From NCBI GenBank assembly GCA_041500865.1, contig JBGQMY010000005.1, positions 1 to 60,221 of the forward strand: a stretch of 60,221 nt of DNA, in the 5' to 3' direction. Positions 1 through 60,221 of this stretch are shown here, piece by piece. Under the pieces are notes generated by a model. It saw only the letters and a program-made list of their open reading frames with translations, made no database searches and had not been told where the DNA came from. The DNA is from Candidatus Micrarchaeia archaeon (GTDB lineage Archaea > Micrarchaeota > Micrarchaeia > Anstonellales > J096). A program made the translations under genes and the position numbers. Each line of letters opens with the position of its first letter. The first letter of the stretch is position 1.

Positions 1-1399
1 GGTTGAGGTACTGCATTGAAAGGTACGGATAAAGGTTGAACTTCCTTGTTTCCGCAAGTATGTCCCTTGTGACGCGGGTTTCCACCCTCGGGAACTCGTC
101 AATGACCAATATTGTTTTTTTATCCAGCTTTCCGGTAATTGCGAGAATGTACATCTGGTTTATGACAGCCCCGGCAAGGAAGTTTATCATCCTCCTGCCA
201 AAAAAGTTCGGGTTGAACGAAAGCACGGTTATGCGGTTTTCCTGCAGCAGGTCAAAAAGGCGCTCCTTGTTGATTGCCTTGCCGAGGTACAGCTGGTACT
301 CGCCGATGAAATTCAGTATCGGGAGCACGGCATCGTTGAAATGGTGGATGTAGATGTCATTAAATTCTTCATCAAAGAAACGCTTGACCTCGTCGTTTTC
401 GCATATGCTGACGAACTCAGCCTTCTTGGACGCGTCCGTAAGCAGCAAACTTATGTTGGCAAGGTTCAGCTTGTCAATGGACGAAAGCAAATGTACAGCG
501 TAAAAAAGCACCCTTTCGGAATACTTGTTCTCCTGGCCTATCGCTGAAGCAAGCAATTGGGCAACCAATTGAGTCATGAGCGGGGTCTTCTGCCCGCCGA
601 CCTCCAAAGGCTCAACATAATTGTCCGTGAAATTGACTATCTTCGCCCTGGGGAACATCCTTATGAACTCGGAGTGCGGGTCCAGCACGATTATCCTCAC
701 GTCGTCCCCGTACTTTTCCTCTATCGCCCTGAGGAAAACGTAAATGGCCTTGCTCTTCCCTGTCCCTGAGGCGCCCAGGAACAGCGTGTGCTGGAAAACG
801 TCAAAGTTGTCGGCGCCTATGCTCATGCCCGGCTCCTTGAAAATCGGGAACTTTGACGTCATCGCCATCTTCTTTGGTATCGGGTCCAGCAAGTCGATGT
901 ATATGGACGGGTTCTTTTCCAAATCAATGACGAAGAACTGCTCTGGCCTTGTCACAAGTATCATGCTCTTCTTGCCCTTGTCGTCAGTTGCTGAGCCCAT
1001 GGCTATGGTCCTTCCCAGTATCCTGGTGAACCCGAGCTGGACCTCCTCAAAGTTGCCCTTGAGCATGAAATTCAGGAACTCGCTCTTGCCTGAAAGGAAG
1101 AACAGCTTGGGCAGCGGAAGGTAGGAGCCCTTGGCAGTCTCTATGTCCTCTGCCTCAGAGAGGCGGAACGGGAATATGAGCGGGGAAAGGTTCTGCAGCT
1201 CCTTCTTGTCCTTGACAAAGAACATCAGGGTGTTGCTCTTTCTTTTGATTATCAGCTTCAGGAAAGTCAGCGAAAAGATGCCGGAAAGGTCAATGAATCC
1301 GAGAAGCGGGAGCCTGGACCTTGCCACGTGGTCAAGGAGGTTCTTGAATTCCTCAGAACTCACCTTCTCCGAGTAGAGGTGCAGGTTTCTTGCCTTCAT
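1..1399 (-). CDS. HerA/VirB4/VirD4-like (FtsK-HerA superfamily) ATPase, 3'-partial
   Basis: Not in the ORF track because it runs off the window. Manual minus-strand translation from ATG at 1399 (GGTGG RBS upstream): MKARNLHLYSEK...QHTLFLGASGTGKSK (Walker A)...VRIIVLDPHSEF...ILVIDEFPRV (Walker B)...LAETRKFNLYPYLSMQYL. Confidence 0.85.
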   Translation of the reverse strand, partial: MKARNLHLYSEKVSSEEFKNLLDHVARSRLPLLGFIDLSGIFSLTFLKLIIKRKSNTLMFFVKDKKELQNLSPLIFPFRLSEAEDIETAKGSYLPLPKLFFLSGKSEFLNFMLKGNFEEVQLGFTRILGRTIAMGSATDDKGKKSMILVTRPEQFFVIDLEKNPSIYIDLLDPIPKKMAMTSKFPIFKEPGMSIGADNFDVFQHTLFLGASGTGKSKAIYVFLRAIEEKYGDDVRIIVLDPHSEFIRMFPRAKIVNFTDNYVEPLEVGGQKTPLMTQLVAQLLASAIGQENKYSERVLFYAVHLLSSIDKLNLANISLLLTDASKKAEFVSICENDEVKRFFDEEFNDIYIHHFNDAVLPILNFIGEYQLYLGKAINKERLFDLLQENRITVLSFNPNFFGRRMINFLAGAVINQMYILAITGKLDKKTILVIDEFPRVETRVTRDILAETRKFNLYPYLSMQYLN

Positions 1400-1506
1400 T
1401 CATCCACCTTTTACAACATATATTATGCTAGTTAAAGTTTAAAAAGCCACGCCCTCCGACGGAGCAGGCTATGGAGTTTTTAAATGCGGCTTTCCAATAT
1501 GGGGGC

Positions 1507-3114
1507 ATGAAAAAGGCATTTGCGATGGCGTTTTTAGCGGCCATGGCCATTTCCGCGGCATATGAGGTCCATTTCCCGGCCATAAGCGGCAGCAACGGAA
1601 CGATAGTTTCGGCAAACATAAGCTGCGTGCCTGGCAGCGGAGACGGCGTAAGCCTGATGCTTCCGCCTTCCTTTGACAAGGACACGGTTGACTCCATGAT
1701 AAACGCGTACGGCCAGGCAAGCGAAAGAACAGGAAAATCCTGCCTTTCCACAGTCGTGTTCAACCCCGAAGAGGGGGACATAGAGGGGCCTTCTGGGGGC
1801 CTGGAGTTCCATCTTTTCTATTATGCCGTGCTTTCAGGAAAGGCATACCCGCCAGATGTCATCGCAACGGGCCAGATAGACGACAGCGGCAACGTTTACC
1901 CGGTAGGAGGCGAGTTTGAGAAGGCGGTTGCGGCAAGGGCGAAGGGGTACAGGCACTTCCTGGCCATGCCGTCAACAATATACGACTATTACCTTCTTTC
2001 CACGCTGAACGGCACGGATTTCCAGGTCGTTTTCGTAAGCACGCTGAGTGACGCACGGTCGTTCATTGACACCGGCAGGGCGCCGAAGTTTGATGCCGGA
2101 TACCTTGTTGAAACGCCCGAAGCAATCAATGAGGACAGCCCATACAACGCCAGCTGGCTGGAAAAATACGACGCATGGATGAAGGGCGATTTCATAAACG
2201 GGATTAATGATGCCAAGATGCCAAAGGAGCTAAGGGAAAGATACCTGGAATCTTACAACATAAGCGTTGAGCTGGAGCAAAAAGGCTATTACTACACAGC
2301 GGCAAATTACCTGTTCCTCAACCTCGCAAGCATAAAGGCGCTCAACAGGATGGCCAATGGAGGGAACATCAGCAGGGACGAGGTTGACAGCTGCATCGCG
2401 CAATACAGGGGGTTTGCCCCAACGTACGGGACGTATGAGCTTTATGCAGGCGCTGTGTCGCGCTTTGAAAGGGCGAACGAGCTGAAATTCGACACTACAG
2501 GCAACCTCTCGTCAACGGAGTTTGAGAACGCATACGAGCTTGAAAGGGCGCTGCTTTGGTGCAGGATGGCCGAATCGCTCTACAACGGCTCGGCCAAGGG
2601 AAACGGCCTGAATATGGAAGTGCTTAAGTCGGCGCTGCAGCCAAGGCTGTACAACATCTCATATTCCGGAGATGACGCCGACAGGGCAAGGCGCCTTTTC
2701 ATAGCCGGCGAGTATCTTGCGTCATACTACGAGCTGTCATATTTCATGTCAGCAGACAGCCTGAAGCCGGAGCTGATGAAGAATTACACAACAAAATGGG
2801 GCAGCGCGTTCGCAGGCCAGGCATATTACCTCAATAAAACGGGCCAGCAGTCGGCAAGCGCCTCATCGCTCGCCAATTACATGGAGGAAATGAGGTACTA
2901 CCTGGTTGGCGGCGCAAACGCAACCGGGAACGCAAACCTTGAGGCAAGCAAAAATGCTGCAGAGGCGCAGTTCGCGCAGGAAACCGGGGAGAGTGGATTT
3001 AAAATATTAACTGTCCTAATTGCGATTGCAGCGGTTATGGCAATAGCATACGCCATGGCATACGCGGGAAAGGCAAGGGGCTACGCTTATGGAGATAAAC
3101 GCAAAAACGGCTGA
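1507..3114 (+). CDS. Membrane-anchored Lon-like (S16) serine protease domain protein without AAA domain
   Basis: Signal peptide; EGPSGG (catalytic Ser); ATGQIDDSGNVYPVGGEFEK (catalytic Lys); C-terminal TM helix. Confidence 0.8.
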   Translation: MKKAFAMAFLAAMAISAAYEVHFPAISGSNGTIVSANISCVPGSGDGVSLMLPPSFDKDTVDSMINAYGQASERTGKSCLSTVVFNPEEGDIEGPSGGLEFHLFYYAVLSGKAYPPDVIATGQIDDSGNVYPVGGEFEKAVAARAKGYRHFLAMPSTIYDYYLLSTLNGTDFQVVFVSTLSDARSFIDTGRAPKFDAGYLVETPEAINEDSPYNASWLEKYDAWMKGDFINGINDAKMPKELRERYLESYNISVELEQKGYYYTAANYLFLNLASIKALNRMANGGNISRDEVDSCIAQYRGFAPTYGTYELYAGAVSRFERANELKFDTTGNLSSTEFENAYELERALLWCRMAESLYNGSAKGNGLNMEVLKSALQPRLYNISYSGDDADRARRLFIAGEYLASYYELSYFMSADSLKPELMKNYTTKWGSAFAGQAYYLNKTGQQSASASSLANYMEEMRYYLVGGANATGNANLEASKNAAEAQFAQETGESGFKILTVLIAIAAVMAIAYAMAYAGKARGYAYGDKRKNG

Positions 3115-3862
3115 AAGGATAATCAAGCTGCGGAAAAACATTTCAAACATCGAGTACATCAACGAGCTCAGGAAAGCCGGCAACGGGAAGGAGGTTGACG
3201 GCAGCGCTGCAAAGGAGGAGCACGAGAGGCTGATGTCTGACCTGAATTCAAAAGGGTATGTGTTCGTCCTGCCGTTCGCGAAAAGGCTTGAGGCGATGTC
3301 GGAAATCGCCGGGGCGGACAGGGGCGCGCTGCTGAACGGGCTGAGGAGCAGGGCGGGGCCTGTCTGGGAGAAGATACTGGAGAAGAACAGCCTGTTCTCG
3401 TTCTACATGAACAACACGCTGGAGATTGCGCTCTTGAGCAACACCGTCAACAGGCTGCCTGAGGCCGAAAGGGAGAGAATGAGGCTTGCCGTTGAGGCCG
3501 GGAACATTGACGCGGAAATGGAGATTCCGTACCTGCACAAGGAGCTTGAGAGGATGCTCAACAGGGTCGGCATAGCATGCGTTTCCTCAAACAACAAGAT
3601 AATGCCCGGAAAGCTGGATGACCACGAGGTCAAGATGACTGTCAAGGACAGGGGCATCTGGGTCCCCTCAAGCCAGAAAGAGATGGTCATGGCCAGCATA
3701 AAGGAGTGGGAGGCCATAAGCACGCAAATACAGGTGAAGAACGCCAAGAGGCAGATAATGCAGTTTGAGGGGCAGGACGAGCAGGATTTCCAGACCTTGC
3801 AGCTGAGGTACCTTGAGCTGATAAAGAAGATGGACGAAATACTTCTGAAGTACGGTAGTTGA
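3089..3862 (+). CDS. Hypothetical protein
   Basis: 257-aa ORF overlapping the upstream gene, genome-typical codon usage. Confidence 0.7.
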   Translation: MEINAKTAERIIKLRKNISNIEYINELRKAGNGKEVDGSAAKEEHERLMSDLNSKGYVFVLPFAKRLEAMSEIAGADRGALLNGLRSRAGPVWEKILEKNSLFSFYMNNTLEIALLSNTVNRLPEAERERMRLAVEAGNIDAEMEIPYLHKELERMLNRVGIACVSSNNKIMPGKLDDHEVKMTVKDRGIWVPSSQKEMVMASIKEWEAISTQIQVKNAKRQIMQFEGQDEQDFQTLQLRYLELIKKMDEILLKYGS

Positions 3863-3863
3863 A

Positions 3864-4271
3864 ATGCGTTACGAGAAGGCGCCTGAGATTGAGGACTTGG
3901 CTTACGACATAGCCAGGACGCTTGACATGAAGAACATCGTTTCCTCGCGCGTCATTGGCATGAGGAGCTTCGGCAGCAAGGGCAGGGCGATAGCGCGCAT
4001 ATGGAGCTTCCCGAAGATATGGCAGGCTGCGCTTGAGCTTTCCGGGCCGTTTTACGTCATAGAAGTCATACACGAGCGCTACGATTCGCTTGACAGCAAG
4101 GAAAAGGCAAAGACGATTATTCACGAACTGCTGCACATCCCGCAGAGCTTCGGAGGAGGACTCTTGGGCCATGGGCAGGCGAAGATAAACAGGATTACGG
4201 AAGAGAGGCTTTACGCTGAATACTTCAAGAGGAAGACGAGCGGCCAAGGAAGCGATGCGGAAGAGGATTAG
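3864..4271 (+). CDS. Putative zincin metallopeptidase (phage metallopeptidase/SprT-like)
   Basis: IIHELLHIP HExxH motif; ARIWSFPKIWQ and YVIEVI motifs typical of this small archaeal family. Confidence 0.8.
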   Translation: MRYEKAPEIEDLAYDIARTLDMKNIVSSRVIGMRSFGSKGRAIARIWSFPKIWQAALELSGPFYVIEVIHERYDSLDSKEKAKTIIHELLHIPQSFGGGLLGHGQAKINRITEERLYAEYFKRKTSGQGSDAEED

Positions 4272-4274
4272 GCG

Positions 4275-5381
4275 CTATTGATCCATGCACTGGCGAAATG
4301 ACGCCATAAAAGGAACGGGGCTTTCATTTCCAACTGTTGCCGCAATCAACTGTAATTGATTATCCATTAATTCAAAAAAACGCACGGTTTCCGTATATTT
4401 CCTTTTTCTTGCCTCGCTCAAGACTGTCTTGCCGTCATTGTTACTTGCGGCAATGAATTCCCTTGGGTCCATGCCAGCTTTTGTGCATTCGTCAATAAGC
4501 AATTTGCAGGCATTATCCCTCCCCCAAAATGCGGCAGAATGCAGGGCAGTATTGCCGTTATTGTCTGTTGCGGTGATCAGCTTTTTTACGTCGCCTCCGG
4601 CTTTTGCGCATTCCCTTATCAGCAAGATGCAGTTTTTGGCGCCCCTCCCAGATCCGGCAGCAAGATGAAACGGCGTCAGGCCATAATTATTCTTTGCAAG
4701 AATCAATTCCTTTGGGTCTCCGCCCGCTTCCCTGTATTCCCTAATGAGCAGGGCGCAGGTTTCAGAATTCTCGCTGCCTACTGCGCGGGACAGGAGTGTC
4801 ATGTTGCTGTTGTCTTTTGCGTCAATCAGCTCCTTTGCGCTTCCTTTGGCTTTTTTCCATTCTTTCAATAAGATGGCACAGGTTTCTGTGTGCCCGCCCC
4901 ATGCGGCCAGGTAAAAAGCTGACATGCCGTCTTTGTCCCTTGCGTCAATCAGCTCCTTCGGGTTTCCGCCTAATTTTGCATATTCGCCCATAAGCAGTTC
5001 GCAGATTTGCGGCTGTCCCCATTTTGCGGCCCAGTGCAGGGGCGTCAAGCCATCCTTGTCCTTTGCGGCAATCATCTCCTTCGGGTCTTTGCCTGCGCTC
5101 CCGCATTCTTCCATAATCAGGATGCAGGAATCGGCATATCCCCCGCATGCTATCCAGTGCAGGGGCGTTTGGCCATCAATATTCTTTGTGAAGATGTCAG
5201 CGCCTGCCTTTATGAGCGGCCATATATTCTCATCATTGTGATCTCTTCCAGCATATAAAAGATCGCAGTCAAGCCGTCCCTGCTCCAATATGGACCGCGC
5301 CGGCTTTTCGCTCGGCAGGATGTCTACCCTTGTTGTAAGCGGCTTTGCGGGGATTTTCTTTTGCATCTGCCTTTGCTGCAT
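4275..5381 (-). CDS. Ankyrin-repeat protein (ank1)
   Basis: About 7 repeats (GQTPLHW, GLTPLHWAA, GNTALHSAA); C-terminus FMASFRQCMDQ. Confidence 0.92.
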   Translation of the reverse strand: MQQRQMQKKIPAKPLTTRVDILPSEKPARSILEQGRLDCDLLYAGRDHNDENIWPLIKAGADIFTKNIDGQTPLHWIACGGYADSCILIMEECGSAGKDPKEMIAAKDKDGLTPLHWAAKWGQPQICELLMGEYAKLGGNPKELIDARDKDGMSAFYLAAWGGHTETCAILLKEWKKAKGSAKELIDAKDNSNMTLLSRAVGSENSETCALLIREYREAGGDPKELILAKNNYGLTPFHLAAGSGRGAKNCILLIRECAKAGGDVKKLITATDNNGNTALHSAAFWGRDNACKLLIDECTKAGMDPREFIAASNNDGKTVLSEARKRKYTETVRFFELMDNQLQLIAATVGNESPVPFMASFRQCMDQ

Positions 5382-5410
5382 ATGCCTATTGTGCGCAAAA
5401 GGGATTAAAA
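5382..5410 (-). promoter_or_regulatory. Ankyrin-gene promoter motif (TATA + TTTGCGCACAAT)
   Basis: TTTTAATCCCTTTTGCGCACAATAGGCAT-ATG; similar motif and spacing at the other ank genes. Confidence 0.6.
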
Positions 5411-5422
5411 CGCTATTGGCCC

Positions 5423-5869
5423 CTACGGAAATCTCTTCCTTGTAAGCGAAACATACGTAATCCTTCCGTCCCTGACAAAGGCATAAACCAGCTCTTTTCT
5501 CATCTTGCCGGCAATGAGCGAATCCTCAAGCAGGCTTCCTGTCTTGACTGAATCTTCAGGAACCACTTTCAGGAGGTACAGCGTCCTGTCCTCCCCAGGC
5601 CTGAATCCCTTCCTGTATACGCGGAAGAAATCCCCTGAAAGCGAAAGCCGGAGTATGTAGCCGTTTTCGCGCAGGTCCTTGTACACAAGGTATTTCTCTG
5701 CCATGCCCTTTTCCGAAAGAAAAGAAAATCCCTTCTTCAGCTTGATGTATCCCTTCTCTGCGGCATAGGCGGCCTCAAACTCGTGAAGAATTAGTTTTCC
5801 GTCTTTTTCGATGCCGAAGCCAAGCTCCATGAGCCTGTCGTCTTTAGGGAGAATAATAAGCGCCATCAT
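5423..5869 (-). CDS. endA: tRNA-intron endonuclease family subunit, probably structural (non-catalytic)
   Basis: YLVYKDLRENGY...FRVYRKG...LLKVVPEDS...MRKELVYAFV matches the EndA fold; the catalytic His position reads R (EDRT). Confidence 0.8.
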   Translation of the reverse strand: MMALIILPKDDRLMELGFGIEKDGKLILHEFEAAYAAEKGYIKLKKGFSFLSEKGMAEKYLVYKDLRENGYILRLSLSGDFFRVYRKGFRPGEDRTLYLLKVVPEDSVKTGSLLEDSLIAGKMRKELVYAFVRDGRITYVSLTRKRFP

Positions 5870-6321
5870 TCATTACCTTGGCCCTTTGCGGATTCCATCC
5901 TTTCATTTATCTCTTTGTAGAGCCTGTCGCAGTCGCCTGCAGGGAGGTCCTCTATGACAAGGTCCATGCCCGCCTCGCCGGCAGTGTCCAGCATCAGCGT
6001 CTTTAAGCCAAAGATGCGGTTGAACAGCGACACGTCCATCCTGGTGCTGGTTATCTTGGAATATGGGTAGTTCACAACTGACTTGTTGACGATGCCGCTT
6101 GAGAAGACCACGCCCTTGTCCGTGCTCTCGATGGACGTTGAGCTATATGCCACAAATGCCGATATGTCGGCAAGGACGCAGGCTATTACGACAACAGCGG
6201 CCAATGGCAGGAAAAGCTCTCCGACGAGCGATGAAAGTAGGAAAAGAACTGCCAGCAAAACCAGGCCCGACAATATGACTGCGGCCCTTTTCTTGATGTG
6301 GCTGCGCTTGACAATGACCAT
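5866..6321 (-). CDS. Membrane protein with bacterial PH domain (bPH_2-like)
   Basis: Two TM helices, then SGIVNK...PYSKIT...RIFGLKTL..DTAG. Confidence 0.75.
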   Translation of the reverse strand: MVIVKRSHIKKRAAVILSGLVLLAVLFLLSSLVGELFLPLAAVVVIACVLADISAFVAYSSTSIESTDKGVVFSSGIVNKSVVNYPYSKITSTRMDVSLFNRIFGLKTLMLDTAGEAGMDLVIEDLPAGDCDRLYKEINERMESAKGQGNE

Positions 6322-6443
6322 AAGCGGATAAGATGCGAAAGCATTTAAAAACATGCCATGGCAAGATAAGAAGACGCGCCCAAGGCGGCGCCACAATATT
6401 TAAATGTTTCATGGCAAATGCCAGAAACGCAAAAGGTGATTGA

Positions 6444-6872
6444 GTGACAACAGTGTATGACGTTGAAGCTGACAGCCTCATAAGGGCGGCGGCAGGCAAG
6501 CTTAAGGAGATGGGGCTGAAGAAGCCGGATTTCGTTGGCCTGGTGAAGACAGGGAGCCATTCCGAGAGGCCGCCGGAGCAGGAGGGATTCTGGTGGGTCA
6601 GGGCAGCCTCCATTTTGAGGAAGATATACATGAACGCCAACATGGGCGTGAACAGGCTCAGGAGGGAATACGGGGCCAAGAAGAGGATGGGCGTAAAGCC
6701 GCCGCACTTCAGGCTGGCGGGGGGCAAGACCAACAGGGTGGCGCTCCAGGAGCTGGAAAAGCTCGGGCTGCTGAAAAAGGGCGAGAACGGGAAGGGAAGG
6801 GTTCTAACGCCTGCAGGGTTCAAGTTCATGGACAGCGCGGCCAGGGAGGCCTCAAAGGGTGCGAAGAAGTGA
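6444..6872 (+). CDS. rps19e: 30S ribosomal protein S19e
   Basis: TTVYDV...VKTGSHSERPP...WWVRAASILRKIY. Confidence 0.97.
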   Translation: MTTVYDVEADSLIRAAAGKLKEMGLKKPDFVGLVKTGSHSERPPEQEGFWWVRAASILRKIYMNANMGVNRLRREYGAKKRMGVKPPHFRLAGGKTNRVALQELEKLGLLKKGENGKGRVLTPAGFKFMDSAAREASKGAKK

Positions 6873-7135
6873 GCGATGAAGCGAACCAGCAGGAGAGGGC
6901 ACAGCAGGAAGAGCAGGTGTCCAGGCTCCTGAAGGCCGGGATGGCTCCGGAGGCGTATGAAAGGCTCATAACCGTCAAGGCCGCGGACCATAAGGTCTAT
7001 GAGGCCGCGCTCAGGTACGTCCTTTATTACGTGCAAAAGGGGCAGAAGGTTGACGACAGGGCGCTTGTCAAGATACTGGAGACGGTTTCCTCGTCAATGA
7101 GGAAGGACGTCAGCATAAGTTTCAAGAGGAAATAG
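6869..7135 (+). CDS. PDCD5-like dsDNA-binding protein
   Basis: GTG overlaps the S19e stop; MAPEAYERLITVK...KVDDRALVKIL...ISFKRK; conserved position after S19e. Confidence 0.85.
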   Translation: MSDEANQQERAQQEEQVSRLLKAGMAPEAYERLITVKAADHKVYEAALRYVLYYVQKGQKVDDRALVKILETVSSSMRKDVSISFKRK

Positions 7136-7144
7136 GCGATTGAA

Positions 7145-7342
7145 ATGTCAAAGGCAAAGAGCAACAAGCTTAAGATGTGGTTAGCAAACAAGAACAGGGC
7201 CAACAGGGGCGTCCCGACCTTCGTGGTCTCAAAGACCAAGATGAAAGTGCGGTACAGCAAGAAGAGGAGGCACTGGAGGACCGAGAAGCTGGGCACGGAC
7301 TACGTGAAGACGAACAAATTCGGCAAGAAGGGAAAGAAGTGA
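7145..7342 (+). CDS. rpl39e: 50S ribosomal protein L39e
   Basis: NRGVPTFVVSKT...KRRHWRTEKL. Confidence 0.93.
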   Translation: MSKAKSNKLKMWLANKNRANRGVPTFVVSKTKMKVRYSKKRRHWRTEKLGTDYVKTNKFGKKGKK

Positions 7343-7347
7343 TTGTT

Positions 7348-7791
7348 ATGGCAGACGAAAAGGTTTACACTATCAACCTCAGGGACGCGTTCGACAAGCC
7401 AAGGGGGAAGAGGGCGCCCAAGGCGATTGACATGATTAGGGCGTTCGTAGGAAGGCATATGAAGGTCGGCTCCGAAAACGTGAGCGTAAGCAACAAGCTG
7501 AATGCGATAATATGGGCAAGGGGCATACAGAAGCCGCCAAGGAAAGTTAAAGTTAAAGTGGCAAAAACAGGCGGCATCGCCCTTGTCTACCACATAGACG
7601 AGAAGATAGAGCAGCCGAAGCCGGCCGAGAAGAAAGGGGAGAAGAAGGCTGAAGGCAAGGAGGAAAGGAAGGCCGAGGCCAAGGAAGAGAAAAAAGAGGG
7701 CGCGAAAAAGGAAGAGAAGCAGGAAAAGGCCGGAAAGGGGGCCGAAACCCCCCAGAAGAAGCCGGCGGAAAAGAAGGAAGATAAAGGATGA
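7348..7791 (+). CDS. rpl31e: 50S ribosomal protein L31e with Lys/Glu-rich tail
   Basis: VYTINLR...RAPKAI...RHMK...LNAIIWARGIQKPPRKVKV. Confidence 0.95.
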   Translation: MADEKVYTINLRDAFDKPRGKRAPKAIDMIRAFVGRHMKVGSENVSVSNKLNAIIWARGIQKPPRKVKVKVAKTGGIALVYHIDEKIEQPKPAEKKGEKKAEGKEERKAEAKEEKKEGAKKEEKQEKAGKGAETPQKKPAEKKEDKG

Positions 7792-8447
7792 TTGGCAGGG
7801 CCAACTACTACGGCAACCCGTTCATAGGGCTTTTTGCAGTAGCGAATGACAGATTGGCCATAGTCCCTTCTGGAAGCTCCAGCCCATTCGTCTCAAGGAT
7901 AAGGGAAAGCCTCAGTGTGGAAATTGTGGAAACCCTTGTCAACGAAAGCAACCTGCTTGGCATATACATGTGCATGGGCAATGAGAGCCTGGTCATACAG
8001 GAAGGCATCAATGAAACTGAAAAGAAGGCGCTTGGCTCAACGGGCCTCAATGTCGTGTACATGAAAGAAAGGCACAATGCGTGGGGGAACAACCTGTGCA
8101 TGACCTCCAAGGGCGGGATAATAAACGACGGCGTGCCAAAAGAGTCAATTAAAAAACTTGAGGACAGCCTTGGCATTGAAATCGTTCCCATGAACGTTGA
8201 CGGCTACCACACTGTCGGCAGGGTCGTAATCGCGACAGAGAAAGGTTTTGCGGTAAAGAACAGGGCGACGGAAGAGGAGATAAAGCTCATTGAATCGGTG
8301 TTGAAGGTGAAGGGCGGCGTTGCGACAGCCAACATGGGAAGCATGTTCGTGTCCGCATGCGCGATAGCCAACTCAAGCGGGCTGCTGATAGGCGAGCAGA
8401 CAACGGGCATAGAGACCTCAAGGCTGCATGACGCGCTGTGCCTTTAG
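7788..8447 (+). CDS. eif6: Translation initiation factor 6
   Basis: GNPFIGLFAVAND...TANMGS...ANSSGLLIGEQTTGIE; conserved operon position. Confidence 0.93.
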   Translation: MIGRANYYGNPFIGLFAVANDRLAIVPSGSSSPFVSRIRESLSVEIVETLVNESNLLGIYMCMGNESLVIQEGINETEKKALGSTGLNVVYMKERHNAWGNNLCMTSKGGIINDGVPKESIKKLEDSLGIEIVPMNVDGYHTVGRVVIATEKGFAVKNRATEEEIKLIESVLKVKGGVATANMGSMFVSACAIANSSGLLIGEQTTGIETSRLHDALCL

Positions 8448-8457
8448 GGGCGTTATC

Positions 8458-8781
8458 ATGATAGCATATGACGATTTTGCGAAGCTGGACATAAGGATAG
8501 GGACTGTTGAAAGCGCGGAAGACGTCCCGGGAAGCGAGAAGCTGCTCAAGCTTGTAGTAAACGTGGGCGAGGAGAAGAGGACGCTGATGGCGGGAATAAG
8601 GAAATGGTACGCAAAGGAGCAGCTCGCCGGCAGGCAGATAGCAATCCTTTTTAACCTTGAGCCCAGAATGATATTTGGCGTTGAAAGCCATGGCATGATT
8701 CTCGCGGCCGAGGACGCGGACGGAAAACTTTCCGTGCTGTGCCCGGACAAGGGAATGGCGAATGGCGCAAAGGTGAAATGA
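8458..8781 (+). CDS. Stand-alone tRNA-binding OB-fold protein (Trbp111/CsaA/MetRS C-terminal-like)
   Basis: YDDFAKLDIRIG...KLLKL...NLEPR..FGVESHGMILAA. Confidence 0.9.
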   Translation: MIAYDDFAKLDIRIGTVESAEDVPGSEKLLKLVVNVGEEKRTLMAGIRKWYAKEQLAGRQIAILFNLEPRMIFGVESHGMILAAEDADGKLSVLCPDKGMANGAKVK

Positions 8782-8782
8782 C

Positions 8783-8959
8783 ATGAAATTCAAGGTTACG
8801 GGATTTGTCAGGCTGGGAAGCGGGAAAAGGCATTTTGAGAAGGAAGTTGAAGGCAAGAACGAGTCACACGCGAAGCACATTGCGCTCTCCCTTTTCGGCT
8901 CCAACAACGGGGTCAAGAGGTCCAACATCGAGATAAGCGAAGTAAAGAAGGTGGGATGA
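8783..8959 (+). CDS. rplX: 50S ribosomal protein LX (L18Ae/L20)
   Basis: Below the ORF-track size. Manual translation MKFKVTGFVRLGSGKRHFEKEVEGKNESHAKHIALSLFGSNNGVKRSNIEISEVKKVG; conserved position before prefoldin. Confidence 0.9.
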   Translation: MKFKVTGFVRLGSGKRHFEKEVEGKNESHAKHIALSLFGSNNGVKRSNIEISEVKKVG

Positions 8960-9363
8960 TGGAAGAAGGGGAGCGGCAGCTTGACATAGAGGAACGGGCA
9001 AGGATGCTTGACGCAAGGCTCCGGAGTTTGAGGGAGAACACGGAAAGGATGGCGCAGCTCATCATGGAGTTCGAGGCCGCAAAGGCCGGCATAGGCGAAA
9101 TCAAGGGCGGAAACAAGGACGCCATAATCAATGCAGGCGGCGGCATACTCATAAAGGCGAGGCTTGAGACTGAGCGCGTCGTTGCCCCGATGGGCGCAGG
9201 CTTCTATGCATCGGTCACGCCCGAAGATGCGCTGGACAAGATAGGGAAGCTCATAGAGTCCGCAAGGAAGAACCAGGAAGCCGTGAACGGGGAAGTGAAG
9301 GTAATAGAGAAGGAGCTTGTGGGCCTGCTTAGGGAAGCCCGGGGCCCGCACCAGCATGCTTGA
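8956..9363 (+). CDS. pfdA: Prefoldin subunit alpha
   Basis: Coiled coil-hairpins-coiled coil with GGG and PMGAGFYA; operon position. Confidence 0.88.
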   Translation: MMEEGERQLDIEERARMLDARLRSLRENTERMAQLIMEFEAAKAGIGEIKGGNKDAIINAGGGILIKARLETERVVAPMGAGFYASVTPEDALDKIGKLIESARKNQEAVNGEVKVIEKELVGLLREARGPHQHA

Positions 9364-10549
9364 TTTTCTCAGGGAAAAGATAAACTCCGTTGCCTCGATA
9401 TTCTCAAAAAAGGCAGAGGAAAAGCTGCCTGAAAAGGAAACGGCAAAGGCTCCTATTGAGGAAATGCCAACTCTTCCTGTCCAGGCGCAGCCAGAAAAGG
9501 AAACTGCGGCAATGCAAAAACATGAGACACCAAAGCCTTATGTTCCTGAAGAGCAGCCAAAAGGCTCAATGCCAAAATCCGTTGTTGCTGCAGAGCTGCA
9601 AGGGAAGGAAATGCCTGAAATCCATGAGGCTGCAAAAGCGAATGACGCAAAACAGAGGATGGCGCCTGGCCTCGGCATTGTCGATGCGCTGAAAGGGAGG
9701 ATTACGGGCAAGGTCACGCTTGATTCAAAATACGTGGACGAGGCCATGGAAGGCCTGGAGATGTCCATGCTGGAGGCGGACGTGGCATTTGAGGTAGCAG
9801 AGCAGATAAAGGAAAGGTTCCGCAATGACTTGAAGGGCAAGGAGGTCCCGATGTCCTCCATTGAGACATTCATAAAGGACAGCATAAAGGACTCCTTGGG
9901 CAGCATGATGCTTGACCCGCCGGATTTGGCGGAAACGGTCAAGGCTGCCGGGAAAAAGCCGTACGTCATATTGCTTTTCGGGCTCAACGGCAGCGGGAAG
10001 ACGACCACGCTGGCCAAGCTCGCGTTCATGCTGAAGAAAAACGGTTTAAGCGTCATTGCAGTCGCAGCCGACACGTTCCGCGCGGCGTCAATAGAGCAGC
10101 TCATGCACCACGGCGAAAAAGTGGGTTTTGAGGTCGTGAAGTCCGGGTACGGGGCAGACCCGACCGCAGTGACGTTTGACGGCGTGAAGCACGCGCAGGC
10201 AAAGGGCATTGACGTCGTTTTGGTTGACACGGCAGGCAGGCAGAACGTCAACAAAAACCTGATGAAGGAGCTGCAGAAGATGTCAAGGGTTATAAAGCCG
10301 GACCTGAGCCTGTTCATCGGCGAATCCATAAGCGGCAATGCGCTGTACGATGCGGTAAGGGAATACAGCGAGGCAGTCAGCATCCAGGGCGTCATACTGA
10401 CCAAGCTTGACTTGGATGCAAAGGGCGGCTCCGTAATATCCGTTTCAAAGGCGCTGGGCGTCCCCATCTATTACCTGGCATACGGCCAGCGCTATGACGA
10501 GATGGAAAAATTCAGCAAGGAGAAGATACTCAGGAGGCTGTTCGGATAA
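9356..10549 (+). CDS. ftsY: SRP receptor FtsY
   Basis: GLNGSGKTTT, DTFRAA, DTAGR, TKLD, AKGG; acidic N-terminal region. Confidence 0.97.
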   Translation: MLDFLREKINSVASIFSKKAEEKLPEKETAKAPIEEMPTLPVQAQPEKETAAMQKHETPKPYVPEEQPKGSMPKSVVAAELQGKEMPEIHEAAKANDAKQRMAPGLGIVDALKGRITGKVTLDSKYVDEAMEGLEMSMLEADVAFEVAEQIKERFRNDLKGKEVPMSSIETFIKDSIKDSLGSMMLDPPDLAETVKAAGKKPYVILLFGLNGSGKTTTLAKLAFMLKKNGLSVIAVAADTFRAASIEQLMHHGEKVGFEVVKSGYGADPTAVTFDGVKHAQAKGIDVVLVDTAGRQNVNKNLMKELQKMSRVIKPDLSLFIGESISGNALYDAVREYSEAVSIQGVILTKLDLDAKGGSVISVSKALGVPIYYLAYGQRYDEMEKFSKEKILRRLFG

Positions 10550-10932
10550 TGTACAAGATAATAGTTGACACGAGCTTCATCATCTCGGCAGCCAAATACA
10601 AGGTGGACATCCGCATGGGCCTGATACCGATAATAGACGGGCCGTTTGAGGTTATTGTGCCGTCTCCGGTCATTTCCGAACTAAGCTATATATCAAAAAA
10701 CAAGGGAAAGCGGGGCAGGGACGCGTCAATAGGCCTGCAGATGCTTGAACAATTAAACCCAAAGGTTGAGCGGACTGAAAAAAAGTATGCTGACGAGGCA
10801 TTGGTTGAGGTTGCTGAAAAGATTGGCGATGCGTTCATAGCGACCAATGACGTGAAGCTGAAAAACTCGCTGAAAGCGAAAGGAAGGCGGGTGTTCTCAA
10901 TAAAGGGCGCGTCATTCATAGGCCTAGCTTGA
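10549..10932 (+). CDS. PIN-domain protein (Fcf1/Utp24-like)
   Basis: IIVDTSF...VISEL...ADEAL...IATND. Confidence 0.85.
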   Translation: MYKIIVDTSFIISAAKYKVDIRMGLIPIIDGPFEVIVPSPVISELSYISKNKGKRGRDASIGLQMLEQLNPKVERTEKKYADEALVEVAEKIGDAFIATNDVKLKNSLKAKGRRVFSIKGASFIGLA

Positions 10933-11626
10933 AAATTCTCCTTATTTCATCTATTGACAGTTCCCTTGGCCTTTTGTTTGCAAACTCCGTCTCATCAATG
11001 GACTTTCCCAAGCTATTCCTGATTTTTTTGTTCTTCAAGGAAAACATCCTCCTTATCATGCCGTCCTGCGCCTTTGTAGGCACAAATCCGGTCTTTTCAA
11101 TCTCAACGACTGCTGAATCCACCTTCGGGACTGGGAAAAAACAGTTCCTGGAAACCGTTTTAATTAGTTTCACGTTGAAGCTGAGCTGGGACGTCACTGA
11201 AAGCCTGCCGTAGTTTGATGCGCCTGGCTTGGCTGCCATCTTCTCGGCAAACTCCTTCTGGAACATGAGCACTGCGGACTTGAATCCCCAGTCCCTTACC
11301 CTGAACAGTATGTCCGACGAAATGCCATACGGCACGTTGCCGAATATCCTGTCTATTGGAAAAGGCGCAAGCTTCAGGAAATCCCCATGCAGCAGCTTGA
11401 TATTAAGCAGGCCTGAAAAGCGCTCTGAAAGCCGTTCAAAGGCCCCATCCTCAAGCTCAACGACATAAAGCATTTTCGGGTTTCTGGCAAGCAGGCGTGA
11501 GGTAAGCCTTCCTGTGCCGCCGCCTATCTCCAGCGCGGTTTCGCCTGGCTGGAGCCGTTTGGCTATGAATGAAAGCGCGGCCTGGTCCTGCAAAAAGTTC
11601 TGGCTGAAGGACTTTTTGGGCCTCAT
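10916..11626 (-). CDS. rsmA: 16S rRNA dimethyladenosine transferase KsgA/Dim1
   Basis: SQNFL, LEIGGGTG, GNVPYGIS, MFQKEFA, YGRLSV, PVPKVDS. Confidence 0.96.
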   Translation of the reverse strand: MRPKKSFSQNFLQDQAALSFIAKRLQPGETALEIGGGTGRLTSRLLARNPKMLYVVELEDGAFERLSERFSGLLNIKLLHGDFLKLAPFPIDRIFGNVPYGISSDILFRVRDWGFKSAVLMFQKEFAEKMAAKPGASNYGRLSVTSQLSFNVKLIKTVSRNCFFPVPKVDSAVVEIEKTGFVPTKAQDGMIRRMFSLKNKKIRNSLGKSIDETEFANKRPRELSIDEIRRIFKLGL

Positions 11627-11847
11627 CTGCGCTTCCTCATCATGGAAAGGGCCTCAATCAGCCCATAGGCATAGTCGCTGGCGCCGAAGGAGGAGAAATA
11701 GTCCCCCTTGCCATAAAAGTATTGGGCATCCGAGGCGTAATGCAGCGCCTTTTCATAAACCTCTTTTTCTCCGGGCTCCGGCAAAAAGGAGTCTGCCAGC
11801 TTCCTTGTCTTGTCAATGCTGGCCCTGGCCCGTCCCTGCTGGTCCAT
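11623..11847 (-). CDS. DUF357 family protein
   Basis: YASDAQYFYGKGD...DYAYGLIEA. Confidence 0.8.
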   Translation of the reverse strand: MDQQGRARASIDKTRKLADSFLPEPGEKEVYEKALHYASDAQYFYGKGDYFSSFGASDYAYGLIEALSMMRKRR

Positions 11848-11940
11848 GATTTTGAGTATTCGGTAATGTTTTTTAAAGGGTTGGCATGAAGATCCGATTT
11901 ATGATAAGCCGGTGATTCGCCGCATATCGGCTTTGCCTAT

Positions 11941-12783
11941 TCAGGACTTGGAGTTCTGAAGGCAGTCATCTTTTATGCTTGAACTGCTGATTTCATTGCA
12001 GACTGTGGAGTTGCCAAAATCAATGGCAAAGTAATAATAGCACTGATCCCGTTCGTCCGAACTGTTAATCATATTACATGTGCTGGGATTCCGGCAAAGC
12101 CTGCTGCTATCAGAGTAGCATTTATCTTTGAATTGGTCAGATACAACCGCGCAAAACTCAGGCCGGCACACAGTTGTGGTGACATTCATCATTGGGGCAT
12201 CATCCAGTACGCATAGGGTATATATATCATTGTTTCCGCTTTCGTTGCAAACCGACAAATCGTTCGTTACTGAATTTAAATAAGCGGCGGCAATCCCAGT
12301 GTAACATGTATAGTTCCGGTGATTGTCATTTGGCAGCTGATTGCAGAGCGTGATGTTCTTGGTCTTCACTGCCACCTCCCAAAGGCACTCTATTTTGGAA
12401 TCAGCCATCTGATCACATACCGTGGTGTCATTGTTATTCAGTGCCACCTCAAAAATGCACTGTACTTGTGAAGTGTAATATGGTCCGCTTCTGCCGAAAC
12501 CCTCGATTGCTCCGGTAACTGAATCACACACAGATGGATCATCGGTCGCGCTGGCATAATCGTAATAACAGAAATCCCTGGCGCAATCTACGACAGAAGG
12601 GCCGTAGGAACACTCGCTTCTGGCAGCAGGATAAGTCTTGTTTACATTTGTATCATTTATCGCCCCGCACTTAGCCTGTGCTGCCAATTGATTGGTCTCC
12701 GTTGCCGACTGATTAACCGGGCTCATGCACCCAAAGAACAGAATCATTAATAAAATGCATATCCACGCTCTCATATCAAGCAT
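11941..12783 (-). CDS. Cys-rich repeat lipoprotein-like exported protein
   Basis: ILFFGC lipobox-like signal; repeats C..I....RD.CY...A....C; more AT-rich than neighbours. Confidence 0.75.
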   Translation of the reverse strand: MLDMRAWICILLMILFFGCMSPVNQSATETNQLAAQAKCGAINDTNVNKTYPAARSECSYGPSVVDCARDFCYYDYASATDDPSVCDSVTGAIEGFGRSGPYYTSQVQCIFEVALNNNDTTVCDQMADSKIECLWEVAVKTKNITLCNQLPNDNHRNYTCYTGIAAAYLNSVTNDLSVCNESGNNDIYTLCVLDDAPMMNVTTTVCRPEFCAVVSDQFKDKCYSDSSRLCRNPSTCNMINSSDERDQCYYYFAIDFGNSTVCNEISSSSIKDDCLQNSKS

Positions 12784-12839
12784 CTCATGGTGTACTGCTA
12801 ATTATAATGTTTTTTAAAGTGTTGGCACAAAACGCAACC

Positions 12840-13982
12840 ATGAAGGTAACGCCATGGGACGTTGAGGGCAAGATAGACTACGACAAGCTCATAAAGGAGT
12901 TCGGGACGTCCGCGCTGGATGAAAAGCTTAGATCAAGGCTGGAAAAGGCGGCTGGCGCGAGGCTTCCGGCTTTCATAAGAAGGGGCTATTTCTTCTCACA
13001 CCGCGACCTTGACAAGGTCCTTGACGATTTCGAGAAGGGGAAGGGGTTCTTCGTCTACACCGGAAGGGGGCCGTCAAACAAGATGCACATAGGCCACCTT
13101 CCGTCCTTCATGCTCGCGAAATGGCTGCAGGACAGGTTCAAGGCAAACGTCTACATCGAGATTACGGACGACGAAAAGTTCCTTCACAACAGGGAGCTTT
13201 CGCTGAAGCAGGTAGACGGCTACGCGGAGGACAACATCATGGACATAGCCGCGCTGGGATTCGACCCGGACATGACGTTCGTTTTCAAGGACAGCGAATA
13301 CGTGAAGAACGCATACCCTATGATGCTGAAGGTCGCGAGAAAAACGACGTTCTCGACCGCAAAGGCAGTATTCGGGTTCACGAACGAGACCAACGTCGGG
13401 ATGATATTCTATCCGTCCTACCAGGTCGTCCCCACGTTCTTCGAGAAAAAGAGATGCCTGATACCGAACGCAATCGACCAGGACCCGTACTGGAGGATAC
13501 AGAGGGACATGGCCGAATCGCTCGGATATGAAAGGGCGGCCTCAATCCACAGCAAGTTCCTTCCGCCGCTTACGGGCGTGGAGGGCAAGATGAGCGCGTC
13601 AAAGTCGGAGACGGCGATATGGCTGGACGACGATGAAAAAACGGTGAAAAACAAGGTGATGAAATACGCCTTTTCCGGGGGCCGCGCGACGGTGGAAGAG
13701 CACAGGAAGCTGGGCGGCAACCCGGACGTGGACGTGAGCTTCCAGTGGCTCTACCTGCTTTTTGAGGAGGACGACAGGGAGATTGCCCGGATAGAAAAAG
13801 AGTACAGGGCAGGCAACATGCTTACTGGAGAACTAAAGGAAATACTGATAAGCCGGCTCAACGACTTCCTGAAGGCGCACGGGGAAAGGAAGGCGAATGC
13901 GGCCGAGGCAAAAGAAAAGATGATGCGCTCTGGAAAGCTGGCCTCGCGGATGTGGGGCACGGTTTTCGGCAAGGAGGATTGA
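12840..13982 (+). CDS. trpS: Tryptophan--tRNA ligase (archaeal type)
   Basis: VTPWDV, YTGRGPS..MHIGH, AIDQDPY, KMSAS, KYAFSGG. Confidence 0.98.
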   Translation: MKVTPWDVEGKIDYDKLIKEFGTSALDEKLRSRLEKAAGARLPAFIRRGYFFSHRDLDKVLDDFEKGKGFFVYTGRGPSNKMHIGHLPSFMLAKWLQDRFKANVYIEITDDEKFLHNRELSLKQVDGYAEDNIMDIAALGFDPDMTFVFKDSEYVKNAYPMMLKVARKTTFSTAKAVFGFTNETNVGMIFYPSYQVVPTFFEKKRCLIPNAIDQDPYWRIQRDMAESLGYERAASIHSKFLPPLTGVEGKMSASKSETAIWLDDDEKTVKNKVMKYAFSGGRATVEEHRKLGGNPDVDVSFQWLYLLFEEDDREIARIEKEYRAGNMLTGELKEILISRLNDFLKAHGERKANAAEAKEKMMRSGKLASRMWGTVFGKED

Positions 13983-13983
13983 C

Positions 13984-14529
13984 ATGATAATAATGGTAAC
14001 AGGCTCAGTAGGCACGGGAAAGACCACTGTGGCAGAGGCGCTGTCAAGAAGGCTGGGCTTCCCGCTTATCCGGCTTTCAGACGCCCTTGGCAAGATACCG
14101 TCCAAGTACAACAAAAAGCTGAAAACAAGGGAAGTGGACGTAACGGAGCTGGAAAAATGGCTGTCAAAAGAGACGGAAGGCATGCGGGACTTCATTGTTG
14201 AGGGGCACATGGCCTGCGAGCTTGAGCTGGACGCGGATTACGTCTTTGTGCTAAGGACGCACCCTGACGAGCTTGGGAAAAGGCTGAGGGAAAGGAAATA
14301 CCTGAAAGCCAAGGTTGACGAGAATGTTATGGCAGAGGCGCTTGACTATTGCCTTCTGAAGGTTGAAAAGAAGAAAAACGTTTTTGAGATAGACACCACG
14401 GGAAGGGCCGCTATCAGGAGCGCGGAGGAGGCGGTGCGGATAATGGAAGGCAGGAAGAGGCTGTTCCGCAAGGTCAGCTGGTCGTCCTGGCTGCATGCCG
14501 CGACTTCCCCCAGGCCGAAACGGAAATGA
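13984..14529 (+). CDS. Adenylate kinase/ATPase, AK6/Fap7 family
   Basis: TGSVGTGKTT, IVEGH, KVDENVMAE. Confidence 0.88.
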   Translation: MIIMVTGSVGTGKTTVAEALSRRLGFPLIRLSDALGKIPSKYNKKLKTREVDVTELEKWLSKETEGMRDFIVEGHMACELELDADYVFVLRTHPDELGKRLRERKYLKAKVDENVMAEALDYCLLKVEKKKNVFEIDTTGRAAIRSAEEAVRIMEGRKRLFRKVSWSSWLHAATSPRPKRK

Positions 14530-15144
14530 TTACCTGAACTTTTTTGGCGGCGGAACATCAAGTTTGTATACTTTGTGGAATTCCTCAAGCCTGCGGATAA
14601 AATGCTCAACCAGTTCTTCAGATAATTTTTGTGATTTCAGTTCACGGCTTATTGTGTCCCAATCGACGCTGGGATATATTATTTCCATGTCGGACAAATC
14701 CCTTTTCCTGCCTTCGCTTGCCAGGCCCTTGAACAGGAATATGTCATCCTTTGATATTAGATAGACTTCAAGCTTCCCGTATTTCCTGAAAAGCTCCGCT
14801 CTTGCAATCATGGATTTTGAAAGCTCAAGCTTTTCCATCACTTTTTCAACGAAAAGGTCCAGATGCAGACCGTCTTTGTTCTCATACATCGCGCTCGCGG
14901 CAAGGCCCCGGTGCTCGTCCTTTACGACATATGGCGAATGGTACTCCGCGCCAAAAAGCGCATTGCAAAAGATATCGTATGTCTTTTTGTCCTGGAACAG
15001 GATGTCTATGTCCTTTGTTGACTCTTTGAGCCCCCTTAACGACATCGCACAGCCGCCTATGAGATATATGCTTATCGGCTCGCTTACTCTTTTTCCGATT
15101 TTTTCCAGTTCCGAGGTTATGTATGCCTTGTCAAATTGGTTCAT
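14530..15144 (-). CDS. Nucleotidyltransferase (DUF6036/AbiEii-like)
   Basis: IYLIGGCAM...TKDIDI...LDLF...LFKG..GRKRDLSD. Confidence 0.8.
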   Translation of the reverse strand: MNQFDKAYITSELEKIGKRVSEPISIYLIGGCAMSLRGLKESTKDIDILFQDKKTYDIFCNALFGAEYHSPYVVKDEHRGLAASAMYENKDGLHLDLFVEKVMEKLELSKSMIARAELFRKYGKLEVYLISKDDIFLFKGLASEGRKRDLSDMEIIYPSVDWDTISRELKSQKLSEELVEHFIRRLEEFHKVYKLDVPPPKKFR

Positions 15145-16076
15145 GCCAGCACCTCTTCAACGTCTTTCCATGACGGAAACCCGTCTTCTGCGCGGCTTCC
15201 CTTGGAATTCACAAAATCAACAAGGTTCTCCAAGAATTTTTGGGTAACGTCAAATTTGTACCGGGCTTTCAACAGAAGATTAAAATCAAACTTGTTTTTT
15301 GACATCAGGGCTGCAGCATAGGCGACTGATCTGTAATCGCGCCCAAACGCCAGCATATGGATCACCACGTCCTGAATGTCTGGCTTGAATGAGCAAAAAT
15401 AGAGCCTTTCGGCGGAAACCAGCTTTATGCCATAATCCGCCAAGACCGAATATGCCGTTGGCCAGTATTTTCCAGAAAGGCTTTTGCCGCTTGCCATTAC
15501 AACTAATTCCGGTTTTTTTATCGACTCAAAGGAAACCCTGAACTGCAGGATGGATTTAGCGTCAAATCCGGAGTTTAAAATCGCTAATTGAGAAAGGAAG
15601 TTGCTGCAGAACCATGCGATTCTCGAGGCTTCGCCCCTTAATGAATATGTGCCCTTTGAGGAAGAATAGATAATGCCCAACCTGACCATTTTGGATATCA
15701 TTCTATTTGCCGAGGCAGGTGGAATATCCAGATCAGAAACCGACGCAGAACGCTTGGTCCGCATAAAAGCAAGGAAGAAAGGGGATGCGCCCGTAAGAAT
15801 GTCTTCCATTTTGAGATGCGTCAAATCCCGTTTGGAGTTCGTGAATTCGGTCAAGAGCATTGAATGGACTGAAAACGCGTTCCTTTTTCCTGCCCTTGAA
15901 ATGGAGATGAGCTTGACGCCCGCGAGTTCCCTAAGATAAATGCTCAAGTTGCTTTTTTGCATATTGAGCTTTTTGCATATCTCTGCGCTGGTTATGCTGC
16001 CATTGTGCTGCAAAAGGATCTCAAAAACCCTTACTTCAGACCTATTTAACCATTTCACAATCAAATAATATAACAT
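15141..16076 (-). CDS. Double winged-HTH protein, putative AbiEi-like partner of the nucleotidyltransferase
   Basis: N-terminal wHTH (ITSAEICKKLNMQKSNLSIYLREL) plus a second HTH; stop overlaps the NTase start (ATGA). Confidence 0.7.
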   Translation of the reverse strand: MLYYLIVKWLNRSEVRVFEILLQHNGSITSAEICKKLNMQKSNLSIYLRELAGVKLISISRAGKRNAFSVHSMLLTEFTNSKRDLTHLKMEDILTGASPFFLAFMRTKRSASVSDLDIPPASANRMISKMVRLGIIYSSSKGTYSLRGEASRIAWFCSNFLSQLAILNSGFDAKSILQFRVSFESIKKPELVVMASGKSLSGKYWPTAYSVLADYGIKLVSAERLYFCSFKPDIQDVVIHMLAFGRDYRSVAYAAALMSKNKFDFNLLLKARYKFDVTQKFLENLVDFVNSKGSRAEDGFPSWKDVEEVLA

Positions 16077-16126
16077 ATATATTAAAAAGTTATGCTTTTT
16101 GATTGATATCCTGTAGCGCCTGTGTC

Positions 16127-16168
16127 AACAACCAACGTAATATATAATACTATATTACGTTGGTTGTT
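16127..16168. repeat. Perfect 18-bp inverted repeat with 6-nt spacer
   Basis: aacaaccaacgtaatata-taatac-tatattacgttggttgtt. Confidence 0.9.
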
Positions 16169-16292
16169 ATATAAGGCATAAATAAGGCATAATTTTCTTA
16201 ACGCCAAAAAATATAACTTATATATAAACAAGTTATTAATTTTGATTGGATTTTTTCGGATATTTGTTAATTTTTCGTCTGAGTTGGACAAC

Positions 16293-16333
16293 TAGCGGAG
16301 TAATATAATATTAACTATTGTATTACTCCACTA
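16293..16333. repeat. Near-perfect 18-bp inverted repeat with 5-nt spacer
   Basis: tagcggagtaatataata-ttaac-tattgtattactccacta; 16/18 Watson-Crick. Confidence 0.8.
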
Positions 16334-16352
16334 ATCATCCGCATATTTTTGC

Positions 16353-16928
16353 TCATCTATTCTCCTTCCCCCAGGCAACAATCAAGGCGTGGTACTCGTT
16401 GAAGAGCTTGGCGTCAAGGCCAAGCGATTCCTCAAACCGGAGCCTGTAATCGTCGTATTCCCCCTTTTCCAGTACGCCGTATTCTGCGCAGAACCGCCTT
16501 GTGTATGCGTCAATCACGAAAATGGGCTTGCTGAAGGCATAGAGCGCTATTGAGTCGGCCGTTTCCTTCCCTATGCCATTGATGGCAAGCAGCTGCCCCC
16601 TCATCTCCATCCTGTCCATGGACTTTGCCTTTTTGGCATTGGAAACAAGCCATGACATGGCCGATTTTAGGCGCAGGGCCTTCTGGTTGTAGAAGCCGCT
16701 TGGCCTGATAAGCCCCTTTAGCCTGTTTTCTTCCATGCTTAATATTATATTGGGCTCAAGCGCATCCTCCGCCTTGAGGTTTGCTATCGCTTTCTCAACG
16801 TTCGGCCAGGCAGTGTTCTGGGTAAGCACCGCCCCAATGACAATCTCGCATTTGTTATCGGAATGCCACCAGCCCTGCGGCCCGTATTCGTTATAAAGGC
16901 TCCTGTACATCCTTTTGATGATGTCCAT
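16353..16928 (-). CDS. HhH-GPD DNA glycosylase (endonuclease III-related, no FeS motif)
   Basis: YGPQGWW, GAVLTQNTAW, IRPSGFYNQKA, GIGKETADSI, VIDAYTRR, EYHALIV. Confidence 0.92.
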   Translation of the reverse strand: MDIIKRMYRSLYNEYGPQGWWHSDNKCEIVIGAVLTQNTAWPNVEKAIANLKAEDALEPNIILSMEENRLKGLIRPSGFYNQKALRLKSAMSWLVSNAKKAKSMDRMEMRGQLLAINGIGKETADSIALYAFSKPIFVIDAYTRRFCAEYGVLEKGEYDDYRLRFEESLGLDAKLFNEYHALIVAWGKENR

Positions 16929-17136
16929 GATAATGGGTAAGGATGCGCACGTTATATATCCTTGCCTGGTTGGTATAGAGAACATCGCTTATTCACGAAG
17001 GTTAGGTTCGCTTTCCCTCAAACCCCCTACAATAATTTATAAACTTTATTTTATAGACAATCAAAAGATTTAAAAAGCTGCCCTCGGAGAGCACGTTAGT
17101 CCCCCTAAGACGGGGATACAAACTAGAGGTGAAAAA

Positions 17137-19767
17137 ATGAATGGAATAAATCTTAAGAAGTTGGGCGCAATAGTCGCCGGAGGAGCAATTTTGGCTAGCT
17201 CTGTGGCTTTTGCTGGACTTGTTTTCCAGAACACGGAACTGGTTAACGCGAATGGCCAGCCGGTCGTAAAGATCGTCGTTGGCGAGAACGCGGCGGCTTC
17301 CGACGGAGTTGCAGCAGCCATGATAGCGACCAAGATCGCTAACAGTGCGTATGCCAGCAAGGACTACACTGCCGCGGTTCAGGGAACTGCGACATGCGTG
17401 GCCGGCAACGGATCCACTGGAGGAGCGACCTGCACGGTGACAGACAAGACCGTGACCCTCGAGATAGTATATCCGGGCATGACCGGAACCACTATCACTG
17501 AGTTCAAGCCGCTGATAGCCGAGACGTTGGACAGGACACTCGACAACAGGAACGTTGATGACAACGACGTAACAACGGACCTGATGGACGAGAAAGCACA
17601 GCCATTCCAGGACCAGGACGGCAATTTCCTTGCCGACGCTGGAATAAACGAGGTCGGGGGCGTGGGTGACACGTACTATATGATAGACGGAAGCAAGCTG
17701 AACGCATTTGCGGACTACACAATGTCCAGCGCACAGCAGTCGTCAAGCTCGTTCACCGAGTCCCAGAGGATATTCCTCAAGGGAAAAACGGCATACGACA
17801 GCTCCGAGAAGGCAATCGAGTACGTACCTGACACGACACTATACCAGATCGTGTTCGGGCCGGACGAAGACGGCCTTTCCCTCTGCCCTGGAGACACATC
17901 CCAGAGCATAGGAACCTGCGGAGTCAACGATGAGCTCGGCAAGAACAGGTACGCGCTGAAGCTGTTCGGTGAGCAGTGGGTAATAAGCGGAGTCGAGGGA
18001 ACGACCGGAGAAGTGAAGGACTACGCCGGACTCAACGACTTCGTCAGCGACAGGTCGATATCCGTGCCAGCATCTTCAGTGTTCAAGCTGAAGCTTGCAA
18101 AGGAGGCAAAGTACAACCCAGCGCTCCACAAAGGGGAGTGCATGAACACCACGGACGTGAAAATCTGCCTTTCGGACATTGCGAGGGAAACGGGAGAAGG
18201 AAACACCCACCCGGCGATTCTGTCAATATATGACACCGCAGGGAACCTCGTGACTGAAAAGCAGGTTGCAGAAGGCGCGACAGAGACTGTCACAGTCGGG
18301 AGCAAGGACGTAAAGATACATGTCTACCAGACTGCGCCTGGTTACGCCATGCAGGCAATGTGGGCCGACATCGCAATCTACATGGACGAGATAGAGCTCA
18401 ACGAGGGCAAGGCGTTCACCTACGGAATAAAGGGATATTCCGGAGACGAGTCAAAGTGGAACGTCTACTTCGGCCTTGTTGACAAGAACGGACCCGAGGA
18501 CAATGTGACTGTGGCCGATGCTACAGGGCTCAGGACACTGACCTTTGCGACTTCGGACAGCGATGCGCAGGGAGGCGGGGACGTCTACACGGGCGACTCG
18601 TACTATGTGATAGACACGGCAAAGTACCAGGGCTTCGAGGTAAAGAACAACGGCCTTGAAACTGCTGCCATGGACCCGCTGAAGTTTGAGTGGAAGTACA
18701 GCGGATCGGCGCCTGTTGCGAACATAACGAAGTACGTGAAGATAACGACAAGCCAGGACAGAGGGTTTGAAGTCAATGGCGAATCGTGGAAGAAGGGAGG
18801 CTTAGTCATTATCGGGTACAACGAGACAGCCCCGATGATAGCGCTGAAGGACTATGACGGCGACTGGCATTCCGCGGCTTACTCCGGCCAGGACGTGAAG
18901 TACACGTGGGCAGGGGACGAGGGAGACATATACACGATCGGACCCAGCGGAACGTCTGACTCTCCGGGCGACTTCGCTGTCTACTTTGACGAGAATGTCG
19001 GAAAGGTGCTCGACATTGACTCCTCCGCCGTTAATGAGATAGAGATGGACATTGACGCGACGAACAACGAGATCAACACGGGTTCCACCGACACTGACCT
19101 GCTGCGCTACTGGCAACCCTTTACTCCTTCGGCCTACGGCGACGGGTATGGGTACGATGACGACCAGACAGTGGAAGTTGGATTCGTGACCATGAGGGGA
19201 AGCGAGTACTCCTCGCAGTCCAAAACCACAAGGACCATCCAGGTCCCGAAGAGCGTGAGGCATGTGCAGATGGCGCTGATGCCGACTTCGCTTAACGCGT
19301 CAAGGAACTCCGAGATAATCGGGCCTCTCCACGAGGGAGACTCAGCTACCGTTGGCGGAAGCATAACGGTGACTGTGGACGCAATAAGCGTGGTGGACAC
19401 TGCAACAGTTAGCGGAGGAACCTCCGGTGCGGCGACTGCTGACATGAGCGGAGTGACGGCCGTCATAAAGGACGCGTCGGGAGCTTCAATGTCAACGCTG
19501 ACAGCGCAGAGCGTCTATGCTGTAGACCCCGCGACCCTGACGTACCTGGATTCCCAGGCACCTGCGACAGGAACCGTGATTACCGTTGGCGGACCCAAGG
19601 TAAACTCGGTGACCGCTGCAGCGATGCAGGGAGCTGCGATTGACCTTTCAGCCGCAAACCCCGTAGTTACTACGGAGGCGGGTGACAAGATAATCGTGGC
19701 CGGATGGACCGCTGCCGACACAATAACGGCTGCATCCAACTTTATCGCGGCGCTTAAGGCACAGTGA
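17137..19767 (+). CDS. S-layer protein
   Basis: Signal peptide; VVGENAAASDGVAA N-terminal and VGGPKVNSVT...IIVAG.TAADT C-terminal S-layer motifs; strong GAGGTGA RBS. Confidence 0.9.
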   Translation: MNGINLKKLGAIVAGGAILASSVAFAGLVFQNTELVNANGQPVVKIVVGENAAASDGVAAAMIATKIANSAYASKDYTAAVQGTATCVAGNGSTGGATCTVTDKTVTLEIVYPGMTGTTITEFKPLIAETLDRTLDNRNVDDNDVTTDLMDEKAQPFQDQDGNFLADAGINEVGGVGDTYYMIDGSKLNAFADYTMSSAQQSSSSFTESQRIFLKGKTAYDSSEKAIEYVPDTTLYQIVFGPDEDGLSLCPGDTSQSIGTCGVNDELGKNRYALKLFGEQWVISGVEGTTGEVKDYAGLNDFVSDRSISVPASSVFKLKLAKEAKYNPALHKGECMNTTDVKICLSDIARETGEGNTHPAILSIYDTAGNLVTEKQVAEGATETVTVGSKDVKIHVYQTAPGYAMQAMWADIAIYMDEIELNEGKAFTYGIKGYSGDESKWNVYFGLVDKNGPEDNVTVADATGLRTLTFATSDSDAQGGGDVYTGDSYYVIDTAKYQGFEVKNNGLETAAMDPLKFEWKYSGSAPVANITKYVKITTSQDRGFEVNGESWKKGGLVIIGYNETAPMIALKDYDGDWHSAAYSGQDVKYTWAGDEGDIYTIGPSGTSDSPGDFAVYFDENVGKVLDIDSSAVNEIEMDIDATNNEINTGSTDTDLLRYWQPFTPSAYGDGYGYDDDQTVEVGFVTMRGSEYSSQSKTTRTIQVPKSVRHVQMALMPTSLNASRNSEIIGPLHEGDSATVGGSITVTVDAISVVDTATVSGGTSGAATADMSGVTAVIKDASGASMSTLTAQSVYAVDPATLTYLDSQAPATGTVITVGGPKVNSVTAAAMQGAAIDLSAANPVVTTEAGDKIIVAGWTAADTITAASNFIAALKAQ

Positions 19768-19783
19768 AGGGCGTACTTTAACC

Positions 19784-19811
19784 CTTTTATTTTTTTATTT
19801 TCTTTTTTCTA
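19784..19811 (+). terminator. Oligo-T terminator after the S-layer gene
   Basis: ctttttatttttttatttttcttttttct. Confidence 0.6.
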
Positions 19812-19870
19812 ACTGAAGTTCCAGGCTAGATTATGTCATGCTCAAGGTGATGGCTCTGCAGGGCCCAAAA

Positions 19871-19934
19871 TGCTTCTTTTGGGGTGAAGACTTTTTCTTG
19901 CAAGAAAAAGGATCAAAGAAAAGGGGCTTTTTAA
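19871..19934. repeat. Intergenic palindromic repeat family copy
   Basis: Perfect palindrome ctttttcttgcaagaaaaag plus aaagaaaaggggcttttt, shared with about 53860 and about 35890 (rc). Confidence 0.7.
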
Positions 19935-19959
19935 AACCCTTCACAGGAACCTCTAACTG

Positions 19960-20487
19960 ATGGACGCCATAATAGCGCTGGACAGCTACGACGACATATT
20001 CGACGACTTCGACCCGCAGGCATACATCGAGCGGAACATATCCGCCGACTTCCTTGACGCGCTCGGCAACAGGATAAGGAAGGTGAACACAAAGGAAAGG
20101 ACCGGCATAACCCTCACGCTCCCCTATTACAAGAGGGTGATGAAGGACGAGCGGATAATAAAGGAGAGGCTCAGCGAGTACTTCTGGAACATGGCGCGCT
20201 ACTGGACCGACAAGGAGAGCGAGATAAGGAACTATTCAATAGGCATGATGCTTGCCGGCCTCATAATATTCAGCATCGGCCAGTTCATCATACACAACTA
20301 CGCGCAGTTCTTCGATGAGTTCATAGTGATACCGGCATGGTTCCTGACGTTCAGCGGGCTTGACAAGTACCTGGTGGAAAAGCCGAAAATGACGTCCAAA
20401 CGGCGCTTTTACGAGGCCCTGAGCGGCGCCAAGGTCAGCTTCACGGACGAGGCCTGCTTCACCGATGCCGCGGAAAGCCGCGGATAG
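19960..20487 (+). CDS. Hypothetical 2-TM membrane protein (paralog 1)
   Basis: MDAIIALDSYDDIFDDFDP; paralogous to 20549. Confidence 0.8.
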   Translation: MDAIIALDSYDDIFDDFDPQAYIERNISADFLDALGNRIRKVNTKERTGITLTLPYYKRVMKDERIIKERLSEYFWNMARYWTDKESEIRNYSIGMMLAGLIIFSIGQFIIHNYAQFFDEFIVIPAWFLTFSGLDKYLVEKPKMTSKRRFYEALSGAKVSFTDEACFTDAAESRG

Positions 20488-20548
20488 CGGATTGCACTAC
20501 CCAATAGGTCTTTAAAGTTTTCACCCAAAAAGAGACTCCAAGATAACG

Positions 20549-21055
20549 ATGGACGCCATAATAAGCCTGGAAAGCTACGACGACATGTTCGACGACTTCG
20601 ACATAAGGCCTTATATCCAGCGGTCGCTGTCCACGGACTTCACCAACGTGCTAAATGAAAGGATAAGGAAGGTGGACTTCGCAAAGGACATAACGCTGAT
20701 ACTGACGATGCCGAAAAAAAGGCGGGTGAGGAAGGACGAGCGCGACATAGAGAAGAGGCTGAGGGAGCATTTCTCCAACATGGCGGCATACTGGAAGGGA
20801 AAGGCAGGCGATGCAAGGAACGCCGGCATATTCTACATAATGCTGGGCCTCGCGATATACATCGGCGGAGGCATGCTGGAAAGCGGCTTTTACACGCTCA
20901 GGCAGTACCTGCTCATACCGTCCTGGTTCCTCATCTGGTATGCGCTGGACATCATCGTGAACGACATGCCGAAGATAAACGGAAAGAGGGAGTTCAACCG
21001 CTACGTAGGCAACGCAAGGATTGCCTTCAGGGACGCGGAATACTACGAGATTTGA
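20549..21055 (+). CDS. Hypothetical 2-TM membrane protein (paralog 2)
   Basis: MDAIISLESYDDMFDDFDI; paralogous to 19960. Confidence 0.8.
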   Translation: MDAIISLESYDDMFDDFDIRPYIQRSLSTDFTNVLNERIRKVDFAKDITLILTMPKKRRVRKDERDIEKRLREHFSNMAAYWKGKAGDARNAGIFYIMLGLAIYIGGGMLESGFYTLRQYLLIPSWFLIWYALDIIVNDMPKINGKREFNRYVGNARIAFRDAEYYEI

Positions 21056-21062
21056 TGATTTC

Positions 21063-22187
21063 ATGCTGAAGAACGCTGTTGTTATGTGCGCCGGCAACGG
21101 GCTGGGGCTTTGGCCGATAACGGAAACAGTGCCCAAGCCATGCGTAAGATTGCTTGGCAGGAGCATGCTCTCAAGGATACTGGAAGGGCTGAAGGGCGCC
21201 GGCATGCGGAACGCCTATTTCGTGACGTATTACCTTGCCGATGCCGTTGAATCGGAGGCAAAGGCGGAATGCGAAAGGCTCGGTATGGAGGCGCATTTCA
21301 TACGCCAGAAGGGCGCGCTTGGGACGGCGGATGCCGTCAGGGCGGCATCGGAATCCATAACCGGGCCGTTCATGGTTGCGTCGGGGGACCACGTGCTTGA
21401 CACGTCCATATACAGGGACGCGGCCATGGCATTTGACGGGGACAGCGCCGTCGTGCTCAAGAGGGTGAAAGACCCGCTGCGGTACGGGGTCGCCGAAGTC
21501 AGCAACGGAATCATATCTGAAATGGTTGAAAAGCCGAAAGAGCCGAAGACGGACCTGGCAAACGTCGGCATATATGTTTTCAGCGAAGGCATTTTCCAGG
21601 AGCTTGGCAAGGTCGGCATCTCCTCGCGGAACGAATATGAGATAACCGACGTCCTGAAAGGCAAGAAGGCCTTCATAACTGAAAAATACTGGCTGGACGT
21701 GGGCATGCCATGGATGCTCATCGAGGCCATGGATTTCCTTTTTTCAGTTGAAAGGCCCAAAACCGGGGAGCCAAGCGGCACAGCGGGACACAGCCTTTAC
21801 TTGGGCAAAAACAGCAGGATAGGGCCATCCTCCAGGATAGAGGGGAACGTGTCCATCGGAGACAGCGTGTCCATAGCCGAAAACTGTGTTCTGAAGGATG
21901 TCATACTAGGCGACGGCACCACAATCAAGGCCGGATGCCGCATAAGCAGCAGCGTGATAGGCAATAACGCCGTCATAGGGGCATCATGCCAGTTCGCAGA
22001 CCGGAATGCAGACGGGAAGCCTGTCGTGATAATGACCAGGAAGGGGGCAAAGGCCGCGCCAGGGGGCTTCGGCTGCGTCATAGGCGACAAGGCCGACATC
22101 GGGGACAGGGTTTCTGTGCTTCCGGGGATGCTGATACGCTCCGGCGCAAGGGTTCCTTCCGGCTCTGCAGTAAAAGAGAATTGCTGA
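21063..22187 (+). CDS. Sugar-phosphate nucleotidyltransferase with left-handed beta-helix (GlmU-like)
   Basis: PIT..VPKP, Q..LGTADA, VEKP, RNEYEITD, WLDVG.PW, hexapeptide repeats. Confidence 0.85.
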   Translation: MLKNAVVMCAGNGLGLWPITETVPKPCVRLLGRSMLSRILEGLKGAGMRNAYFVTYYLADAVESEAKAECERLGMEAHFIRQKGALGTADAVRAASESITGPFMVASGDHVLDTSIYRDAAMAFDGDSAVVLKRVKDPLRYGVAEVSNGIISEMVEKPKEPKTDLANVGIYVFSEGIFQELGKVGISSRNEYEITDVLKGKKAFITEKYWLDVGMPWMLIEAMDFLFSVERPKTGEPSGTAGHSLYLGKNSRIGPSSRIEGNVSIGDSVSIAENCVLKDVILGDGTTIKAGCRISSSVIGNNAVIGASCQFADRNADGKPVVIMTRKGAKAAPGGFGCVIGDKADIGDRVSVLPGMLIRSGARVPSGSAVKENC

Positions 22188-22209
22188 TTCTGCGGATTAG
22201 CGGCGTCTT

Positions 22210-22611
22210 TCAGACAACCGTAACCATTATTGTCCTTTCCCTGGGCCCGTCAAGCTCCACAAGGCATATGCCCTGCCACCTTCCAAGCGCAAGCTTGCCG
22301 CCCCTGACCGGGACAGACTGGCCTTGGCCGACTATCATGGACCTTATGTGTGCGTCTGCGTTGCCGTCCAGCCTGTCGTGCTTCCATATGCCTTGAGGCA
22401 CCTGCTTTTTGAGAAACGCGATAAAATCCTCCTTTAGCGCCTCGTCGTAATTTTCATTGACAAGTATTGCGGCAGTGGCATGCATCGCATGAATAAGGCA
22501 AATGCCGTCCATTATGCCGGACTTATGCACCATTTCCGCCACGCCCTTGGTTATGTCTATTATCTGCTCCCTTTCCTGCGTTGAAACGCGCATCTCGCCA
22601 ACGAACGCCAT
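22210..22611 (-). CDS. yjbQ: YjbQ/UPF0047 family protein
   Basis: HATAAILVNE, NADAHIRS, LGRWQGI..ELDGPR. Confidence 0.93.
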   Translation of the reverse strand: MAFVGEMRVSTQEREQIIDITKGVAEMVHKSGIMDGICLIHAMHATAAILVNENYDEALKEDFIAFLKKQVPQGIWKHDRLDGNADAHIRSMIVGQGQSVPVRGGKLALGRWQGICLVELDGPRERTIMVTVV

Positions 22612-22667
22612 GAATCCACCCAAACTGTTTTAAACAGGCATTGAATAAAAGGATATTGGTGATGAAA

Positions 22668-23075
22668 ATGAAGACCATAACCATCGTTGAGCAGGACAGG
22701 GTCGGGCTGCTGATGGACATCTCCTACATACTCGGCAAGGAAAGGATAAACATAGAAAGCATATCTGCGAATGCCGTGGGGGGCAAGGCAATCATCACTC
22801 TGACCGTAAGGGACGGAAACGAGGCAAAGAAAATACTGATTAAGAACGGCTTCCACATCATTGAGGAGGACATGCTCATGGTGTCGCTCAGGGACAGGCC
22901 CGGCGAGCTTGCGACGCTTGCGAAGCTGATGAAGGACAACGGCATAAACCTTGTCAACCTCTACATGGTTTCAAAGGACGCGAAGAACACCATAGTCGCG
23001 ATAAAGCCGGACAAGCCGAAAAAGGCCAAGGAGCTGCTGAAGAAGAACAAGTACGACATAGAGGAGGCAGCTTAG
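22668..23075 (+). CDS. Tandem ACT-domain protein
   Basis: DRVGLLMDIS..LG...INI and DRPGELA...GINL. Confidence 0.88.
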   Translation: MKTITIVEQDRVGLLMDISYILGKERINIESISANAVGGKAIITLTVRDGNEAKKILIKNGFHIIEEDMLMVSLRDRPGELATLAKLMKDNGINLVNLYMVSKDAKNTIVAIKPDKPKKAKELLKKNKYDIEEAA

Positions 23076-23161
23076 GAAAAGACGGGGTTTTCTTAGCCAT
23101 CCGCCTAACCAAAGCGCCATCCATTTAAATGGCGCATTGCAATACGGCTTCAGGTGAAAGC

Positions 23162-23866
23162 ATGAAGGCAATGATTGCGGTTCTTTTTGTTGCGGCGGTC
23201 GCGCTTTCGGGATGCCTGCAGTCCAATGGCCCGCAGCGCATCCTTGTGGGAAACGACAGCGACATCCACGGCTGCAAGGGCTCTGCAGGATATTCCTGGT
23301 GCGAGGCGAAGCAGGAATGCATACGCGTCTGGGAGGAGAACTGCAGTGTCGCTGGCGGAAGCGGCATTGCCAACCCTGCGTCGGTCAATTGCGTGGACAA
23401 GGGATACAACCTTACGATAATGACGGATTCTGAAGGCGGGCAGTACGGCGTATGCTCAAAGCCAGGCTACACGGAATGCGAGGAATGGGCCTTTTTCAGG
23501 GGCAACTGCACCATCGTTCCGCTCGGGGCGAATGGCTCAACTATGAATGCGACAGGAAGGGAGCCGAGGGCCGAAGGCCAGTTCTGTGGCGGCATAGCGG
23601 CAATACCCTGCCAGGAAGGCCTGCACTGCAGGCTCAACGGAAGCTACCCTGACGCGGGCGGGGCTTGCACAAAGGACTGCGGCTGCGCGCTGATGACGGA
23701 TGGAACGTCAGTAGGCTGCTTCGGCTGCGCCTATGACAATGAAACAGGGGCGTTCAACTGCGCAAACGCGACAGCGGACTGGCAGCCTTACGAAAGGAAG
23801 CCAGGCGCGATAGGCATACCCTATGCCTGCTACTGCAGCAATGGGGAATGCATGCTCGCCCAGTGA
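23162..23866 (+). CDS. Modular Cys-rich lipoprotein (DUF333-containing)
   Basis: ALSGC lipobox; GNDSDIHGC.GSAGYSWC; IANPASVNC...CEEWAFFRG (DUF333); FCGGIAAIPC. Confidence 0.8.
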   Translation: MKAMIAVLFVAAVALSGCLQSNGPQRILVGNDSDIHGCKGSAGYSWCEAKQECIRVWEENCSVAGGSGIANPASVNCVDKGYNLTIMTDSEGGQYGVCSKPGYTECEEWAFFRGNCTIVPLGANGSTMNATGREPRAEGQFCGGIAAIPCQEGLHCRLNGSYPDAGGACTKDCGCALMTDGTSVGCFGCAYDNETGAFNCANATADWQPYERKPGAIGIPYACYCSNGECMLAQ

Positions 23867-23869
23867 AAG

Positions 23870-24442
23870 TCAGGAGGCGAGGCACTCTTTGAACGATTTC
23901 AGGAATATGGCAGGCGCTTCCTTGCGCGCTGCAGCAAGCAATTCCATGAACACTAGCACCCACGTAGTGTCTTTGTGGCCATACTGCGAGGCGCATTGGC
24001 TGGCGGTTTCGGATATGGGGCAACGATGCAGGTGGGGCGTTGTTGCATTAACGTCTGCGCCGTTTTCGATGAGCAGGATGCAGGTCTTGGTGTATCCGTC
24101 CATTGCTGCTGCATGCAATGGCGTTTTGTTGGATTCGGTCCTTGCGTTCACGTCTGCGCCTTTTTGTATAAGCAAGTTGCAGGCCTGGGTGCGTCCGCTT
24201 GCTGCGGCAGCGTGCAGGGCTGTGTAGCCGTCTAAATTAACCGAATTTATTTTCGCGCCAAGCTTCAGGAGCCGGTTTATCTTGGCTATGTCGCCTTCTC
24301 TGGCAGCGTCCATGAGGTCGCGGTCAAGCATTCTCCCAGCCAACAGCCTCCTTGCTGACTTCGCGGCTGATGCCAGGACCTCCTTTGCTCGCTTACGGAA
24401 CGCCTTGGCTTTGCCGTGCCTTTCGGCCTGCTGCTGCGCCAT
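23870..24442 (-). CDS. Ankyrin-repeat protein (ank2)
   Basis: GYTALHAAA, KTPLHAAA, GADVNA; C-terminus FLKSFKECLAS; start chosen from promoter spacing. Confidence 0.92.
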   Translation of the reverse strand: MAQQQAERHGKAKAFRKRAKEVLASAAKSARRLLAGRMLDRDLMDAAREGDIAKINRLLKLGAKINSVNLDGYTALHAAAASGRTQACNLLIQKGADVNARTESNKTPLHAAAMDGYTKTCILLIENGADVNATTPHLHRCPISETASQCASQYGHKDTTWVLVFMELLAAARKEAPAIFLKSFKECLAS

Positions 24443-24472
24443 GGCTTTATTGTGCGGCAAACAGGTTAAAAA

Positions 24473-25066
24473 TCAGGCGGCAACGCACGCCCTGAACGGT
24501 TTCAGGAATGAATCCCCCATTGCATGCCCAAGCCATTCCATTGATTTAAGGAACTGGACAGTTTCAGTCCATCCGTTGCTTGTGGCTTTGTATAAGGATG
24601 TGCTGCCTGAATTGTCCTGCATACGGATGAGCTCCCTGATGCCTCCGCCGGCTTTTGCGTATTCATCTATGAGCAAGGCGCAGATTCCGGTCTGTCCATG
24701 GAATGCGGCATTGTGCAGGGCTGTTTCGCCATCATTGTCTCTTGCAATAATTAATTTCTCTATATTCCCGTTTGCTTCTTTATGTTTTTCTATCAACAGG
24801 ACGCATGTTCTGGCGTCTCCGTTGGCTGCGGCATGGAACAGGGCCGTTTCACCGAACTCGTCCTTTGCGGTGATGCTTGCCCCTGCCTTCAGCAGCCTTT
24901 TGATGCCCCCACGATCACTTATGCTGATTGCCTCCCGAAGATCCTTGTCAAGCCGCCTTCCTGCCCAAACCCTTTTCAGCGATTTGGCTGCCGAGGCCAG
25001 GGCCTGTTTTGCATATTCTTTCGGCCTTCTTGGCTTGGCTGCTTGTTGTTCCTGCTGCTGCGCCAT
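24473..25066 (-). CDS. Ankyrin-repeat protein (ank3)
   Basis: GETALFHAA, GETALHNAA; C-terminus FLKPFRACVAA. Confidence 0.92.
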   Translation of the reverse strand: MAQQQEQQAAKPRRPKEYAKQALASAAKSLKRVWAGRRLDKDLREAISISDRGGIKRLLKAGASITAKDEFGETALFHAAANGDARTCVLLIEKHKEANGNIEKLIIARDNDGETALHNAAFHGQTGICALLIDEYAKAGGGIRELIRMQDNSGSTSLYKATSNGWTETVQFLKSMEWLGHAMGDSFLKPFRACVAA

Positions 25067-25151
25067 ACTCCAATTATGCGCAAAAGGGGTTAAGAATAGG
25101 GCAGGAGGGACATACCCAATCTTTAAAAATTATCGTTAGCAACAGGGTGGC

Positions 25152-25841
25152 GTGGACTATTCAGAGCAGATAGAGAGGATGGTTGAGGAGCCCACGTGGC
25201 GCTCCATGCTTGCTGAGCTTATACTGAGGCACAAGCTGGACCCATGGGACATAGACATTGACGTGCTTGCTGACCACTTCATGAAGCGCATAAAGGAGCT
25301 TAAAGGCGACAAATTCACTGTCCCTGGCAACGTCATACTGGCCTGCTCAATCTTGTACAAGTTCAAGACCCTGATGCTGAGGATAAACGAAGAAGAGGAG
25401 CAGCCTGTTGACGTGTCCTTTGACATAAATGATGTTAAAGACCTTATGGCAAGGCCTGCAAGGAAGAGGCCCATAACCATCGTTGAGCTGATGAAGGCCA
25501 TGGAAAAGGCCATGAAGTACGAGCCGAAGATAGAGGTGGCGATTGCCGCTTCAACGGAAAGGGCAAAGCGCACGATTGACGAGCTGATGGAGGCGGACTA
25601 CAGCTACGAGTACAACGAGGACGACATGTCATCCAGGCTTGAAACTGTGATAGAGAAGATAAAGAAGGCCAGGGACAGCGAGGGCATAACGCTGTTTTCC
25701 AGCATACTGGACGGAAAGGGCGTGGTGCATTCGCTCCTGCCTGTGCTTTTCCTTGCAAACGAGGGGCTGCTGGACCTCAAGCAGGACAAGATATTCGGCG
25801 AGATAATCATAAGGTACAGGGACGTGGCGCAGCATGCATAA
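25152..25841 (+). CDS. scpA: Segregation/condensation kleisin ScpA
   Basis: LDPWDIDI..LAD.F; RPITIVELMKAM; LLPVLFLANEG...QDKIFGEI. Confidence 0.9.
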   Translation: MDYSEQIERMVEEPTWRSMLAELILRHKLDPWDIDIDVLADHFMKRIKELKGDKFTVPGNVILACSILYKFKTLMLRINEEEEQPVDVSFDINDVKDLMARPARKRPITIVELMKAMEKAMKYEPKIEVAIAASTERAKRTIDELMEADYSYEYNEDDMSSRLETVIEKIKKARDSEGITLFSSILDGKGVVHSLLPVLFLANEGLLDLKQDKIFGEIIIRYRDVAQHA

Positions 25842-26424
25842 CCTCAGCATAAAGGAGCTTGTGGAAGCGATACTTTTTTCGGTGCCTGAGCCGTTCACGG
25901 CAGAGGAGCTGGCATTCAAGACGAACAGGAAAACCGAGGATGTCAGGAAGGCGCTGGAAGGACTCTCCAACGAATATGCGGCAAGGAACGGCGTAATAAC
26001 GATAGAAAACGTAAACGGAAGGTATGCGATGGCCATAAGGAGGGAGGCTGCGCCTTCGCTCAGGAAATACATAAGGGAGGCGGAGCTGACGCCCTACGAG
26101 CTCAAGATGCTCGCCATAATAAGCAAGCACAACGGCATACTCAAGAGCCAGATGGCAAAGGCCATGGGCAGCGGGGTTTACGACCATATCAGGAGCCTTG
26201 TGGAAAAGGGCTTTGTGCAGGAAGTGAAGGTCGGAAGGAGCATGGCGCTCAAGACAACGGGAAAGGTCCCTGACAAGGCCCTGCCAAAGGTTCAGGCAGA
26301 GGGGGCGAAGCCCAACTCTGAAGCAACAGCCGCTTCTGATGCAGATAAGCCTGCAGCCGGAGAAGAGGCAGCACAGGCAGAGGCTCCGGCAACAGAATCC
26401 CAGCCAGAGCAGCCGCCGCAATGA
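25834..26424 (+). CDS. scpB: Segregation/condensation protein ScpB
   Basis: VEAILFS..EP; LKMLAII; YDHIRSLVEKGFV; LKTT; coupled to scpA. Confidence 0.88.
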   Translation: MHNLSIKELVEAILFSVPEPFTAEELAFKTNRKTEDVRKALEGLSNEYAARNGVITIENVNGRYAMAIRREAAPSLRKYIREAELTPYELKMLAIISKHNGILKSQMAKAMGSGVYDHIRSLVEKGFVQEVKVGRSMALKTTGKVPDKALPKVQAEGAKPNSEATAASDADKPAAGEEAAQAEAPATESQPEQPPQ

Positions 26425-26461
26425 GCCAAGCCTTTTAAACTTGCTTTGCCATCCAGGATGC

Positions 26462-28243
26462 ATGGCCGCCAAGGACATACGCTGGAGCCTCGATGACATA
26501 GCAAAAAGCGAGGAAGAGTTTTACGCTATTGTGAGCAACATCAAGGACGACACCAAGAAAATCCAAGGGTTCCGCAGCCGGCTTTCCCCGGACATGCCCA
26601 TTGAGGCGTTCAGGGAAATAGTCATGCTCGGGGAGTCGCTTAATGAGAAGATGGCGCGCGTGTCATCGTATGCCAGCCTGCTTTCCAGCGGGGACATAAA
26701 ATCCCAGAAGGCAATGAAATACTCGTCCATGCTTGACACGCTTGGCCTAGAGGTCTCCGACGCCATACGGTTCTTTTCGCACTGGATGAAGGGCAAAAAC
26801 GTAGACGGAATGAAAACGCTTGACGACGCCAACGCAAAAAGGCTTTTTGCAGCCATCCCTGAGCTGGAATATCCGATGGGCTACGCAAGGCTTGCCGCAA
26901 GGCACACGCTGCCTGAAAGGGAGGAAAGCATCATAGAGAAGAAGGAGGCCAACGGCATAGACGTGGTAAGCGAGCTGTATGACGAGATTACCAACGATTT
27001 TACGTTCATACTCAACATAAGGGGAAGGAAAAAAAGGATAGGCAATGCCGAGGAGCTCCTGAAAGTGACGTCAAGCCCGGACAGGGAAGTGAGGAAGGCG
27101 GCGTATGACGCGCTCCTTGAAACGTACCGGAACAACAGGGAAAAAATATTCACCATCTATTCCGCGATAGCAAAGGACTGGAGGATTGACTGCGGCATGA
27201 GGGATTTTTCCTCTTCCATGTCAGCAAGGAACTTCGCGAACCATGTCCCGGACGCGGCTGTTGACGCGCTGATGGCGTCCTGCGAGGCCAATGCGCCGCT
27301 GTTCCACAGGTACTTCGGAATAAAGGCCAAACTGCTCGGCATAGACAAGCTTGAGAGGCATGATGTCTATGCGCCCGTAAAAACGACAAGGGAAAGGAGG
27401 CATTCTTATGCCGAGGCAAGAAGGATGGTCTTTGATTCGCTCAACAATTTCAGCCCGTCATTCAGGAAAAAGGCGGAAAGCGTGATAAAGGCAAACCATA
27501 TTGACGTCTATCCGCGGAAAGACAAGAGGCACGGCGCCTTCTGCGCCGCAATAGCGCCAAACGTAATCCCTTATGTTCTCCTGAACTACAGCAGCAGGCG
27601 GAGGGACGTTTCCACGCTTGCGCACGAGCTGGGACATGCCGTGCACGACATCTATTCCTCAAGGCTGCCGATAAGCGCGATGCAGGCGACGCTTCCGCTT
27701 GCGGAGACGGCGTCCACGCTGAGCGAGCTGGTGCTTTTCGGCAGGATGCTGGAAAAGGCGGAAGGCGACGGGAAAATAGGGATGCTTTCGGAAAAGATAT
27801 GCGAAAGCTGGGCCACTATAATAAGGCAGTGCTATTTTGTCAAGTTTGAGAAGGCCGCGCACGAAAGGATATACGGCGAGAACATCAACGAGGAGGAGCT
27901 TAGCTCGCTTTATTACGAAACGACTAAGCCCCAGTTCGGAGACAGCGTAACCTTCAACGGGGCGTTCAGGCACGAATGGTGCCAAATCCCGCACATATTC
28001 CATGTGCCGTTCTACTGTTACGCATACAGCTTCGGAGAGCTGCTCAGCTTTGCGCTTTATTCAAGGTACAAGAAAGAAGGAACCAGCTTCATATCGTCAA
28101 TAGAGAAGATACTTTCCGCTGGCTCGAGCAGGAGCCCTGAGGCATTGCTTGAGGAGATTGGCATTGACATCCTCGACAGGCGGTTCTGGGATTCCGGGTT
28201 TGACGTTCCGAAAGGATGGATAAGCGAGATGGAAAAGGCTTAA
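26462..28243 (+). CDS. pepF: Oligoendopeptidase F (M3B)
   Basis: KRHGAFC, VLLNY, TLAHELGHAVH, LAETAST, HIFHVPFYCYAYSFG. Confidence 0.93.
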   Translation: MAAKDIRWSLDDIAKSEEEFYAIVSNIKDDTKKIQGFRSRLSPDMPIEAFREIVMLGESLNEKMARVSSYASLLSSGDIKSQKAMKYSSMLDTLGLEVSDAIRFFSHWMKGKNVDGMKTLDDANAKRLFAAIPELEYPMGYARLAARHTLPEREESIIEKKEANGIDVVSELYDEITNDFTFILNIRGRKKRIGNAEELLKVTSSPDREVRKAAYDALLETYRNNREKIFTIYSAIAKDWRIDCGMRDFSSSMSARNFANHVPDAAVDALMASCEANAPLFHRYFGIKAKLLGIDKLERHDVYAPVKTTRERRHSYAEARRMVFDSLNNFSPSFRKKAESVIKANHIDVYPRKDKRHGAFCAAIAPNVIPYVLLNYSSRRRDVSTLAHELGHAVHDIYSSRLPISAMQATLPLAETASTLSELVLFGRMLEKAEGDGKIGMLSEKICESWATIIRQCYFVKFEKAAHERIYGENINEEELSSLYYETTKPQFGDSVTFNGAFRHEWCQIPHIFHVPFYCYAYSFGELLSFALYSRYKKEGTSFISSIEKILSAGSSRSPEALLEEIGIDILDRRFWDSGFDVPKGWISEMEKA

Positions 28244-28267
28244 TTCTGTTTCAAAAAGCATGTTGGC

Positions 28268-29500
28268 GTGGTTAAAAAAAACAAACCCTTTAAAGAAAAA
28301 ACCGCCAAAACACACCAAGCCGGTGTTTCCATGGATTACGAAAGGATAGCCATAATTATTGTCGGCATTGCGGTGGTCAGCGGGGCAACGCTGCTTATTT
28401 CGAGCATGTTGAGTGGCGGGAGCCAGGCCCAGACTTACATAATAAACTATGCCCAGGGGAATGCCACCGCGACCGGCGTTGCCACAATGCTGCCCGGCGG
28501 CTCATTCAAGCTTGACAATGGCAGGCTTCTGGACGCAGCCAAGGACAATGTTTCGGTCATCAAGGTGTTGACGCCTTATGGAAACATATCAACATGCAGC
28601 TGCCGGAAATGCGAAGCCTGCCCTGCGCCCGTCAACACCTGCGCAAATGCAACGGCAATTAACAAAACCAAGGAAACGCCGTCTTGCCTGAACAACAGCA
28701 GAAAATGCAGCGCAGACAGCAGCTGCTGTTCCGGCTACTGCAACGCAACCTCAGGGACATGCGGCACGAAGCCGTTGTGCTACGGCGCCGGCGGGAAGTG
28801 CGGCGTTTCGGCAGTTGCGGCCAACGCCACGGGGTGCTGCGCCGGCCTTTTCTGCAATGCCACATCCGGGCTGTGCCAGGAGAAATGCAAGACAACCGGG
28901 ATTGCATGCGGCAAGGACACCTCATGCTGCTCGGGATACTGCAACACGGCGACCAAGCAGTGCGGTGAAAAGAACGTCTCATTCCAGTGCACGCCCAGTT
29001 ATTGCTCCAACGGCGTAGTGTACAGCGGATGCCACTGGGATTCCGACCTCGGGAGGTGCGCCTGCGACCAAAGCGCCTGCGACAGCCAGAAATGCTCAAG
29101 TGACGGGACAACGTGCGCAGCCAACACGGCATGCACGGCAAACGGCAAAAACTGCAGCTCAAGCGGCGCATGCTGCTCCAAGTACTGCAATGCGTCCTCA
29201 ATGACATGCAAGCCGTACCCGAACTGCCAAGCAAACCACTGCGAAGGCGGGGTGCTGTACAGGGACTGCGAATTTGACTTCGCGTTCAACACATGCGGCT
29301 GCAGCGGCGAATCCATATGCGCAACGCAAAGGTGCAACGCCAACGGTACTGCATGCGACGCCCAGGCGTGCCCGGCAAGCTACTGCAAGGACGGCGCCCT
29401 TTTCAACTGCACGGTAAGCGCGGCAAGCGGGGCCTGCTCGTGCGCCCAGACCGTGTGCAGAAGCCAGCAGTGCAACGCCGACGGATGGACGTGCAAGTGA
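28268..29500 (+). CDS. Membrane-anchored Cys-rich repeat protein
   Basis: N-terminal TM; knottin-like C..C....CCSGYCN repeats alternating with C.P.YC..G..C repeats. Confidence 0.8.
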   Translation: MVKKNKPFKEKTAKTHQAGVSMDYERIAIIIVGIAVVSGATLLISSMLSGGSQAQTYIINYAQGNATATGVATMLPGGSFKLDNGRLLDAAKDNVSVIKVLTPYGNISTCSCRKCEACPAPVNTCANATAINKTKETPSCLNNSRKCSADSSCCSGYCNATSGTCGTKPLCYGAGGKCGVSAVAANATGCCAGLFCNATSGLCQEKCKTTGIACGKDTSCCSGYCNTATKQCGEKNVSFQCTPSYCSNGVVYSGCHWDSDLGRCACDQSACDSQKCSSDGTTCAANTACTANGKNCSSSGACCSKYCNASSMTCKPYPNCQANHCEGGVLYRDCEFDFAFNTCGCSGESICATQRCNANGTACDAQACPASYCKDGALFNCTVSAASGACSCAQTVCRSQQCNADGWTCK

Positions 29501-29502
29501 AG

Positions 29503-29571
29503 GGAGCTTTTAGGAAAAGCTCCAGCAAAACCTTTTGGAAAAAGCTTCAGCAAAAAACGTTTTGGCTCCGC
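29503..29571. repeat. Intergenic palindromic repeat, two tandem hairpin+CAGCAAAA units
   Basis: ggagcttttaggaaaagctccagcaaaa / ccttttggaaaaagcttcagcaaaaaacg. Confidence 0.75.
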
Positions 29572-29673
29572 AGATATTCTTTTGATAAAAAGGAGATGTT
29601 CCTATTTGAACGCTTATGGCGACAATATTATAAATATAATGGTTTATGGTCTCTGCAATACATAGGTGATTGA

Positions 29674-29904
29674 ATGGTGCATGGTTTGGAAACAATGAAG
29701 AAAATGAATGATAGCGAAGCAATGAAGCAAATCAAGATGGGCAAAGGAAGGAACTTGGTTAAGCTCCCAAAAGGAGATGCCTTTGCAGTAAGGCGCTTAT
29801 TGAACAAGAGGTGGACAAAGAAGGAGCTGGGCGGGGACATTGACGTGTATGTCACGTATGCCAAAGGCAGAAAGTCTCCGTTCAGGGGAAAGGACGTGCT
29901 ATAA
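29674..29904 (+). CDS. Small basic hypothetical protein
   Basis: 76-aa ORF with GGTGA RBS and upstream TATA-like sequence. Confidence 0.55.
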   Translation: MVHGLETMKKMNDSEAMKQIKMGKGRNLVKLPKGDAFAVRRLLNKRWTKKELGGDIDVYVTYAKGRKSPFRGKDVL

Positions 29905-29950
29905 GAGCATGCCTTCTTAATTTTTAATCTAATCTTAGCAATAGCCTAAT

Positions 29951-30157
29951 TGCCTTCTTTTGAACCCAAGTGCTTTTTCTTTGGCGCCTCAGCGCTCATT
30001 ATGCTTTTTTCTTTCCGCAGGAGCCAAAAGGCTTTCTTTTTCCCCAAGTGCTTTTTCTTTGCAAAGAAAAAGGACCTTCGCCCTGGCCGGGACCTTCAGC
30101 CCGAAGGGCTGGAGGGACTTTTGCGCTTTTTTCTGCGCAAAAAGGCCGGCGCCGCAG
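29951..30157. repeat. Composite intergenic repeat cluster downstream of tRNA-Asp, including a duplicated tRNA 3' end
   Basis: tgccttcttttgaacccaag; ctttttctttgcaaagaaaaag; cgccctggccggga at 30079-30092 equals 30158-30171. Confidence 0.75.
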
Positions 30158-30229
30158 CGCCCTGGCCGGGATTCGAACCCGGATCGCAAGCGTGACAGGC
30201 TCGTATGCTAACCGTTACACTACCAGAGC
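30158..30229 (-). tRNA. tRNA-Asp: tRNA-Asp(GTC)
   Basis: rc GCTCTGGTAGTGTAACGG...GAGC-CT-GTC-AC-GCTTG...GGTTCGAATCCCGGCCAGGGCG; no CCA. Confidence 0.96.
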
Positions 30230-30316
30230 AAGCGAGATTATTCGCATGGGAAATGCTTTTAAACCGTTCCCCTGGCCCTGAATAGGGATAAAAAGGCCTG
30301 CGCCCAATCGCCTCTG

Positions 30317-30997
30317 ATGAATCCCGAGGATGCGCTGGAGTCCAGCATGGGCAAGGACGGGCTGGAAGCAAAAATCAAGGAGAAGATGGAGGAGCTTTCG
30401 GGCCTTGTTGACAGGGAGAAAGCAATAGGCCTCATCGCAGAGGAAAGGGGGCTCACAGGCACCGGTTTTGTTGGCATAAACGAGCTCAGGGACGGCATGA
30501 AGGGCTTCAGCCTAAAGGCAACAGTTGATTACGTCTCGGACACTGTAAAGACGCCCAAAACCAGCTTTAGGGACGTTGGAATATTCAACGAAGAGGGAAA
30601 GGCGGTTTTGCGGTTTTGGAGGACGCAGTATGAAAAGCATAGGCTGGTGCATGGCGACGAGGTTCTGCTCAGGGGCTGCAACTTCGCCTTTGGCGCGGTC
30701 CAGCTTGGCTACGACGGCTCAATAACGGTGCTGAAAAGGGCAGGGTTCAAGGCATTGGACGCCGTGGAAAAGGAAGGCATCTATAACCTCAGGGGGAGGC
30801 TACAGAAGAAGGACGAGGGCTATGTCCTTACAGGGGAAGGGAAAGAGCTGCCGACAGACACTGAATCAGGGGCCTTTGAGGGAGAGGCCCTGCTTGAGCG
30901 GTTCAGCTGGGACGGCAAGGTTCTCAGGCGGACGGCCCACAGTAGGATATTTAAAAAGTTGCCCAGCGTAAGGGATAATGCTGCGGAAGCCCCGTAG
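30317..30997 (+). CDS. RPA/SSB-like OB-fold protein
   Basis: N-terminal helical KIKEKMEELSGLVDREKAIGLIAEERG followed by an OB fold (INELRDG...LRFW...VQLG). Confidence 0.7.
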   Translation: MNPEDALESSMGKDGLEAKIKEKMEELSGLVDREKAIGLIAEERGLTGTGFVGINELRDGMKGFSLKATVDYVSDTVKTPKTSFRDVGIFNEEGKAVLRFWRTQYEKHRLVHGDEVLLRGCNFAFGAVQLGYDGSITVLKRAGFKALDAVEKEGIYNLRGRLQKKDEGYVLTGEGKELPTDTESGAFEGEALLERFSWDGKVLRRTAHSRIFKKLPSVRDNAAEAP

Positions 30998-31060
30998 TCT
31001 AGCGGTTAAGGATATCAGGCTCTGGACCTGGGGACCCCGGTTCGAATCCGGGCGGGGCTA
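30988..31060 (+). tRNA. tRNA-Gln: tRNA-Gln(CTG)
   Basis: AGCCCCGTAGTCTAGCGG...TCAGG-CT-CTG-GA-CCTGG...GGTTCGAATCCGGGCGGGGCTA. Confidence 0.96.
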
Positions 31061-31182
31061 AGTCCTTTTTCTTTGCGAAGAAAAATCACTTGGGGAAAAA
31101 GAAAGCATTTTGGCGCCTGTGGGCGCTAAACCGTTTCCTGGCTTTCCGGATGAGAACCGGAGGCGAGAATCCGGGCGGGTTA
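31061..31182. repeat. Intergenic repeat downstream of tRNA-Gln ending in a partial copy of the tRNA 3' end
   Basis: gtcctttttctttgcgaagaaaaatcacttggggaaaaagaaagc nearly identical to the rc element after the tRNA-Asp duplicate; gaatccgggcggg repeated at 31167. Confidence 0.75.
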
Positions 31183-31216
31183 GGGGTTTTTAACTTCTTT
31201 TTAGCATAATTTAAGC

Positions 31217-31818
31217 ATGGAACAAAGGAAGAGAGAACCAATGATTCGCAGGATTGCGCAAAAGGCAAGGGCACTGCTCCTGCGCAAGCCAAAAGCCGAG
31301 GGAGCAAAAAGGATAAGCAGGGTAGAACAAAGATATTGGATGAAAAGATTTATGACATTTCATTCATTAAGAGCTTTGGTGAAGAATACCTTGGCGAGTT
31401 CCAAAGGCTATTGAAAGCGGGGGCGAATCCGGACATAAGAGATGAAAAAGGCAGAACCCCTTTAATGGGCGCTGCGCAATCCCAGGACATCCAGTTTGTA
31501 AAGGCTTTGCTTGAGCATGGGGCGGATGTGAATGCAAAAGACAATGACGGCACCGCTGCGCTGAATTATGCAGGATTTGATGGGATATTCCAATGGCATT
31601 ACTGCAGAAAGTACAAAAACCTGGCAGAAACTGTCATGCTTCTGCTGGCAAACGGAGCCAAAACCAGCAAAAAGAACAAGGAGATGATGGCATCGTTTGA
31701 GACTGAAAAAGGCTCTCCGGAATACCGCGTGAAGGCAATGGCTGAATTTGCCGGATACGTTGGATATGATAATTACAGTAGCTTTTTAGCCAATTTCAAG
31801 GAATGCATAGGCAGATAG
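31217..31818 (+). pseudogene. Ankyrin-repeat gene (ank4) split by an apparent 1-nt frameshift near 31328-31332
   Basis: ORF 31217 holds the basic leader. ORF 31336 holds ankyrin repeats (GRTPLMGAA, GADVNAKD) and C-terminus FLANFKECIGR. Joining gives EQKILDEK, like paralog EQKSLDSE. Confidence 0.7.
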
Positions 31819-31908
31819 CGCCAAACCAAGGGTTCGGCCATAACCGGACCGATAGCGTTTTTAACCCTCCCTTATCCAGATAACGGCATAGCTGCAATGG
31901 CAGTGTAA

Positions 31909-33351
31909 GTGGTTAAAATGGACAGGAAAAACTTTTCGGAATGGTACTCCTGGATACTAAAGGAAGCGGAACTGGTCGACATAAGGTACAATGTCAAGGG
32001 CTTTGTCGTGATAAGGCCCTGGGCTTTCTATGCGCTCAAGAAGATGTACTCAATATACGAGGCCGAGCTGGAGGCAAGGGGCCACAGCCCAGTTCACTTT
32101 CCGGCAGTCATTCCTGAATCCAACCTAAAGAAGGAAGAGGAGCACATCAAGGGCTTCGGCGAGGAGGTTTTCTGGGTCGAAAAGGCAGGAAACAACCAGC
32201 TTGAGGAAAGGCTGGCATTGAGGCCGACCAGCGAGACTGCAATCTACCCGATGTACGCGCTCTGGATAAACGGCAGGAAGGATTTGCCGCTAAAACTGTA
32301 CCAGAGCGGCGCGGTCTGGAGATACGAGACAAAGGCAACGCGCCCCCTCATAAGGCTCAGGGAATTCCTTTGGATAGAGAGCCACTGCGTTTTCCCGACA
32401 AAAGAGGACGCCGAAAAACAGATAACCGAGGATGTGGAAATCGCTAACGACGTAATAGGCGAAAGCTTCGGCATACCATCCATATTTTTTGAAAGGCCGC
32501 AGTGGGATAAGTTTGCAGGCGCGGAAAACACATATGCGGCAGACACGCTGATGCCTGACGGAAAAGTATTGCAGGTATGGACAACGCATATGCTGGGCCA
32601 GAATTTCTCAAAGCCGTTCGGGATAAAATTCAGCGACAATGACGGCAAGGAGAAATTTGCATGGCAGACAACGTGCGGGCCTGGCATGTCGAGGTTCCTT
32701 GCTGCGCTAATAGCGATTTACGGCGACGACAAGGGCATCATATACCCATACCACCTGTCGCCGGTGCAGGCAGTGGTTGTGCCCATTTACAAGGGCGAAA
32801 ACAGGGAAAAGATAGACAGATACGTGAACGCGTTGTTGAACGAACTGAAAAAGGCCGGCATAAGGGCGCATTATGACACTTCAGACAATACTCCTGGGTT
32901 CAAGTACAACCAATGGGAGATGAAAGGCGTTCCCATAAGGCTGGAGATAGGCGAAAGGGAAGTGGACGCCAACAAGGCAGTCCTGGTATGCAGGGACACA
33001 AGGGAAAAGAGGACAGTGGAAATAAAGGGCATCGAAAAGGAGATAGAAAAGGCGGGAAAGGACATGTTTGAAAGGCTGAAAAAGGCTGCAACGGAAAGGC
33101 TGGAAAAAGGCATGGACAGGGCAGAAGACATGGACAAATTGGGAAAGCTGCTTGAGGAAGGGAAAATCGTCAGGGTGCCGTTCTGCTCGCTGGGCATGGA
33201 CGGGAAGCCCTGCTATGAAAAGATAAAGGACAAGCTCAAAGCCGAAGTAAGGGGAAGCATGCTCAGCGAAAAGGAGAAGCCCAAAGGCAGGAAGTGCGTG
33301 GTGTGCGGCGAAGAGGCGCAGCACTACGCGTATGTCGCGAGGCAATACTGA
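31909..33351 (+). CDS. proS: Proline--tRNA ligase (archaeal/eukaryote-like)
   Basis: LALRPTSET, REFLWIESH, LGQNFSKPF, WEMKGVPIRLEIG, C-terminal CVVCG...ARQY. Confidence 0.98.
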   Translation: MVKMDRKNFSEWYSWILKEAELVDIRYNVKGFVVIRPWAFYALKKMYSIYEAELEARGHSPVHFPAVIPESNLKKEEEHIKGFGEEVFWVEKAGNNQLEERLALRPTSETAIYPMYALWINGRKDLPLKLYQSGAVWRYETKATRPLIRLREFLWIESHCVFPTKEDAEKQITEDVEIANDVIGESFGIPSIFFERPQWDKFAGAENTYAADTLMPDGKVLQVWTTHMLGQNFSKPFGIKFSDNDGKEKFAWQTTCGPGMSRFLAALIAIYGDDKGIIYPYHLSPVQAVVVPIYKGENREKIDRYVNALLNELKKAGIRAHYDTSDNTPGFKYNQWEMKGVPIRLEIGEREVDANKAVLVCRDTREKRTVEIKGIEKEIEKAGKDMFERLKKAATERLEKGMDRAEDMDKLGKLLEEGKIVRVPFCSLGMDGKPCYEKIKDKLKAEVRGSMLSEKEKPKGRKCVVCGEEAQHYAYVARQY

Positions 33352-34325
33352 TGGCAATGCACGAGATGTGCAGGCTGGACTACCTTGTGCTGGAAAAGGA
33401 GCTTAAGAAATTGGAGGGCTCGTTCTTCAACAAGGCCTTCTGGCATGACAACAACGTGTTCAGGATAAGGCTGAACAAGGGGAACGTCACGTTTGAGCTT
33501 GGCAAATGGGCAATGGCAGAGAAACTGGAGGGTGAAGTTAAGGAGCACCCCTTTTCCGACCTTCTTAGGAAGGAGCTTGACAACCAATACCTTGAGAAGG
33601 TGGAGGTCGTTGACGGCGACAGGCTGCTGAAGATGAGGTTCAGGACAGCGACGCTGTACGTTGAGATGTTCGGCAGGTCAAAGGCCGTGCTTGTGAGCAG
33701 CGAAGGGAAGATAATGGGGTTCTTTGTCAAGGACAACAAGGAGGAGCTGGAAATCGGGCAGGACTACAGGGTTCCTGGGACAATGCCGCTGGACGCAGCA
33801 TTGTACATCAAGGACGCTGAAGGAAAGCCAATTGGCGCGATATTGGCAAGGATGGTCGGAAAGTTATATTCAAAATACATGCTGGAAAAGGAAGGCATAA
33901 TGGAAAGCTCAATGGACTATAAGGCCGGGGCGCTGGATTCATTGACTAAGAAATGGCTTGCATTGGCGAAACCATGCATAAAGCCGGATTTCTCGGACTA
34001 TGCCGTGCTGCCGGTCTTTGAAAATGCGGCAGAAGAGGAAAGCGTCTCAATGGCAATAAAGAAATGCCTGGAAAACGCGGAAAAGGAGAATCCTGAGCTG
34101 CTCAAGCTGAAGAAGTCCAGGGAAAGGATGCTTGAGTCCATAACCGAGTATGGCAGGAAGGCGGACGAGTTCAGGGCAAAGGGCGACTTCATATACGCCA
34201 ACTACGAGGAGGCTGAAAAGGCGCTCCTGCACGCAAAAGGCATGGAAATGGACGACTTTTTAAGGAAGAGGAAGGCGACCTTCGACAGGAAGGAAAAGAC
34301 CGTCGAGCTGGACATGGGAGGTTAG
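33351..34325 (+). CDS. NFACT/Rqc2 (RqcH)-like protein, N-terminal part only
   Basis: MCRLDY...ELKKLEG; DRLLKM; LYVEMFG; YRVP; KGDFIYANY; no recognisable C-terminal NFACT-R domain. Confidence 0.7.
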   Translation: MAMHEMCRLDYLVLEKELKKLEGSFFNKAFWHDNNVFRIRLNKGNVTFELGKWAMAEKLEGEVKEHPFSDLLRKELDNQYLEKVEVVDGDRLLKMRFRTATLYVEMFGRSKAVLVSSEGKIMGFFVKDNKEELEIGQDYRVPGTMPLDAALYIKDAEGKPIGAILARMVGKLYSKYMLEKEGIMESSMDYKAGALDSLTKKWLALAKPCIKPDFSDYAVLPVFENAAEEESVSMAIKKCLENAEKENPELLKLKKSRERMLESITEYGRKADEFRAKGDFIYANYEEAEKALLHAKGMEMDDFLRKRKATFDRKEKTVELDMGG

Positions 34326-34328
34326 ACC

Positions 34329-35195
34329 ATGAAATTCAATGTGCTGGGGGAAGAGATAAGCGTTGAATGGGGTCACGTATTTTCCGTTGCAGGCGTGATG
34401 CTAATATCTGCAGTCCTGACGGCGCTTATATCAATGCTCCTGCCATTTATCGAAGATAATGCCAGCATTATGCAGGGATTGGATTTCCTATTAAACATAG
34501 CACAGCCATTTTACCCTGCGGCTTTCGCTTTTATCGCAATTGCCATTGCCATTGGCATATTCAAAATGAAGAAAGATGCCGCCTTGTGCCGGTCCATTGT
34601 CGGAGCATTTCTTCTTGTTGGTTTGGGAATTGCCCTTTTGGGCGCGATAAGCTATGTGGAGCCTATCTTATCATATCATCCAAAAGAGGTGATATTATAT
34701 GCTATACAGACTGGCTTAACCTATTTGATCGACATGCTGATAGGCGCCATGATGATATACATTTGGATGCTGGCTGTATCCGCGCCAGACATGCAAAAAG
34801 CCAGGAAAATGGCAGCCCCAGCTGCGGTTTTTGCGTTGATAATGTACGCCATTTCAATACTTCCAATGCTGATCGGTGTTGCGGAAGGGCAGTACATCCC
34901 CTATTACCTACTCTACTCTATTGCCACGACACACACTTTCATCTATCTTCTATCGCACTTTGTCTTCGGCTTCATCATATTATATCACATATGGGGCAAT
35001 AAGCTTGAGAATATGGCATACCTCTTTGCAGCGTTGTATCTGCTCTCGCCGGTCGTGGCGATGGCAGGCGATTTCCTGTCATATGGGATTCTTGATGCAT
35101 GGGCGACTCTGGCAGCCATAGTGAAACTAACCGTGCTTTACTGCATCAGCCGCCCCGACCTAAAGGACAGATTTGACAAGCTCCTCGGGATTTAG
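34329..35195 (+). CDS. Multi-pass membrane hypothetical protein
   Basis: About 8 hydrophobic segments; AT-richer codon usage. Confidence 0.7.
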   Translation: MKFNVLGEEISVEWGHVFSVAGVMLISAVLTALISMLLPFIEDNASIMQGLDFLLNIAQPFYPAAFAFIAIAIAIGIFKMKKDAALCRSIVGAFLLVGLGIALLGAISYVEPILSYHPKEVILYAIQTGLTYLIDMLIGAMMIYIWMLAVSAPDMQKARKMAAPAAVFALIMYAISILPMLIGVAEGQYIPYYLLYSIATTHTFIYLLSHFVFGFIILYHIWGNKLENMAYLFAALYLLSPVVAMAGDFLSYGILDAWATLAAIVKLTVLYCISRPDLKDRFDKLLGI

Positions 35196-35261
35196 ACGGA
35201 CATTAAAAGGGAACGGCAGGGTTAAAAACAGTTGCAGCCAATATGGCAAATGGCGATTTGA

Positions 35262-35513
35262 ATGCCTGCAACCGGGGAGAAACTGAGGAAGAAGGATGAC
35301 TTCGGAAGCATTGAGAGGCAGCTATTCCTGATTTCCGAGAAGATAGAGAAAAGGATTGGGAAGGGGCAGGCCGAGCACCGCATCGCCGGCGTCAAGATAA
35401 CAAAGACGCCCGAGATAAGGATATCCTTCCAGAGGAACATGGGCCAGGCCAAGGCAGCGGCCGAGAAGCTGAGGGAGTGCCTTGACAAGGGGGCGCTGGA
35501 GAGGTGGGCATGA
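35262..35513 (+). CDS. Hypothetical protein
   Basis: 83-aa ORF whose stop overlaps the next start. Confidence 0.6.
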   Translation: MPATGEKLRKKDDFGSIERQLFLISEKIEKRIGKGQAEHRIAGVKITKTPEIRISFQRNMGQAKAAAEKLRECLDKGALERWA

Positions 35514-35887
35514 TGGCGGCCCAGAAGAAGGAGTTCAGGCCGTTCGAGAAGGTGCCCTTCGAGGCGAAGAAGAGGATAATAGACCTTTGGAAGTTCATGA
35601 GGCAGGAGGACAAGGAGCATTTCATAAACCAGGTAGCTCTCGCGCTTTCAATATGGGGCTCTGACGACCAGGGAAAGACGATGGTCGCGCGCGTCATGGA
35701 GATACTTGTCAAGGACGGCAGCAAGAACCTCTCGGATTTCGGCATTTACATAGACAAGCTGATGCTGGTTGAGCAGGACAAGGCACTGGAAAGCAGGGGC
35801 AACGAGATAGTCAAAGTGATAGAGGTCGTTGACGCATACAGGATAAGGTACGAGATGAGCTCGGAGCCGCACAAGACCATATTCTAA
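35510..35887 (+). CDS. Hypothetical protein
   Basis: GAGGTG RBS, typical codon usage. Confidence 0.7.
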   Translation: MMAAQKKEFRPFEKVPFEAKKRIIDLWKFMRQEDKEHFINQVALALSIWGSDDQGKTMVARVMEILVKDGSKNLSDFGIYIDKLMLVEQDKALESRGNEIVKVIEVVDAYRIRYEMSSEPHKTIF

Positions 35888-36035
35888 AGCCCCTTTTCTT
35901 TCGTAAGGGAACCAAGGTCCCATTGAAGCCTTTTGGGAAAAGGCTTCAGCGAAAAACGACGAAGCTCAACCTTCCTTTTCTTAGGCCCTCGGGTTCAAAA
36001 GAAGGCATTGGGAAAGCTTCAGCAAAAAAACCTCG
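35887..36035. repeat. Intergenic palindromic repeat family copy
   Basis: gaagccttttgggaaaaggcttcagcgaaaaac; gggttcaaaagaaggca (17 nt identical to rc 29951-29967); aaagcttcagcaaaaaaac. Confidence 0.75.
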
Positions 36036-36039
36036 TGGT

Positions 36040-37272
36040 TCAAAACAAGCCCGGCACTATAAGCAGTATGAAGCAGACCAGCGCGGAATAGGACACCCAT
36101 TCCGCAACCTTTTTGTCCTTCAGGAAAGACCTCATTATGTGGTAGCCGTCGAAGAGCGGGACAGGCAGCAGGTTTATCATGCCTATGGCGAAGTTCAGCC
36201 CGCACGTGAGGCCTAACACGTTTATGATGAACTTTATCAGCGGGTCCTGGAACACCACGAGCGGAAGTATGGAGGATGCGCAGCCTGTCGTCGACTCTTT
36301 CAGCACGATGTTGCCGTTGTCCAAAACCGTTGGGACGTTGCACGTGTAGGCGTAGCTGTGCACCGCAAAATAGAAGAACGCGATGTAAAGCAGGCCAAAA
36401 AGGAAGCCGAACGTTATGTTTGCCGCGCTGCCTGCGACGAGTATCCTGCTCCTTACCATTGGGCTGGACCTTTCAAGTTCCCTGTCGCTCGGCTCCACGA
36501 ACGCTCCGATGGGCAGGCTGCCGAAAAGAACTATTCCGGTTGAGTTTATGCTGACGCGCTCTGCCCTTGAAAGGAAGCCGTGCGACAGCTCATGGACCAC
36601 GAGGAGAATCACGACCGCTATTATGCCCTCAAAGAACGGCAGGTTTATGCCTGGAAGCACGAGCGTGGCCCCTGCCTTCAGCGAAACCGCCTGGTGCAGG
36701 ACCAGCATGGCGTAGATGTTGTAAAGCACGTTGGCTGCAGCGATGTACAGCGACATTATCGTCGAGCCGCCGAAGCCGAGCAGCAGCAGCGAGGCCGAAA
36801 GCAGCAGCGAGGCCGAAATCGCGGAAGGGCTTGAGCCCTGCTCGATGGCGGACACGTTGCCCATGGCCGTCAGCGCGTAGGATATGCCCAGCGGATAGAC
36901 CACCATGAGCGCGAAAAGGAACGCCATTGAGAACAGGTAGAGGGCTATCCTGTGGGAACGCGGCCTCCATTTCATGAGGAAAAGCATTATTGCTCCGAAG
37001 CTTACGAAAAGCATGACATCCGCCCAAAGCCGGAAATACGCCGCGTATTTCCTGCCGACAGTGTCTATGAACGTGACAAAATACCTGCTCCTCACGAGAA
37101 GCATGCCGAGCTCGGTCTGCATGAAGTGCCTTTTCGCATAGAATTTTGAGATGAGGACCATCTCCAATATCACGATGGCCGCCTTTGCGAGGTTCGGTAT
37201 GGACGTCGCCGTTATGACGAAGTACATGAACAGCAAGGAGACTATGCATACCACTATGTCGGCTGAATCCAT
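36040..37272 (-). CDS. Site-2 protease (M50) membrane metalloprotease
   Basis: VHELSHG, GAFVEP, AGSAAN, NLLPVPLFDG. Confidence 0.93.
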   Translation of the reverse strand: MDSADIVVCIVSLLFMYFVITATSIPNLAKAAIVILEMVLISKFYAKRHFMQTELGMLLVRSRYFVTFIDTVGRKYAAYFRLWADVMLFVSFGAIMLFLMKWRPRSHRIALYLFSMAFLFALMVVYPLGISYALTAMGNVSAIEQGSSPSAISASLLLSASLLLLGFGGSTIMSLYIAAANVLYNIYAMLVLHQAVSLKAGATLVLPGINLPFFEGIIAVVILLVVHELSHGFLSRAERVSINSTGIVLFGSLPIGAFVEPSDRELERSSPMVRSRILVAGSAANITFGFLFGLLYIAFFYFAVHSYAYTCNVPTVLDNGNIVLKESTTGCASSILPLVVFQDPLIKFIINVLGLTCGLNFAIGMINLLPVPLFDGYHIMRSFLKDKKVAEWVSYSALVCFILLIVPGLF

Positions 37273-37337
37273 ATTGGAGGGTATTAGTGTGCACACTTTA
37301 AAAATGCTGGCGGAATGTTTGGCGGATGACTAATAAT

Positions 37338-37619
37338 CTACAATATATTTTCCCCAAGGTATTTACGAATCATCATTTTTATCTCGTCGCTTCTTTTGAC
37401 GTTAAGGGATATTTGTAGGCCATAACCGGTGGGCTTGCGGATGATAATATTATCTTTGATAAGCTCAACGGCAAGATCCTTATATCGCCCTTTCAGATGA
37501 GGAGGAACTCCTTTTGCCACATTCTCAAAAGCTGTGTGGCTCTCGCCCCATTTTCTCCTGCGGGCAAGCTTGTGCAGAATCATGGCTTTTAGTTCATCAT
37601 CTGACTCCATGAAGTTCAC
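37338..37619 (-). CDS. Small archaeal wHTH-like hypothetical protein
   Basis: ILHKLARRRKWGESHT...KPTGYG..ISLN. Confidence 0.7.
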   Translation of the reverse strand: MNFMESDDELKAMILHKLARRRKWGESHTAFENVAKGVPPHLKGRYKDLAVELIKDNIIIRKPTGYGLQISLNVKRSDEIKMMIRKYLGENIL

Positions 37620-37674
37620 TTATGTTGCCTTTCAAAGGATAGATTTATAAACATGTGCCATAAGAAATAATGTG

Positions 37675-37702
37675 ATGCAACAATAGAACTGTAATGTTGC
37701 AT
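37675..37702. promoter_or_regulatory. Candidate operator inverted repeat between divergent HTH-like genes
   Basis: atgcaaca-N12-tgttgcat. Confidence 0.45.
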
Positions 37703-37771
37703 GTATGGCATATTACCTGGAATAAACAAGAGAGAAATATTTCCGGTAAACGGCAAAATAGGTGATGAGGC

Positions 37772-38110
37772 ATGGCGGAAGACACAGTATTAATAGAATA
37801 TCTGGGAAACACCCCGATAATCAGGATAACGGATTTCCTCCTTGAGAACAGGCTGTTTGACTATTCAAAAAAGCAGATAATAGAGGAAACGGGGCTTGCC
37901 AAGGCCACTTTCTACAAGTATTGGGGAAAAATAACGGAAATAGGGATAGCCAAGGCCACCCGCTCATTCGGAAAAACGAAGCTGTACAGGATAAACGAGC
38001 AGAGCCCCGTCGTCCAGCAGATAAAGAAGCTGGAGCTTGCGCTTATTGAGAGCACGGCGCCGCAGGCGGCAGCCGCAAAACTGCATGCGTCTGTTGCCTC
38101 CAAAACATGA
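37772..38110 (+). CDS. Winged-HTH transcriptional regulator
   Basis: IRITDFLLEN..FDYSKKQIIEETGLAKATFYKYW...GKTKLYRIN. Confidence 0.8.
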   Translation: MAEDTVLIEYLGNTPIIRITDFLLENRLFDYSKKQIIEETGLAKATFYKYWGKITEIGIAKATRSFGKTKLYRINEQSPVVQQIKKLELALIESTAPQAAAAKLHASVASKT

Positions 38111-38185
38111 AATGTTTGGCAAATGCCGAAGTCAGGGGCTTATGCCTTTTTAATTTTTGAGGTGAATACGGGTTCAGTGGTCTTG

Positions 38186-39961
38186 ATGGAAGTAGCGATA
38201 AAGATAGGGGCCGCGGCCGGCGAGGGCGCATTCGTGATGGGCGCAACTGCAGGCAGGCTTTTCGCGCGCGGCGGATACAGCGTCTTCGGCTACCCGGAAT
38301 ACCCCTCCCTGATAAGGGGCGGGCACAACGCATACCAGATTGTCATTTCAGACAGGAGGCTTGACGCCCCGCTCATGGAAAGCGACGTCGTCATAGCTAT
38401 AAACAGGGATGCGATAAAGTTCCATGCCGATTCCATAAAGAAAGGCGGGCTACTTTTATACGATTCTGAGCTTGACCTCAGCGGAATGAGCATAAGGGAG
38501 GATGTAAAGAAGGTGGGCGTGCCCGTTGCCAGCATAATAAGCGGGCAGAAGGCCGACCCGAAGATGAAGAACACCGCATACCTGGGCGCGCTGCTTGCCA
38601 CAGTCGACTATCCGCTTGAGTACCTTGAAAAGGCGCTTGAGGACCAGTTCTCAAGGAAGGGCAAGGATGTCGTGGACATGAACATAAGGGTCGCTAAGGC
38701 AGGGTATGATTATACAATATCGCAGTCCAAGCCTGCCATAAGCATCAAGCCGATAGGCGGGCCGAGGCCTTATCTTCCAGGAAATGAGGCACTTGCAATC
38801 GGGTTCATAAAGGGCGGGCTTACGTTCTATTCATCGTACCCCATGACCCCTGCAACGACCATACTGCATTACCTCATAAAGAACCAGGAAAAGGCCGGCA
38901 TAGTTGTTTTGCAGTCAGAAGACGAGATATCCGGGGCCAACATGGCCGTTGGGGCGGCATATGCCGGGGCAAGGGCCGCAACAGGCACAAGCGGCGGGGG
39001 GTTCGCGCTGAAAACCGAAACAGTCAGCATGGCGGCCATCTCGGAAACGCCGGTCGTGTTCTTCCTTGCGCAGAGGGTAGGGCCTTCCACAGGCATGCCG
39101 ACGTGGACCGAGCAGGGCGACGTGTTCCAGGTCATTGGCGCAGGGCAGGGCGAGTTCCCAAAGGTGATACTTGCGCCAGGCGACGCCAAAGAGATGATAC
39201 AGATAGGCGCCGACTCGCTCAACATAGCAGAGGAGTTCCAGCTGCCTGTTTTCCTGCTTTCAGACAAATACCTTTCAGAAAACTATTACACTGTGGACGG
39301 ATTGGACGTTTCGCGCTTCAAGGCAAACAGGGGCAAGCTCGCTGACAGGGGGCTTCCTGAGCTGAAGCCAGGCGAAAGGTTCAAGCGTTATAAAATAACG
39401 CAGGACGGCATATCGCCAAGGAGCCTGCCTGGCGTTCCTAATGGCCAGCACGTTGCGTCAAGCTACGAGCACCAGGAGGACAGCTTTTCAACCGAGTCGT
39501 TTGACATGAGGGTCGCGCAGGTTGACAAGCGCCTGAGGAAGATGGAAAAGCTGCTTGAGCGCTCGTACGAGCCTAAGATATACTCGTTCAAGGGCGACGA
39601 TGCGCTTGTCGTGTGGGGCTCCCAGCTCGGGCCTGCGCTGAAGGCCGCGGAAGAGGCGAAAATTGACGTGATACATTTCAACTGGATATACCCGCTAAGC
39701 AGGGAAAAGGTTGAAAGGGCTTTCTCCAATTACAAGGCCGTCTATTTTGCTGAAAACAACAGGACCGGCGTGTTTGAAAAGGTCGTTTTGCTTGAGACGG
39801 GCAAAAAGCCTACTGCATCCATAAGGAAGTACAATGGCAGGCCTTTGCTGCCGCACCAGCTTGTGAAGGCGATTGACGGCGTGAGGAAGACAGGCAAGGA
39901 CTGCCTGATAAGGAACGAGGAGTACGACAATTTTGAGTTCTACTCCCCGTGGAGATATTGA
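38186..39961 (+). CDS. 2-oxoacid:ferredoxin oxidoreductase, fused gamma-alpha subunit
   Basis: GAAGEG, YPSLIRGGHN, YPMTPAT, QSEDEI, TSGGGF, QRVGPSTG.PT. Confidence 0.95.
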   Translation: MEVAIKIGAAAGEGAFVMGATAGRLFARGGYSVFGYPEYPSLIRGGHNAYQIVISDRRLDAPLMESDVVIAINRDAIKFHADSIKKGGLLLYDSELDLSGMSIREDVKKVGVPVASIISGQKADPKMKNTAYLGALLATVDYPLEYLEKALEDQFSRKGKDVVDMNIRVAKAGYDYTISQSKPAISIKPIGGPRPYLPGNEALAIGFIKGGLTFYSSYPMTPATTILHYLIKNQEKAGIVVLQSEDEISGANMAVGAAYAGARAATGTSGGGFALKTETVSMAAISETPVVFFLAQRVGPSTGMPTWTEQGDVFQVIGAGQGEFPKVILAPGDAKEMIQIGADSLNIAEEFQLPVFLLSDKYLSENYYTVDGLDVSRFKANRGKLADRGLPELKPGERFKRYKITQDGISPRSLPGVPNGQHVASSYEHQEDSFSTESFDMRVAQVDKRLRKMEKLLERSYEPKIYSFKGDDALVVWGSQLGPALKAAEEAKIDVIHFNWIYPLSREKVERAFSNYKAVYFAENNRTGVFEKVVLLETGKKPTASIRKYNGRPLLPHQLVKAIDGVRKTGKDCLIRNEEYDNFEFYSPWRY

Positions 39962-39970
39962 GGTGCCCAA

Positions 39971-40846
39971 ATGGCGAATGTGAATGTTTTTGATGTTTCG
40001 GAAAAGCCGCAATGGTGCCCGGGCTGCGGGGACTACAGCATACTTGGCTCGTTCAAGACCGCGATAACGGAGCTTGGCATTGACCCGCACAGGATAGTCG
40101 TCGTTACGGGAATCGGTTGCGGCAGCAAGATAGCGCACTATGTCAGGGCTTACGGGTTTGAGGGCCTGCACGGCCGCATTTTGCCGCTTGCAGAAGGCAT
40201 CAAGATGGCGAACCCGAAACTGACCGTGATTGGCATTGGCGGGGACGGCGACGGGTTTTCCGAAGGCGGCAACCATTTCGTGCATGCTCCGCGGAAAAAC
40301 GTGAACTATGCCTACATGGTGCAGGACAACCACATCTACGCCTTGACCACGGGGCAGACGTCTCCGACGACGCCGAAGAACTTGCCTAACAAGACATCTC
40401 CTACGGAACAGCTTTACGAGGAGTACAAGCCTTTGCCTGCTGCCTTGATAAACGGCTGCACGTTTGTCGGTTCTTGCTTTGCCGGAAACATTCGCCATAC
40501 CGCGGACATGATGAAGAAGGCGATAATGCACAAGGGATTCGCTTTTTTGAACATTTACCAGCCGTGCGTCACGTGGAACAACGTGAACACTTACCAGTGG
40601 TACATGCAAAGGTGCTATGACCTGCAGAAGGAAAACCACGACGCTTCCAACTTTGACGCTGGCTTGGCAAAGGCGCTTGAGCCGTACAGGAACGGGTTTG
40701 AGAGGCTGCCAATAGGCCTGTTCTATGAGAGCAACGCCCGGAAGCCGCTGGACGAGCTGCATCCTGTCTTGGCAAAGGGCGTTATACCTGCTGAAAAGGA
40801 CATAACGAACGTTGACATTTCCGCATTGCTGAAGGAGATGGAGTAA
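39971..40846 (+). CDS. 2-oxoacid:ferredoxin oxidoreductase beta subunit
   Basis: WCPGCGD, GIGC, LHGR, GGDGD, NHIYALTTGQ.SPT, QPCVTWN. Confidence 0.95.
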   Translation: MANVNVFDVSEKPQWCPGCGDYSILGSFKTAITELGIDPHRIVVVTGIGCGSKIAHYVRAYGFEGLHGRILPLAEGIKMANPKLTVIGIGGDGDGFSEGGNHFVHAPRKNVNYAYMVQDNHIYALTTGQTSPTTPKNLPNKTSPTEQLYEEYKPLPAALINGCTFVGSCFAGNIRHTADMMKKAIMHKGFAFLNIYQPCVTWNNVNTYQWYMQRCYDLQKENHDASNFDAGLAKALEPYRNGFERLPIGLFYESNARKPLDELHPVLAKGVIPAEKDITNVDISALLKEME

Positions 40847-40849
40847 CGT

Positions 40850-40924
40850 CGCCCCCGTCGGGATTTGAACCCGCATCTCAGGCTCCGGAAGCCCGCATTC
40901 TGATCCAGGTTGAACTACGGGGGC
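40850..40924 (-). tRNA. tRNA-Arg: tRNA-Arg(CCG)
   Basis: rc GCCCCCGTAGTTCAACCTGGATCAGAATG-CGGGC-TT-CCG-GA-GCCTG...GGTTCAAATCCCGACGGGGGCG. Confidence 0.96.
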
Positions 40925-40984
40925 AAATACAATACGGCAGCAAAGAGATTATAAATAAATGCGGATGTGCCAAGGACATCCGGA

Positions 40985-41539
40985 TTATGCCAGATGTATG
41001 CAATTATAGAAGGATTTCAGGAAGGACGGTGCAGTTTTCTGCCCAAAGGCGGCGCTCAATTGCTCAATGGCCTCAAGGAACAGCTCCGTTTCCTTGTGGC
41101 CGAGGTTCTTGGCAACGTCCTTGGCTTTGAGTTTTCCGCGGTCCAGTGCGCCTTTTTCCAGCAGCAGCATGCAGGTTTCGGTGTGTGCATTATATGCGGC
41201 ACAATACAGAGGCGTCCTGCCGTCATTGTCCTCTGCGTTCACATTTGCGCCGTTTTCTATCAGCAGTGCGCAGGTTTCTGCGCAGCTGAAGCTCGCGACC
41301 CAGTGAAGGGTGGTCCAGCCGTGCGCGCTTCTTGCATTTGGGCTTGCGCCTTTCTTTAGTAGCGGCAAGATATCAGCATCGCCATATGAGGCTGCCAGGC
41401 GGAGCGCACGGTCCAGGTCCCCGCGCTTGCTTGAGCGCATCAGCATCCTTTTGGCGGATCTTCTTGCTGATTCAAGCAGACGCACCGCTCTTTTCGTTAT
41501 AGGAAGCTTTAGTTTCTTGCTGGCAAAGCTTTGCTCCAT
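40985..41539 (-). CDS. Ankyrin-repeat protein (ank5)
   Basis: GWTTLHWVA, GANVNAED, GRTPLYCAA; C-terminus FLKSFYNCIHLA. Confidence 0.92.
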   Translation of the reverse strand: MEQSFASKKLKLPITKRAVRLLESARRSAKRMLMRSSKRGDLDRALRLAASYGDADILPLLKKGASPNARSAHGWTTLHWVASFSCAETCALLIENGANVNAEDNDGRTPLYCAAYNAHTETCMLLLEKGALDRGKLKAKDVAKNLGHKETELFLEAIEQLSAAFGQKTAPSFLKSFYNCIHLA

Positions 41540-41577
41540 GCCTCTATTGTACGACAGAGAGATTATAAATGTGGATG

Positions 41578-41652
41578 CGCCCCCGTCGGGATTTGAACCC
41601 GCATCTCAGGCTCCGCAAGCCCGCATTCTGATCCAGGTTGAACTACGGGGGC
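41578..41652 (-). tRNA. tRNA-Arg: tRNA-Arg(GCG)
   Basis: Identical to 40850-40924 except the anticodon wobble base. Confidence 0.96.
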
Positions 41653-41713
41653 AAGCATAACGTAGCAACAAAGAGATTATAAATGTGCTCTGGGAACAAA
41701 TAAGTAAGCTTGC

Positions 41714-42136
41714 TCAGCGGCGTTGGTGTCTAAGCGGCATCTGGCATATTTCCCTGATAAGGGCAATCGCCGCGGCATGGGCCTTTTCGGCGTATTCATC
41801 ATCGGTATCGTCATTAATATATTCTTGGATTACCCTGTCTATTTCATCTTCACTCGCTTTCTTCGCAATTGCGGGCCTCTTCGCCGCCTTCCGCGCATTG
41901 TCCAAATCAGCCCTTGACAGGTTGAACCGCTTGGCGATTATCGGTATCATTTCATAGCCTTGGGTTGCGAAAAGCTCTCTTGCAAGGTTCATCGCGCAGG
42001 CCCTTGCGGCAGCCGGCCTTTTGCATGTTTCGGCTATCTCGGCGCAGAGCTTGAGCTTTTCCAGCCTTGGAAGCGCCCTAACCTTGAATGTGCCTCCGCG
42101 CACTGCGATTGCCCAGTGGGCGTTAATCCTCGCCAT
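41714..42136 (-). CDS. Hypothetical helical protein
   Basis: 140-aa ORF with TTTAAAAA TATA about 29 nt upstream of ATG. Confidence 0.6.
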   Translation of the reverse strand: MARINAHWAIAVRGGTFKVRALPRLEKLKLCAEIAETCKRPAAARACAMNLARELFATQGYEMIPIIAKRFNLSRADLDNARKAAKRPAIAKKASEDEIDRVIQEYINDDTDDEYAEKAHAAAIALIREICQMPLRHQRR

Positions 42137-42252
42137 GGCTTATTTGTGTGAAAAAGAGTTTTTAAATGTATCATATGCAGGCGCATCTCCGGCGAAAGGC
42201 CATTGGCAAGGTATTAAAACATATATCCCGAATTGGAATCAGGTGTTTTACA

Positions 42253-42504
42253 ATGGGGGAAGTTGCAGTGACATTCAAGGTTTTCGTGGAAGACATGTCT
42301 GTGTTTGACGCGGTAAAGGAGGAGCTGAAGAAGGCAGGGGCCAGGAGCATGCAGGACGAGGAGGTCGGCTTCGGCATAAAGACAATAAAGGCCATGTTCA
42401 TAATCCCGGATGGCGAAGGCGAGATAGACAAGCTGGAAGCGAAAGTGTCATCCCTGAAAGGCGTATCCGAGATAAGGGCAGAAGAGATGGGAAGGCTGAT
42501 GTGA
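42253..42504 (+). CDS. ef1b: Elongation factor 1-beta
   Basis: MGEVAVTFKVF...EEVGFGIK...PDGEG..DKLE...GVSEI; AGGTG RBS. Confidence 0.93.
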   Translation: MGEVAVTFKVFVEDMSVFDAVKEELKKAGARSMQDEEVGFGIKTIKAMFIIPDGEGEIDKLEAKVSSLKGVSEIRAEEMGRLM

Positions 42505-42526
42505 CTATTTTTGCAAGAGGCTGAAA

Positions 42527-43381
42527 ATGATTGCCAGCAAAAAGGCCGAAATGTGCCGCCCTGCCAGAAAGGAATGGAACATATTCAAGCGGATGGCGGA
42601 AAAGGAAGGGCTGGATGTGCTGAAGCTCAGCGGAAAGGCCATCGGCGAAAGCAACCTGCGCTATTTGGGCGACTTGGAAAAGCGAAGGAAAAGGGGTTTT
42701 CTGGTTGTCGTGCACGGCGGAGGAGTTGAGATAACCGACGCGATGGAAAGAGCCGGCGTAAAGCCGCGGTTCCGCGACGGCGTGCGCATCACAGACGGAT
42801 TCACGATGGAGATTGTGGAACGTGAGCTGGAAAAGATAAACGTCAGGATGACGGAAACGCTGCGCGATTGCGGGCTCAGTGTCGCGCCTTTTCTCCTGGG
42901 GGTGTTCCGCGGCTGCACAGTATTCCCTAGGGAGAGGAACGGCATAGTGACAAATGTGAACCATGGGGAGGTCGCATGCGCATTGCTTGAGCGCAAAATC
43001 GCTGTCCTTTCGCCAATGGGAACGGATTACTCCGGAACCATGCTGAACTTCAATGCAGACGGCGCGGCTGCCATGGCTGCGATAGCGCTCCACGCAGGCC
43101 GGCTGATAATGGCGACTGACAAGGACGGCATAATCTCAGAAGGAAAAGTTATAAGGAAAATCTCCATCCTGGAACTGGAAATGCTTGGGGAAAGGGGGGT
43201 TGTTGACGGCGGCATGGCTGAAAAGGCGAAGGCATGCATAAGGGCCGCGAAGGCAGGAACCAGGCCCTTCATAATCAACGGGAACGACAGAAGGGTGCTG
43301 GCAATGGCGCTTGCAGGCAATCCGTGCGGGACAGAGGTCCTGCCAGTTGCCGCGGAAAAACAGGCAAAGCCACATGTGTGA
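42527..43381 (+). CDS. argB: Acetylglutamate kinase-like amino-acid kinase
   Basis: VVVHGGG, FRDGVRITD, NFNADGAA, TDKDGI, GGMAEK. Confidence 0.8.
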   Translation: MIASKKAEMCRPARKEWNIFKRMAEKEGLDVLKLSGKAIGESNLRYLGDLEKRRKRGFLVVVHGGGVEITDAMERAGVKPRFRDGVRITDGFTMEIVERELEKINVRMTETLRDCGLSVAPFLLGVFRGCTVFPRERNGIVTNVNHGEVACALLERKIAVLSPMGTDYSGTMLNFNADGAAAMAAIALHAGRLIMATDKDGIISEGKVIRKISILELEMLGERGVVDGGMAEKAKACIRAAKAGTRPFIINGNDRRVLAMALAGNPCGTEVLPVAAEKQAKPHV

Positions 43382-43382
43382 T

Positions 43383-43485
43383 AGGGCGCTGCGGCGCCAA
43401 AAAGTAGTTTTCTTTCCGCGGAGCTTTTTGGGAAAAAGCTCCAGCAAAAAACGTTTAGAGCTTTCTTTTCCAAAAGAAAGGGGGG
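43383..43485. repeat. Intergenic palindromic repeat family copy
   Basis: agggcgctgcggcgcc (also at the tRNA-Asp 3' junction); ggagctttttgggaaaaagctccagcaaaaaacg; ctttcttttccaaaagaaag. Confidence 0.75.
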
Positions 43486-45090
43486 TCACTTCCGGTAGAA
43501 CGAGAAAAAGAAATACAGCGCAATCATTATGACTATAAACGCAATGACAAGCATCAGCCACAGCGGCATGCCGCCGACGCTGATGACGAACGTGTAATCG
43601 TCAAAGCCGTCCTTGCTGAGCCTGACCGTATAGTCCCCGGACGATGAGGGCGTGAACGAGAACCTGTTGGACGATATCGTAGTGTTGGGCCCGTTGTTTA
43701 TGCTGATGTTGAACCCTCTTACTGAAGCATTAAGCGCGTCATAGGCCAGTATGGCATACTCCTTGCCTGATGCCATGCCGCTTGGGACGTTTACGTTGAA
43801 CGTGTTCTTCTGCATATCCGGGTTGCGGTACATACGGACAGATGGCAGGAACCGTGCGTCAGACTGGTCTGATGCCCTGCACATCAGCGTCATGAGGCCA
43901 AAACCGTAATCAGCCGGGTTTATGTCGGCATACCAGCTCTTGGAGCCGGATGCAGGCACCCATGGCCCGCCGTTCACGCTTACCTGTACAGTGAAGCCCG
44001 GGTTGCCTGAGAAGGCGTTTCCAGATGCCCTAAAAGGGAGATAGCCGACCTCGCCATAGTCGGATGGTGACGAGATGGCGCATCCAGAGCCGAACCGCGT
44101 GCCCTGAACCAGGGTATTGCGGCCTATCAACAGCATGCCGTTTGAGAATGCAGGCATGTCGCCATATGTATTGAAGACAAAGTCGCCTATTGCATTCATG
44201 CCCTGGTCAAGCAGCACGAGCCTGTCCTGCATCAGGACGGCGTAGCCGTTGCCGTTTGGGTATATGCCGATGGCAATTCCTTTCGGGATTGTCGTTGAAT
44301 TTATGACCTTAAGGTCTTTCGAAAGCCTGTACATCCTGCCAGACGTGCCATATACGGTTATGCCGCTGCTGTCCTGGTAAAGGTATAGCGGGTTGTCAGG
44401 TAGTGAAACCGTGTCAAAAACCCTTCCGTTCCCGTTGAATGAGGCCACGAGGCCGCCGGAAGCGCCGGCATAGAGCCTGCCGTCCATGGATATCATGTTT
44501 GACGAAACCGCCTTCATCGGGACAAGGACGGTCGAGCCGGCATATGCATCCTGCGATATCAGTATGCCGCTGTCTGACAGGAAGATGGGGTAGGCGAAGC
44601 CGGACATGGGGGGCGCGCATGAGACGATGGAGCCGGAAAACTTTGAGTCGTTCATTTGCGTGAACGAGCCGTTCAGCTCAAGCGCAAGCGTGATGATTGT
44701 GAAACCGTCCCTGCCGCTGGCCACGGCGTAGAAAAGGTTCTTGCCGCCGTAGCAGAAAGCGGAAACCGGGTCCCTGCTGCCTATCTTCGTTTCGGTCTTG
44801 TGCCCGTTCAGCAAGTTAATGGAAACGAAGTCGGTTTCGCTGAAGCCTGCAACGTAGTTTATCTGCTCTGCATAGACTGGCGCGCTGGAAAAGTTGAAAT
44901 CTGACGCAAAATAGTTGAATGAGCCGCCTGCCGGGTCTATGAAATATACGTTGCTGTTGCCATAAGCCAGCACCTTGCCGTTGTCCAGCGTGGACATGCC
45001 CATTATGGGCTCGTTTAGCTGGGACTCCCAGGAAAATGCGGAAGAGGCAAGCAAAAGGACGATGATGGAAAAGAGGTTTTGGGCCCTCAT
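43486..45090 (-). CDS. Exported, C-terminally membrane-anchored protein (beta-propeller-like plus Ig-like domains)
   Basis: Signal peptide, beta-rich repeats, SKDGFDDY motif, C-terminal TM followed by RK. Confidence 0.7.
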   Translation of the reverse strand: MRAQNLFSIIVLLLASSAFSWESQLNEPIMGMSTLDNGKVLAYGNSNVYFIDPAGGSFNYFASDFNFSSAPVYAEQINYVAGFSETDFVSINLLNGHKTETKIGSRDPVSAFCYGGKNLFYAVASGRDGFTIITLALELNGSFTQMNDSKFSGSIVSCAPPMSGFAYPIFLSDSGILISQDAYAGSTVLVPMKAVSSNMISMDGRLYAGASGGLVASFNGNGRVFDTVSLPDNPLYLYQDSSGITVYGTSGRMYRLSKDLKVINSTTIPKGIAIGIYPNGNGYAVLMQDRLVLLDQGMNAIGDFVFNTYGDMPAFSNGMLLIGRNTLVQGTRFGSGCAISSPSDYGEVGYLPFRASGNAFSGNPGFTVQVSVNGGPWVPASGSKSWYADINPADYGFGLMTLMCRASDQSDARFLPSVRMYRNPDMQKNTFNVNVPSGMASGKEYAILAYDALNASVRGFNISINNGPNTTISSNRFSFTPSSSGDYTVRLSKDGFDDYTFVISVGGMPLWLMLVIAFIVIMIALYFFFSFYRK

Positions 45091-45092
45091 CT

Positions 45093-45575
45093 TCACACCA
45101 TCTTTGAGTCGTACTCTCCCTTGTCAACGGACTGCTGCACGTCCTTGGGCTTCTTCTTGTCAACGGTTATGCCCATGCTCATCGATGTTCCGAGAATTTC
45201 CTTCACCCTGGATTTCAGCGAAGAGGCGTTGCCCTTGCCCTGCGTGCTCTTTGCAAGCTCAACGGCCTTCTCAAAGGGCATGTCCCCGACCGGGGGCTCC
45301 TTCCATGCCATCTTGTGGCCTTTCTCCACGTTGGCGCCCTTCTTCACGAGCTCTGCCGTGGTGGGCGAGCCTACCTCAATCTCAAAGGTCTTTGCCGCTG
45401 TGTCGGCTATTATCCTCACGGGGACCTTCATGCCGCTGAAGGCCATGGTCATCTCGTTTATTTTTGCCACGACCTGGCCTGCATTTATGCCAAGAGGCCC
45501 GAGCGCGGGCCCTATGGGCGGCCCTGCGGTCGCCTTCCCCCCTTCAATTATAGCGTTTATCTCTTTCTTTGCCAT
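45093..45575 (-). CDS. rpl11: 50S ribosomal protein L11
   Basis: GGKATAGPPIGPALGPLGIN...KVPVRI...EILGT..SMGITV. Confidence 0.97.
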   Translation of the reverse strand: MAKKEINAIIEGGKATAGPPIGPALGPLGINAGQVVAKINEMTMAFSGMKVPVRIIADTAAKTFEIEVGSPTTAELVKKGANVEKGHKMAWKEPPVGDMPFEKAVELAKSTQGKGNASSLKSRVKEILGTSMSMGITVDKKKPKDVQQSVDKGEYDSKMV

Positions 45576-45760
45576 CAGGGTTCACCCTCATTGATTTTCA
45601 TTGTTTTCCGTTGGTTTAAGCTATCAGCATTTTAGGGATTTTGATGGTTGTGTTTAAAAAGCATATTGTTGTCAGACATAGCACAATGTGGGTGTTTTTG
45701 CCCGGTTTTTTAAAGTTTTCCGCCCTAATTTACATTCAATAAACCAGCAAAACGCAATAG

Positions 45761-48202
45761 ATGATTGATATGGAGCAATTATTGCTTGAACCGATAGAGA
45801 AAGAACTAAAAGACGCATACCTTTCGTACGCCATGAGCGTGATAGTCTCAAGGGCGATTCCGGACGTGAGGGACGGCCTGAAGCCCGTGCACAGGAGGAT
45901 ACTTTACGCGATGAACGAGCTGGGGATGGCGAGCAACAAGCCGTTCAAGAAGTCTGCAAGGATTGTTGGCGAGGTTTTGGGAAAATACCACCCGCACGGC
46001 GACGTTGCCATATACGACTCGCTGGTCAGGATGGCGCAGCCGTTCTCATTGAGGTATACGCTGATAAGCGGGCAGGGCAACTTCGGCAGCGTGGACGGTG
46101 ACCCGCCTGCTGCCATGCGTTACACTGAGGCAAGGATGGGGAGGATGGCAGAGGAGATGCTCGCTGACCTGGACTCCGACACAGTGGACTTCGTGCCCAA
46201 CTTCGACGACACGCTTAAGGAGCCTAGCGTCCTTCCCGCAAAGGTGCCGAACCTGGTGCTGAACGGGACGGCAGGCATAGCCGTGGGGATGGCGTCCAAC
46301 ATACCGCCGCACAACCTCAACGAGGTCGTTGACGGGCTCCTGCAGATGATAGACGGGAAAGGCGAGGAGGACGTTTATGCAACGATAAAGGGGCCGGATT
46401 TCCCGACAGGCGGCATCATCATAGGCAGGGACGGCGTGGAACGTGCGAAAAGGGAAGGCAGGGGCATCATCCGCATAAGGGGAAGGGCGACGACAGAAGA
46501 CGACAAAATCATAATAACCGAGCTTCCCTACCAGACCAACAAGGCCAAGCTCATAGAGGAGATAGCAGACAAGGTGAAGGACGGGTCACTGGAGGGCATA
46601 GCCGACATACATGACAGGAGCGACAAGGGCGGCTTGACGGTAGAGATAAAGGTAAAGAAGGGGCATGACGCGGAAATCGTGCTGAACAAGCTTTACGACC
46701 ATACCGCGCTGCAGTCCAGCTTTGGCATAATAAACATAGCGCTAATCGGGGGGAAGCCCAAATTGCTGACGCTGTATGAGATGCTCAATGCGTTCCTGAA
46801 TTTCAGGGAAGAAGTCATAAGAAGAAGGACCGCTTTCCTGCTGCGCAAGGCTGAGGAAAGGGACCACATAGTCATAGGCCTGCTCAAGGCGCTGGACAAG
46901 ATTGACAAGGTCATAGACATAGCGAAAAAATCCAAGGACCAGCTTGAGGCGCAGGGCAGATTGATAGAGGCGCTCGGCATAAGCGAGAAGCAGGCCAAGT
47001 CCATACTTGAGATGAGGATACAGACGCTGACAGGGCTTGAGACGGACAAGCTGAAGAGGGAGCATGATGCGCTGCTTGCCAGCATAACCGAATACAACGA
47101 AACGCTCTCCAACAGAATCAAACTGATGGGCATCATAAGGAAGGAGCTTGAGGACATCAGGCAAAAGTACGGGGACCAGAGAAGGACGGAAATAAGGGAA
47201 GGGGAAGGCGAGATGGACTATGAAAGCATGATAGAGGACAGCGACGTAGTCATAACCATGTCTAAGAAAGGATACCTCAAGAGGATACTGCTGACTGAGT
47301 TCAGTTCCCAAAGAAGGGGCGGCAAGGGCGTCAAGATAGCTGGCGGCGAGGAGGAGATGGAGGACACCCTGGTGACAAGGAACAAGACTACGATGCTCGT
47401 GTTCTCTGACAGGGGCATTGTCAGGTGGATAAAGGCATACAACGTGCCAAAGTCAGAGCGCTACTCAAAGGGAACGCACATAGCAAACATAATCCCGCTT
47501 GAGCAGGGCGAAACAGTCGTGTCCATAGTGCCTGTCAGCAGCCTGGAGAAAGGGCATCTTGTTTTCCTTACAAGGAAAGGGACTGTCAAGAAGGTGGAGA
47601 TGGAAAATTTCTCCAACCCAAGGAAGGGCGGCATAATAGCGATAAAGATGCCGGAGAACGACGCGCTGCTTGAAGTCAAGTCCATGGACGGGGAGGGCGA
47701 CGTGATGGTGGCGACAAAGAAAGGCTACGCCATAAGGTTCCCGACAGCAGACATGAGGGAGATAGGCAGGGCAGCATACGGCGTCAGGGGCATAAGGCTG
47801 CGGGAAGGGGACGAGGTCATCGGCATAGAGATTGTGAAGAAACCGTTCATGGTGCTTGTTTCCGAAAAGGGGTTCGGCAAGATAATAGACGTTTCCGAGT
47901 TCAAGACGCAGCACAGGGGCGGCATGGGCGTCATAGGCATCAAGGTAAACGAAAAGACCGGAAGCGCAATGGCGCTCCGTTCAGCTGAAAAGGAAAACAC
48001 CATATTCCTTGTTTCGTCCAAGGGAAAGAGCATAGCCAGCAGGATATCCGAGATAAGGGAGGTCTCAAGGTATGCGAGCGGCGTGAAGCTCATGGACCTT
48101 GAAGGCGGGGACCGCGTGGTCTCGATATCCGTCATAGAAGGCGGTCTTGAGATTAAGGAAGGCCAGCCAGCCGAAGCGCCGGAGAAGGGAGAAGGCTTAT
48201 AA
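45761..48202 (+). CDS. gyrA: DNA gyrase subunit A
   Basis: [42 protein letters not shown], GyrA-box QRRGGKG, beta-pinwheel CTD. Confidence 0.98.
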
Positions 48203-48239
48203 AGTCTATCGCCAACCAGAGAAGTGTCATTAAATCTGT

Positions 48240-48313
48240 GCCGCAGTAGCTCAGCCCGGTAGAGCATTCGGCTGAAGACCGAAGTGTCGCTGGTTCAAAT
48301 CCGGCCTGCGGCA
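48240..48313 (+). tRNA. tRNA-Phe: tRNA-Phe(GAA)
   Basis: GCCGCAGTAGCTCAGCCCGGTAGAGCA-TTCGG-CT-GAA-GA-CCGAA...GGTTCAAATCCGGCCTGCGGCA. Confidence 0.96.
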
Positions 48314-48381
48314 AAGGCGTTTTAATCTATTTTGCGCTCGGTTAAGCAGAAATAAAAGGAAGGTGTAAAAAAGTGAAAACT

Positions 48382-49902
48382 TCAGCCGCGGGCAATGCTT
48401 ACGGTTGCCGTGTACGCATTCAGGTCCTTGCTTAACACCGAAATCTCGGCAGACGTGGAATTGGTTATCCTGACGGTCTTGGACGCGCCTGGCGCAACCA
48501 TCACGTTTGAAACGAGATCCCCGCCGGCATTGTAAACTTCAAATATGGGATTGTTCGGGCTGCTTGAATCAAAGTCGTAAAGGCAAACCTTGGCAACGTC
48601 GTTGCTGACGCACTCGTCAAAGCCGATTGTGCCGCTCACGGCGTTGTTGCCGATTTTCGTGTCCGTTGCAGACACAAGCGCCCAAACCGAAGAGCCGCTT
48701 GCCATGGTTCCATAGACGTATATCATTACGGCATTGCTGTCGTCAACATTAACCTGTTCTGAAGCTCCTTGCGCGATCTGTATGTTTGACGAGAACTTGC
48801 CGTTCGCGCCATAGACTGTCAATATGGCATCATGCGTCTTTGTGTCCATGTCAGAAAGGCAAACGCTGGCATGCGACGTGTTGACGCACTCGTCGTAGAA
48901 AAGCAGCCTGCCGCCGAAATCGGACGATGTGTACTTGACTGTCGTGTTGGCCCATGCCGAGCCGTTGGTTATTATTGTCTGCGAAACCGTGATCAGGATG
49001 TCCTTGCCTCCCCCTATAACTATCGATGTGGGGTCCTGCACCTGGACCATGACATTTGATATGAACTTGCCGTTCGCGCCATAGAGCGAGAAAATCGCCT
49101 GGTGCGGCCAGTCCACTGCAACGTCCTCAAGGCAGGCGCTGGAATTTGCAAGGTTTACGCAGTCGCCTATCTGTAGCATCCCCTGGGAGACCAATACTGA
49201 CTGCCTGGAATAAATGCCGGAGTCCCTTATGTATACAAGCGCCTGTATGTCGCTTCCGTTTATGGCGGTAGAGTAAACCGAGACGTATATGAACTTGCCG
49301 TTCCCGAGCGATGCAATTCCGTTGCCGTTTGGCGCGACCTCGATGTTGGATGAAAGCTTGCCCTTGGCGTCATAGACTGTGAGTATGGCGTCGTTGGGCG
49401 ATTCAGCCGCAAGGTCGGAAAGGCACACCTTGCCGTTTGACACGGTTAGGCAGTCGTTGTAGTGCAGCAGCCCGCCCGAGCCGTTTATGGTGTTAGCAGT
49501 TATCGTGTTGTTGGCCGGATGGCTGTTCCTGCCCGAGCTTGACGAGCCTGAGTTTCCGCCGGACGAGCCTCCGTAAGTGCCGGTATCATTGTAGACAATC
49601 GTTATGTTTGTGTGGTTGCTTACTGTGCCATTGGTCAAGTTTGAAGTTGTGTTGATTATGTTGCTGGCATTGGCGCTTTGGTTGGCAATGGCGCTCCCGT
49701 TGCCTGAGATGTTCTTGGGTATTGAGGCATTGGCCAAAACATTGGTTGCGTTTGCAACCACATGCGGAACTGAGGCATTGGCAGTGATGTTTTCCTGAAC
49801 AGTGTCGTTCGCCCCGGCTCCGGACAGCGTCATGTAGCCGCCTACGCCCAGCAGCAGCACTGCGCCAGCAAGGAGGAAAGATGCCATTATCTCGTTTTTC
49901 AT
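48382..49902 (-). CDS. Surface protein with four S-layer-like modules
   Basis: N-terminal TM, Asn/Ser/Thr-rich linker with many N-x-S/T sequons, 4 x (C..VCLSD..AILTVY..GK..SN) modules resembling an S-layer segment. Confidence 0.8.
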   Translation of the reverse strand: MKNEIMASFLLAGAVLLLGVGGYMTLSGAGANDTVQENITANASVPHVVANATNVLANASIPKNISGNGSAIANQSANASNIINTTSNLTNGTVSNHTNITIVYNDTGTYGGSSGGNSGSSSSGRNSHPANNTITANTINGSGGLLHYNDCLTVSNGKVCLSDLAAESPNDAILTVYDAKGKLSSNIEVAPNGNGIASLGNGKFIYVSVYSTAINGSDIQALVYIRDSGIYSRQSVLVSQGMLQIGDCVNLANSSACLEDVAVDWPHQAIFSLYGANGKFISNVMVQVQDPTSIVIGGGKDILITVSQTIITNGSAWANTTVKYTSSDFGGRLLFYDECVNTSHASVCLSDMDTKTHDAILTVYGANGKFSSNIQIAQGASEQVNVDDSNAVMIYVYGTMASGSSVWALVSATDTKIGNNAVSGTIGFDECVSNDVAKVCLYDFDSSSPNNPIFEVYNAGGDLVSNVMVAPGASKTVRITNSTSAEISVLSKDLNAYTATVSIARG

Positions 49903-49960
49903 GTTCAGCCACCTTTATTACGATATTTATTACGATATCATCCAAATTTAAAAAAACAAA

Positions 49961-51430
49961 TCAGTATTGGATGCCCTGTCCCAGTGCGTTCATGCCTTCT
50001 GTGGATATTACATACCTTCCTGCAGGGAGTGTTGAAAGGTCAACGATGCCCCTGTTCCCGTTGAACGGAAGCGAGACGACCAGCCTTCCTGAGACGTCAA
50101 AGACGCTCGCGGTATGGTTTCCGGGCTTTGCGAACACAAGGCCGTACCTGTTGTGCGAGAGCTGCACTATCCTGTCCATGTGCGCCGTAAAGAGCCCCTT
50201 TGACGTGTTCAGCACGCTGCCGACCGGGATGCTGGACTCTATGTTGGCTGTGGCGAACGCCGAGTTCTTGCCGACTGCAAGGTCTGTTATCGTTATTGTC
50301 AGTGCCTTGCCGTTGCGGCCAGAGAACGTTGCTTCCTTGCCCACGGTTGCCTGCACGGTGCTGCCGTTGACGTCAAACACAGCGATTGAATCGTGCGCAT
50401 CCACAAGCTTTATCGTCCCGAAGGACGTGTCAAGCGTGACCGATTGGCCCAGCGTGAAGATGGATGTGTTCTGCACCGGCTCAACCGCCAAATCCGCCGT
50501 CACCGTAGTTCCGACTTGGCTTGCATCCTTTGCCGTTATGGAGATGCCAATGCCAGTCGCGCTGTCAACTATCGAAACGGACTTGTTTATGCTGAGCTGT
50601 TCGCTGATTGTTGCGCCTTTTGGCGTCTTTACCGTGGCCGCGACATAGCTCGCGGTTCCGGTGGAATCCACCTTTTGGCCTATGCCCGTAACCGATATCG
50701 TGTATCCGTATGCGCTCAGCGGGGCGCTGTTTGTTACGCTCTTTACTGTGTTGACATCCGTTACCTGGAGCTCAACCGAGGATTCTGAGAACGTTGAAAC
50801 TGTGCGAATTGCCTTGATGTCAACAGCCTCGCCCGGCGTTGCGCCAACGGCAACCCTCTTCGTCTCGCCTGGCCCTATCTGGATGATTGAGACGCCCCTA
50901 ACCGTGCGGATTGTAAGTATGGCATCATAGCTGCCGTCCTTGTTCGGAACCCTGGCAAAGTCTGTTGCTGTTATGCTGGTCCCGAGCGTGTCCTTGGACG
51001 CCCCCTGATTAAGCGTAAAGGCCGTGTCCGGCCCTGTCAGCGATGTGGTGTCAAACGAGAACCAGATGGTCCTGACGCCGACTGTAACGCCCAATAGCTT
51101 GACGTTGGTTTTGTCAACGACCATTGAGTCCCCTTCCCTTATCGCTGTTTTGCTGGATGAGCCTCCGGCCGGCGTGACAGTAAGCAGCGCGCCGTATTTT
51201 CCGTTGCCGTCCTTTGCAAGCAGGGAATCGGGGCTAAGCGTTGTGTTGTTCTTTGTGCTGAAGGCCTCTCCCTTTTTCAGCAGAAGCTCTGTTGCCTGTG
51301 CCGTCACGGCAGCTGCCGTGGTAAGCGCCAAAACCGCTTTCCCGGCCATAGAGAAATAACGTCTCGCCTTTGACTTTTTGTTAACCGCAGGCGCTGTGCC
51401 CGCAACCGAGGATTTGATTGAATTTGCCAT
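49961..51430 (-). CDS. Exported beta-rich protein with C-terminal T9SS type-A-like sorting domain
   Basis: Basic leader plus signal peptide (AVTAQA); C-terminus SVFDVSGRLV...VDLSTLPAGRYVI. Confidence 0.75.
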   Translation of the reverse strand: MANSIKSSVAGTAPAVNKKSKARRYFSMAGKAVLALTTAAAVTAQATELLLKKGEAFSTKNNTTLSPDSLLAKDGNGKYGALLTVTPAGGSSSKTAIREGDSMVVDKTNVKLLGVTVGVRTIWFSFDTTSLTGPDTAFTLNQGASKDTLGTSITATDFARVPNKDGSYDAILTIRTVRGVSIIQIGPGETKRVAVGATPGEAVDIKAIRTVSTFSESSVELQVTDVNTVKSVTNSAPLSAYGYTISVTGIGQKVDSTGTASYVAATVKTPKGATISEQLSINKSVSIVDSATGIGISITAKDASQVGTTVTADLAVEPVQNTSIFTLGQSVTLDTSFGTIKLVDAHDSIAVFDVNGSTVQATVGKEATFSGRNGKALTITITDLAVGKNSAFATANIESSIPVGSVLNTSKGLFTAHMDRIVQLSHNRYGLVFAKPGNHTASVFDVSGRLVVSLPFNGNRGIVDLSTLPAGRYVISTEGMNALGQGIQY

Positions 51431-51539
51431 ACGGGCCTTTTGATTAATAGGGTTTTTAAAAGTGTATGAAATTGTTAGTTACTTGCCAAGCCTCCGACGG
51501 AAGCGGGATATTGTGTTTAAAAATGTTTCCGTAGGCCCC

Positions 51540-52130
51540 CTACTTTTCCATGCGCCTGAGCGCCTCATACGCCCCGTAAAGGAACATTGCTGCGCCCAGC
51601 ACAAGCGCGCCATAGAGCAGCATAGGGCTTGGCTCCTGCGTGGCTGCGGCAGGGACAGCGGTGGCATTGGCCTCCTCTGCGGCTGATGGATTCTGCGCCT
51701 CTGCGCGAGCCGTAAGCACCATAGTCCCGTTTTCATCAGGCGCGATGCCCGCAGCTGCAGGCGACAATAGCTGCTCCGGGGAAGGGGCCGGATAAAGGAT
51801 GGACATTCCTGAGAATGCCATGAAAACCAGGCCGAACGCAAGCAGCAGGATTGCCCTTGTGGGGAACCCGGGCTTTGGCGCGGCCAGCTTCCTGCCAATC
51901 GCAGTAAGCTCGTAATACTTCCATTTCCTGCCCTCATCAACCTTTTCCAATAAACCGGCTGATTCGAGGTGCGCCAGGTGCTCAAGGACCGTCGGGGAGG
52001 AAAGCCCCAGGCTTTCGGCCAATTGGCTCTGCGTCTTTCTCCCGTTTGCAAGCAATTTCAGTATTGAAATCCTGCTTTCCGCGCCTATCGCCTTGAGCAG
52101 CGCCCTGTTTATCACGACCTCGTCGTCCAT
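51540..52130 (-). CDS. ArsR-family HTH regulator with C-terminal TM segments
   Basis: LKAIGAESRISILKLL...SQLAESLGLSSPTVLEHL..LESAGLL..KWKYYELT; 2 TM. Confidence 0.88.
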   Translation of the reverse strand: MDDEVVINRALLKAIGAESRISILKLLANGRKTQSQLAESLGLSSPTVLEHLAHLESAGLLEKVDEGRKWKYYELTAIGRKLAAPKPGFPTRAILLLAFGLVFMAFSGMSILYPAPSPEQLLSPAAAGIAPDENGTMVLTARAEAQNPSAAEEANATAVPAAATQEPSPMLLYGALVLGAAMFLYGAYEALRRMEK

Positions 52131-52131
52131 C

Positions 52132-52983
52132 TCAGCTCATCCCGTATGACACGGAAACGGACGCATACACGTCAACCTGGCCCGGCGAAATCGGCGTGGC
52201 CTGCGCCTCGGCTACGTTTGATGCGGCCCTGTTGTAGTTGGCCTGGTATGTGGGGTAATAATAGTATCCCGAGCTTGCGGAAAGCGGCTTTCCGAGCGTT
52301 GCCCCGATGCCTGCAGCTATGTTCTCTGCCTTTGCCCTTGCCGCTTCCGAGGCGTTCCGCAGCAGCGAGAGCTCAACGGAGTTCCTGGTCGAGCCCTTCA
52401 GCGAGAACTGTATGGAGTCTATGGTCTCCGCGCCTGACGAGATGATAAGGTCCGTTACAGCGCCTCCGCTGCTTACGTTGTATACGTCAACAGAAACGCT
52501 GTGGATTGTCCTGTACCCGGAAAGCGTCTGGTTGTAGGTCTTGATTTTGTCGTCGCAAACGGCCCCGGCGTCGCCCGGGCAAATCCAGTCATAGGTGTAT
52601 TCCGGGGAGATGCCATAGCTCACTGTCTCGATGTCCTCGTCCTTCACTCCGGCGCCCCTGAGCGCATCCTTCACGCTTGACATCCTTGCGGCGTTCTCCT
52701 CCTGCGATGCCTTTGCCGTGGCATTGAGCGTGCTGACCGAGAAGCTTATCGTCATGAGGTCGGGCTGGACGCTCCTTTTGGCCTCGCCGTAAACGTCAAT
52801 GTGGTTCGGCGGCTGGATGCCCGTGAGGTTGGCCACGTTTATCACGGTCTGGCCGCCTGTGCCGACTATGGACTTCGTTGCCAGGAACAGCAGCGCGCCA
52901 GCAACTATTATCATAATGGCGAAAACTATCATCCTTCCGGAACCGCAACAAACGCATTTTCCAGCATTATCATCAGACATCAT
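52132..52983 (-). CDS. SIMPL (DUF541) domain protein
   Basis: IDVYGEA..VQPD, DIETVSYGISPEY, ARAKAENIA, PISPGQVDV.ASVSVSY. Confidence 0.9.
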   Translation of the reverse strand: MMSDDNAGKCVCCGSGRMIVFAIMIIVAGALLFLATKSIVGTGGQTVINVANLTGIQPPNHIDVYGEAKRSVQPDLMTISFSVSTLNATAKASQEENAARMSSVKDALRGAGVKDEDIETVSYGISPEYTYDWICPGDAGAVCDDKIKTYNQTLSGYRTIHSVSVDVYNVSSGGAVTDLIISSGAETIDSIQFSLKGSTRNSVELSLLRNASEAARAKAENIAAGIGATLGKPLSASSGYYYYPTYQANYNRAASNVAEAQATPISPGQVDVYASVSVSYGMS

Positions 52984-53055
52984 ACCACCTGGAAATGATT
53001 GGATGCGCATTGTATAAAAACCGAGCGGAAATTGTTAGGCGGCCGCCTAAACCGA

Positions 53056-53775
53056 TTAGGCAACGCACTCGCCGAAGGATTCAAAGAACGCGCCTGGAAG
53101 CGATGCCATGAATTTTAGGAACTGCGCTGTTTGGGTGCGCTCGTAAGTCGTGGCACCGTCCGTTGCCCTGTCCAGCGGCGTTTTGCGTTCCTTGTCCCTT
53201 GCTGCCAGAAGGTCATTTATGTCTCCGCCCTCCCTTATGTATTTCCCGAGCAGAAGGGCGCAGGTTTTTACATGCCCGTTCCATGCGGCGCTGTGCATGG
53301 GCGTCATGCGCTGCCTGTCCTTTGAGAAAATCAGCTTCTTTGCGTCCCCGCCGGCTTTTTTGTATGCCTCGATAATCAAGATGCACGTATCCGTGTATCC
53401 ATACTCCGCGGCATTGTATATGGGCGTTCTCTTTTCTGACCTTGTCTTTGCGGTAATTAGTTTTTTTACGTCCCTGCCTGATTTTGCGTATTCTTTTAGG
53501 AGCAGGGCGCAGGTTTGGGTATGGCCGATCGATGCGGCCCGGTGCAGGGCCGTCACGCAATCATCGCCCCTTGCGTCCAGGCCTGCGCCGTTCCTTATCA
53601 CCTGCAACACCTGCAGGTTGTTCCCTTTGCCGGCTGCGTCCAAAAGCTCGGAATCAAGCGACTTCTGCTCCCAAAAGTCCAATGCCGGCTTCTCGCTTGG
53701 CAGGATGTCCTGCCTTGGCTTTCTTGTTTTTGCCTTTTCAATCATCCGCATTAGGAATGATTTTCTTTCCTGCAT
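53056..53775 (-). CDS. Ankyrin-repeat protein (ank6)
   Basis: TALHRAA, TPIYNAA, TPMHSAA; C-terminus FFESFGECVA; start chosen from promoter spacing. Confidence 0.92.
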   Translation of the reverse strand: MQERKSFLMRMIEKAKTRKPRQDILPSEKPALDFWEQKSLDSELLDAAGKGNNLQVLQVIRNGAGLDARGDDCVTALHRAASIGHTQTCALLLKEYAKSGRDVKKLITAKTRSEKRTPIYNAAEYGYTDTCILIIEAYKKAGGDAKKLIFSKDRQRMTPMHSAAWNGHVKTCALLLGKYIREGGDINDLLAARDKERKTPLDRATDGATTYERTQTAQFLKFMASLPGAFFESFGECVA

Positions 53776-53805
53776 GTTTCCATTGTGCGGCAAAGGAATT
53801 AAAAT

Positions 53806-53880
53806 AGCGCCGCAGCGCACCAACTGTTTTCTTTTGAACCCAAGGGCCTTTTCTTTGCGAAAGAAAAGGGGCTTTTTTAA
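53806..53880. repeat. Intergenic palindromic repeat family copy
   Basis: gcgccgcagcgc; ttcttttgaacccaag (16 nt identical to about 29955); ccttttctttgcgaaagaaaagggg. Confidence 0.75.
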
Positions 53881-53903
53881 GCCTGCTGATGCAAGGCAAT
53901 GGC

Positions 53904-55079
53904 ATGGCAGCAGCCAACGGAAAGAACGGCATAGACGGAAAAAACGTGACGCTGATGGGCATCACCAGCATGATGAACGACGCCGGCAGCGAGATGGTGG
54001 CGCCGATACTTCCGCTGTTCATGGCCTCGCTTGGCGCGAACGGCTTCATCATAGGCATCCTTGGCGGCCTCAGGGACAGCATATCCACCCTAGTCAGCAT
54101 ATACTTCGGCAGGATATCTGACAGAATCGGCAAAAGGAAGCCTTTCGTCGTTTCAGGATACCTGCTTTCCGGCATATTCAAGTTCTTCCTGTTTCTTTCA
54201 ACGACATGGCCAGTGGCATTGGTGTCCGCCTCGCTGGAAAGGATGTCAAAAGCCGTCAGGAACGCCCCAAGGGACGCGCTGATTTCGGAATCAGTCACAA
54301 AGGACAACCTTGGCAAGGGATTCGGCATGCACAGGGCATTGGACACGCTCGGCGCGATATTCGGCTCAGCGCTGGCGCTCTTTTTTGTTTATTATCTGAA
54401 CATGGGTTTCGGGACGATAATACTTATAGCGGCTGTGCTCTCGTTCATTTCAGTCATACCGCTGATTTTCGTGAGGGAGGGCGCGCCCACGGGCAAGCTG
54501 AACGGGAACGGAAGGCGCCTTGAGAACGAAAGGCTGAACAGGCTGATAATGATAATCACCGTGTTCTCGCTGGGCAACATCAGCTACATGTTCCTGATAC
54601 TGCAGGCGCAGCAGCTGTTCCCGGCCAGCCTCCAGGTTGTAGGCCCAATAGCGCTTTACATCCTGTTCAACATATCGTATGCAGGGCTTTCAATACCGTT
54701 CGGCAGGTTCGCAGACAGGTTCGGAAAGAAAAGGACGCTTGACATCGGATACCTGCTGCTTTTCCTCACTATGTTCGGGTTCGTCTTCGCGAACTCGCTC
54801 GTGCTTTACGCGCTGCTGTTCGTGCTTTTCGGGGCTGCATATGCAATAATAGAGACCGAGCAGGCCGCTGTCGTGTCGTCAATGTCGGAGGACGAGGAAA
54901 GGGGGGCTGCGCTCGGCAAGTACTACACTTACATGGGCGTGAGCAAGCTGATAGGGAGCAGCGCGGCCGGGTTCATCTGGACGATAAGCCCCATGTGCAC
55001 GTTCATTTATGCATCCGCCATGACTGCAGTGGGCACGTTCATGCTCTTCGGGTTCACGCACCCGACAAAGAAGGTGTGA
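53904..55079 (+). CDS. MFS transporter
   Basis: GRISDRIGKRK and GRFADRFGKKR motif A; about 12 TM. Confidence 0.93.
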   Translation: MAAANGKNGIDGKNVTLMGITSMMNDAGSEMVAPILPLFMASLGANGFIIGILGGLRDSISTLVSIYFGRISDRIGKRKPFVVSGYLLSGIFKFFLFLSTTWPVALVSASLERMSKAVRNAPRDALISESVTKDNLGKGFGMHRALDTLGAIFGSALALFFVYYLNMGFGTIILIAAVLSFISVIPLIFVREGAPTGKLNGNGRRLENERLNRLIMIITVFSLGNISYMFLILQAQQLFPASLQVVGPIALYILFNISYAGLSIPFGRFADRFGKKRTLDIGYLLLFLTMFGFVFANSLVLYALLFVLFGAAYAIIETEQAAVVSSMSEDEERGAALGKYYTYMGVSKLIGSSAAGFIWTISPMCTFIYASAMTAVGTFMLFGFTHPTKKV

Positions 55080-55085
55080 TGCCCA

Positions 55086-56030
55086 ATGCTTGACATAGGG
55101 AAGGCGCTTTCCGAGATAGGCGCGATGCACGCCGACAAGGCGGATGAGGCGGCGGCATTGTTCCACGCGAAGGCAAGGGAAACAATGGGCAAGGATTACA
55201 TAAGGAGGCTTGCTGCCGGCCGCGCGCGGGACATCAGGGTCTGCGCCTCCGACAGCGGGTTCGCCGAGATAGGGCTTTCCGGTGCGTCGTTCATGTTCGC
55301 AAAGTCCATAGGCGTCCTTTTTGAGTATGAAAACGGGCGGCTCAAAAGCAACAGCTATTTCCCCTCAAAGTCAGGAAAGACAGGATACTGGATGCTGGAC
55401 GCTGCCGATGAGGCCGAGTCGTACGCGATGAGGGACATCAGGAGGCTCAGGGAGGAATGGTCCATCCTGCTTGAGATGGTTGAGACAGGAAGGTGCAGCC
55501 TCGCGCTTTTTGACGGCTCCCTGGTTCCGCTCCCGTCATCCGTCCCTGCAAAGGAAAGCCCGTTGCACAAGGAGTTTTCCGGGCTCATGGGAATAAGGGA
55601 CAGGGCAAGGAAGGCCGCGGCCAAAAACGGCGCCTGCATAGCCGGCGTGGTGAAGGACTCCAGGAGCAGGAGGATATGCAGGATGCTGGACGTGGATTCA
55701 AGCGACATGCTTGCGCTGCGCAAGGCGCTGCCTGAGGATGCCGCGACAAAGCCGCTGCAATACTCGGACGCAATTGACGACGTGATGTTCTCGTACATCA
55801 GGGCAGGGAGGGACATCCCGCTCAGGATAGAGTGGTTTTCCGAATCAAATGAGCCGGTTGACGACATATACGGGCTTTGCCTCCTGTCAAACTACAGGTA
55901 TCCGCCGCCGCTCGTGGAGGCTGACATAAGGTCCATGGTAAGAAGGCAGGAATACGAGATTGTGGAAAAGGCGATAAGGTCAAGATTCCCGGATTTGGCC
56001 AAAAGGAGGGAAAGGAGGCCGTTCAGGTAG
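55086..56030 (+). CDS. nurA: NurA-family nuclease
   Basis: ASDSG, LFDGSL, GVVKDSRS, RIEW, YPPPLVEAD. Confidence 0.82.
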   Translation: MLDIGKALSEIGAMHADKADEAAALFHAKARETMGKDYIRRLAAGRARDIRVCASDSGFAEIGLSGASFMFAKSIGVLFEYENGRLKSNSYFPSKSGKTGYWMLDAADEAESYAMRDIRRLREEWSILLEMVETGRCSLALFDGSLVPLPSSVPAKESPLHKEFSGLMGIRDRARKAAAKNGACIAGVVKDSRSRRICRMLDVDSSDMLALRKALPEDAATKPLQYSDAIDDVMFSYIRAGRDIPLRIEWFSESNEPVDDIYGLCLLSNYRYPPPLVEADIRSMVRRQEYEIVEKAIRSRFPDLAKRRERRPFR

Positions 56031-56035
56031 GCCGG

Positions 56036-57508
56036 TCACTTTTTCTTCCTAAGCTCAATCTCCGTCTGGTAGAATGCGGCAAGCGCCTCAATTATGGAGA
56101 GAATGAGGCCAAGTATCGGATATGAGACAAATGCCACTATGAACGGCGCAAGCAGAAGGAGCGCGGCCAGCTGCGTGGACCCCTTCCTGAAGTATGCGGC
56201 TATTATCGAGGCTGCTATGAGGATGACCCACACAAGGTTGCAGATGATGGTGCATAATATGTCGTTTATGCCGCAGGCAAAAAGGCCGAAGCACCCTTCC
56301 TTCAGGCCGATTGTTGCCTGGTTCAGGCCGGTGGCTGCCTGCCCGCCCGGCGCTGGCACGACGCAGCCGCCTTTCTGGCAGTATCCTTCGCAGCAGTCAG
56401 CGCTGGACCTGCATGACACCATGCTGCACGTGGCATTTTGCATGAGGTATTGCGGAAGCATCCAGATATAGTATTTCTTGCCCTCCATCTCGTGTATGAC
56501 GACCGTCTCATTGGTCACGTTCCCCTGGCAGACGTTTGGGGTAAAATCCATGCCAGCCATGCATCCTGATGCAATGACAGAGACGTGGTGCGATTCAGTC
56601 GATTCAGGAACGAACGAGAAAAGCGCCCCCTGCTTTGAGACCTCGTACCGCTTTCCGCCCTGCACCCAGCTCACGTTTATGGTGCCGCCCTGCCTTATGC
56701 CATTTTCGTTGACGATGTAGATGGTCGTCAAATCCCCTGTGGTCTCAACCTGCGAGTTGCTGTCTTCCCTGGTGAAGCTGCAAATGGGGGAATAGACAAC
56801 TGGCGTTATGCCTCCCACGTTCTTTGAAATGCCGGAGACCAAGCAGCCGTTGACAGTAGCGCCGCCTATGAAATAGCTGCCGGTGGCGTTTGGCACGATG
56901 ATATATGATGGCCTGGAAGACTCGATTGGGATGCTTTGCATACTCCCGTCCGGCTTCTTTATGATAAGCGTGAAGGCGCCGGCCAGCGAGCCCTGCCTTG
57001 TGAATTCAAGCGACAGCTGGGAGCCCGGGCAGTTTCCTCCGGTGCTTGAAATCGATATTGAACATGAGCTGGTTGAGGGCGTCGTGGGTGTTGTCCCTGG
57101 TGCGCTCACCGTCATTATGGCGCATTGCGTGACTACGTAGTGCCCGTCTGAGACGTCCGCGCACATTGAGACTGTGTCTCCTTGGGAGAACGTGCCTGAA
57201 TAGGGATTGGCAGGGACAGTGGAGCCTGACACAACGTCAGAAAAATAGGTTGTGTTGCCTACGGGCAGGCCATTCAGGTACCATGTCATGTTGACAGTGC
57301 CGTTTTCCAATTCTGGGTCCGAATAGGTGGCGCCGCCGGTGAATGTGATGGGGCCTGCAGCCGGGCCTGCGGGGCCAGCGGAAACGTTTACTTCCGGCGC
57401 CGCATTGGGGAGCGTGAACCCGAGCAGAACGTCGCCCGACACTGCGCAGAACACAGCGCCCCCAAGCAACAGGAATATCAATGCGAATAGCGACGCCTTA
57501 TGAACCAT
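56036..57508 (-). CDS. Large exported/membrane protein (Ig-like domains, Cys knot, C-terminal TMs)
   Basis: Signal peptide, NAAPEV...YSDPE Ig-like segment, CRSSADCCEGYC, terminal TM helices. Confidence 0.7.
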   Translation of the reverse strand: MVHKASLFALIFLLLGGAVFCAVSGDVLLGFTLPNAAPEVNVSAGPAGPAAGPITFTGGATYSDPELENGTVNMTWYLNGLPVGNTTYFSDVVSGSTVPANPYSGTFSQGDTVSMCADVSDGHYVVTQCAIMTVSAPGTTPTTPSTSSCSISISSTGGNCPGSQLSLEFTRQGSLAGAFTLIIKKPDGSMQSIPIESSRPSYIIVPNATGSYFIGGATVNGCLVSGISKNVGGITPVVYSPICSFTREDSNSQVETTGDLTTIYIVNENGIRQGGTINVSWVQGGKRYEVSKQGALFSFVPESTESHHVSVIASGCMAGMDFTPNVCQGNVTNETVVIHEMEGKKYYIWMLPQYLMQNATCSMVSCRSSADCCEGYCQKGGCVVPAPGGQAATGLNQATIGLKEGCFGLFACGINDILCTIICNLVWVILIAASIIAAYFRKGSTQLAALLLLAPFIVAFVSYPILGLILSIIEALAAFYQTEIELRKKK

Positions 57509-58026
57509 ATGGACACCAATGATATAATGACAGCAAGTATTAAAAAGGTTGCATACGGCTGCCAGGCGGCGCCTTGGCTTTCCGATGGCTGGATTCCTGA
57601 GCTGTCGGATGTGGCGTTCGATGTCTGGCCCTGGCCGTCTTTTGTGCTGTTTGCCGCCGCGCCTGAAATCGCCGCGGTCCTTGAAACGGATGCCCTCACG
57701 CCGCCTTCCATTGCCGTTGCAATAACCTTTATCGAGGATGGAACCGGATTGCACTTTTTCTCAAGCGCGATGCAAGATTCCGAGTCCGGGCCAAGCTCGG
57801 AGTATGTGGCGCCGTTCGGGAAAATTGGATAGACGCAAGAGTCGTTGGAGGAAAGCGCAACCTGCAGGGAGCCGTTGCCCGTGTTTATCACGCAGGCTCC
57901 GGAAACAGTTGAGAAATAGGTGCCGTCAAAGCGGTACTCTATGTTGTATCCTGATATCCCTATCATAGAAAACGAAAGCGGGGCTGCTGCAAAAAAGATG
58001 AAAGCCAGTAGCGCTGCGGTTTTCAT
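57478..58026 (-). CDS. Exported protein with C-terminal TM anchor
   Basis: Signal peptide, beta domain, TM followed by RRR. Confidence 0.7.
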   Translation of the reverse strand: MKTAALLAFIFFAAAPLSFSMIGISGYNIEYRFDGTYFSTVSGACVINTGNGSLQVALSSNDSCVYPIFPNGATYSELGPDSESCIALEKKCNPVPSSIKVIATAMEGGVRASVSRTAAISGAAANSTKDGQGQTSNATSDSSGIQPSESQGAAWQPYATFLILAVIISLVSIWFIRRRYSH

Positions 58027-58038
58027 TGCGGCAGACCC

Positions 58039-59820
58039 TCAGCGGACGTATGCCGCGGTTATCGGCATGGCCCTGCCCCTTTCCGAAAGCGAGATTATGT
58101 AGATTCCGGGCGGCAGGCCCATCCTGCCAAGGTCTATTGTCGCCTTTGACCTTGCAGTTACGCCGCCGACCGCCCTGCCTCTCATGTCAATGACAGAAAC
58201 GCGGTGTGGGGCGTTGTCGCCGAAGATTATCTCATACCTTCCCTGCCCGACAGGCCTGGCCTGGCCAGGGAGAAGCAGGGCGCGGCCCTGCCCTATGGAT
58301 GCGTTTACCGCAGTGTAGTCCTTGCCATAGAGGAATCCGCATATCAGCGGGTCATAAGGGTATTTTGCGCCATAAAGCGAGTCAGGAACCCTGAACTGCG
58401 TGCTGGATTCGTCTCCGAGCGTGAGAAAAGCCGTGTCGCCAGGCGCAGGGACCTTGATGAACCGCCACATGACAAGCGAGTCAGCGCATAATTGCGGCGT
58501 TGTGCTGTCAGTCACCATCTTGTATGTGGTGCCGTCCTCGGCTGTTCCACCGAACCTCGCGCGCCCTTTCATCAGCGTGTACCAGGGTCCTGTCCTTACT
58601 GTGCTGTCCTGGAAGAACATTGTCTCAAGCTCCGGAATGGAAAGCGTATGCAGGACGCTGTTAAACGGAAATGCTATGTTGGCAAACTGGATGCCTGGGT
58701 TGACGAGCGCGCCCTTCCTTCCGCCATAGCCTGTGAAAGGGACAAGCCGTTCAGGAACAGGAAGCCTGAATACGTCATAGGGCTTTGTTGTCACCGAAGA
58801 CGCTTCGCCTGGGTTAAGCGCATAATTGGATAGATACCACATGTGTTGGTCAAGCTCGGCGAAAACAAACCTTACAGAGTCCACTCTCGCAGATACGTCA
58901 TATGGCGCATTGGTGTCGGCTGGGTTGATTTTCCAAAAGACCGTATCGCCAACCCATGCAAGGAAATGGTTATCTGTCGAACCGGGCTTTGGTACTGGAT
59001 AATTGCTGTAAGGCCGCACAAGCTGGTGCATGTTATCTGCTGAACCGCCTGGATAAAATGAAACCGCGCCATTCTGCATATCGGCACTTGATATGCCAAG
59101 CCATCTTCTTTTGTTTCCCCAGTTGCCGAACCCGTAATTCCAGGCATGGTTGAATGATACCGAAGGAATAGACAGGCTTATGCAAAATGTGTCAATAACC
59201 GCGTTTGCCGTCCTATCGAACATTTTGACAAGGTCTGCGCTCAGCACCATGGAGCATTGCATGATTGGAAACTGCGATGCGTCGCCCATTCCAGACGGGA
59301 TGTAAGACGGATGGCCGCTTGACCATGAGATGTTCGTATGCGGAATGGTTCCGCTATTGAGTTCCCATGCCCATTTCCTGTCCCTTAGGCTGGTCCTGAA
59401 GTCATTGAAAGCGTATTTTATAACGTATTTCAGCGAGTCGCCGCCTGCATAGTAAAAGCCGTGTGAAATCCAGACATTGTACGTCATTCCGCTTGATGGG
59501 TCTAACACAAAATACGGCGCTGATATCACAGACATGCTGTTGATGCCCATCTGTTTTTCAGAGGAATAAGTTGAAATCGGGTTTGACTTTAGGTAGTTCC
59601 TCACCGCTTCCTTGTAGAGGTCAACGCCGGGAGTGAACATTATCTTTGACGGAATTTGGGCCGCAAGGGCGGAAACGACAACCAAAGAAGACAGCGCCGC
59701 AGCCCTGCATACGGATGCCGTGCCTTCCTTGAACCTGGCCAGGAACGGCTTCTTGCGCTGTTTATGACACTCGCAAACACGCGTTCCTTTCAGCATCCCC
59801 ATTTTGATACGCCTTTGCAT
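58039..59820 (-). CDS. Exported protein with C-terminal T9SS type-A-like sorting domain
   Basis: Long basic leader plus hydrophobic signal (VSALAA); C-terminus SVIDMRGRAV...IDLGRMGLPPGIYII. Confidence 0.72.
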   Translation of the reverse strand: MQRRIKMGMLKGTRVCECHKQRKKPFLARFKEGTASVCRAAALSSLVVVSALAAQIPSKIMFTPGVDLYKEAVRNYLKSNPISTYSSEKQMGINSMSVISAPYFVLDPSSGMTYNVWISHGFYYAGGDSLKYVIKYAFNDFRTSLRDRKWAWELNSGTIPHTNISWSSGHPSYIPSGMGDASQFPIMQCSMVLSADLVKMFDRTANAVIDTFCISLSIPSVSFNHAWNYGFGNWGNKRRWLGISSADMQNGAVSFYPGGSADNMHQLVRPYSNYPVPKPGSTDNHFLAWVGDTVFWKINPADTNAPYDVSARVDSVRFVFAELDQHMWYLSNYALNPGEASSVTTKPYDVFRLPVPERLVPFTGYGGRKGALVNPGIQFANIAFPFNSVLHTLSIPELETMFFQDSTVRTGPWYTLMKGRARFGGTAEDGTTYKMVTDSTTPQLCADSLVMWRFIKVPAPGDTAFLTLGDESSTQFRVPDSLYGAKYPYDPLICGFLYGKDYTAVNASIGQGRALLLPGQARPVGQGRYEIIFGDNAPHRVSVIDMRGRAVGGVTARSKATIDLGRMGLPPGIYIISLSERGRAMPITAAYVR

Positions 59821-59862
59821 ATTTATTGCGACAAACAGTTATTAAATCTAACCACAATGTAG

Positions 59863-60221
59863 CTAGCCGCAGTCCAGCGTGTAGGTCATCGTCTGTGTGT
59901 AGTCTGCGCCTGGCGTGCGGGAAGGCGGCGCCCTGAAGCCGATATAGTCTATTCTGCTCTGCGATGCATTGAGTGGGCCCATTGGCGTGCCTAAAGCGCC
60001 CATTGGCGCCATGCTGCCATATAATTCCGAGGCTGCGGCGTTCACCGTCCTTCTGGTGTAGTTGGCAGGCAGCGTGAACTGGCCTGCGCTTGTGAAGTTG
60101 GATGCGCTTACCGTTAGGTTGCCGTCCAGCGTCCCTCCGCTTGACAGAGTCACGTTTGAGTATGAGTAGTTGCCGTATCCCATCGTACCGAATGATATGG
60201 AGGACGGGCTGACACCGAATA
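59863..60221 (-). CDS. Exported beta-rich protein, 5'-partial
   Basis: Open to the window end: VSPSSISFGTMGYG...TPGADYTQTMTYTLDCG. Confidence 0.65.
   Translation of the reverse strand, partial: FGVSPSSISFGTMGYGNYSYSNVTLSSGGTLDGNLTVSASNFTSAGQFTLPANYTRRTVNAAASELYGSMAPMGALGTPMGPLNASQSRIDYIGFRAPPSRTPGADYTQTMTYTLDCG

Follow-up and report, generated by a model that had tools for sequence, protein, structure and literature searches.

The stretch of DNA analysed here (the window, 60,221 nucleotides from a Micrarchaeota genome) carries six ankyrin-repeat (ANK) genes dispersed among genes of other kinds, and raises the question of what such proteins do for this archaeon. The sequence-only reading had taken them for a co-regulated set of exported cargo proteins. 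Our own answer, to which we give about an even chance, is that they belong to a family of fast-turning-over, co-regulated modular adaptors in which the ANK surface varies and the constant ends dock, probably engaged in host interaction. In this answer we infer that one regulator is shared, that the ends serve for docking and that the function is directed at a host; the data themselves show the architecture, the census, the specificity of the promoter, the selection on the tail residues, the restriction to one genus and the turnover of copies.

Six ankyrin genes and their promoters

By Pfam search all six open reading frames were found to encode ANK proteins (Pfam clan Ank, with PF12796, PF00023 and PF13637; Ank_2, E 1.6e-12 to 6e-38, 48-130 bits against a curated cut-off of 27.3), with identities to the first of 22-38%, and the proposed division of each into leader, ANK repeats and tail was borne out. 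The flanking genes are housekeeping genes (tRNA-intron endonuclease, ScpA, ProRS, OFOR, MFS and SIMPL), in agreement with the earlier placement of the set between unrelated genes. Gene 1 (4275..5381, minus strand; 368 aa) has a basic leader with the motif DILPSEKPA, about 8 ANK repeats and the tail FMASFRQCMDQ, and is preceded by a promoter (5382..5413, minus) with a TATA-like box and, running up to the ATG, the family-specific proximal element. Gene 2 (23870..24442, minus; 190 aa from the ATG at 24442) has a helical basic leader (..ASAAKSARRLL..) and the tail FLKSFKECLAS, and the TATA box of its promoter (24443..24474, minus) begins directly after the stop codon of gene 3 (P0003; 24473..25066, minus; 197 aa). 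The latter, one of the two proteins modelled below, ends in FLKPFRACVAA, and its promoter (25067..25098, minus) carries a weaker copy of the element, TATTCTTAA ... TTTTGCGCATAAT.

Gene 4 lies on the plus strand with its promoter (31185..31216; TTTTTAA ... TTTTTAGCATAAT; PWM score 17.5) just 3' of a tRNA-Gln gene, and is broken by a frameshift. The leader, which begins MEQRKRE, is in the frame of 31217 (31217..31414, plus; 65 aa, MEQRKREPMIRRIAQK...) and departs from the ANK frame after ..RISRVEQ, near 31329-31335, and the ANK body with the tail FLANFKECIGR is in the frame open from 31210 (31336..31818, plus; 160 aa from the TTG at 31336). When 30900-31900 was checked in four sediment runs, the area of the frameshift was covered only by the probable source run and by one X4 contig, which was identical over 31274-31401 at a depth of 3.5; runs X2 and X3 gave no coverage there. 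Gene 5 (P0004; 40985..41539, minus; 184 aa) lies between two tRNA-Arg genes, ends in FLKSFYNCIHLA and has its promoter at 41540..41571 (minus; TTTATAA ... CGTACAATAGAGGC). Gene 6 (53056..53775, minus; 239 aa from the ATG at 53775), the second protein modelled, has a leader with DILPSEKPA, the tail FFESFGECVA and a promoter at 53776..53807 (minus). The starts of five genes are likely to be the ATGs at 5381, 24442, 25066, 41539 and 53775, with the promoter element directly 5' of each; the TTGs further 5', at 24460 and 53823, fall within that element.

A similar promoter had been claimed for each of the six genes, and each was indeed found to have a TATA-like box followed by a related 23-nt proximal element. 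A 24-mer consensus of the element was matched within 3 mismatches at three of the six promoters (5387-5410 and 24448-24471 with 2 mismatches, 53781-53804 with 1), although matches of this kind are partly circular because both the 24-mer and the PWM were built from the family's own upstream regions. The description of the protein ends likewise stood. The first 35 residues hold 7-11 K+R against 2-5 D+E in the six proteins, no 19-residue window reaches a Kyte-Doolittle value of 1.6 in these or in 40 other members, and the F, F and C of the C-terminal F-x3-F-x2-C tail are invariant in the alignment of the six. In a simple hydropathy test, Sec or Tat signal peptides were absent (best 15-residue Kyte-Doolittle mean over the first 40 aa, -0.63 to 0.65).

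Family size, distribution and constraint on the ends

All six genes are real, but six is the count of the window only: in the 1.04-Mb Micrarchaeota genome (estimated as 92% complete with 0.17% contamination) 120 non-overlapping ANK ORFs take up 81,327 bp, or 7.8% of the assembly, 92 of them with the F-x3-F-x2-C tail and 28 without it. The family is one of genus-restricted paralogs in a Micrarchaeota (DPANN) lineage, roughly 90-120 small soluble ankyrin-repeat proteins (about 150-370 aa, with 2 to ~9 repeats), and the small archaeal genome that carries it is probably host-dependent. An anchored regular expression for the tail matched 93 of the 8,082 ORFs of at least 60 aa, whereas reversed sequences gave 2 matches and shuffled ones 4.8 on average, so the tail is not a product of chance. 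Codons at its invariant residues (TTC/TTT 67/22 and 70/19, TGC/TGT 83/6) match genome-wide usage and third-position identity in the tail core is 0.42, which indicates constraint at the protein level and argues against recent gene conversion; judged by these codon patterns, the F, F and C are shown to be under purifying selection.

The genus is represented by three genomes, which gave 95, 26 and 38 matches to the tail HMM; another 38 relatives gave none, and within a 401-genome sample of the phylum the tail was confined to 1 of 155 genera, the genomes of one genus being treated as a single evolutionary event. Copies were shown to be gained and lost at syntenic sites: a gap of about 120 bp replaces the gene pair 23870-25066 in genome G002, and the site between the two tRNA-Arg genes, with one ANK gene here, has three tails and promoters there. 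The sister genus has an ANK sub-family of its own, with a different K-rich head and an L-x3-L-x2-C module in which 14-18 more residues follow the Cys; no homology was detectable between the tails of the two genera (A3 and A5; hhalign probability 0.2%).

Leader and tail had been put forward as portable signals, and here the sequence-only reading failed, as an HMM scan of this genome, together with 10 database proteins, found both on ANK proteins only. The tail HMM retrieved 93 ORFs (92 with an ANK core and one 55-aa ANK fragment) and the leader HMM 68 (65 ANK ORFs and 3 contig-edge or remnant pieces), and among the 150 best database proteins all 10 tail-bearing ones tested were ANK proteins. 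Two non-ANK candidates for the leader were rejected: a methyltransferase (G000:C12:25008-25829) with the promoter element and an N-terminus that looks leader-like by eye, on which the leader HMM was silent even at E 100, and G000:C8:17319-17963, which reached E 7 only.

That head and tail were never found on non-ANK cargo also counts against the proposal that one or both ends are a non-Sec export or targeting signal, carried by host-bound cargo that is possibly moved by the HerA/VirD4-like ATPase encoded at 1-1399, a proposal that we consider unlikely. It draws on the lack of signal peptides and membrane segments by hydropathy, on the strong constraint on both ends and their position outside the ANK fold (see below), and on the scale of the ANK expansion in a lineage with small genomes that is commonly regarded as dependent on hosts (host dependence of DPANN archaea is stated in PMC7414124). 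It also draws on the ATPase itself, whose gene, cut by the contig end, has weak matches to DUF87/HerA and TrwB (DUF87 36.8 bits, TrwB_AAD_bind 27 bits, about 55 residues only) and weak PADLOC matches to mad8 and HerA. This gene, however, adjoins Lon_C-like and phage-metallopeptidase-like genes and no secretion genes, and the tail, with E/D adjoining its Cys, is unlike a basic secretion tail. Nor did the ATPase track the family: it was found in 16 of 41 genomes, in neither of the two other family-bearing genomes (77% and 86% complete) and in 15 non-carriers.

Ankyrin effector repertoires are known in host-dependent bacteria, among them Legionella, Coxiella and the Rickettsiales, including Wolbachia and Orientia. 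The archaeal family resembles these in its dozens of fast-evolving paralogs within a reduced, probably host-dependent genome, in the scattering of its genes among housekeeping genes and in the absence of a Sec signal. It differs in being archaeal, in having no recognised secretion system linked to it, and in its small members with one common head, tail and promoter element, the tail being found in one genus.

The two ends in relation to the ankyrin fold

AlphaFold2 models of the proteins of genes 3 and 6 (mean pLDDT 93 and 91) showed the stacked helix-turn-helix repeats of the ANK fold with N- and C-caps. In the 239-aa model, residues 35/38-223/226 were matched by whole solved DARPins (155-162 aligned residues, Z about 22, rmsd 1.1-1.6), so that the family core superposes on a DARPin with its caps included, whereas residues 1-33 (the head) and 228-238 (the last helix) are additional to the DARPin fold and lie outside it. 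In the models the LD-x-x-L motif, which had been assigned to the leader signal, falls instead within the ANK domain's N-cap helix. For the basic extension of 30-45 aa at the N-terminus, the prediction is of low confidence in one sub-type (gene 6, residues 1-30, pLDDT 57-62) and a helix in another (gene 3, residues 15-48), and the extra C-terminal helix of 11-12 residues is predicted to set the F, F and invariant Cys on one face. A predicted homodimer of two copies of P0003 scored 0.01, a value that speaks neither for nor against such pairing. A search of the ESM Atlas with tail residues 163-197 gave as its best match (0.88) a 22-aa hypothetical protein, the others being generic ANK clusters at 0.81 or less.

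Such ends could be lineage-specific structural caps that descend from a founder gene and have no signalling or docking role, in a family that works inside the archaeon, for instance as decoys for, or neutralisers of, host or viral proteins that enter it. We regard this as possible, if on the improbable side. It accords with the restriction of both ends to ANK paralogs, with a conserved tail region that takes in the second helix of the C-cap, with the i, i+4, i+7 pattern, which is ordinary one-face helix spacing, and with a generic ANK similarity to PADLOC models. Capping does not, on the other hand, call for a Cys that is kept unchanged in 89 paralogs whose synonymous sites are randomised. Nor is a basic head of some 30 residues, predicted with low confidence, a cap, and DARPins are stable without either addition. 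Assignment to a defence system was rejected, PADLOC having given generic ANK similarity only (PDC-M72A, 'Ankyrin').

A Cys so near the C-terminus also brings to mind Legionella pneumophila AnkB, which consists of an F-box, ANK repeats and a C-terminal CaaX. By analogy the tail Cys could be prenylated, by a host enzyme or an archaeal enzyme not yet known, to give a CaaX-like membrane anchor, but this we hold to be very improbable. Three residues follow the Cys in 54 of 89 tails, the CxxX spacing, with I, V or L first and endings such as CVAA, CLAS and CIGQ, and a PEMT/ICMT-superfamily methyltransferase is present in 3/3 genomes of the genus and 0/16 other genomes of the same taxonomic family. 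The offset nevertheless varies, with 35 of the 89 tails off-spacing (2 residues in 19, 4 in 11 and 5 in 5; 3, 3, 3, 3, 4 and 2 in the six window genes), as it does in database relatives (3 in 44, 2 in 18, 4 in 3 and 5 in 3), and the second place after the Cys is taken mostly by A, G or S, not by an aliphatic residue. With both the spacing and the aliphatic second position failing, the tails were rejected as a class of CaaX substrates. The prenyltransferase (PF00432) and an Rce1-like protease (PF02517) were each found in 0/3 genomes of the genus, and the methyltransferase is ambiguous (PEMT 44.4 bits, ICMT 42.8 bits), occurs also in 8/22 tail-less genomes and adjoins RuBisCO, with no link to ANK genes. 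Against this idea, too, stand the 14-18 residues that follow the comparable Cys motif of the sister genus.

A parallel in design is offered by poxvirus ANK/PRANC proteins, Orientia Ank F-box proteins and animal ASB proteins (ANK plus SOCS box). There, too, the ANK repeats vary and a short helical motif, conserved at the C-terminus, comes after them, by which every member docks to a common machine. The motif here differs, being F-x3-F-x2-C at the very end of the protein, and none of the six proteins matched the Pfam models for F-box, PRANC or SOCS box at an E of 0.01 or below. To our knowledge archaea have no SCF/cullin partner.

A family-specific promoter element and a proposed role

Among 603 long non-ANK ORFs, 143 have a TATA-like heptamer in the peak at -32 to -28 from the ATG, which indicates that the TATA box is generic in this genome and the mRNAs leaderless. 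Conservation of positions -23 to -1, by contrast, was confined to ANK genes (66, compared with 152 TATA-bearing non-ANK genes), and mean pairwise identity was 0.39 within the proximal element and 0.26 in the sequence 5' of it. PWM matches abutting an ATG preceded ANK ORFs in 60 of 74 cases, a count that shares the partial circularity noted above, and the element was also found before about 10 non-ANK genes. Within the genus, the three genomes yielded 43, 15 and 3 matches to the 24-mer; outside it G011 yielded two and the other 37 genomes none. The reversed control was matched once in one genome and in none of 40 others. Independent support for the element comes from the non-ANK control and the other genomes. 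An inverted repeat, CCTTT-N10-AAAGG, was considered within it and rejected, its right arm being poorly conserved. The co-regulation that had been suggested fits a family-specific element between TATA box and ATG, and its conservation across species points to a common regulator. Most likely the 23 nt are the operator of one shared regulator, and the family would then be a regulon.

We therefore return to modular adaptors as the preferred reading. Each gene would be transcribed as a leaderless mRNA from an ordinary TATA box and the family-specific 23-nt element that runs up to the ATG, where a shared regulator would act, with the whole family responding as a regulon. The product would be a complete DARPin-like ANK domain of variable surface, framed by the constant basic head and the Cys helix. 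The variable surfaces would bind many different targets, most plausibly proteins of the host or of invaders, and the constant ends would bring all members to a single shared partner or location.

A full-text literature search found no description of the family. The only DPANN paper found that mentions ankyrin, PMC7414124, gives Undinarchaeota as being without ankyrin genes, and its supplementary tables may list ANK counts for other DPANN archaea.

A wider reading goes further, and we consider it unlikely. Micrarchaeota would have built lineage-specific arsenals of ANK adaptors more than once, each arsenal with its own basic head and hydrophobic-x3-hydrophobic-x2-Cys helix (F-x3-F-x2-C in the present genus, L-x3-L-x2-C in the sister genus); the proteins might be switched on together from a private operator, might pass into the host archaeon through a cell-cell junction, and might dock by the Cys helix, perhaps covalently or via a metal, to transfer or anchoring machinery. 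If true, this would be an archaeal effector system without a bacterial-type secretion apparatus.

We know of no account of the molecular means by which DPANN archaea deal with their hosts. A family that takes up ~8% of a 1-Mb genome, with both ends under purifying selection, turnover between sister species and a private promoter element, is the obvious candidate toolkit for this. The putative 23-nt operator offers a handle on the regulator and the 12-residue Cys helix a handle on the proposed common partner, and some hundred natural ANK binders could, through their targets, reveal which host proteins are important.

The ankyrin family in the window and across the genome

The window encodes an archaeal-type ProRS (52-60% identity to Micrarchaeota MAG proteins) and an S-layer protein, and belongs to a 1.04-Mb assembly of 36 contigs (completeness 92%, contamination 0.17%). 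As the sequence-only reading had claimed, the six ORFs at 4275, 23870, 24473, 31217, 40985 and 53056 (genes 1-6) all translate to ankyrin-repeat (ANK) proteins that share an F-x3-F-x2-C tail. Genes 2-6 are only 22-38% identical to gene 1 at the protein level, and in the alignment the F, F and C of the tail are invariant across all six, with 2-4 residues following the Cys. Unrelated housekeeping genes and tRNAs flank the six genes, five of which are intact, with likely starts at the ATGs at 5381, 24442, 25066, 41539 and 53775, each abutted by the promoter element.

In gene 4 the reading frame is broken: the leader (MEQRKRE...RISRVEQ) begins at 31217 and meets a stop at 31414, and the frame of 31210, with a TTG at 31336 as its sole start, encodes the ANK body and tail. 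Set against intact relatives, the two frames diverge directly after the VEQ codons, at a short A run at approximately 31329-31335. The break is probably in the DNA itself rather than an assembly slip, because a contig from a different sediment study, a single contig of depth 3.5, is identical to the window over 31274-31401. Shortly downstream of a tRNA-Gln, window 31060-31113 carries a repeat of some 55 nt that forms a hairpin (core TTTTTCTT-TGCG-AAGAAAAA). This genome has about 10 full or partial copies of it, among them window 30018-30075, and it matches many distinct contigs of four sediment metagenomes.

The family had been described as having six members; the six in the window are real, but the whole genome contains far more, with 81,327 bp (7.8% of the assembly) taken up by 120 non-overlapping ANK ORFs spread over 23 contigs. 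The anchored tail pattern was found in 93 of the 8,082 ORFs of at least 60 aa in the genome, with 2 matches in reversed sequences and a mean of 4.8 in shuffled C-termini. An HMM built from the last 45 residues (alignment A3) likewise recovered 93 ORFs, 92 of which contain an ANK core; the exception is an ANK fragment of 55 aa at the end of a contig. The tail is absent from 28 of the 120 ANK ORFs, with decayed or extended versions in some of these. For the three invariant tail residues, synonymous codons follow the usual proportions of the genome, and paralogs agree at only 42% of third positions in the tail core, which indicates that these residues are kept by selection at the protein level and not by recent gene conversion.

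Remnants of family genes were also observed in the window's genome (G000): at C11:280-336 the promoter is joined directly to an 18-codon tail-only ORF, at approximately 210-300 of C8 there is a 29-codon truncated leader ORF (MQERQ...), and at C26:10447-10452 a start codon is followed at once by TAG. These remnants show that decay and recombination are still going on in the ANK family.

Head and tail as additions to the ankyrin domain

AlphaFold models were of high mean pLDDT for both gene 3 (24473..25066, minus strand; 197 aa, pLDDT 93) and gene 6 (53056..53775, minus strand; 239 aa, pLDDT 91). In the gene 6 model, residues 35/38 to 223/226 can be superposed on entire DARPins with their caps (Z approximately 22, rmsd 1.1-1.6), which places the LD-x-x-L motif within the N-cap helix (34-50), and not at the end of the leader as had been proposed, and the first half of the conserved tail in the final helix of the C-cap (214-225). 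What remains, residues 1-33 and the helix 228-238 with the F-x3-F-x2-C, is thus modelled as added to an ANK domain that is already complete. The gene 6 head has a pLDDT of 57-62, and the gene 3 head, of the other sub-type (..ASAAKSLKRVWAGRR..), is a single long predicted helix (15-48). No hydrophobic segment was found in any of the members tested.

Leader and tail had been proposed as export or targeting signals; HMM scans for non-ANK proteins carrying them found none. The leader HMM matched 68 ORFs in the genome, 65 of them ANK and the other 3 fragments of family genes, either remnants or cut by a contig edge. In a set of 1.84 billion representative proteins, a profile search with a cut-off of E 0.001 gave 873 matches; among those listed, the anchored tail was present in 68 of 149 new proteins (lengths 41-312 aa), 52 of these 68 coming from outside the window's genome. 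All ten tail-bearing matches that were checked, nine of them chosen for having a single matched stretch, were ANK proteins, and the twelve whose leaders were inspected had leaders of the same kinds as the window's family. The remaining listed matches are long multi-repeat ANK proteins aligned to the ANK-like first third of the profile only. As far as tested, head and tail do not appear to be portable signals.

A VirD4/HerA-like motor at 1-1399 had been suggested to handle the ANK proteins. This ORF (2-1399, minus strand, facing a Lon_C-like gene) encodes a partial HerA/FtsK-type P-loop ATPase with short DUF87 and TrwB matches. Homologs were found in 16 of 41 relatives (3 genomes of the genus, 16 others of the taxonomic family and 22 further of the order), 15 of which lack the ANK family, and in neither of the two other carrier genomes (77% and 86% complete); nothing links the ATPase to the ANK family. 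The neighbouring ORFs encode proteins of 547 aa, weakly matching Lon_C (1471-3114), of 257 aa, unmatched in Pfam (3089-3862), and of 135 aa, a 'putative phage metallopeptidase' (3864-4271). PADLOC gave weak mad8/HerA matches on window 2-4271, which may be a mobile or defence island and not a secretion locus.

A shared promoter element

Each gene had been said to carry a similar promoter; a proximal element of 23 nt between TATA box and ATG is indeed specific to the family, but the TATA box is common to the genome. A TATA-like heptamer begins 32-28 nt upstream of the first ATG in 143 of 603 long non-ANK ORFs and a Shine-Dalgarno-like motif is found in only 55 of them, which suggests that leaderless mRNAs with TATA at -32 to -28 are the rule in this organism and that the TATA box is not peculiar to the ANK family. 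The 23 nt upstream of ANK genes (n=66) read ccccTTTgcCGCAcAATaaAggC, and the same stretch is almost unconserved upstream of 152 non-ANK genes with TATA at equal position. A weight matrix gave 74 matches abutting an ATG, 60 of them upstream of ANK ORFs. Because family genes supplied the training set, this result is partly circular; independent support comes from the non-ANK control and from genomes other than the window's. When 3 mismatches at most were allowed, a 24-mer consensus had 43, 15 and 3 matches in the three genomes of the genus, and outside it 2 matches, both at 3 mismatches in one genome, with 0 in the remaining 37; the reversed 24-mer had 0 matches in 40 genomes and 1 in one. Between the window's species and the sister species G002, flanking genes share only 68-82% DNA identity; conservation of this non-coding 23-mer therefore argues for its function, most simply as a putative operator overlapping the start site.

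The other matrix matches comprise 4 family remnants and about 10 sites upstream of non-ANK genes, two of which encode methyltransferase-domain proteins. Among the roughly ten non-ANK genes are a 140-aa ORF with no Pfam match (window 41714-42136, minus strand) and loci at G000:C12:25008-25829, C17:6451-8103, C8:17319-17963 and C2:58585-59772, and such genes could be co-regulated partners. In about 9 family members a GC-rich palindrome (GCGC-N4-6-GCGC) directly precedes the T-rich TATA box (e.g. window 53808-53830), and may be the boundary of a terminator-plus-promoter cassette.

Distribution, turnover and proposed role

The tail HMM had 95, 26 and 38 matches in the three genomes of the genus, none in 16 other genomes of the taxonomic family or 22 further genomes of the order, and matches in 1 of 155 genera in a phylum sample of 401 genomes, all these sets being samples with many incomplete genomes. 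Of the 41 relatives, 25 have ANK repeats of some sort, and other expansions comprise 71, 33, 22 and 17 matches. The gene pair at 23870-25066 is absent at the syntenic site of the sister species (G002), where there is a gap of about 120 bp, and a site between two tRNA-Arg genes holds three tails with promoters in G002 versus one gene in the window.

A genome of sister genus g7 (G008; L081-L093) has a separate ANK expansion (71 Ank_2 matches), including a sub-family with its own K/E-rich head (MEVKDKEKKKF...RRLSEEEVFRRVLE) and a C-terminal module of invariant L-x3-L-x2-C-x-K followed by 14-18 residues after the Cys. An HMM of this module had 16 matches in G008 and 0 in 40 other genomes, and profile comparison detected no homology between the two tails; their common spacing may reflect merely one face of a helix. 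Because the Cys is internal in this parallel case, it speaks against a C-terminal processing signal and would favour a helix-face function.

A CaaX tail was also considered: its appearance fits 54 of 89 members, but the number of residues that follow the Cys varies from 2 to 5, and the second of these is small. Neither a prenyltransferase nor an Rce1-like protease was found in the genus's three genomes. A PEMT/ICMT-superfamily membrane methyltransferase gene, scoring as PEMT and as ICMT and located directly 3' of a form III-like RuBisCO large subunit (G000:C6:41760-42479; L080:2261-2980), tracks the genus within the taxonomic family (3/3 versus 0/16), and is also present in 8 of the 22 genomes of the order that lack the tail.

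In poxvirus and Orientia ANK proteins with PRANC/F-box, and in animal ANK proteins with a SOCS-box, a short conserved C-terminal motif joins many ANK binders to one machine. These are the closest design analogues of the window's family, whose six proteins in the window gave no Pfam match to PRANC, F-box or SOCS-box. A full-text literature search found no description of an ANK expansion in Micrarchaeota; a passage of one account classes ankyrin proteins as a cell-interaction domain of the symbiont type and gives them as absent from Undinarchaeota (PMC7414124). The best-supported picture is that of co-regulated, fast-turnover soluble adaptors, which would combine a variable ANK surface with constant ends; from the lifestyle of the lineage and the size of the expansion, we infer that the targets of this surface would belong to the host.

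Follow-up and report, generated by a model that had tools for sequence, protein, structure and literature searches.

The window analysed here is a stretch of 60,221 nucleotides from a sediment archaeon of the phylum Micrarchaeota with a small genome (about 1 Mb). Archaea of the order in question have one membrane. The reverse strand of the window carries a gene for a protein of 489 amino acids, referred to here as P0001, whose open reading frame is present precisely as quoted in the initial annotation. Its features, and those of the other genes needed for its description, are the following.

17137-19767, forward strand: S-layer gene (PF05124, 53.8 bits), which holds the S-layer segment quoted in the initial annotation
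18118..18393, forward strand: reference S-layer module, within the S-layer gene
48382..49902, reverse strand: P0002, 506 amino acids, downstream of P0001 (S-layer-module searches)
49961..51430, reverse strand: whole P0001 gene, 489 amino acids plus stop
51350..51430, reverse strand: P0001 residues 1-27, basic N-terminal extension, conserved, with six K/R and no D/E
51293..51349, reverse strand: P0001 residues 28-46, predicted signal-peptide core and AQA (from the alignment)
51041..51292, reverse strand: P0001 D1, residues 47-130, beta module (structure model)
50747..51031, reverse strand: P0001 D2, residues 134-228, putative S-layer-type module (hhalign 93.4%)
50471..50746, reverse strand: P0001 D3, residues 229-320, beta sandwich (D2 versus D3, 83.1%)
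50225..50470, reverse strand: P0001 D4, residues 321-402, putative second S-layer-type module (hhalign 82.3%)
50180..50224, reverse strand: P0001 residues 403-417, flexible linker (pLDDT <50 for 401-418), the least conserved part
49964..50179, reverse strand: P0001 residues 418-489, Ig-fold domain resembling a diverged T9SS type A C-terminal domain (CTD) (HMMs, hhalign, structure)
58039..59820, reverse strand: second protein of like layout, 593 amino acids (TIGR04183, 21.9 bits)

The mature chain of P0001 (~443 residues) is all-beta and comprises four sandwich modules, a linker of ~15 residues and a terminal domain of 72 residues, with no cysteine. Eight homologues share 49-81% identity with it and one shares 32%. 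Within the chain, D1 is weakly similar to D2 (33.5%, hhalign), while D3, related to D2, matches in structure residues 512-608 of CcmF (Z 9.0) and the DUF1608 domain of a Methanosarcina S-layer protein (Z 6.9). The PDB sequences give no match to the P0001 profile at E <0.09. A Foldseek search with the model of all 489 residues yields a mixed list with TM-scores of at most 0.16, in which the S-layer DUF1608 entry 3u2g has a probability of 0.98 and PorZ one of 0.90; this list is a hint only.

The N-terminus had been described as a basic extension preceding a Sec-like signal that ends in AQA, and the alignment agrees. All 8/8 full-length homologues retain the extension together with the A-x-A site, with A or V at position -3 and A at position -1 in every row. 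The signal peptide was judged by inspecting its conserved hydrophobic core and the A-x-A site; in the structure model the region (28-46) has a pLDDT <50. Translation from Met28 has been rejected because the extension is conserved and three of the eight full-length homologues possess no internal methionine usable as a later start. A Tat signal, suggested by the string ARRYF, has also been discarded, since the arginine pair varies among homologues. At the other extremity, inspection of the P0001 end (...EGMNALGQGIQY) reveals no hydrophobic helix of the kind found in archaeosortase-type C-terminal signals (PGF-CTERM etc.), and among the NCBIfam sorting-signal models none matches P0001 except those of T9SS.

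Similarity between P0001 and the S-layer is remote. Pairwise BLASTP and phmmer searches against all 6366 open reading frames of the genome detect no significant paralogue, S-layer protein included, PF05124 has no match in P0001 at E up to 10, and an HMM built from five S-layer modules reaches only E = 1.1. Profile-profile comparison was needed, given that neither the pairwise searches nor the five-sequence HMM saw a clear likeness. With a profile of 34 S-layer modules, the P0001 family aligns at 83.6% (P 8.2e-6) over residues 136-248 and at 40% (P 2.9e-4) over residues 320-407. Compared singly by hhalign, D2 reaches 93.4% (P 2.4e-7, 87 columns) and D4 82.3% (P 1e-5, 78 columns), against 0.2% for a reversed alignment and 0.4% for the best of 30 column shuffles, all with profiles of low diversity. 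The earlier proposal that an internal module resembles the S-layer segment of this genome is thus upheld for D2, the module it had quoted, and for D4, both of which are probably distant homologues of the S-layer module of the order, without identity of function following from this. That module is present in 45/61 genomes of the order, once in the ~900-residue S-layer protein and four times in P0002. In comparison with the PF05124 protein and P0002, P0001 is all-beta, the alignment of D2 and D4 extends along the entire module, and the P0001 gene adjoins that of P0002. P0001 differs from the S-layer protein by being half its size and by having no Pfam S-layer match, and from the module itself by missing its two conserved cysteines.

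The neighbouring P0002 consists of an N-terminal membrane helix, a sequon-rich stalk and four tandem S-layer-type modules, with 23 N-X-S/T sequons in the protein. It is likely the operon partner of P0001, the pairing being kept in L091 with a gap of 14 nt. Complex prediction with P0001 (47-489) and P0002 (140-506) gives a score of 0.01, which is no verdict either way.

P0001 is native to the archaeon and vertically inherited, as the initial annotation had argued, with neither contamination nor misassembly behind it. L091, whose P0001 orthologue is 50% identical, retains the gene order MFS, SIMPL, ArsR-like, P0001, P0002 and GyrA. The full-length family occurs in each of the three genomes searched within the genus and in 0/118 other genomes searched within the order. 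The junction between body and tail is moreover spanned, with zero differences, by two contigs from independent runs: one of 416 bases (run X3, 49957-50372) and one of 3090 bases (run X1, placed on 49700-50341). Contigs of runs X2 and X3 leave parts of the window uncovered, which is not evidence of anything. The 593-residue protein has a long basic N-terminal extension, a signal-like stretch and a degenerate CTD-like tail; its TIGR04183 match ends 13 residues from the C-terminus, and the P0001-family profile recognizes its tail with E 1.6e-7.

The terminal domain of P0001 had been read as following the type A CTD pattern of the T9SS, without the YPNP motif, and as making the protein a chimera with S-layer-like modules. 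HMM and profile comparisons bear out both statements. TIGR04183 matches residues 434-476 with 27.6 bits (E 2.2e-6; NCBI cut-off 23) and stops 12 residues short of the stop codon, while PF18962 scores 24.8 bits (E 2.6e-5), narrowly under its gathering score of 27; no other Pfam family is found in P0001 at E up to 10. Within the P0001 family, at E up to 0.01, TIGR04183 matches 10/10 members and PF18962 8/10. By hhalign, the family tail profile aligns with 19 canonical Micrarchaeota CTDs at 97.6% (P 3.8e-12, 70 columns). The modelled tail (418-489) is a beta sandwich that matches the CTDs of mirolase, NucA, RemA and FspA at Z 7.7-8.1. FN3, macroglobulin and DUF3244 domains score equally well (Z 7-8.9), so that structure by itself cannot tell the seven-stranded Ig-like sandwich of a type A CTD from these. 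The neighbours of the tail according to a protein language model are Bacteroidota Por_Secre_tail clusters (score 0.93, a lead only). Two giant proteins of the genome also contain Por_Secre_tail-like matches. These were considered as internal CTD repeats and rejected because Big_13 fits them best (162 bits versus 69 for Por_Secre_tail) and because the P0001 tail is nearer to terminal CTDs (97.6%) than to these Ig repeats (60%, hhalign). The sequence comparisons thus support a chimeric P0001, in which S-layer-type modules are joined to a terminal domain that is a homologue of the type A CTD of the T9SS.

Compared with type A CTDs such as those of RgpB, NucA, RemA and mirolase, the P0001 tail likewise stands C-terminal-most after a predicted Sec-type N-terminal signal, has a similar size (~70 residues) and a predicted Ig-like beta sandwich, exceeds the NCBI cut-off and shares the conserved D-x-x-G-R and L-x-x-G-x-Y. 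It differs in its score below the Pfam gathering threshold, in its lack of YPNP and of the motif E lysines, and in its host, an archaeon in which no T9SS core gene has been found. The alignment of the P0001 family shows seven invariant tail residues (G448, R449, D464, S466, L468, G471 and Y473). The motifs D-x-x-G-R (B-like) and G-x-Y (D-like) do not vary, and motif A (YPNP) is absent; the matching of these patterns to the letters A, B, D and E is our reading of the text of PMC10202324. No lysine occurs in the last 13 residues of 8/10 family members, against at least one in 19/19 canonical tails. The same review describes D-x-x-G-R and G-x-Y as surface-exposed in bacterial CTDs and the motif E lysines as required for secretion.

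The tail is the most conserved domain of the protein. Mean pairwise identity in the family is 0.63 for the tail, 0.48-0.57 for D1-D4 and 0.28 for the linker, and the reading frame is intact in 10/10 members. The strong conservation of D-x-x-G-R and G-x-Y could equally mean a specific recognition partner.

The tail of P0001 is not alone in the phylum. Terminal CTDs over the cut-off are found in 13/151 phylum genomes, with 8/10 genomes in one family (E up to 0.001), at one to five proteins per genome, and in 24/27 loci examined the protein ends 0-23 residues past the match. In sister families the tails are canonical: they keep YPNP(F) and a K-x-x-x-K ending, score up to 49.6 bits and, with motifs A and E, sit on long archaeal contigs. 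They are 44-59% identical to the tails of proteins from Ignavibacteria, Calditrichaeota, Kryptobacter and Chloroherpetonaceae, and their cargo bodies have no bacterial match. In canonical orthologue and paralogue pairs, tail identity is 0.45-0.76 and cargo identity 0.23-0.33, the tail being higher in 4/4. These proteins, of which P0014 is an example, have the same layout as P0001 (signal, orphan body, linker, terminal CTD) and the same excess of tail over body conservation, but their bodies are unrelated to P0001 and their tails retain the two motifs that it lacks. An unusually long, basic extension at the N-terminus is common to several CTD-tailed proteins, and no consistently linked gene appears in the three neighbourhoods read.

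A literature search on T9SS or sorting domains in Micrarchaeota, DPANN and archaea retrieved no discussion of such DPANN tails, although supplementary tables may list them. Their sole trace is an automatic NCBI protein name, that of P0014 ('T9SS type A sorting domain-containing protein'). A C25 peptidase of Thermoprofundales (MBG-D) is tabulated with a Por secretion C-terminal sorting domain in PMC6461988. It resembles P0001 as an archaeal extracellular protein with this bacterial-type tail. There the tail follows a peptidase of bacterial type, which would fit transfer of an entire gene, whereas the cargo of P0001 consists of native S-layer-type modules. By description, not by sequence, P0001 also recalls TfsA and TfsB, which PMC10202324 presents as S-layer glycoproteins of Tannerella forsythia that are T9SS cargo and form an S-layer; these too are S-layer-type proteins with a type A CTD, but they are bacterial and undergo real T9SS export.

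Absence of the T9SS core from the genome had been anticipated, and the searches agree: SprA, PorV, PorU, GldM and GldL give nothing over the cut-off in five genomes including this one (G000, 92% complete), nor in the control genomes, none of which thus acts as a positive control. A PorU-type peptidase domain was not found either, NF033707 matching solely through its own CTD part. With no T9SS found in the genome, and with motif A and the motif E lysines lost, the tail of P0001 does not appear to be a T9SS export signal.

The interpretation that best accommodates these observations, and that we regard as probable, is that P0001 is a genus-restricted, Sec-exported, S-layer-associated protein whose tail is simply an Ig-like domain at the end of the chain, used for binding or attachment. 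The protein would be exported via Sec, with a signal peptide cleavable at the A-x-A site. The S-layer-type modules D2 and D4 would then dock it in or on the S-layer of its own cell, perhaps together with the membrane-anchored P0002, and the linker would project the terminal domain outward, where it may bind or attach. Co-option of the CTD as a plain Ig-like domain had been offered in the initial annotation as a second choice; it is the best fit, to which can be added that constraint is stronger on this domain than elsewhere in P0001.

The tail could instead be a true sorting or attachment signal for an unknown archaeal machinery, analogous to PGF-CTERM/archaeosortase or PorU/PorV, in which case a small class of Micrarchaeota surface proteins would be targeted for processing or covalent anchoring. 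The recurrence of CTDs at protein ends in the order speaks for such a signal, as do the higher conservation of the tail than of its cargo in P0001 and in 4/4 canonical pairs, the retention of motifs A and E in canonical tails on long archaeal contigs, and the long basic extension common to several tailed proteins. This explanation seems rather unlikely when set against the failure to find a PorU-type peptidase domain, PorV or SprA, the small number of such proteins in each genome (1-5), the lack of a consistently linked gene in three neighbourhoods and the loss of motifs A and E from P0001 itself. A broader version, quite improbable in our estimation, holds that the T9SS-type tails of the order are working recognition modules, serving either an undiscovered archaeal attachment system or docking to the T9SS of FCB-group bacteria (Fibrobacterota-Chlorobiota-Bacteroidota) in the same sediments. 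In that case P0001 would represent a derived form in which motifs B and D, the face for binding, were retained while motifs A and E, the face for export, disappeared.

Loss of motifs A and E, scores lying at the family thresholds and the existence of canonical versions in sister families would also be expected if the tail were a bacterial CTD gained by horizontal transfer that has lost its function and is decaying. No other domain is conserved as well as the tail, however, even when homologues with as little as 32% overall identity are included; seven of its residues are invariant and the frame is intact in every member. This indicates that the tail has a job and is no passive relic, which makes decay decidedly improbable.

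The initial annotation proposed, as one possibility, delivery through the Sec and T9SS of a bacterial host. More generally, the tail might engage the T9SS of FCB-group bacteria, whether by acting as an export signal within a host bacterium or by binding, from outside, those T9SS parts that are exposed on the surface, and a bacterial partner would be implied. Canonical tails close to those of Ignavibacteria, Calditrichaeota, Kryptobacter and Chloroherpetonaceae, on cargo bodies with no bacterial match, suggest that genes have flowed from bacteria of this kind. A 1243-residue open reading frame of the genome also contains an M23 peptidase domain (58.3 bits), and an SLT lytic-transglycosylase domain is present as well (22.6 bits, cut-off 21.3), the latter matched in 5/5 Micrarchaeota genomes searched and in no archaeal control genome. 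However, gene flow is no proof of present-day contact. According to PMC10202324, the T9SS recruits its cargo in the periplasm of the producing cell, and the gene of P0001 lies in an archaeal chromosome, from whose cell no route to that compartment is known. Delivery by a bacterial T9SS is further disfavoured by the tail of P0001, in which YPNP and the motif E lysines needed for secretion are missing, and the resemblance of the other modules to the S-layer of the archaeon points to its own surface. Thermoprofundales, listed with a Por-CTD peptidase in PMC6461988, are moreover not assigned to DPANN. Engagement of an FCB T9SS is therefore judged highly improbable. Contamination by a bacterial contig, or misassembly of an archaeal gene with a bacterial tail, has next to no likelihood: apart from the bacterial affinity of the domain family nothing speaks for it, and against it stand the archaeal S-layer gene on the same 60-kb contig, the gene order recurring in L091, the tail in all 10 homologues and the X3 and X1 contigs that cross the junction without differences.

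The order carries two forms of CTD: textbook tails on lineage-specific bodies, and an older, worn version on native S-layer modules. With either form, conservation is highest in the tail, which suggests a function of the domain that is independent of T9SS export. The presence of both forms in this archaeal order contrasts with the statement, in the recent review PMC10202324, that T9SS C-terminal domains are limited to Bacteroidota and track the secretion machinery. Whether archaea of DPANN, a superphylum of ultrasmall archaea to which Micrarchaeota belong, have bacterial hosts is presented as an open question in PMC8204110, and P0001 touches this question without answering it. If docking to FCB bacteria were true, then, together with the murein-hydrolase domains, it would for the first time give molecular access to a bacterial partner of a DPANN lineage. 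P0001 also constitutes a clean example of domain capture between bacteria and archaea in a DPANN genome.

The protein under study, P0001, combines four modules (D1 to D4), a linker and a tail (residues 418-489) which resembles the C-terminal domain (CTD) of type A, the bacterial T9SS sorting domain described by TIGR04183 and PF18962. The features of the window considered here are as follows, L091 being a locus that encodes a P0001 orthologue.

17137-19767 (+), a bona fide S-layer protein (PF05124, 53.8 bits), holding the S-layer segment compared with P0001 in the initial annotation
48382-49902 (-), P0002, the downstream neighbour of P0001, with an N-terminal membrane helix, an Asn/Ser/Thr-rich stalk and four tandem S-layer modules
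49961-51430 (-), P0001, a single open reading frame of 489 residues
51540-52130 (-), a winged-helix regulator of the ArsR type (HTH_5, 44.5 bits) directly upstream of P0001, a position conserved in L091; its C-terminal half looks, by eye, like two membrane-spanning stretches
53056-53823 (-), a protein with ankyrin repeats (Ank_2, 79.2 bits), encoded two genes upstream of the ArsR-like gene
58039-59820 (-), a 593-residue protein with a degenerate CTD-like tail

The P0001 family is tiny. Searches recovered 8 homologues (49-81% identity) from 5.8 billion clustered proteins, and 4 clusters, the farthest at 32% identity, from 1.84 billion representatives. Among 121 genomes of the order, only the three of its genus (g1), including the host genome G000 (1.04 Mb, 36 contigs, estimated completeness 92%; the window is contig C5), encode the protein in full length. 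The closest named homologue originates from 'Candidatus Micrarchaeota archaeon', and both related public records are MAGs of Micrarchaeota/Micrarchaeia. P0001 is native and not an artefact. The order MFS transporter, SIMPL, ArsR-like regulator, P0001, P0002, tRNA and GyrA is repeated in L091 (the tRNA being left out of the comparison), where the orthologue is only 50% identical and the pairing with P0002 is kept. In addition, Logan contigs of sediment-metagenome runs cross the D4-linker-tail junction without any difference, one (49700-50341) from run X1, possibly the source sample, and one (49957-50372) from the independent run X3. Both lines of evidence uphold the earlier argument against contamination.

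The N-terminus corresponds to what had been described as a basic extension before a Sec-like signal. Residues 1-27 contain six Lys/Arg and no acidic residue, a character conserved among homologues, three of which lack a later Met, which shows that the extension is translated. It is followed by a short Ala/Thr-rich hydrophobic core and an A-x-A site preceding T47, kept in 8/8 full-length alignment rows. From its sequence, this region is a putative cleavable Sec-type signal whose n-region is unusually long. This layout recurs in several CTD proteins of sister families and in the 593-residue protein, in which a long basic extension and a signal-like stretch ending in AAQ precede an orphan body (nothing in Pfam at E up to 1); its tail, which ends 13 residues before the C-terminus, scores 21.9 bits with TIGR04183 and is matched by the P0001-family profile (E 1.6e-7).

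The description of the body as S-layer-like is fair for about half of it. The S-layer module of this order spans ~90 residues and is present in one copy per S-layer open reading frame (about 600-1100 residues) in 45/61 genomes; in P0002 each of the four copies carries two conserved cysteines, and the whole protein contains 23 sequons (4.5 per 100 residues). Pairwise searches did not link P0001 to this module. With a profile of 34 module sequences, D2 (residues 134-228) reached 93.4% (P 2.4e-7) and D4 (residues 321-402) 82.3% (P 1e-5), compared with 4.2% at most for D1, D3 and the tail, 0.2% for a reversed alignment and 0.4% for the best of 30 column shuffles. Distant homology of D2 and D4 with the S-layer module is thus probable. 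D3 is related to D2 (83.1%) and resembles in structure, among others, the DUF1608 domain of the Methanosarcina S-layer (Z 6.9, Foldseek probability 0.98).

The tail bears out the CTD pattern read at the C-terminus. TIGR04183 matches residues 434-476 with 27.6 bits (cut-off 23), stopping 12 residues short of the end, while PF18962, the only Pfam match at E up to 10, falls narrowly below its cut-off of 27 (24.8 bits); among aligned family members, these models match 10/10 and 8/10, respectively. In the AlphaFold model, which is all-beta (mean pLDDT 73), the final 72 residues form a sandwich behind a poorly conserved linker of low model confidence (residues 401-418). Solved structures closest to the sandwich include the CTDs of the T9SS cargoes mirolase (8qb1, Z 8.1), NucA (8glk_D, Z 8.0), RemA (8gl6_D, Z 7.8) and FspA (8glj_D, Z 7.7), with which FN3, macroglobulin and DUF3244 domains tie, so that the fold is compatible with a CTD and not diagnostic. 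Profile-profile comparison is a sharper test. It relates the family tail to 19 canonical tails of other Micrarchaeota with 97.6% probability (P 3.8e-12, 70 columns), and to the Ig repeats of giant proteins of the same genome with 60% only. From these profiles it is concluded that the tail is genuinely homologous to type A CTDs, though diverged, and the chimeric architecture proposed initially is real.

Two giant surface proteins are encoded elsewhere in the genome. One, of 1752 residues (G000:C18:1781-7039, -), displays 16 near-identical repeats of ~95 residues and 8.4 N-X-S/T sequons per 100 residues; the other, of 4407 residues (G000:C2:24618-37841, -), shows by eye a subtilisin-like protease region and a terminal transmembrane helix. 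A first impression that the repeats are internal CTD copies was set aside, as Big_13 fits best.

According to a passage of a 2023 review (PMC10202324), type A CTDs contain motifs A to E. In the P0001 family D-x-x-G-R and L-x-x-G-x-Y are invariant (G448, R449, D464, S466, L468, G471 and Y473), YPNP is missing, as initially noted, and the last 13 residues are devoid of lysine in 8/10 members. The tail is the best-conserved part of the protein, with a mean pairwise identity of 0.63 versus 0.48-0.57 in the four body modules and 0.28 in the linker.

Canonical tails are found in sister families. TIGR04183 exceeds its cut-off in 13/151 genomes of the phylum, concentrated in the order of P0001; in family f2, 8/10 genomes have a match at E up to 0.001. 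Of 27 translated loci, 24 stop 0-23 residues past the match. Among the 19 strongest tails, 14 contain PNP, all have at least one lysine within the last 13 residues and 15 at least two, with typical endings such as ...KMLLVK or ...KIMLLK. Textbook tails (YPNPF..., ...K..LLK; up to 49.6 bits), for example at L088:7893-9167 (G012:C3) and L089:6625-8394 (G109:C30), belong to lineage-specific proteins in an archaeal chromosomal context where no T9SS genes were found, and are 44-59% identical to tails of Ignavibacteria, Calditrichaeota and Kryptobacter proteins. One canonical gene (PF18962, 34.2 bits), on a contig of 249 kb, is flanked by an ATP-dependent DNA ligase gene on one side and by two FtsZ genes on the other; NCBI calls its product 'T9SS type A sorting domain-containing protein [Candidatus Micrarchaeota archaeon]'. 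Relatives of this protein were found through the tail only: PF18962 is present in 119/119 of the non-self matches listed (query coverage 18-40%, identity 36-59%), whose named sources are Ignavibacteria, Calditrichaeota, Kryptobacter, Chloroherpetonaceae, a Peregrinibacteria MAG and 'bacterium'. Each of 4 orthologue or paralogue pairs compared shows higher conservation in the tail (0.45-0.76) than in the body (0.23-0.33). Bacterial-type tails were thus captured, fused to archaeal lineage-specific bodies and retained. The Peregrinibacteria match is P0094, named 'T9SS type A sorting domain-containing protein, partial [Candidatus Peregrinibacteria bacterium]'; it could be a binning error, and would otherwise extend CTDs to a further lineage of ultrasmall symbionts, presumably with one membrane. 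The retention of canonical tails across an order in which no T9SS was found is a more interesting result than P0001 itself.

The best-supported reading of the P0001 tail, initially offered as an alternative, is a CTD co-opted as an Ig-like domain, with the rider that this domain is clearly under selection. The strong conservation of P0001 and canonical tails is not explained by the view of a spare scaffold and keeps two bolder readings alive: an archaeal recognition system, new to science, may read the tail, or the tails may bind bacterial T9SS components from outside. Murein-hydrolase domains of the host genome bear weakly on the latter. A Peptidase_M23 domain (58.3 bits) is located in a 1243-residue Cys-rich-repeat protein (G000:C15:17917-21648, -), and an SLT lytic-transglycosylase domain (22.6 bits, QQESGF motif) in an 834-residue protein with a lipobox-like N-terminus (G000:C22:17551-20055, -). 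The SLT search gave matches for 5/5 Micrarchaeota genomes and for no archaeal control genome. Passages in the literature take large SLT proteins of other DPANN lineages as hints of bacterial hosts (PMC8204110) and report an ability of archaeal peptidoglycan hydrolases to kill bacteria (PMC12352652). These domains and their literature are leads, not evidence for P0001.

Delivery through the T9SS of a bacterial host, as first proposed, is not supported: no machinery was found, motifs required for export are lost and no route into the bacterial periplasm is known. Neither G000 nor four CTD-rich sister genomes yielded a match above cut-off for SprA, PorV, PorU, GldM or GldL, PorU matches falling only in the CTD part of the model; since none of 14 control genomes exceeded the cut-off for any of the five families, absence is inferred, not proven.

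For the co-opted domain, the simplest account is that P0001 would be a Sec-exported, S-layer-associated envelope protein. Through its S-layer-type modules it may sit within or upon the S-layer of its own cell, perhaps alongside P0002, which is membrane-anchored and carries many sequons, and the flexible linker would present the terminal Ig-like domain for binding or attachment.
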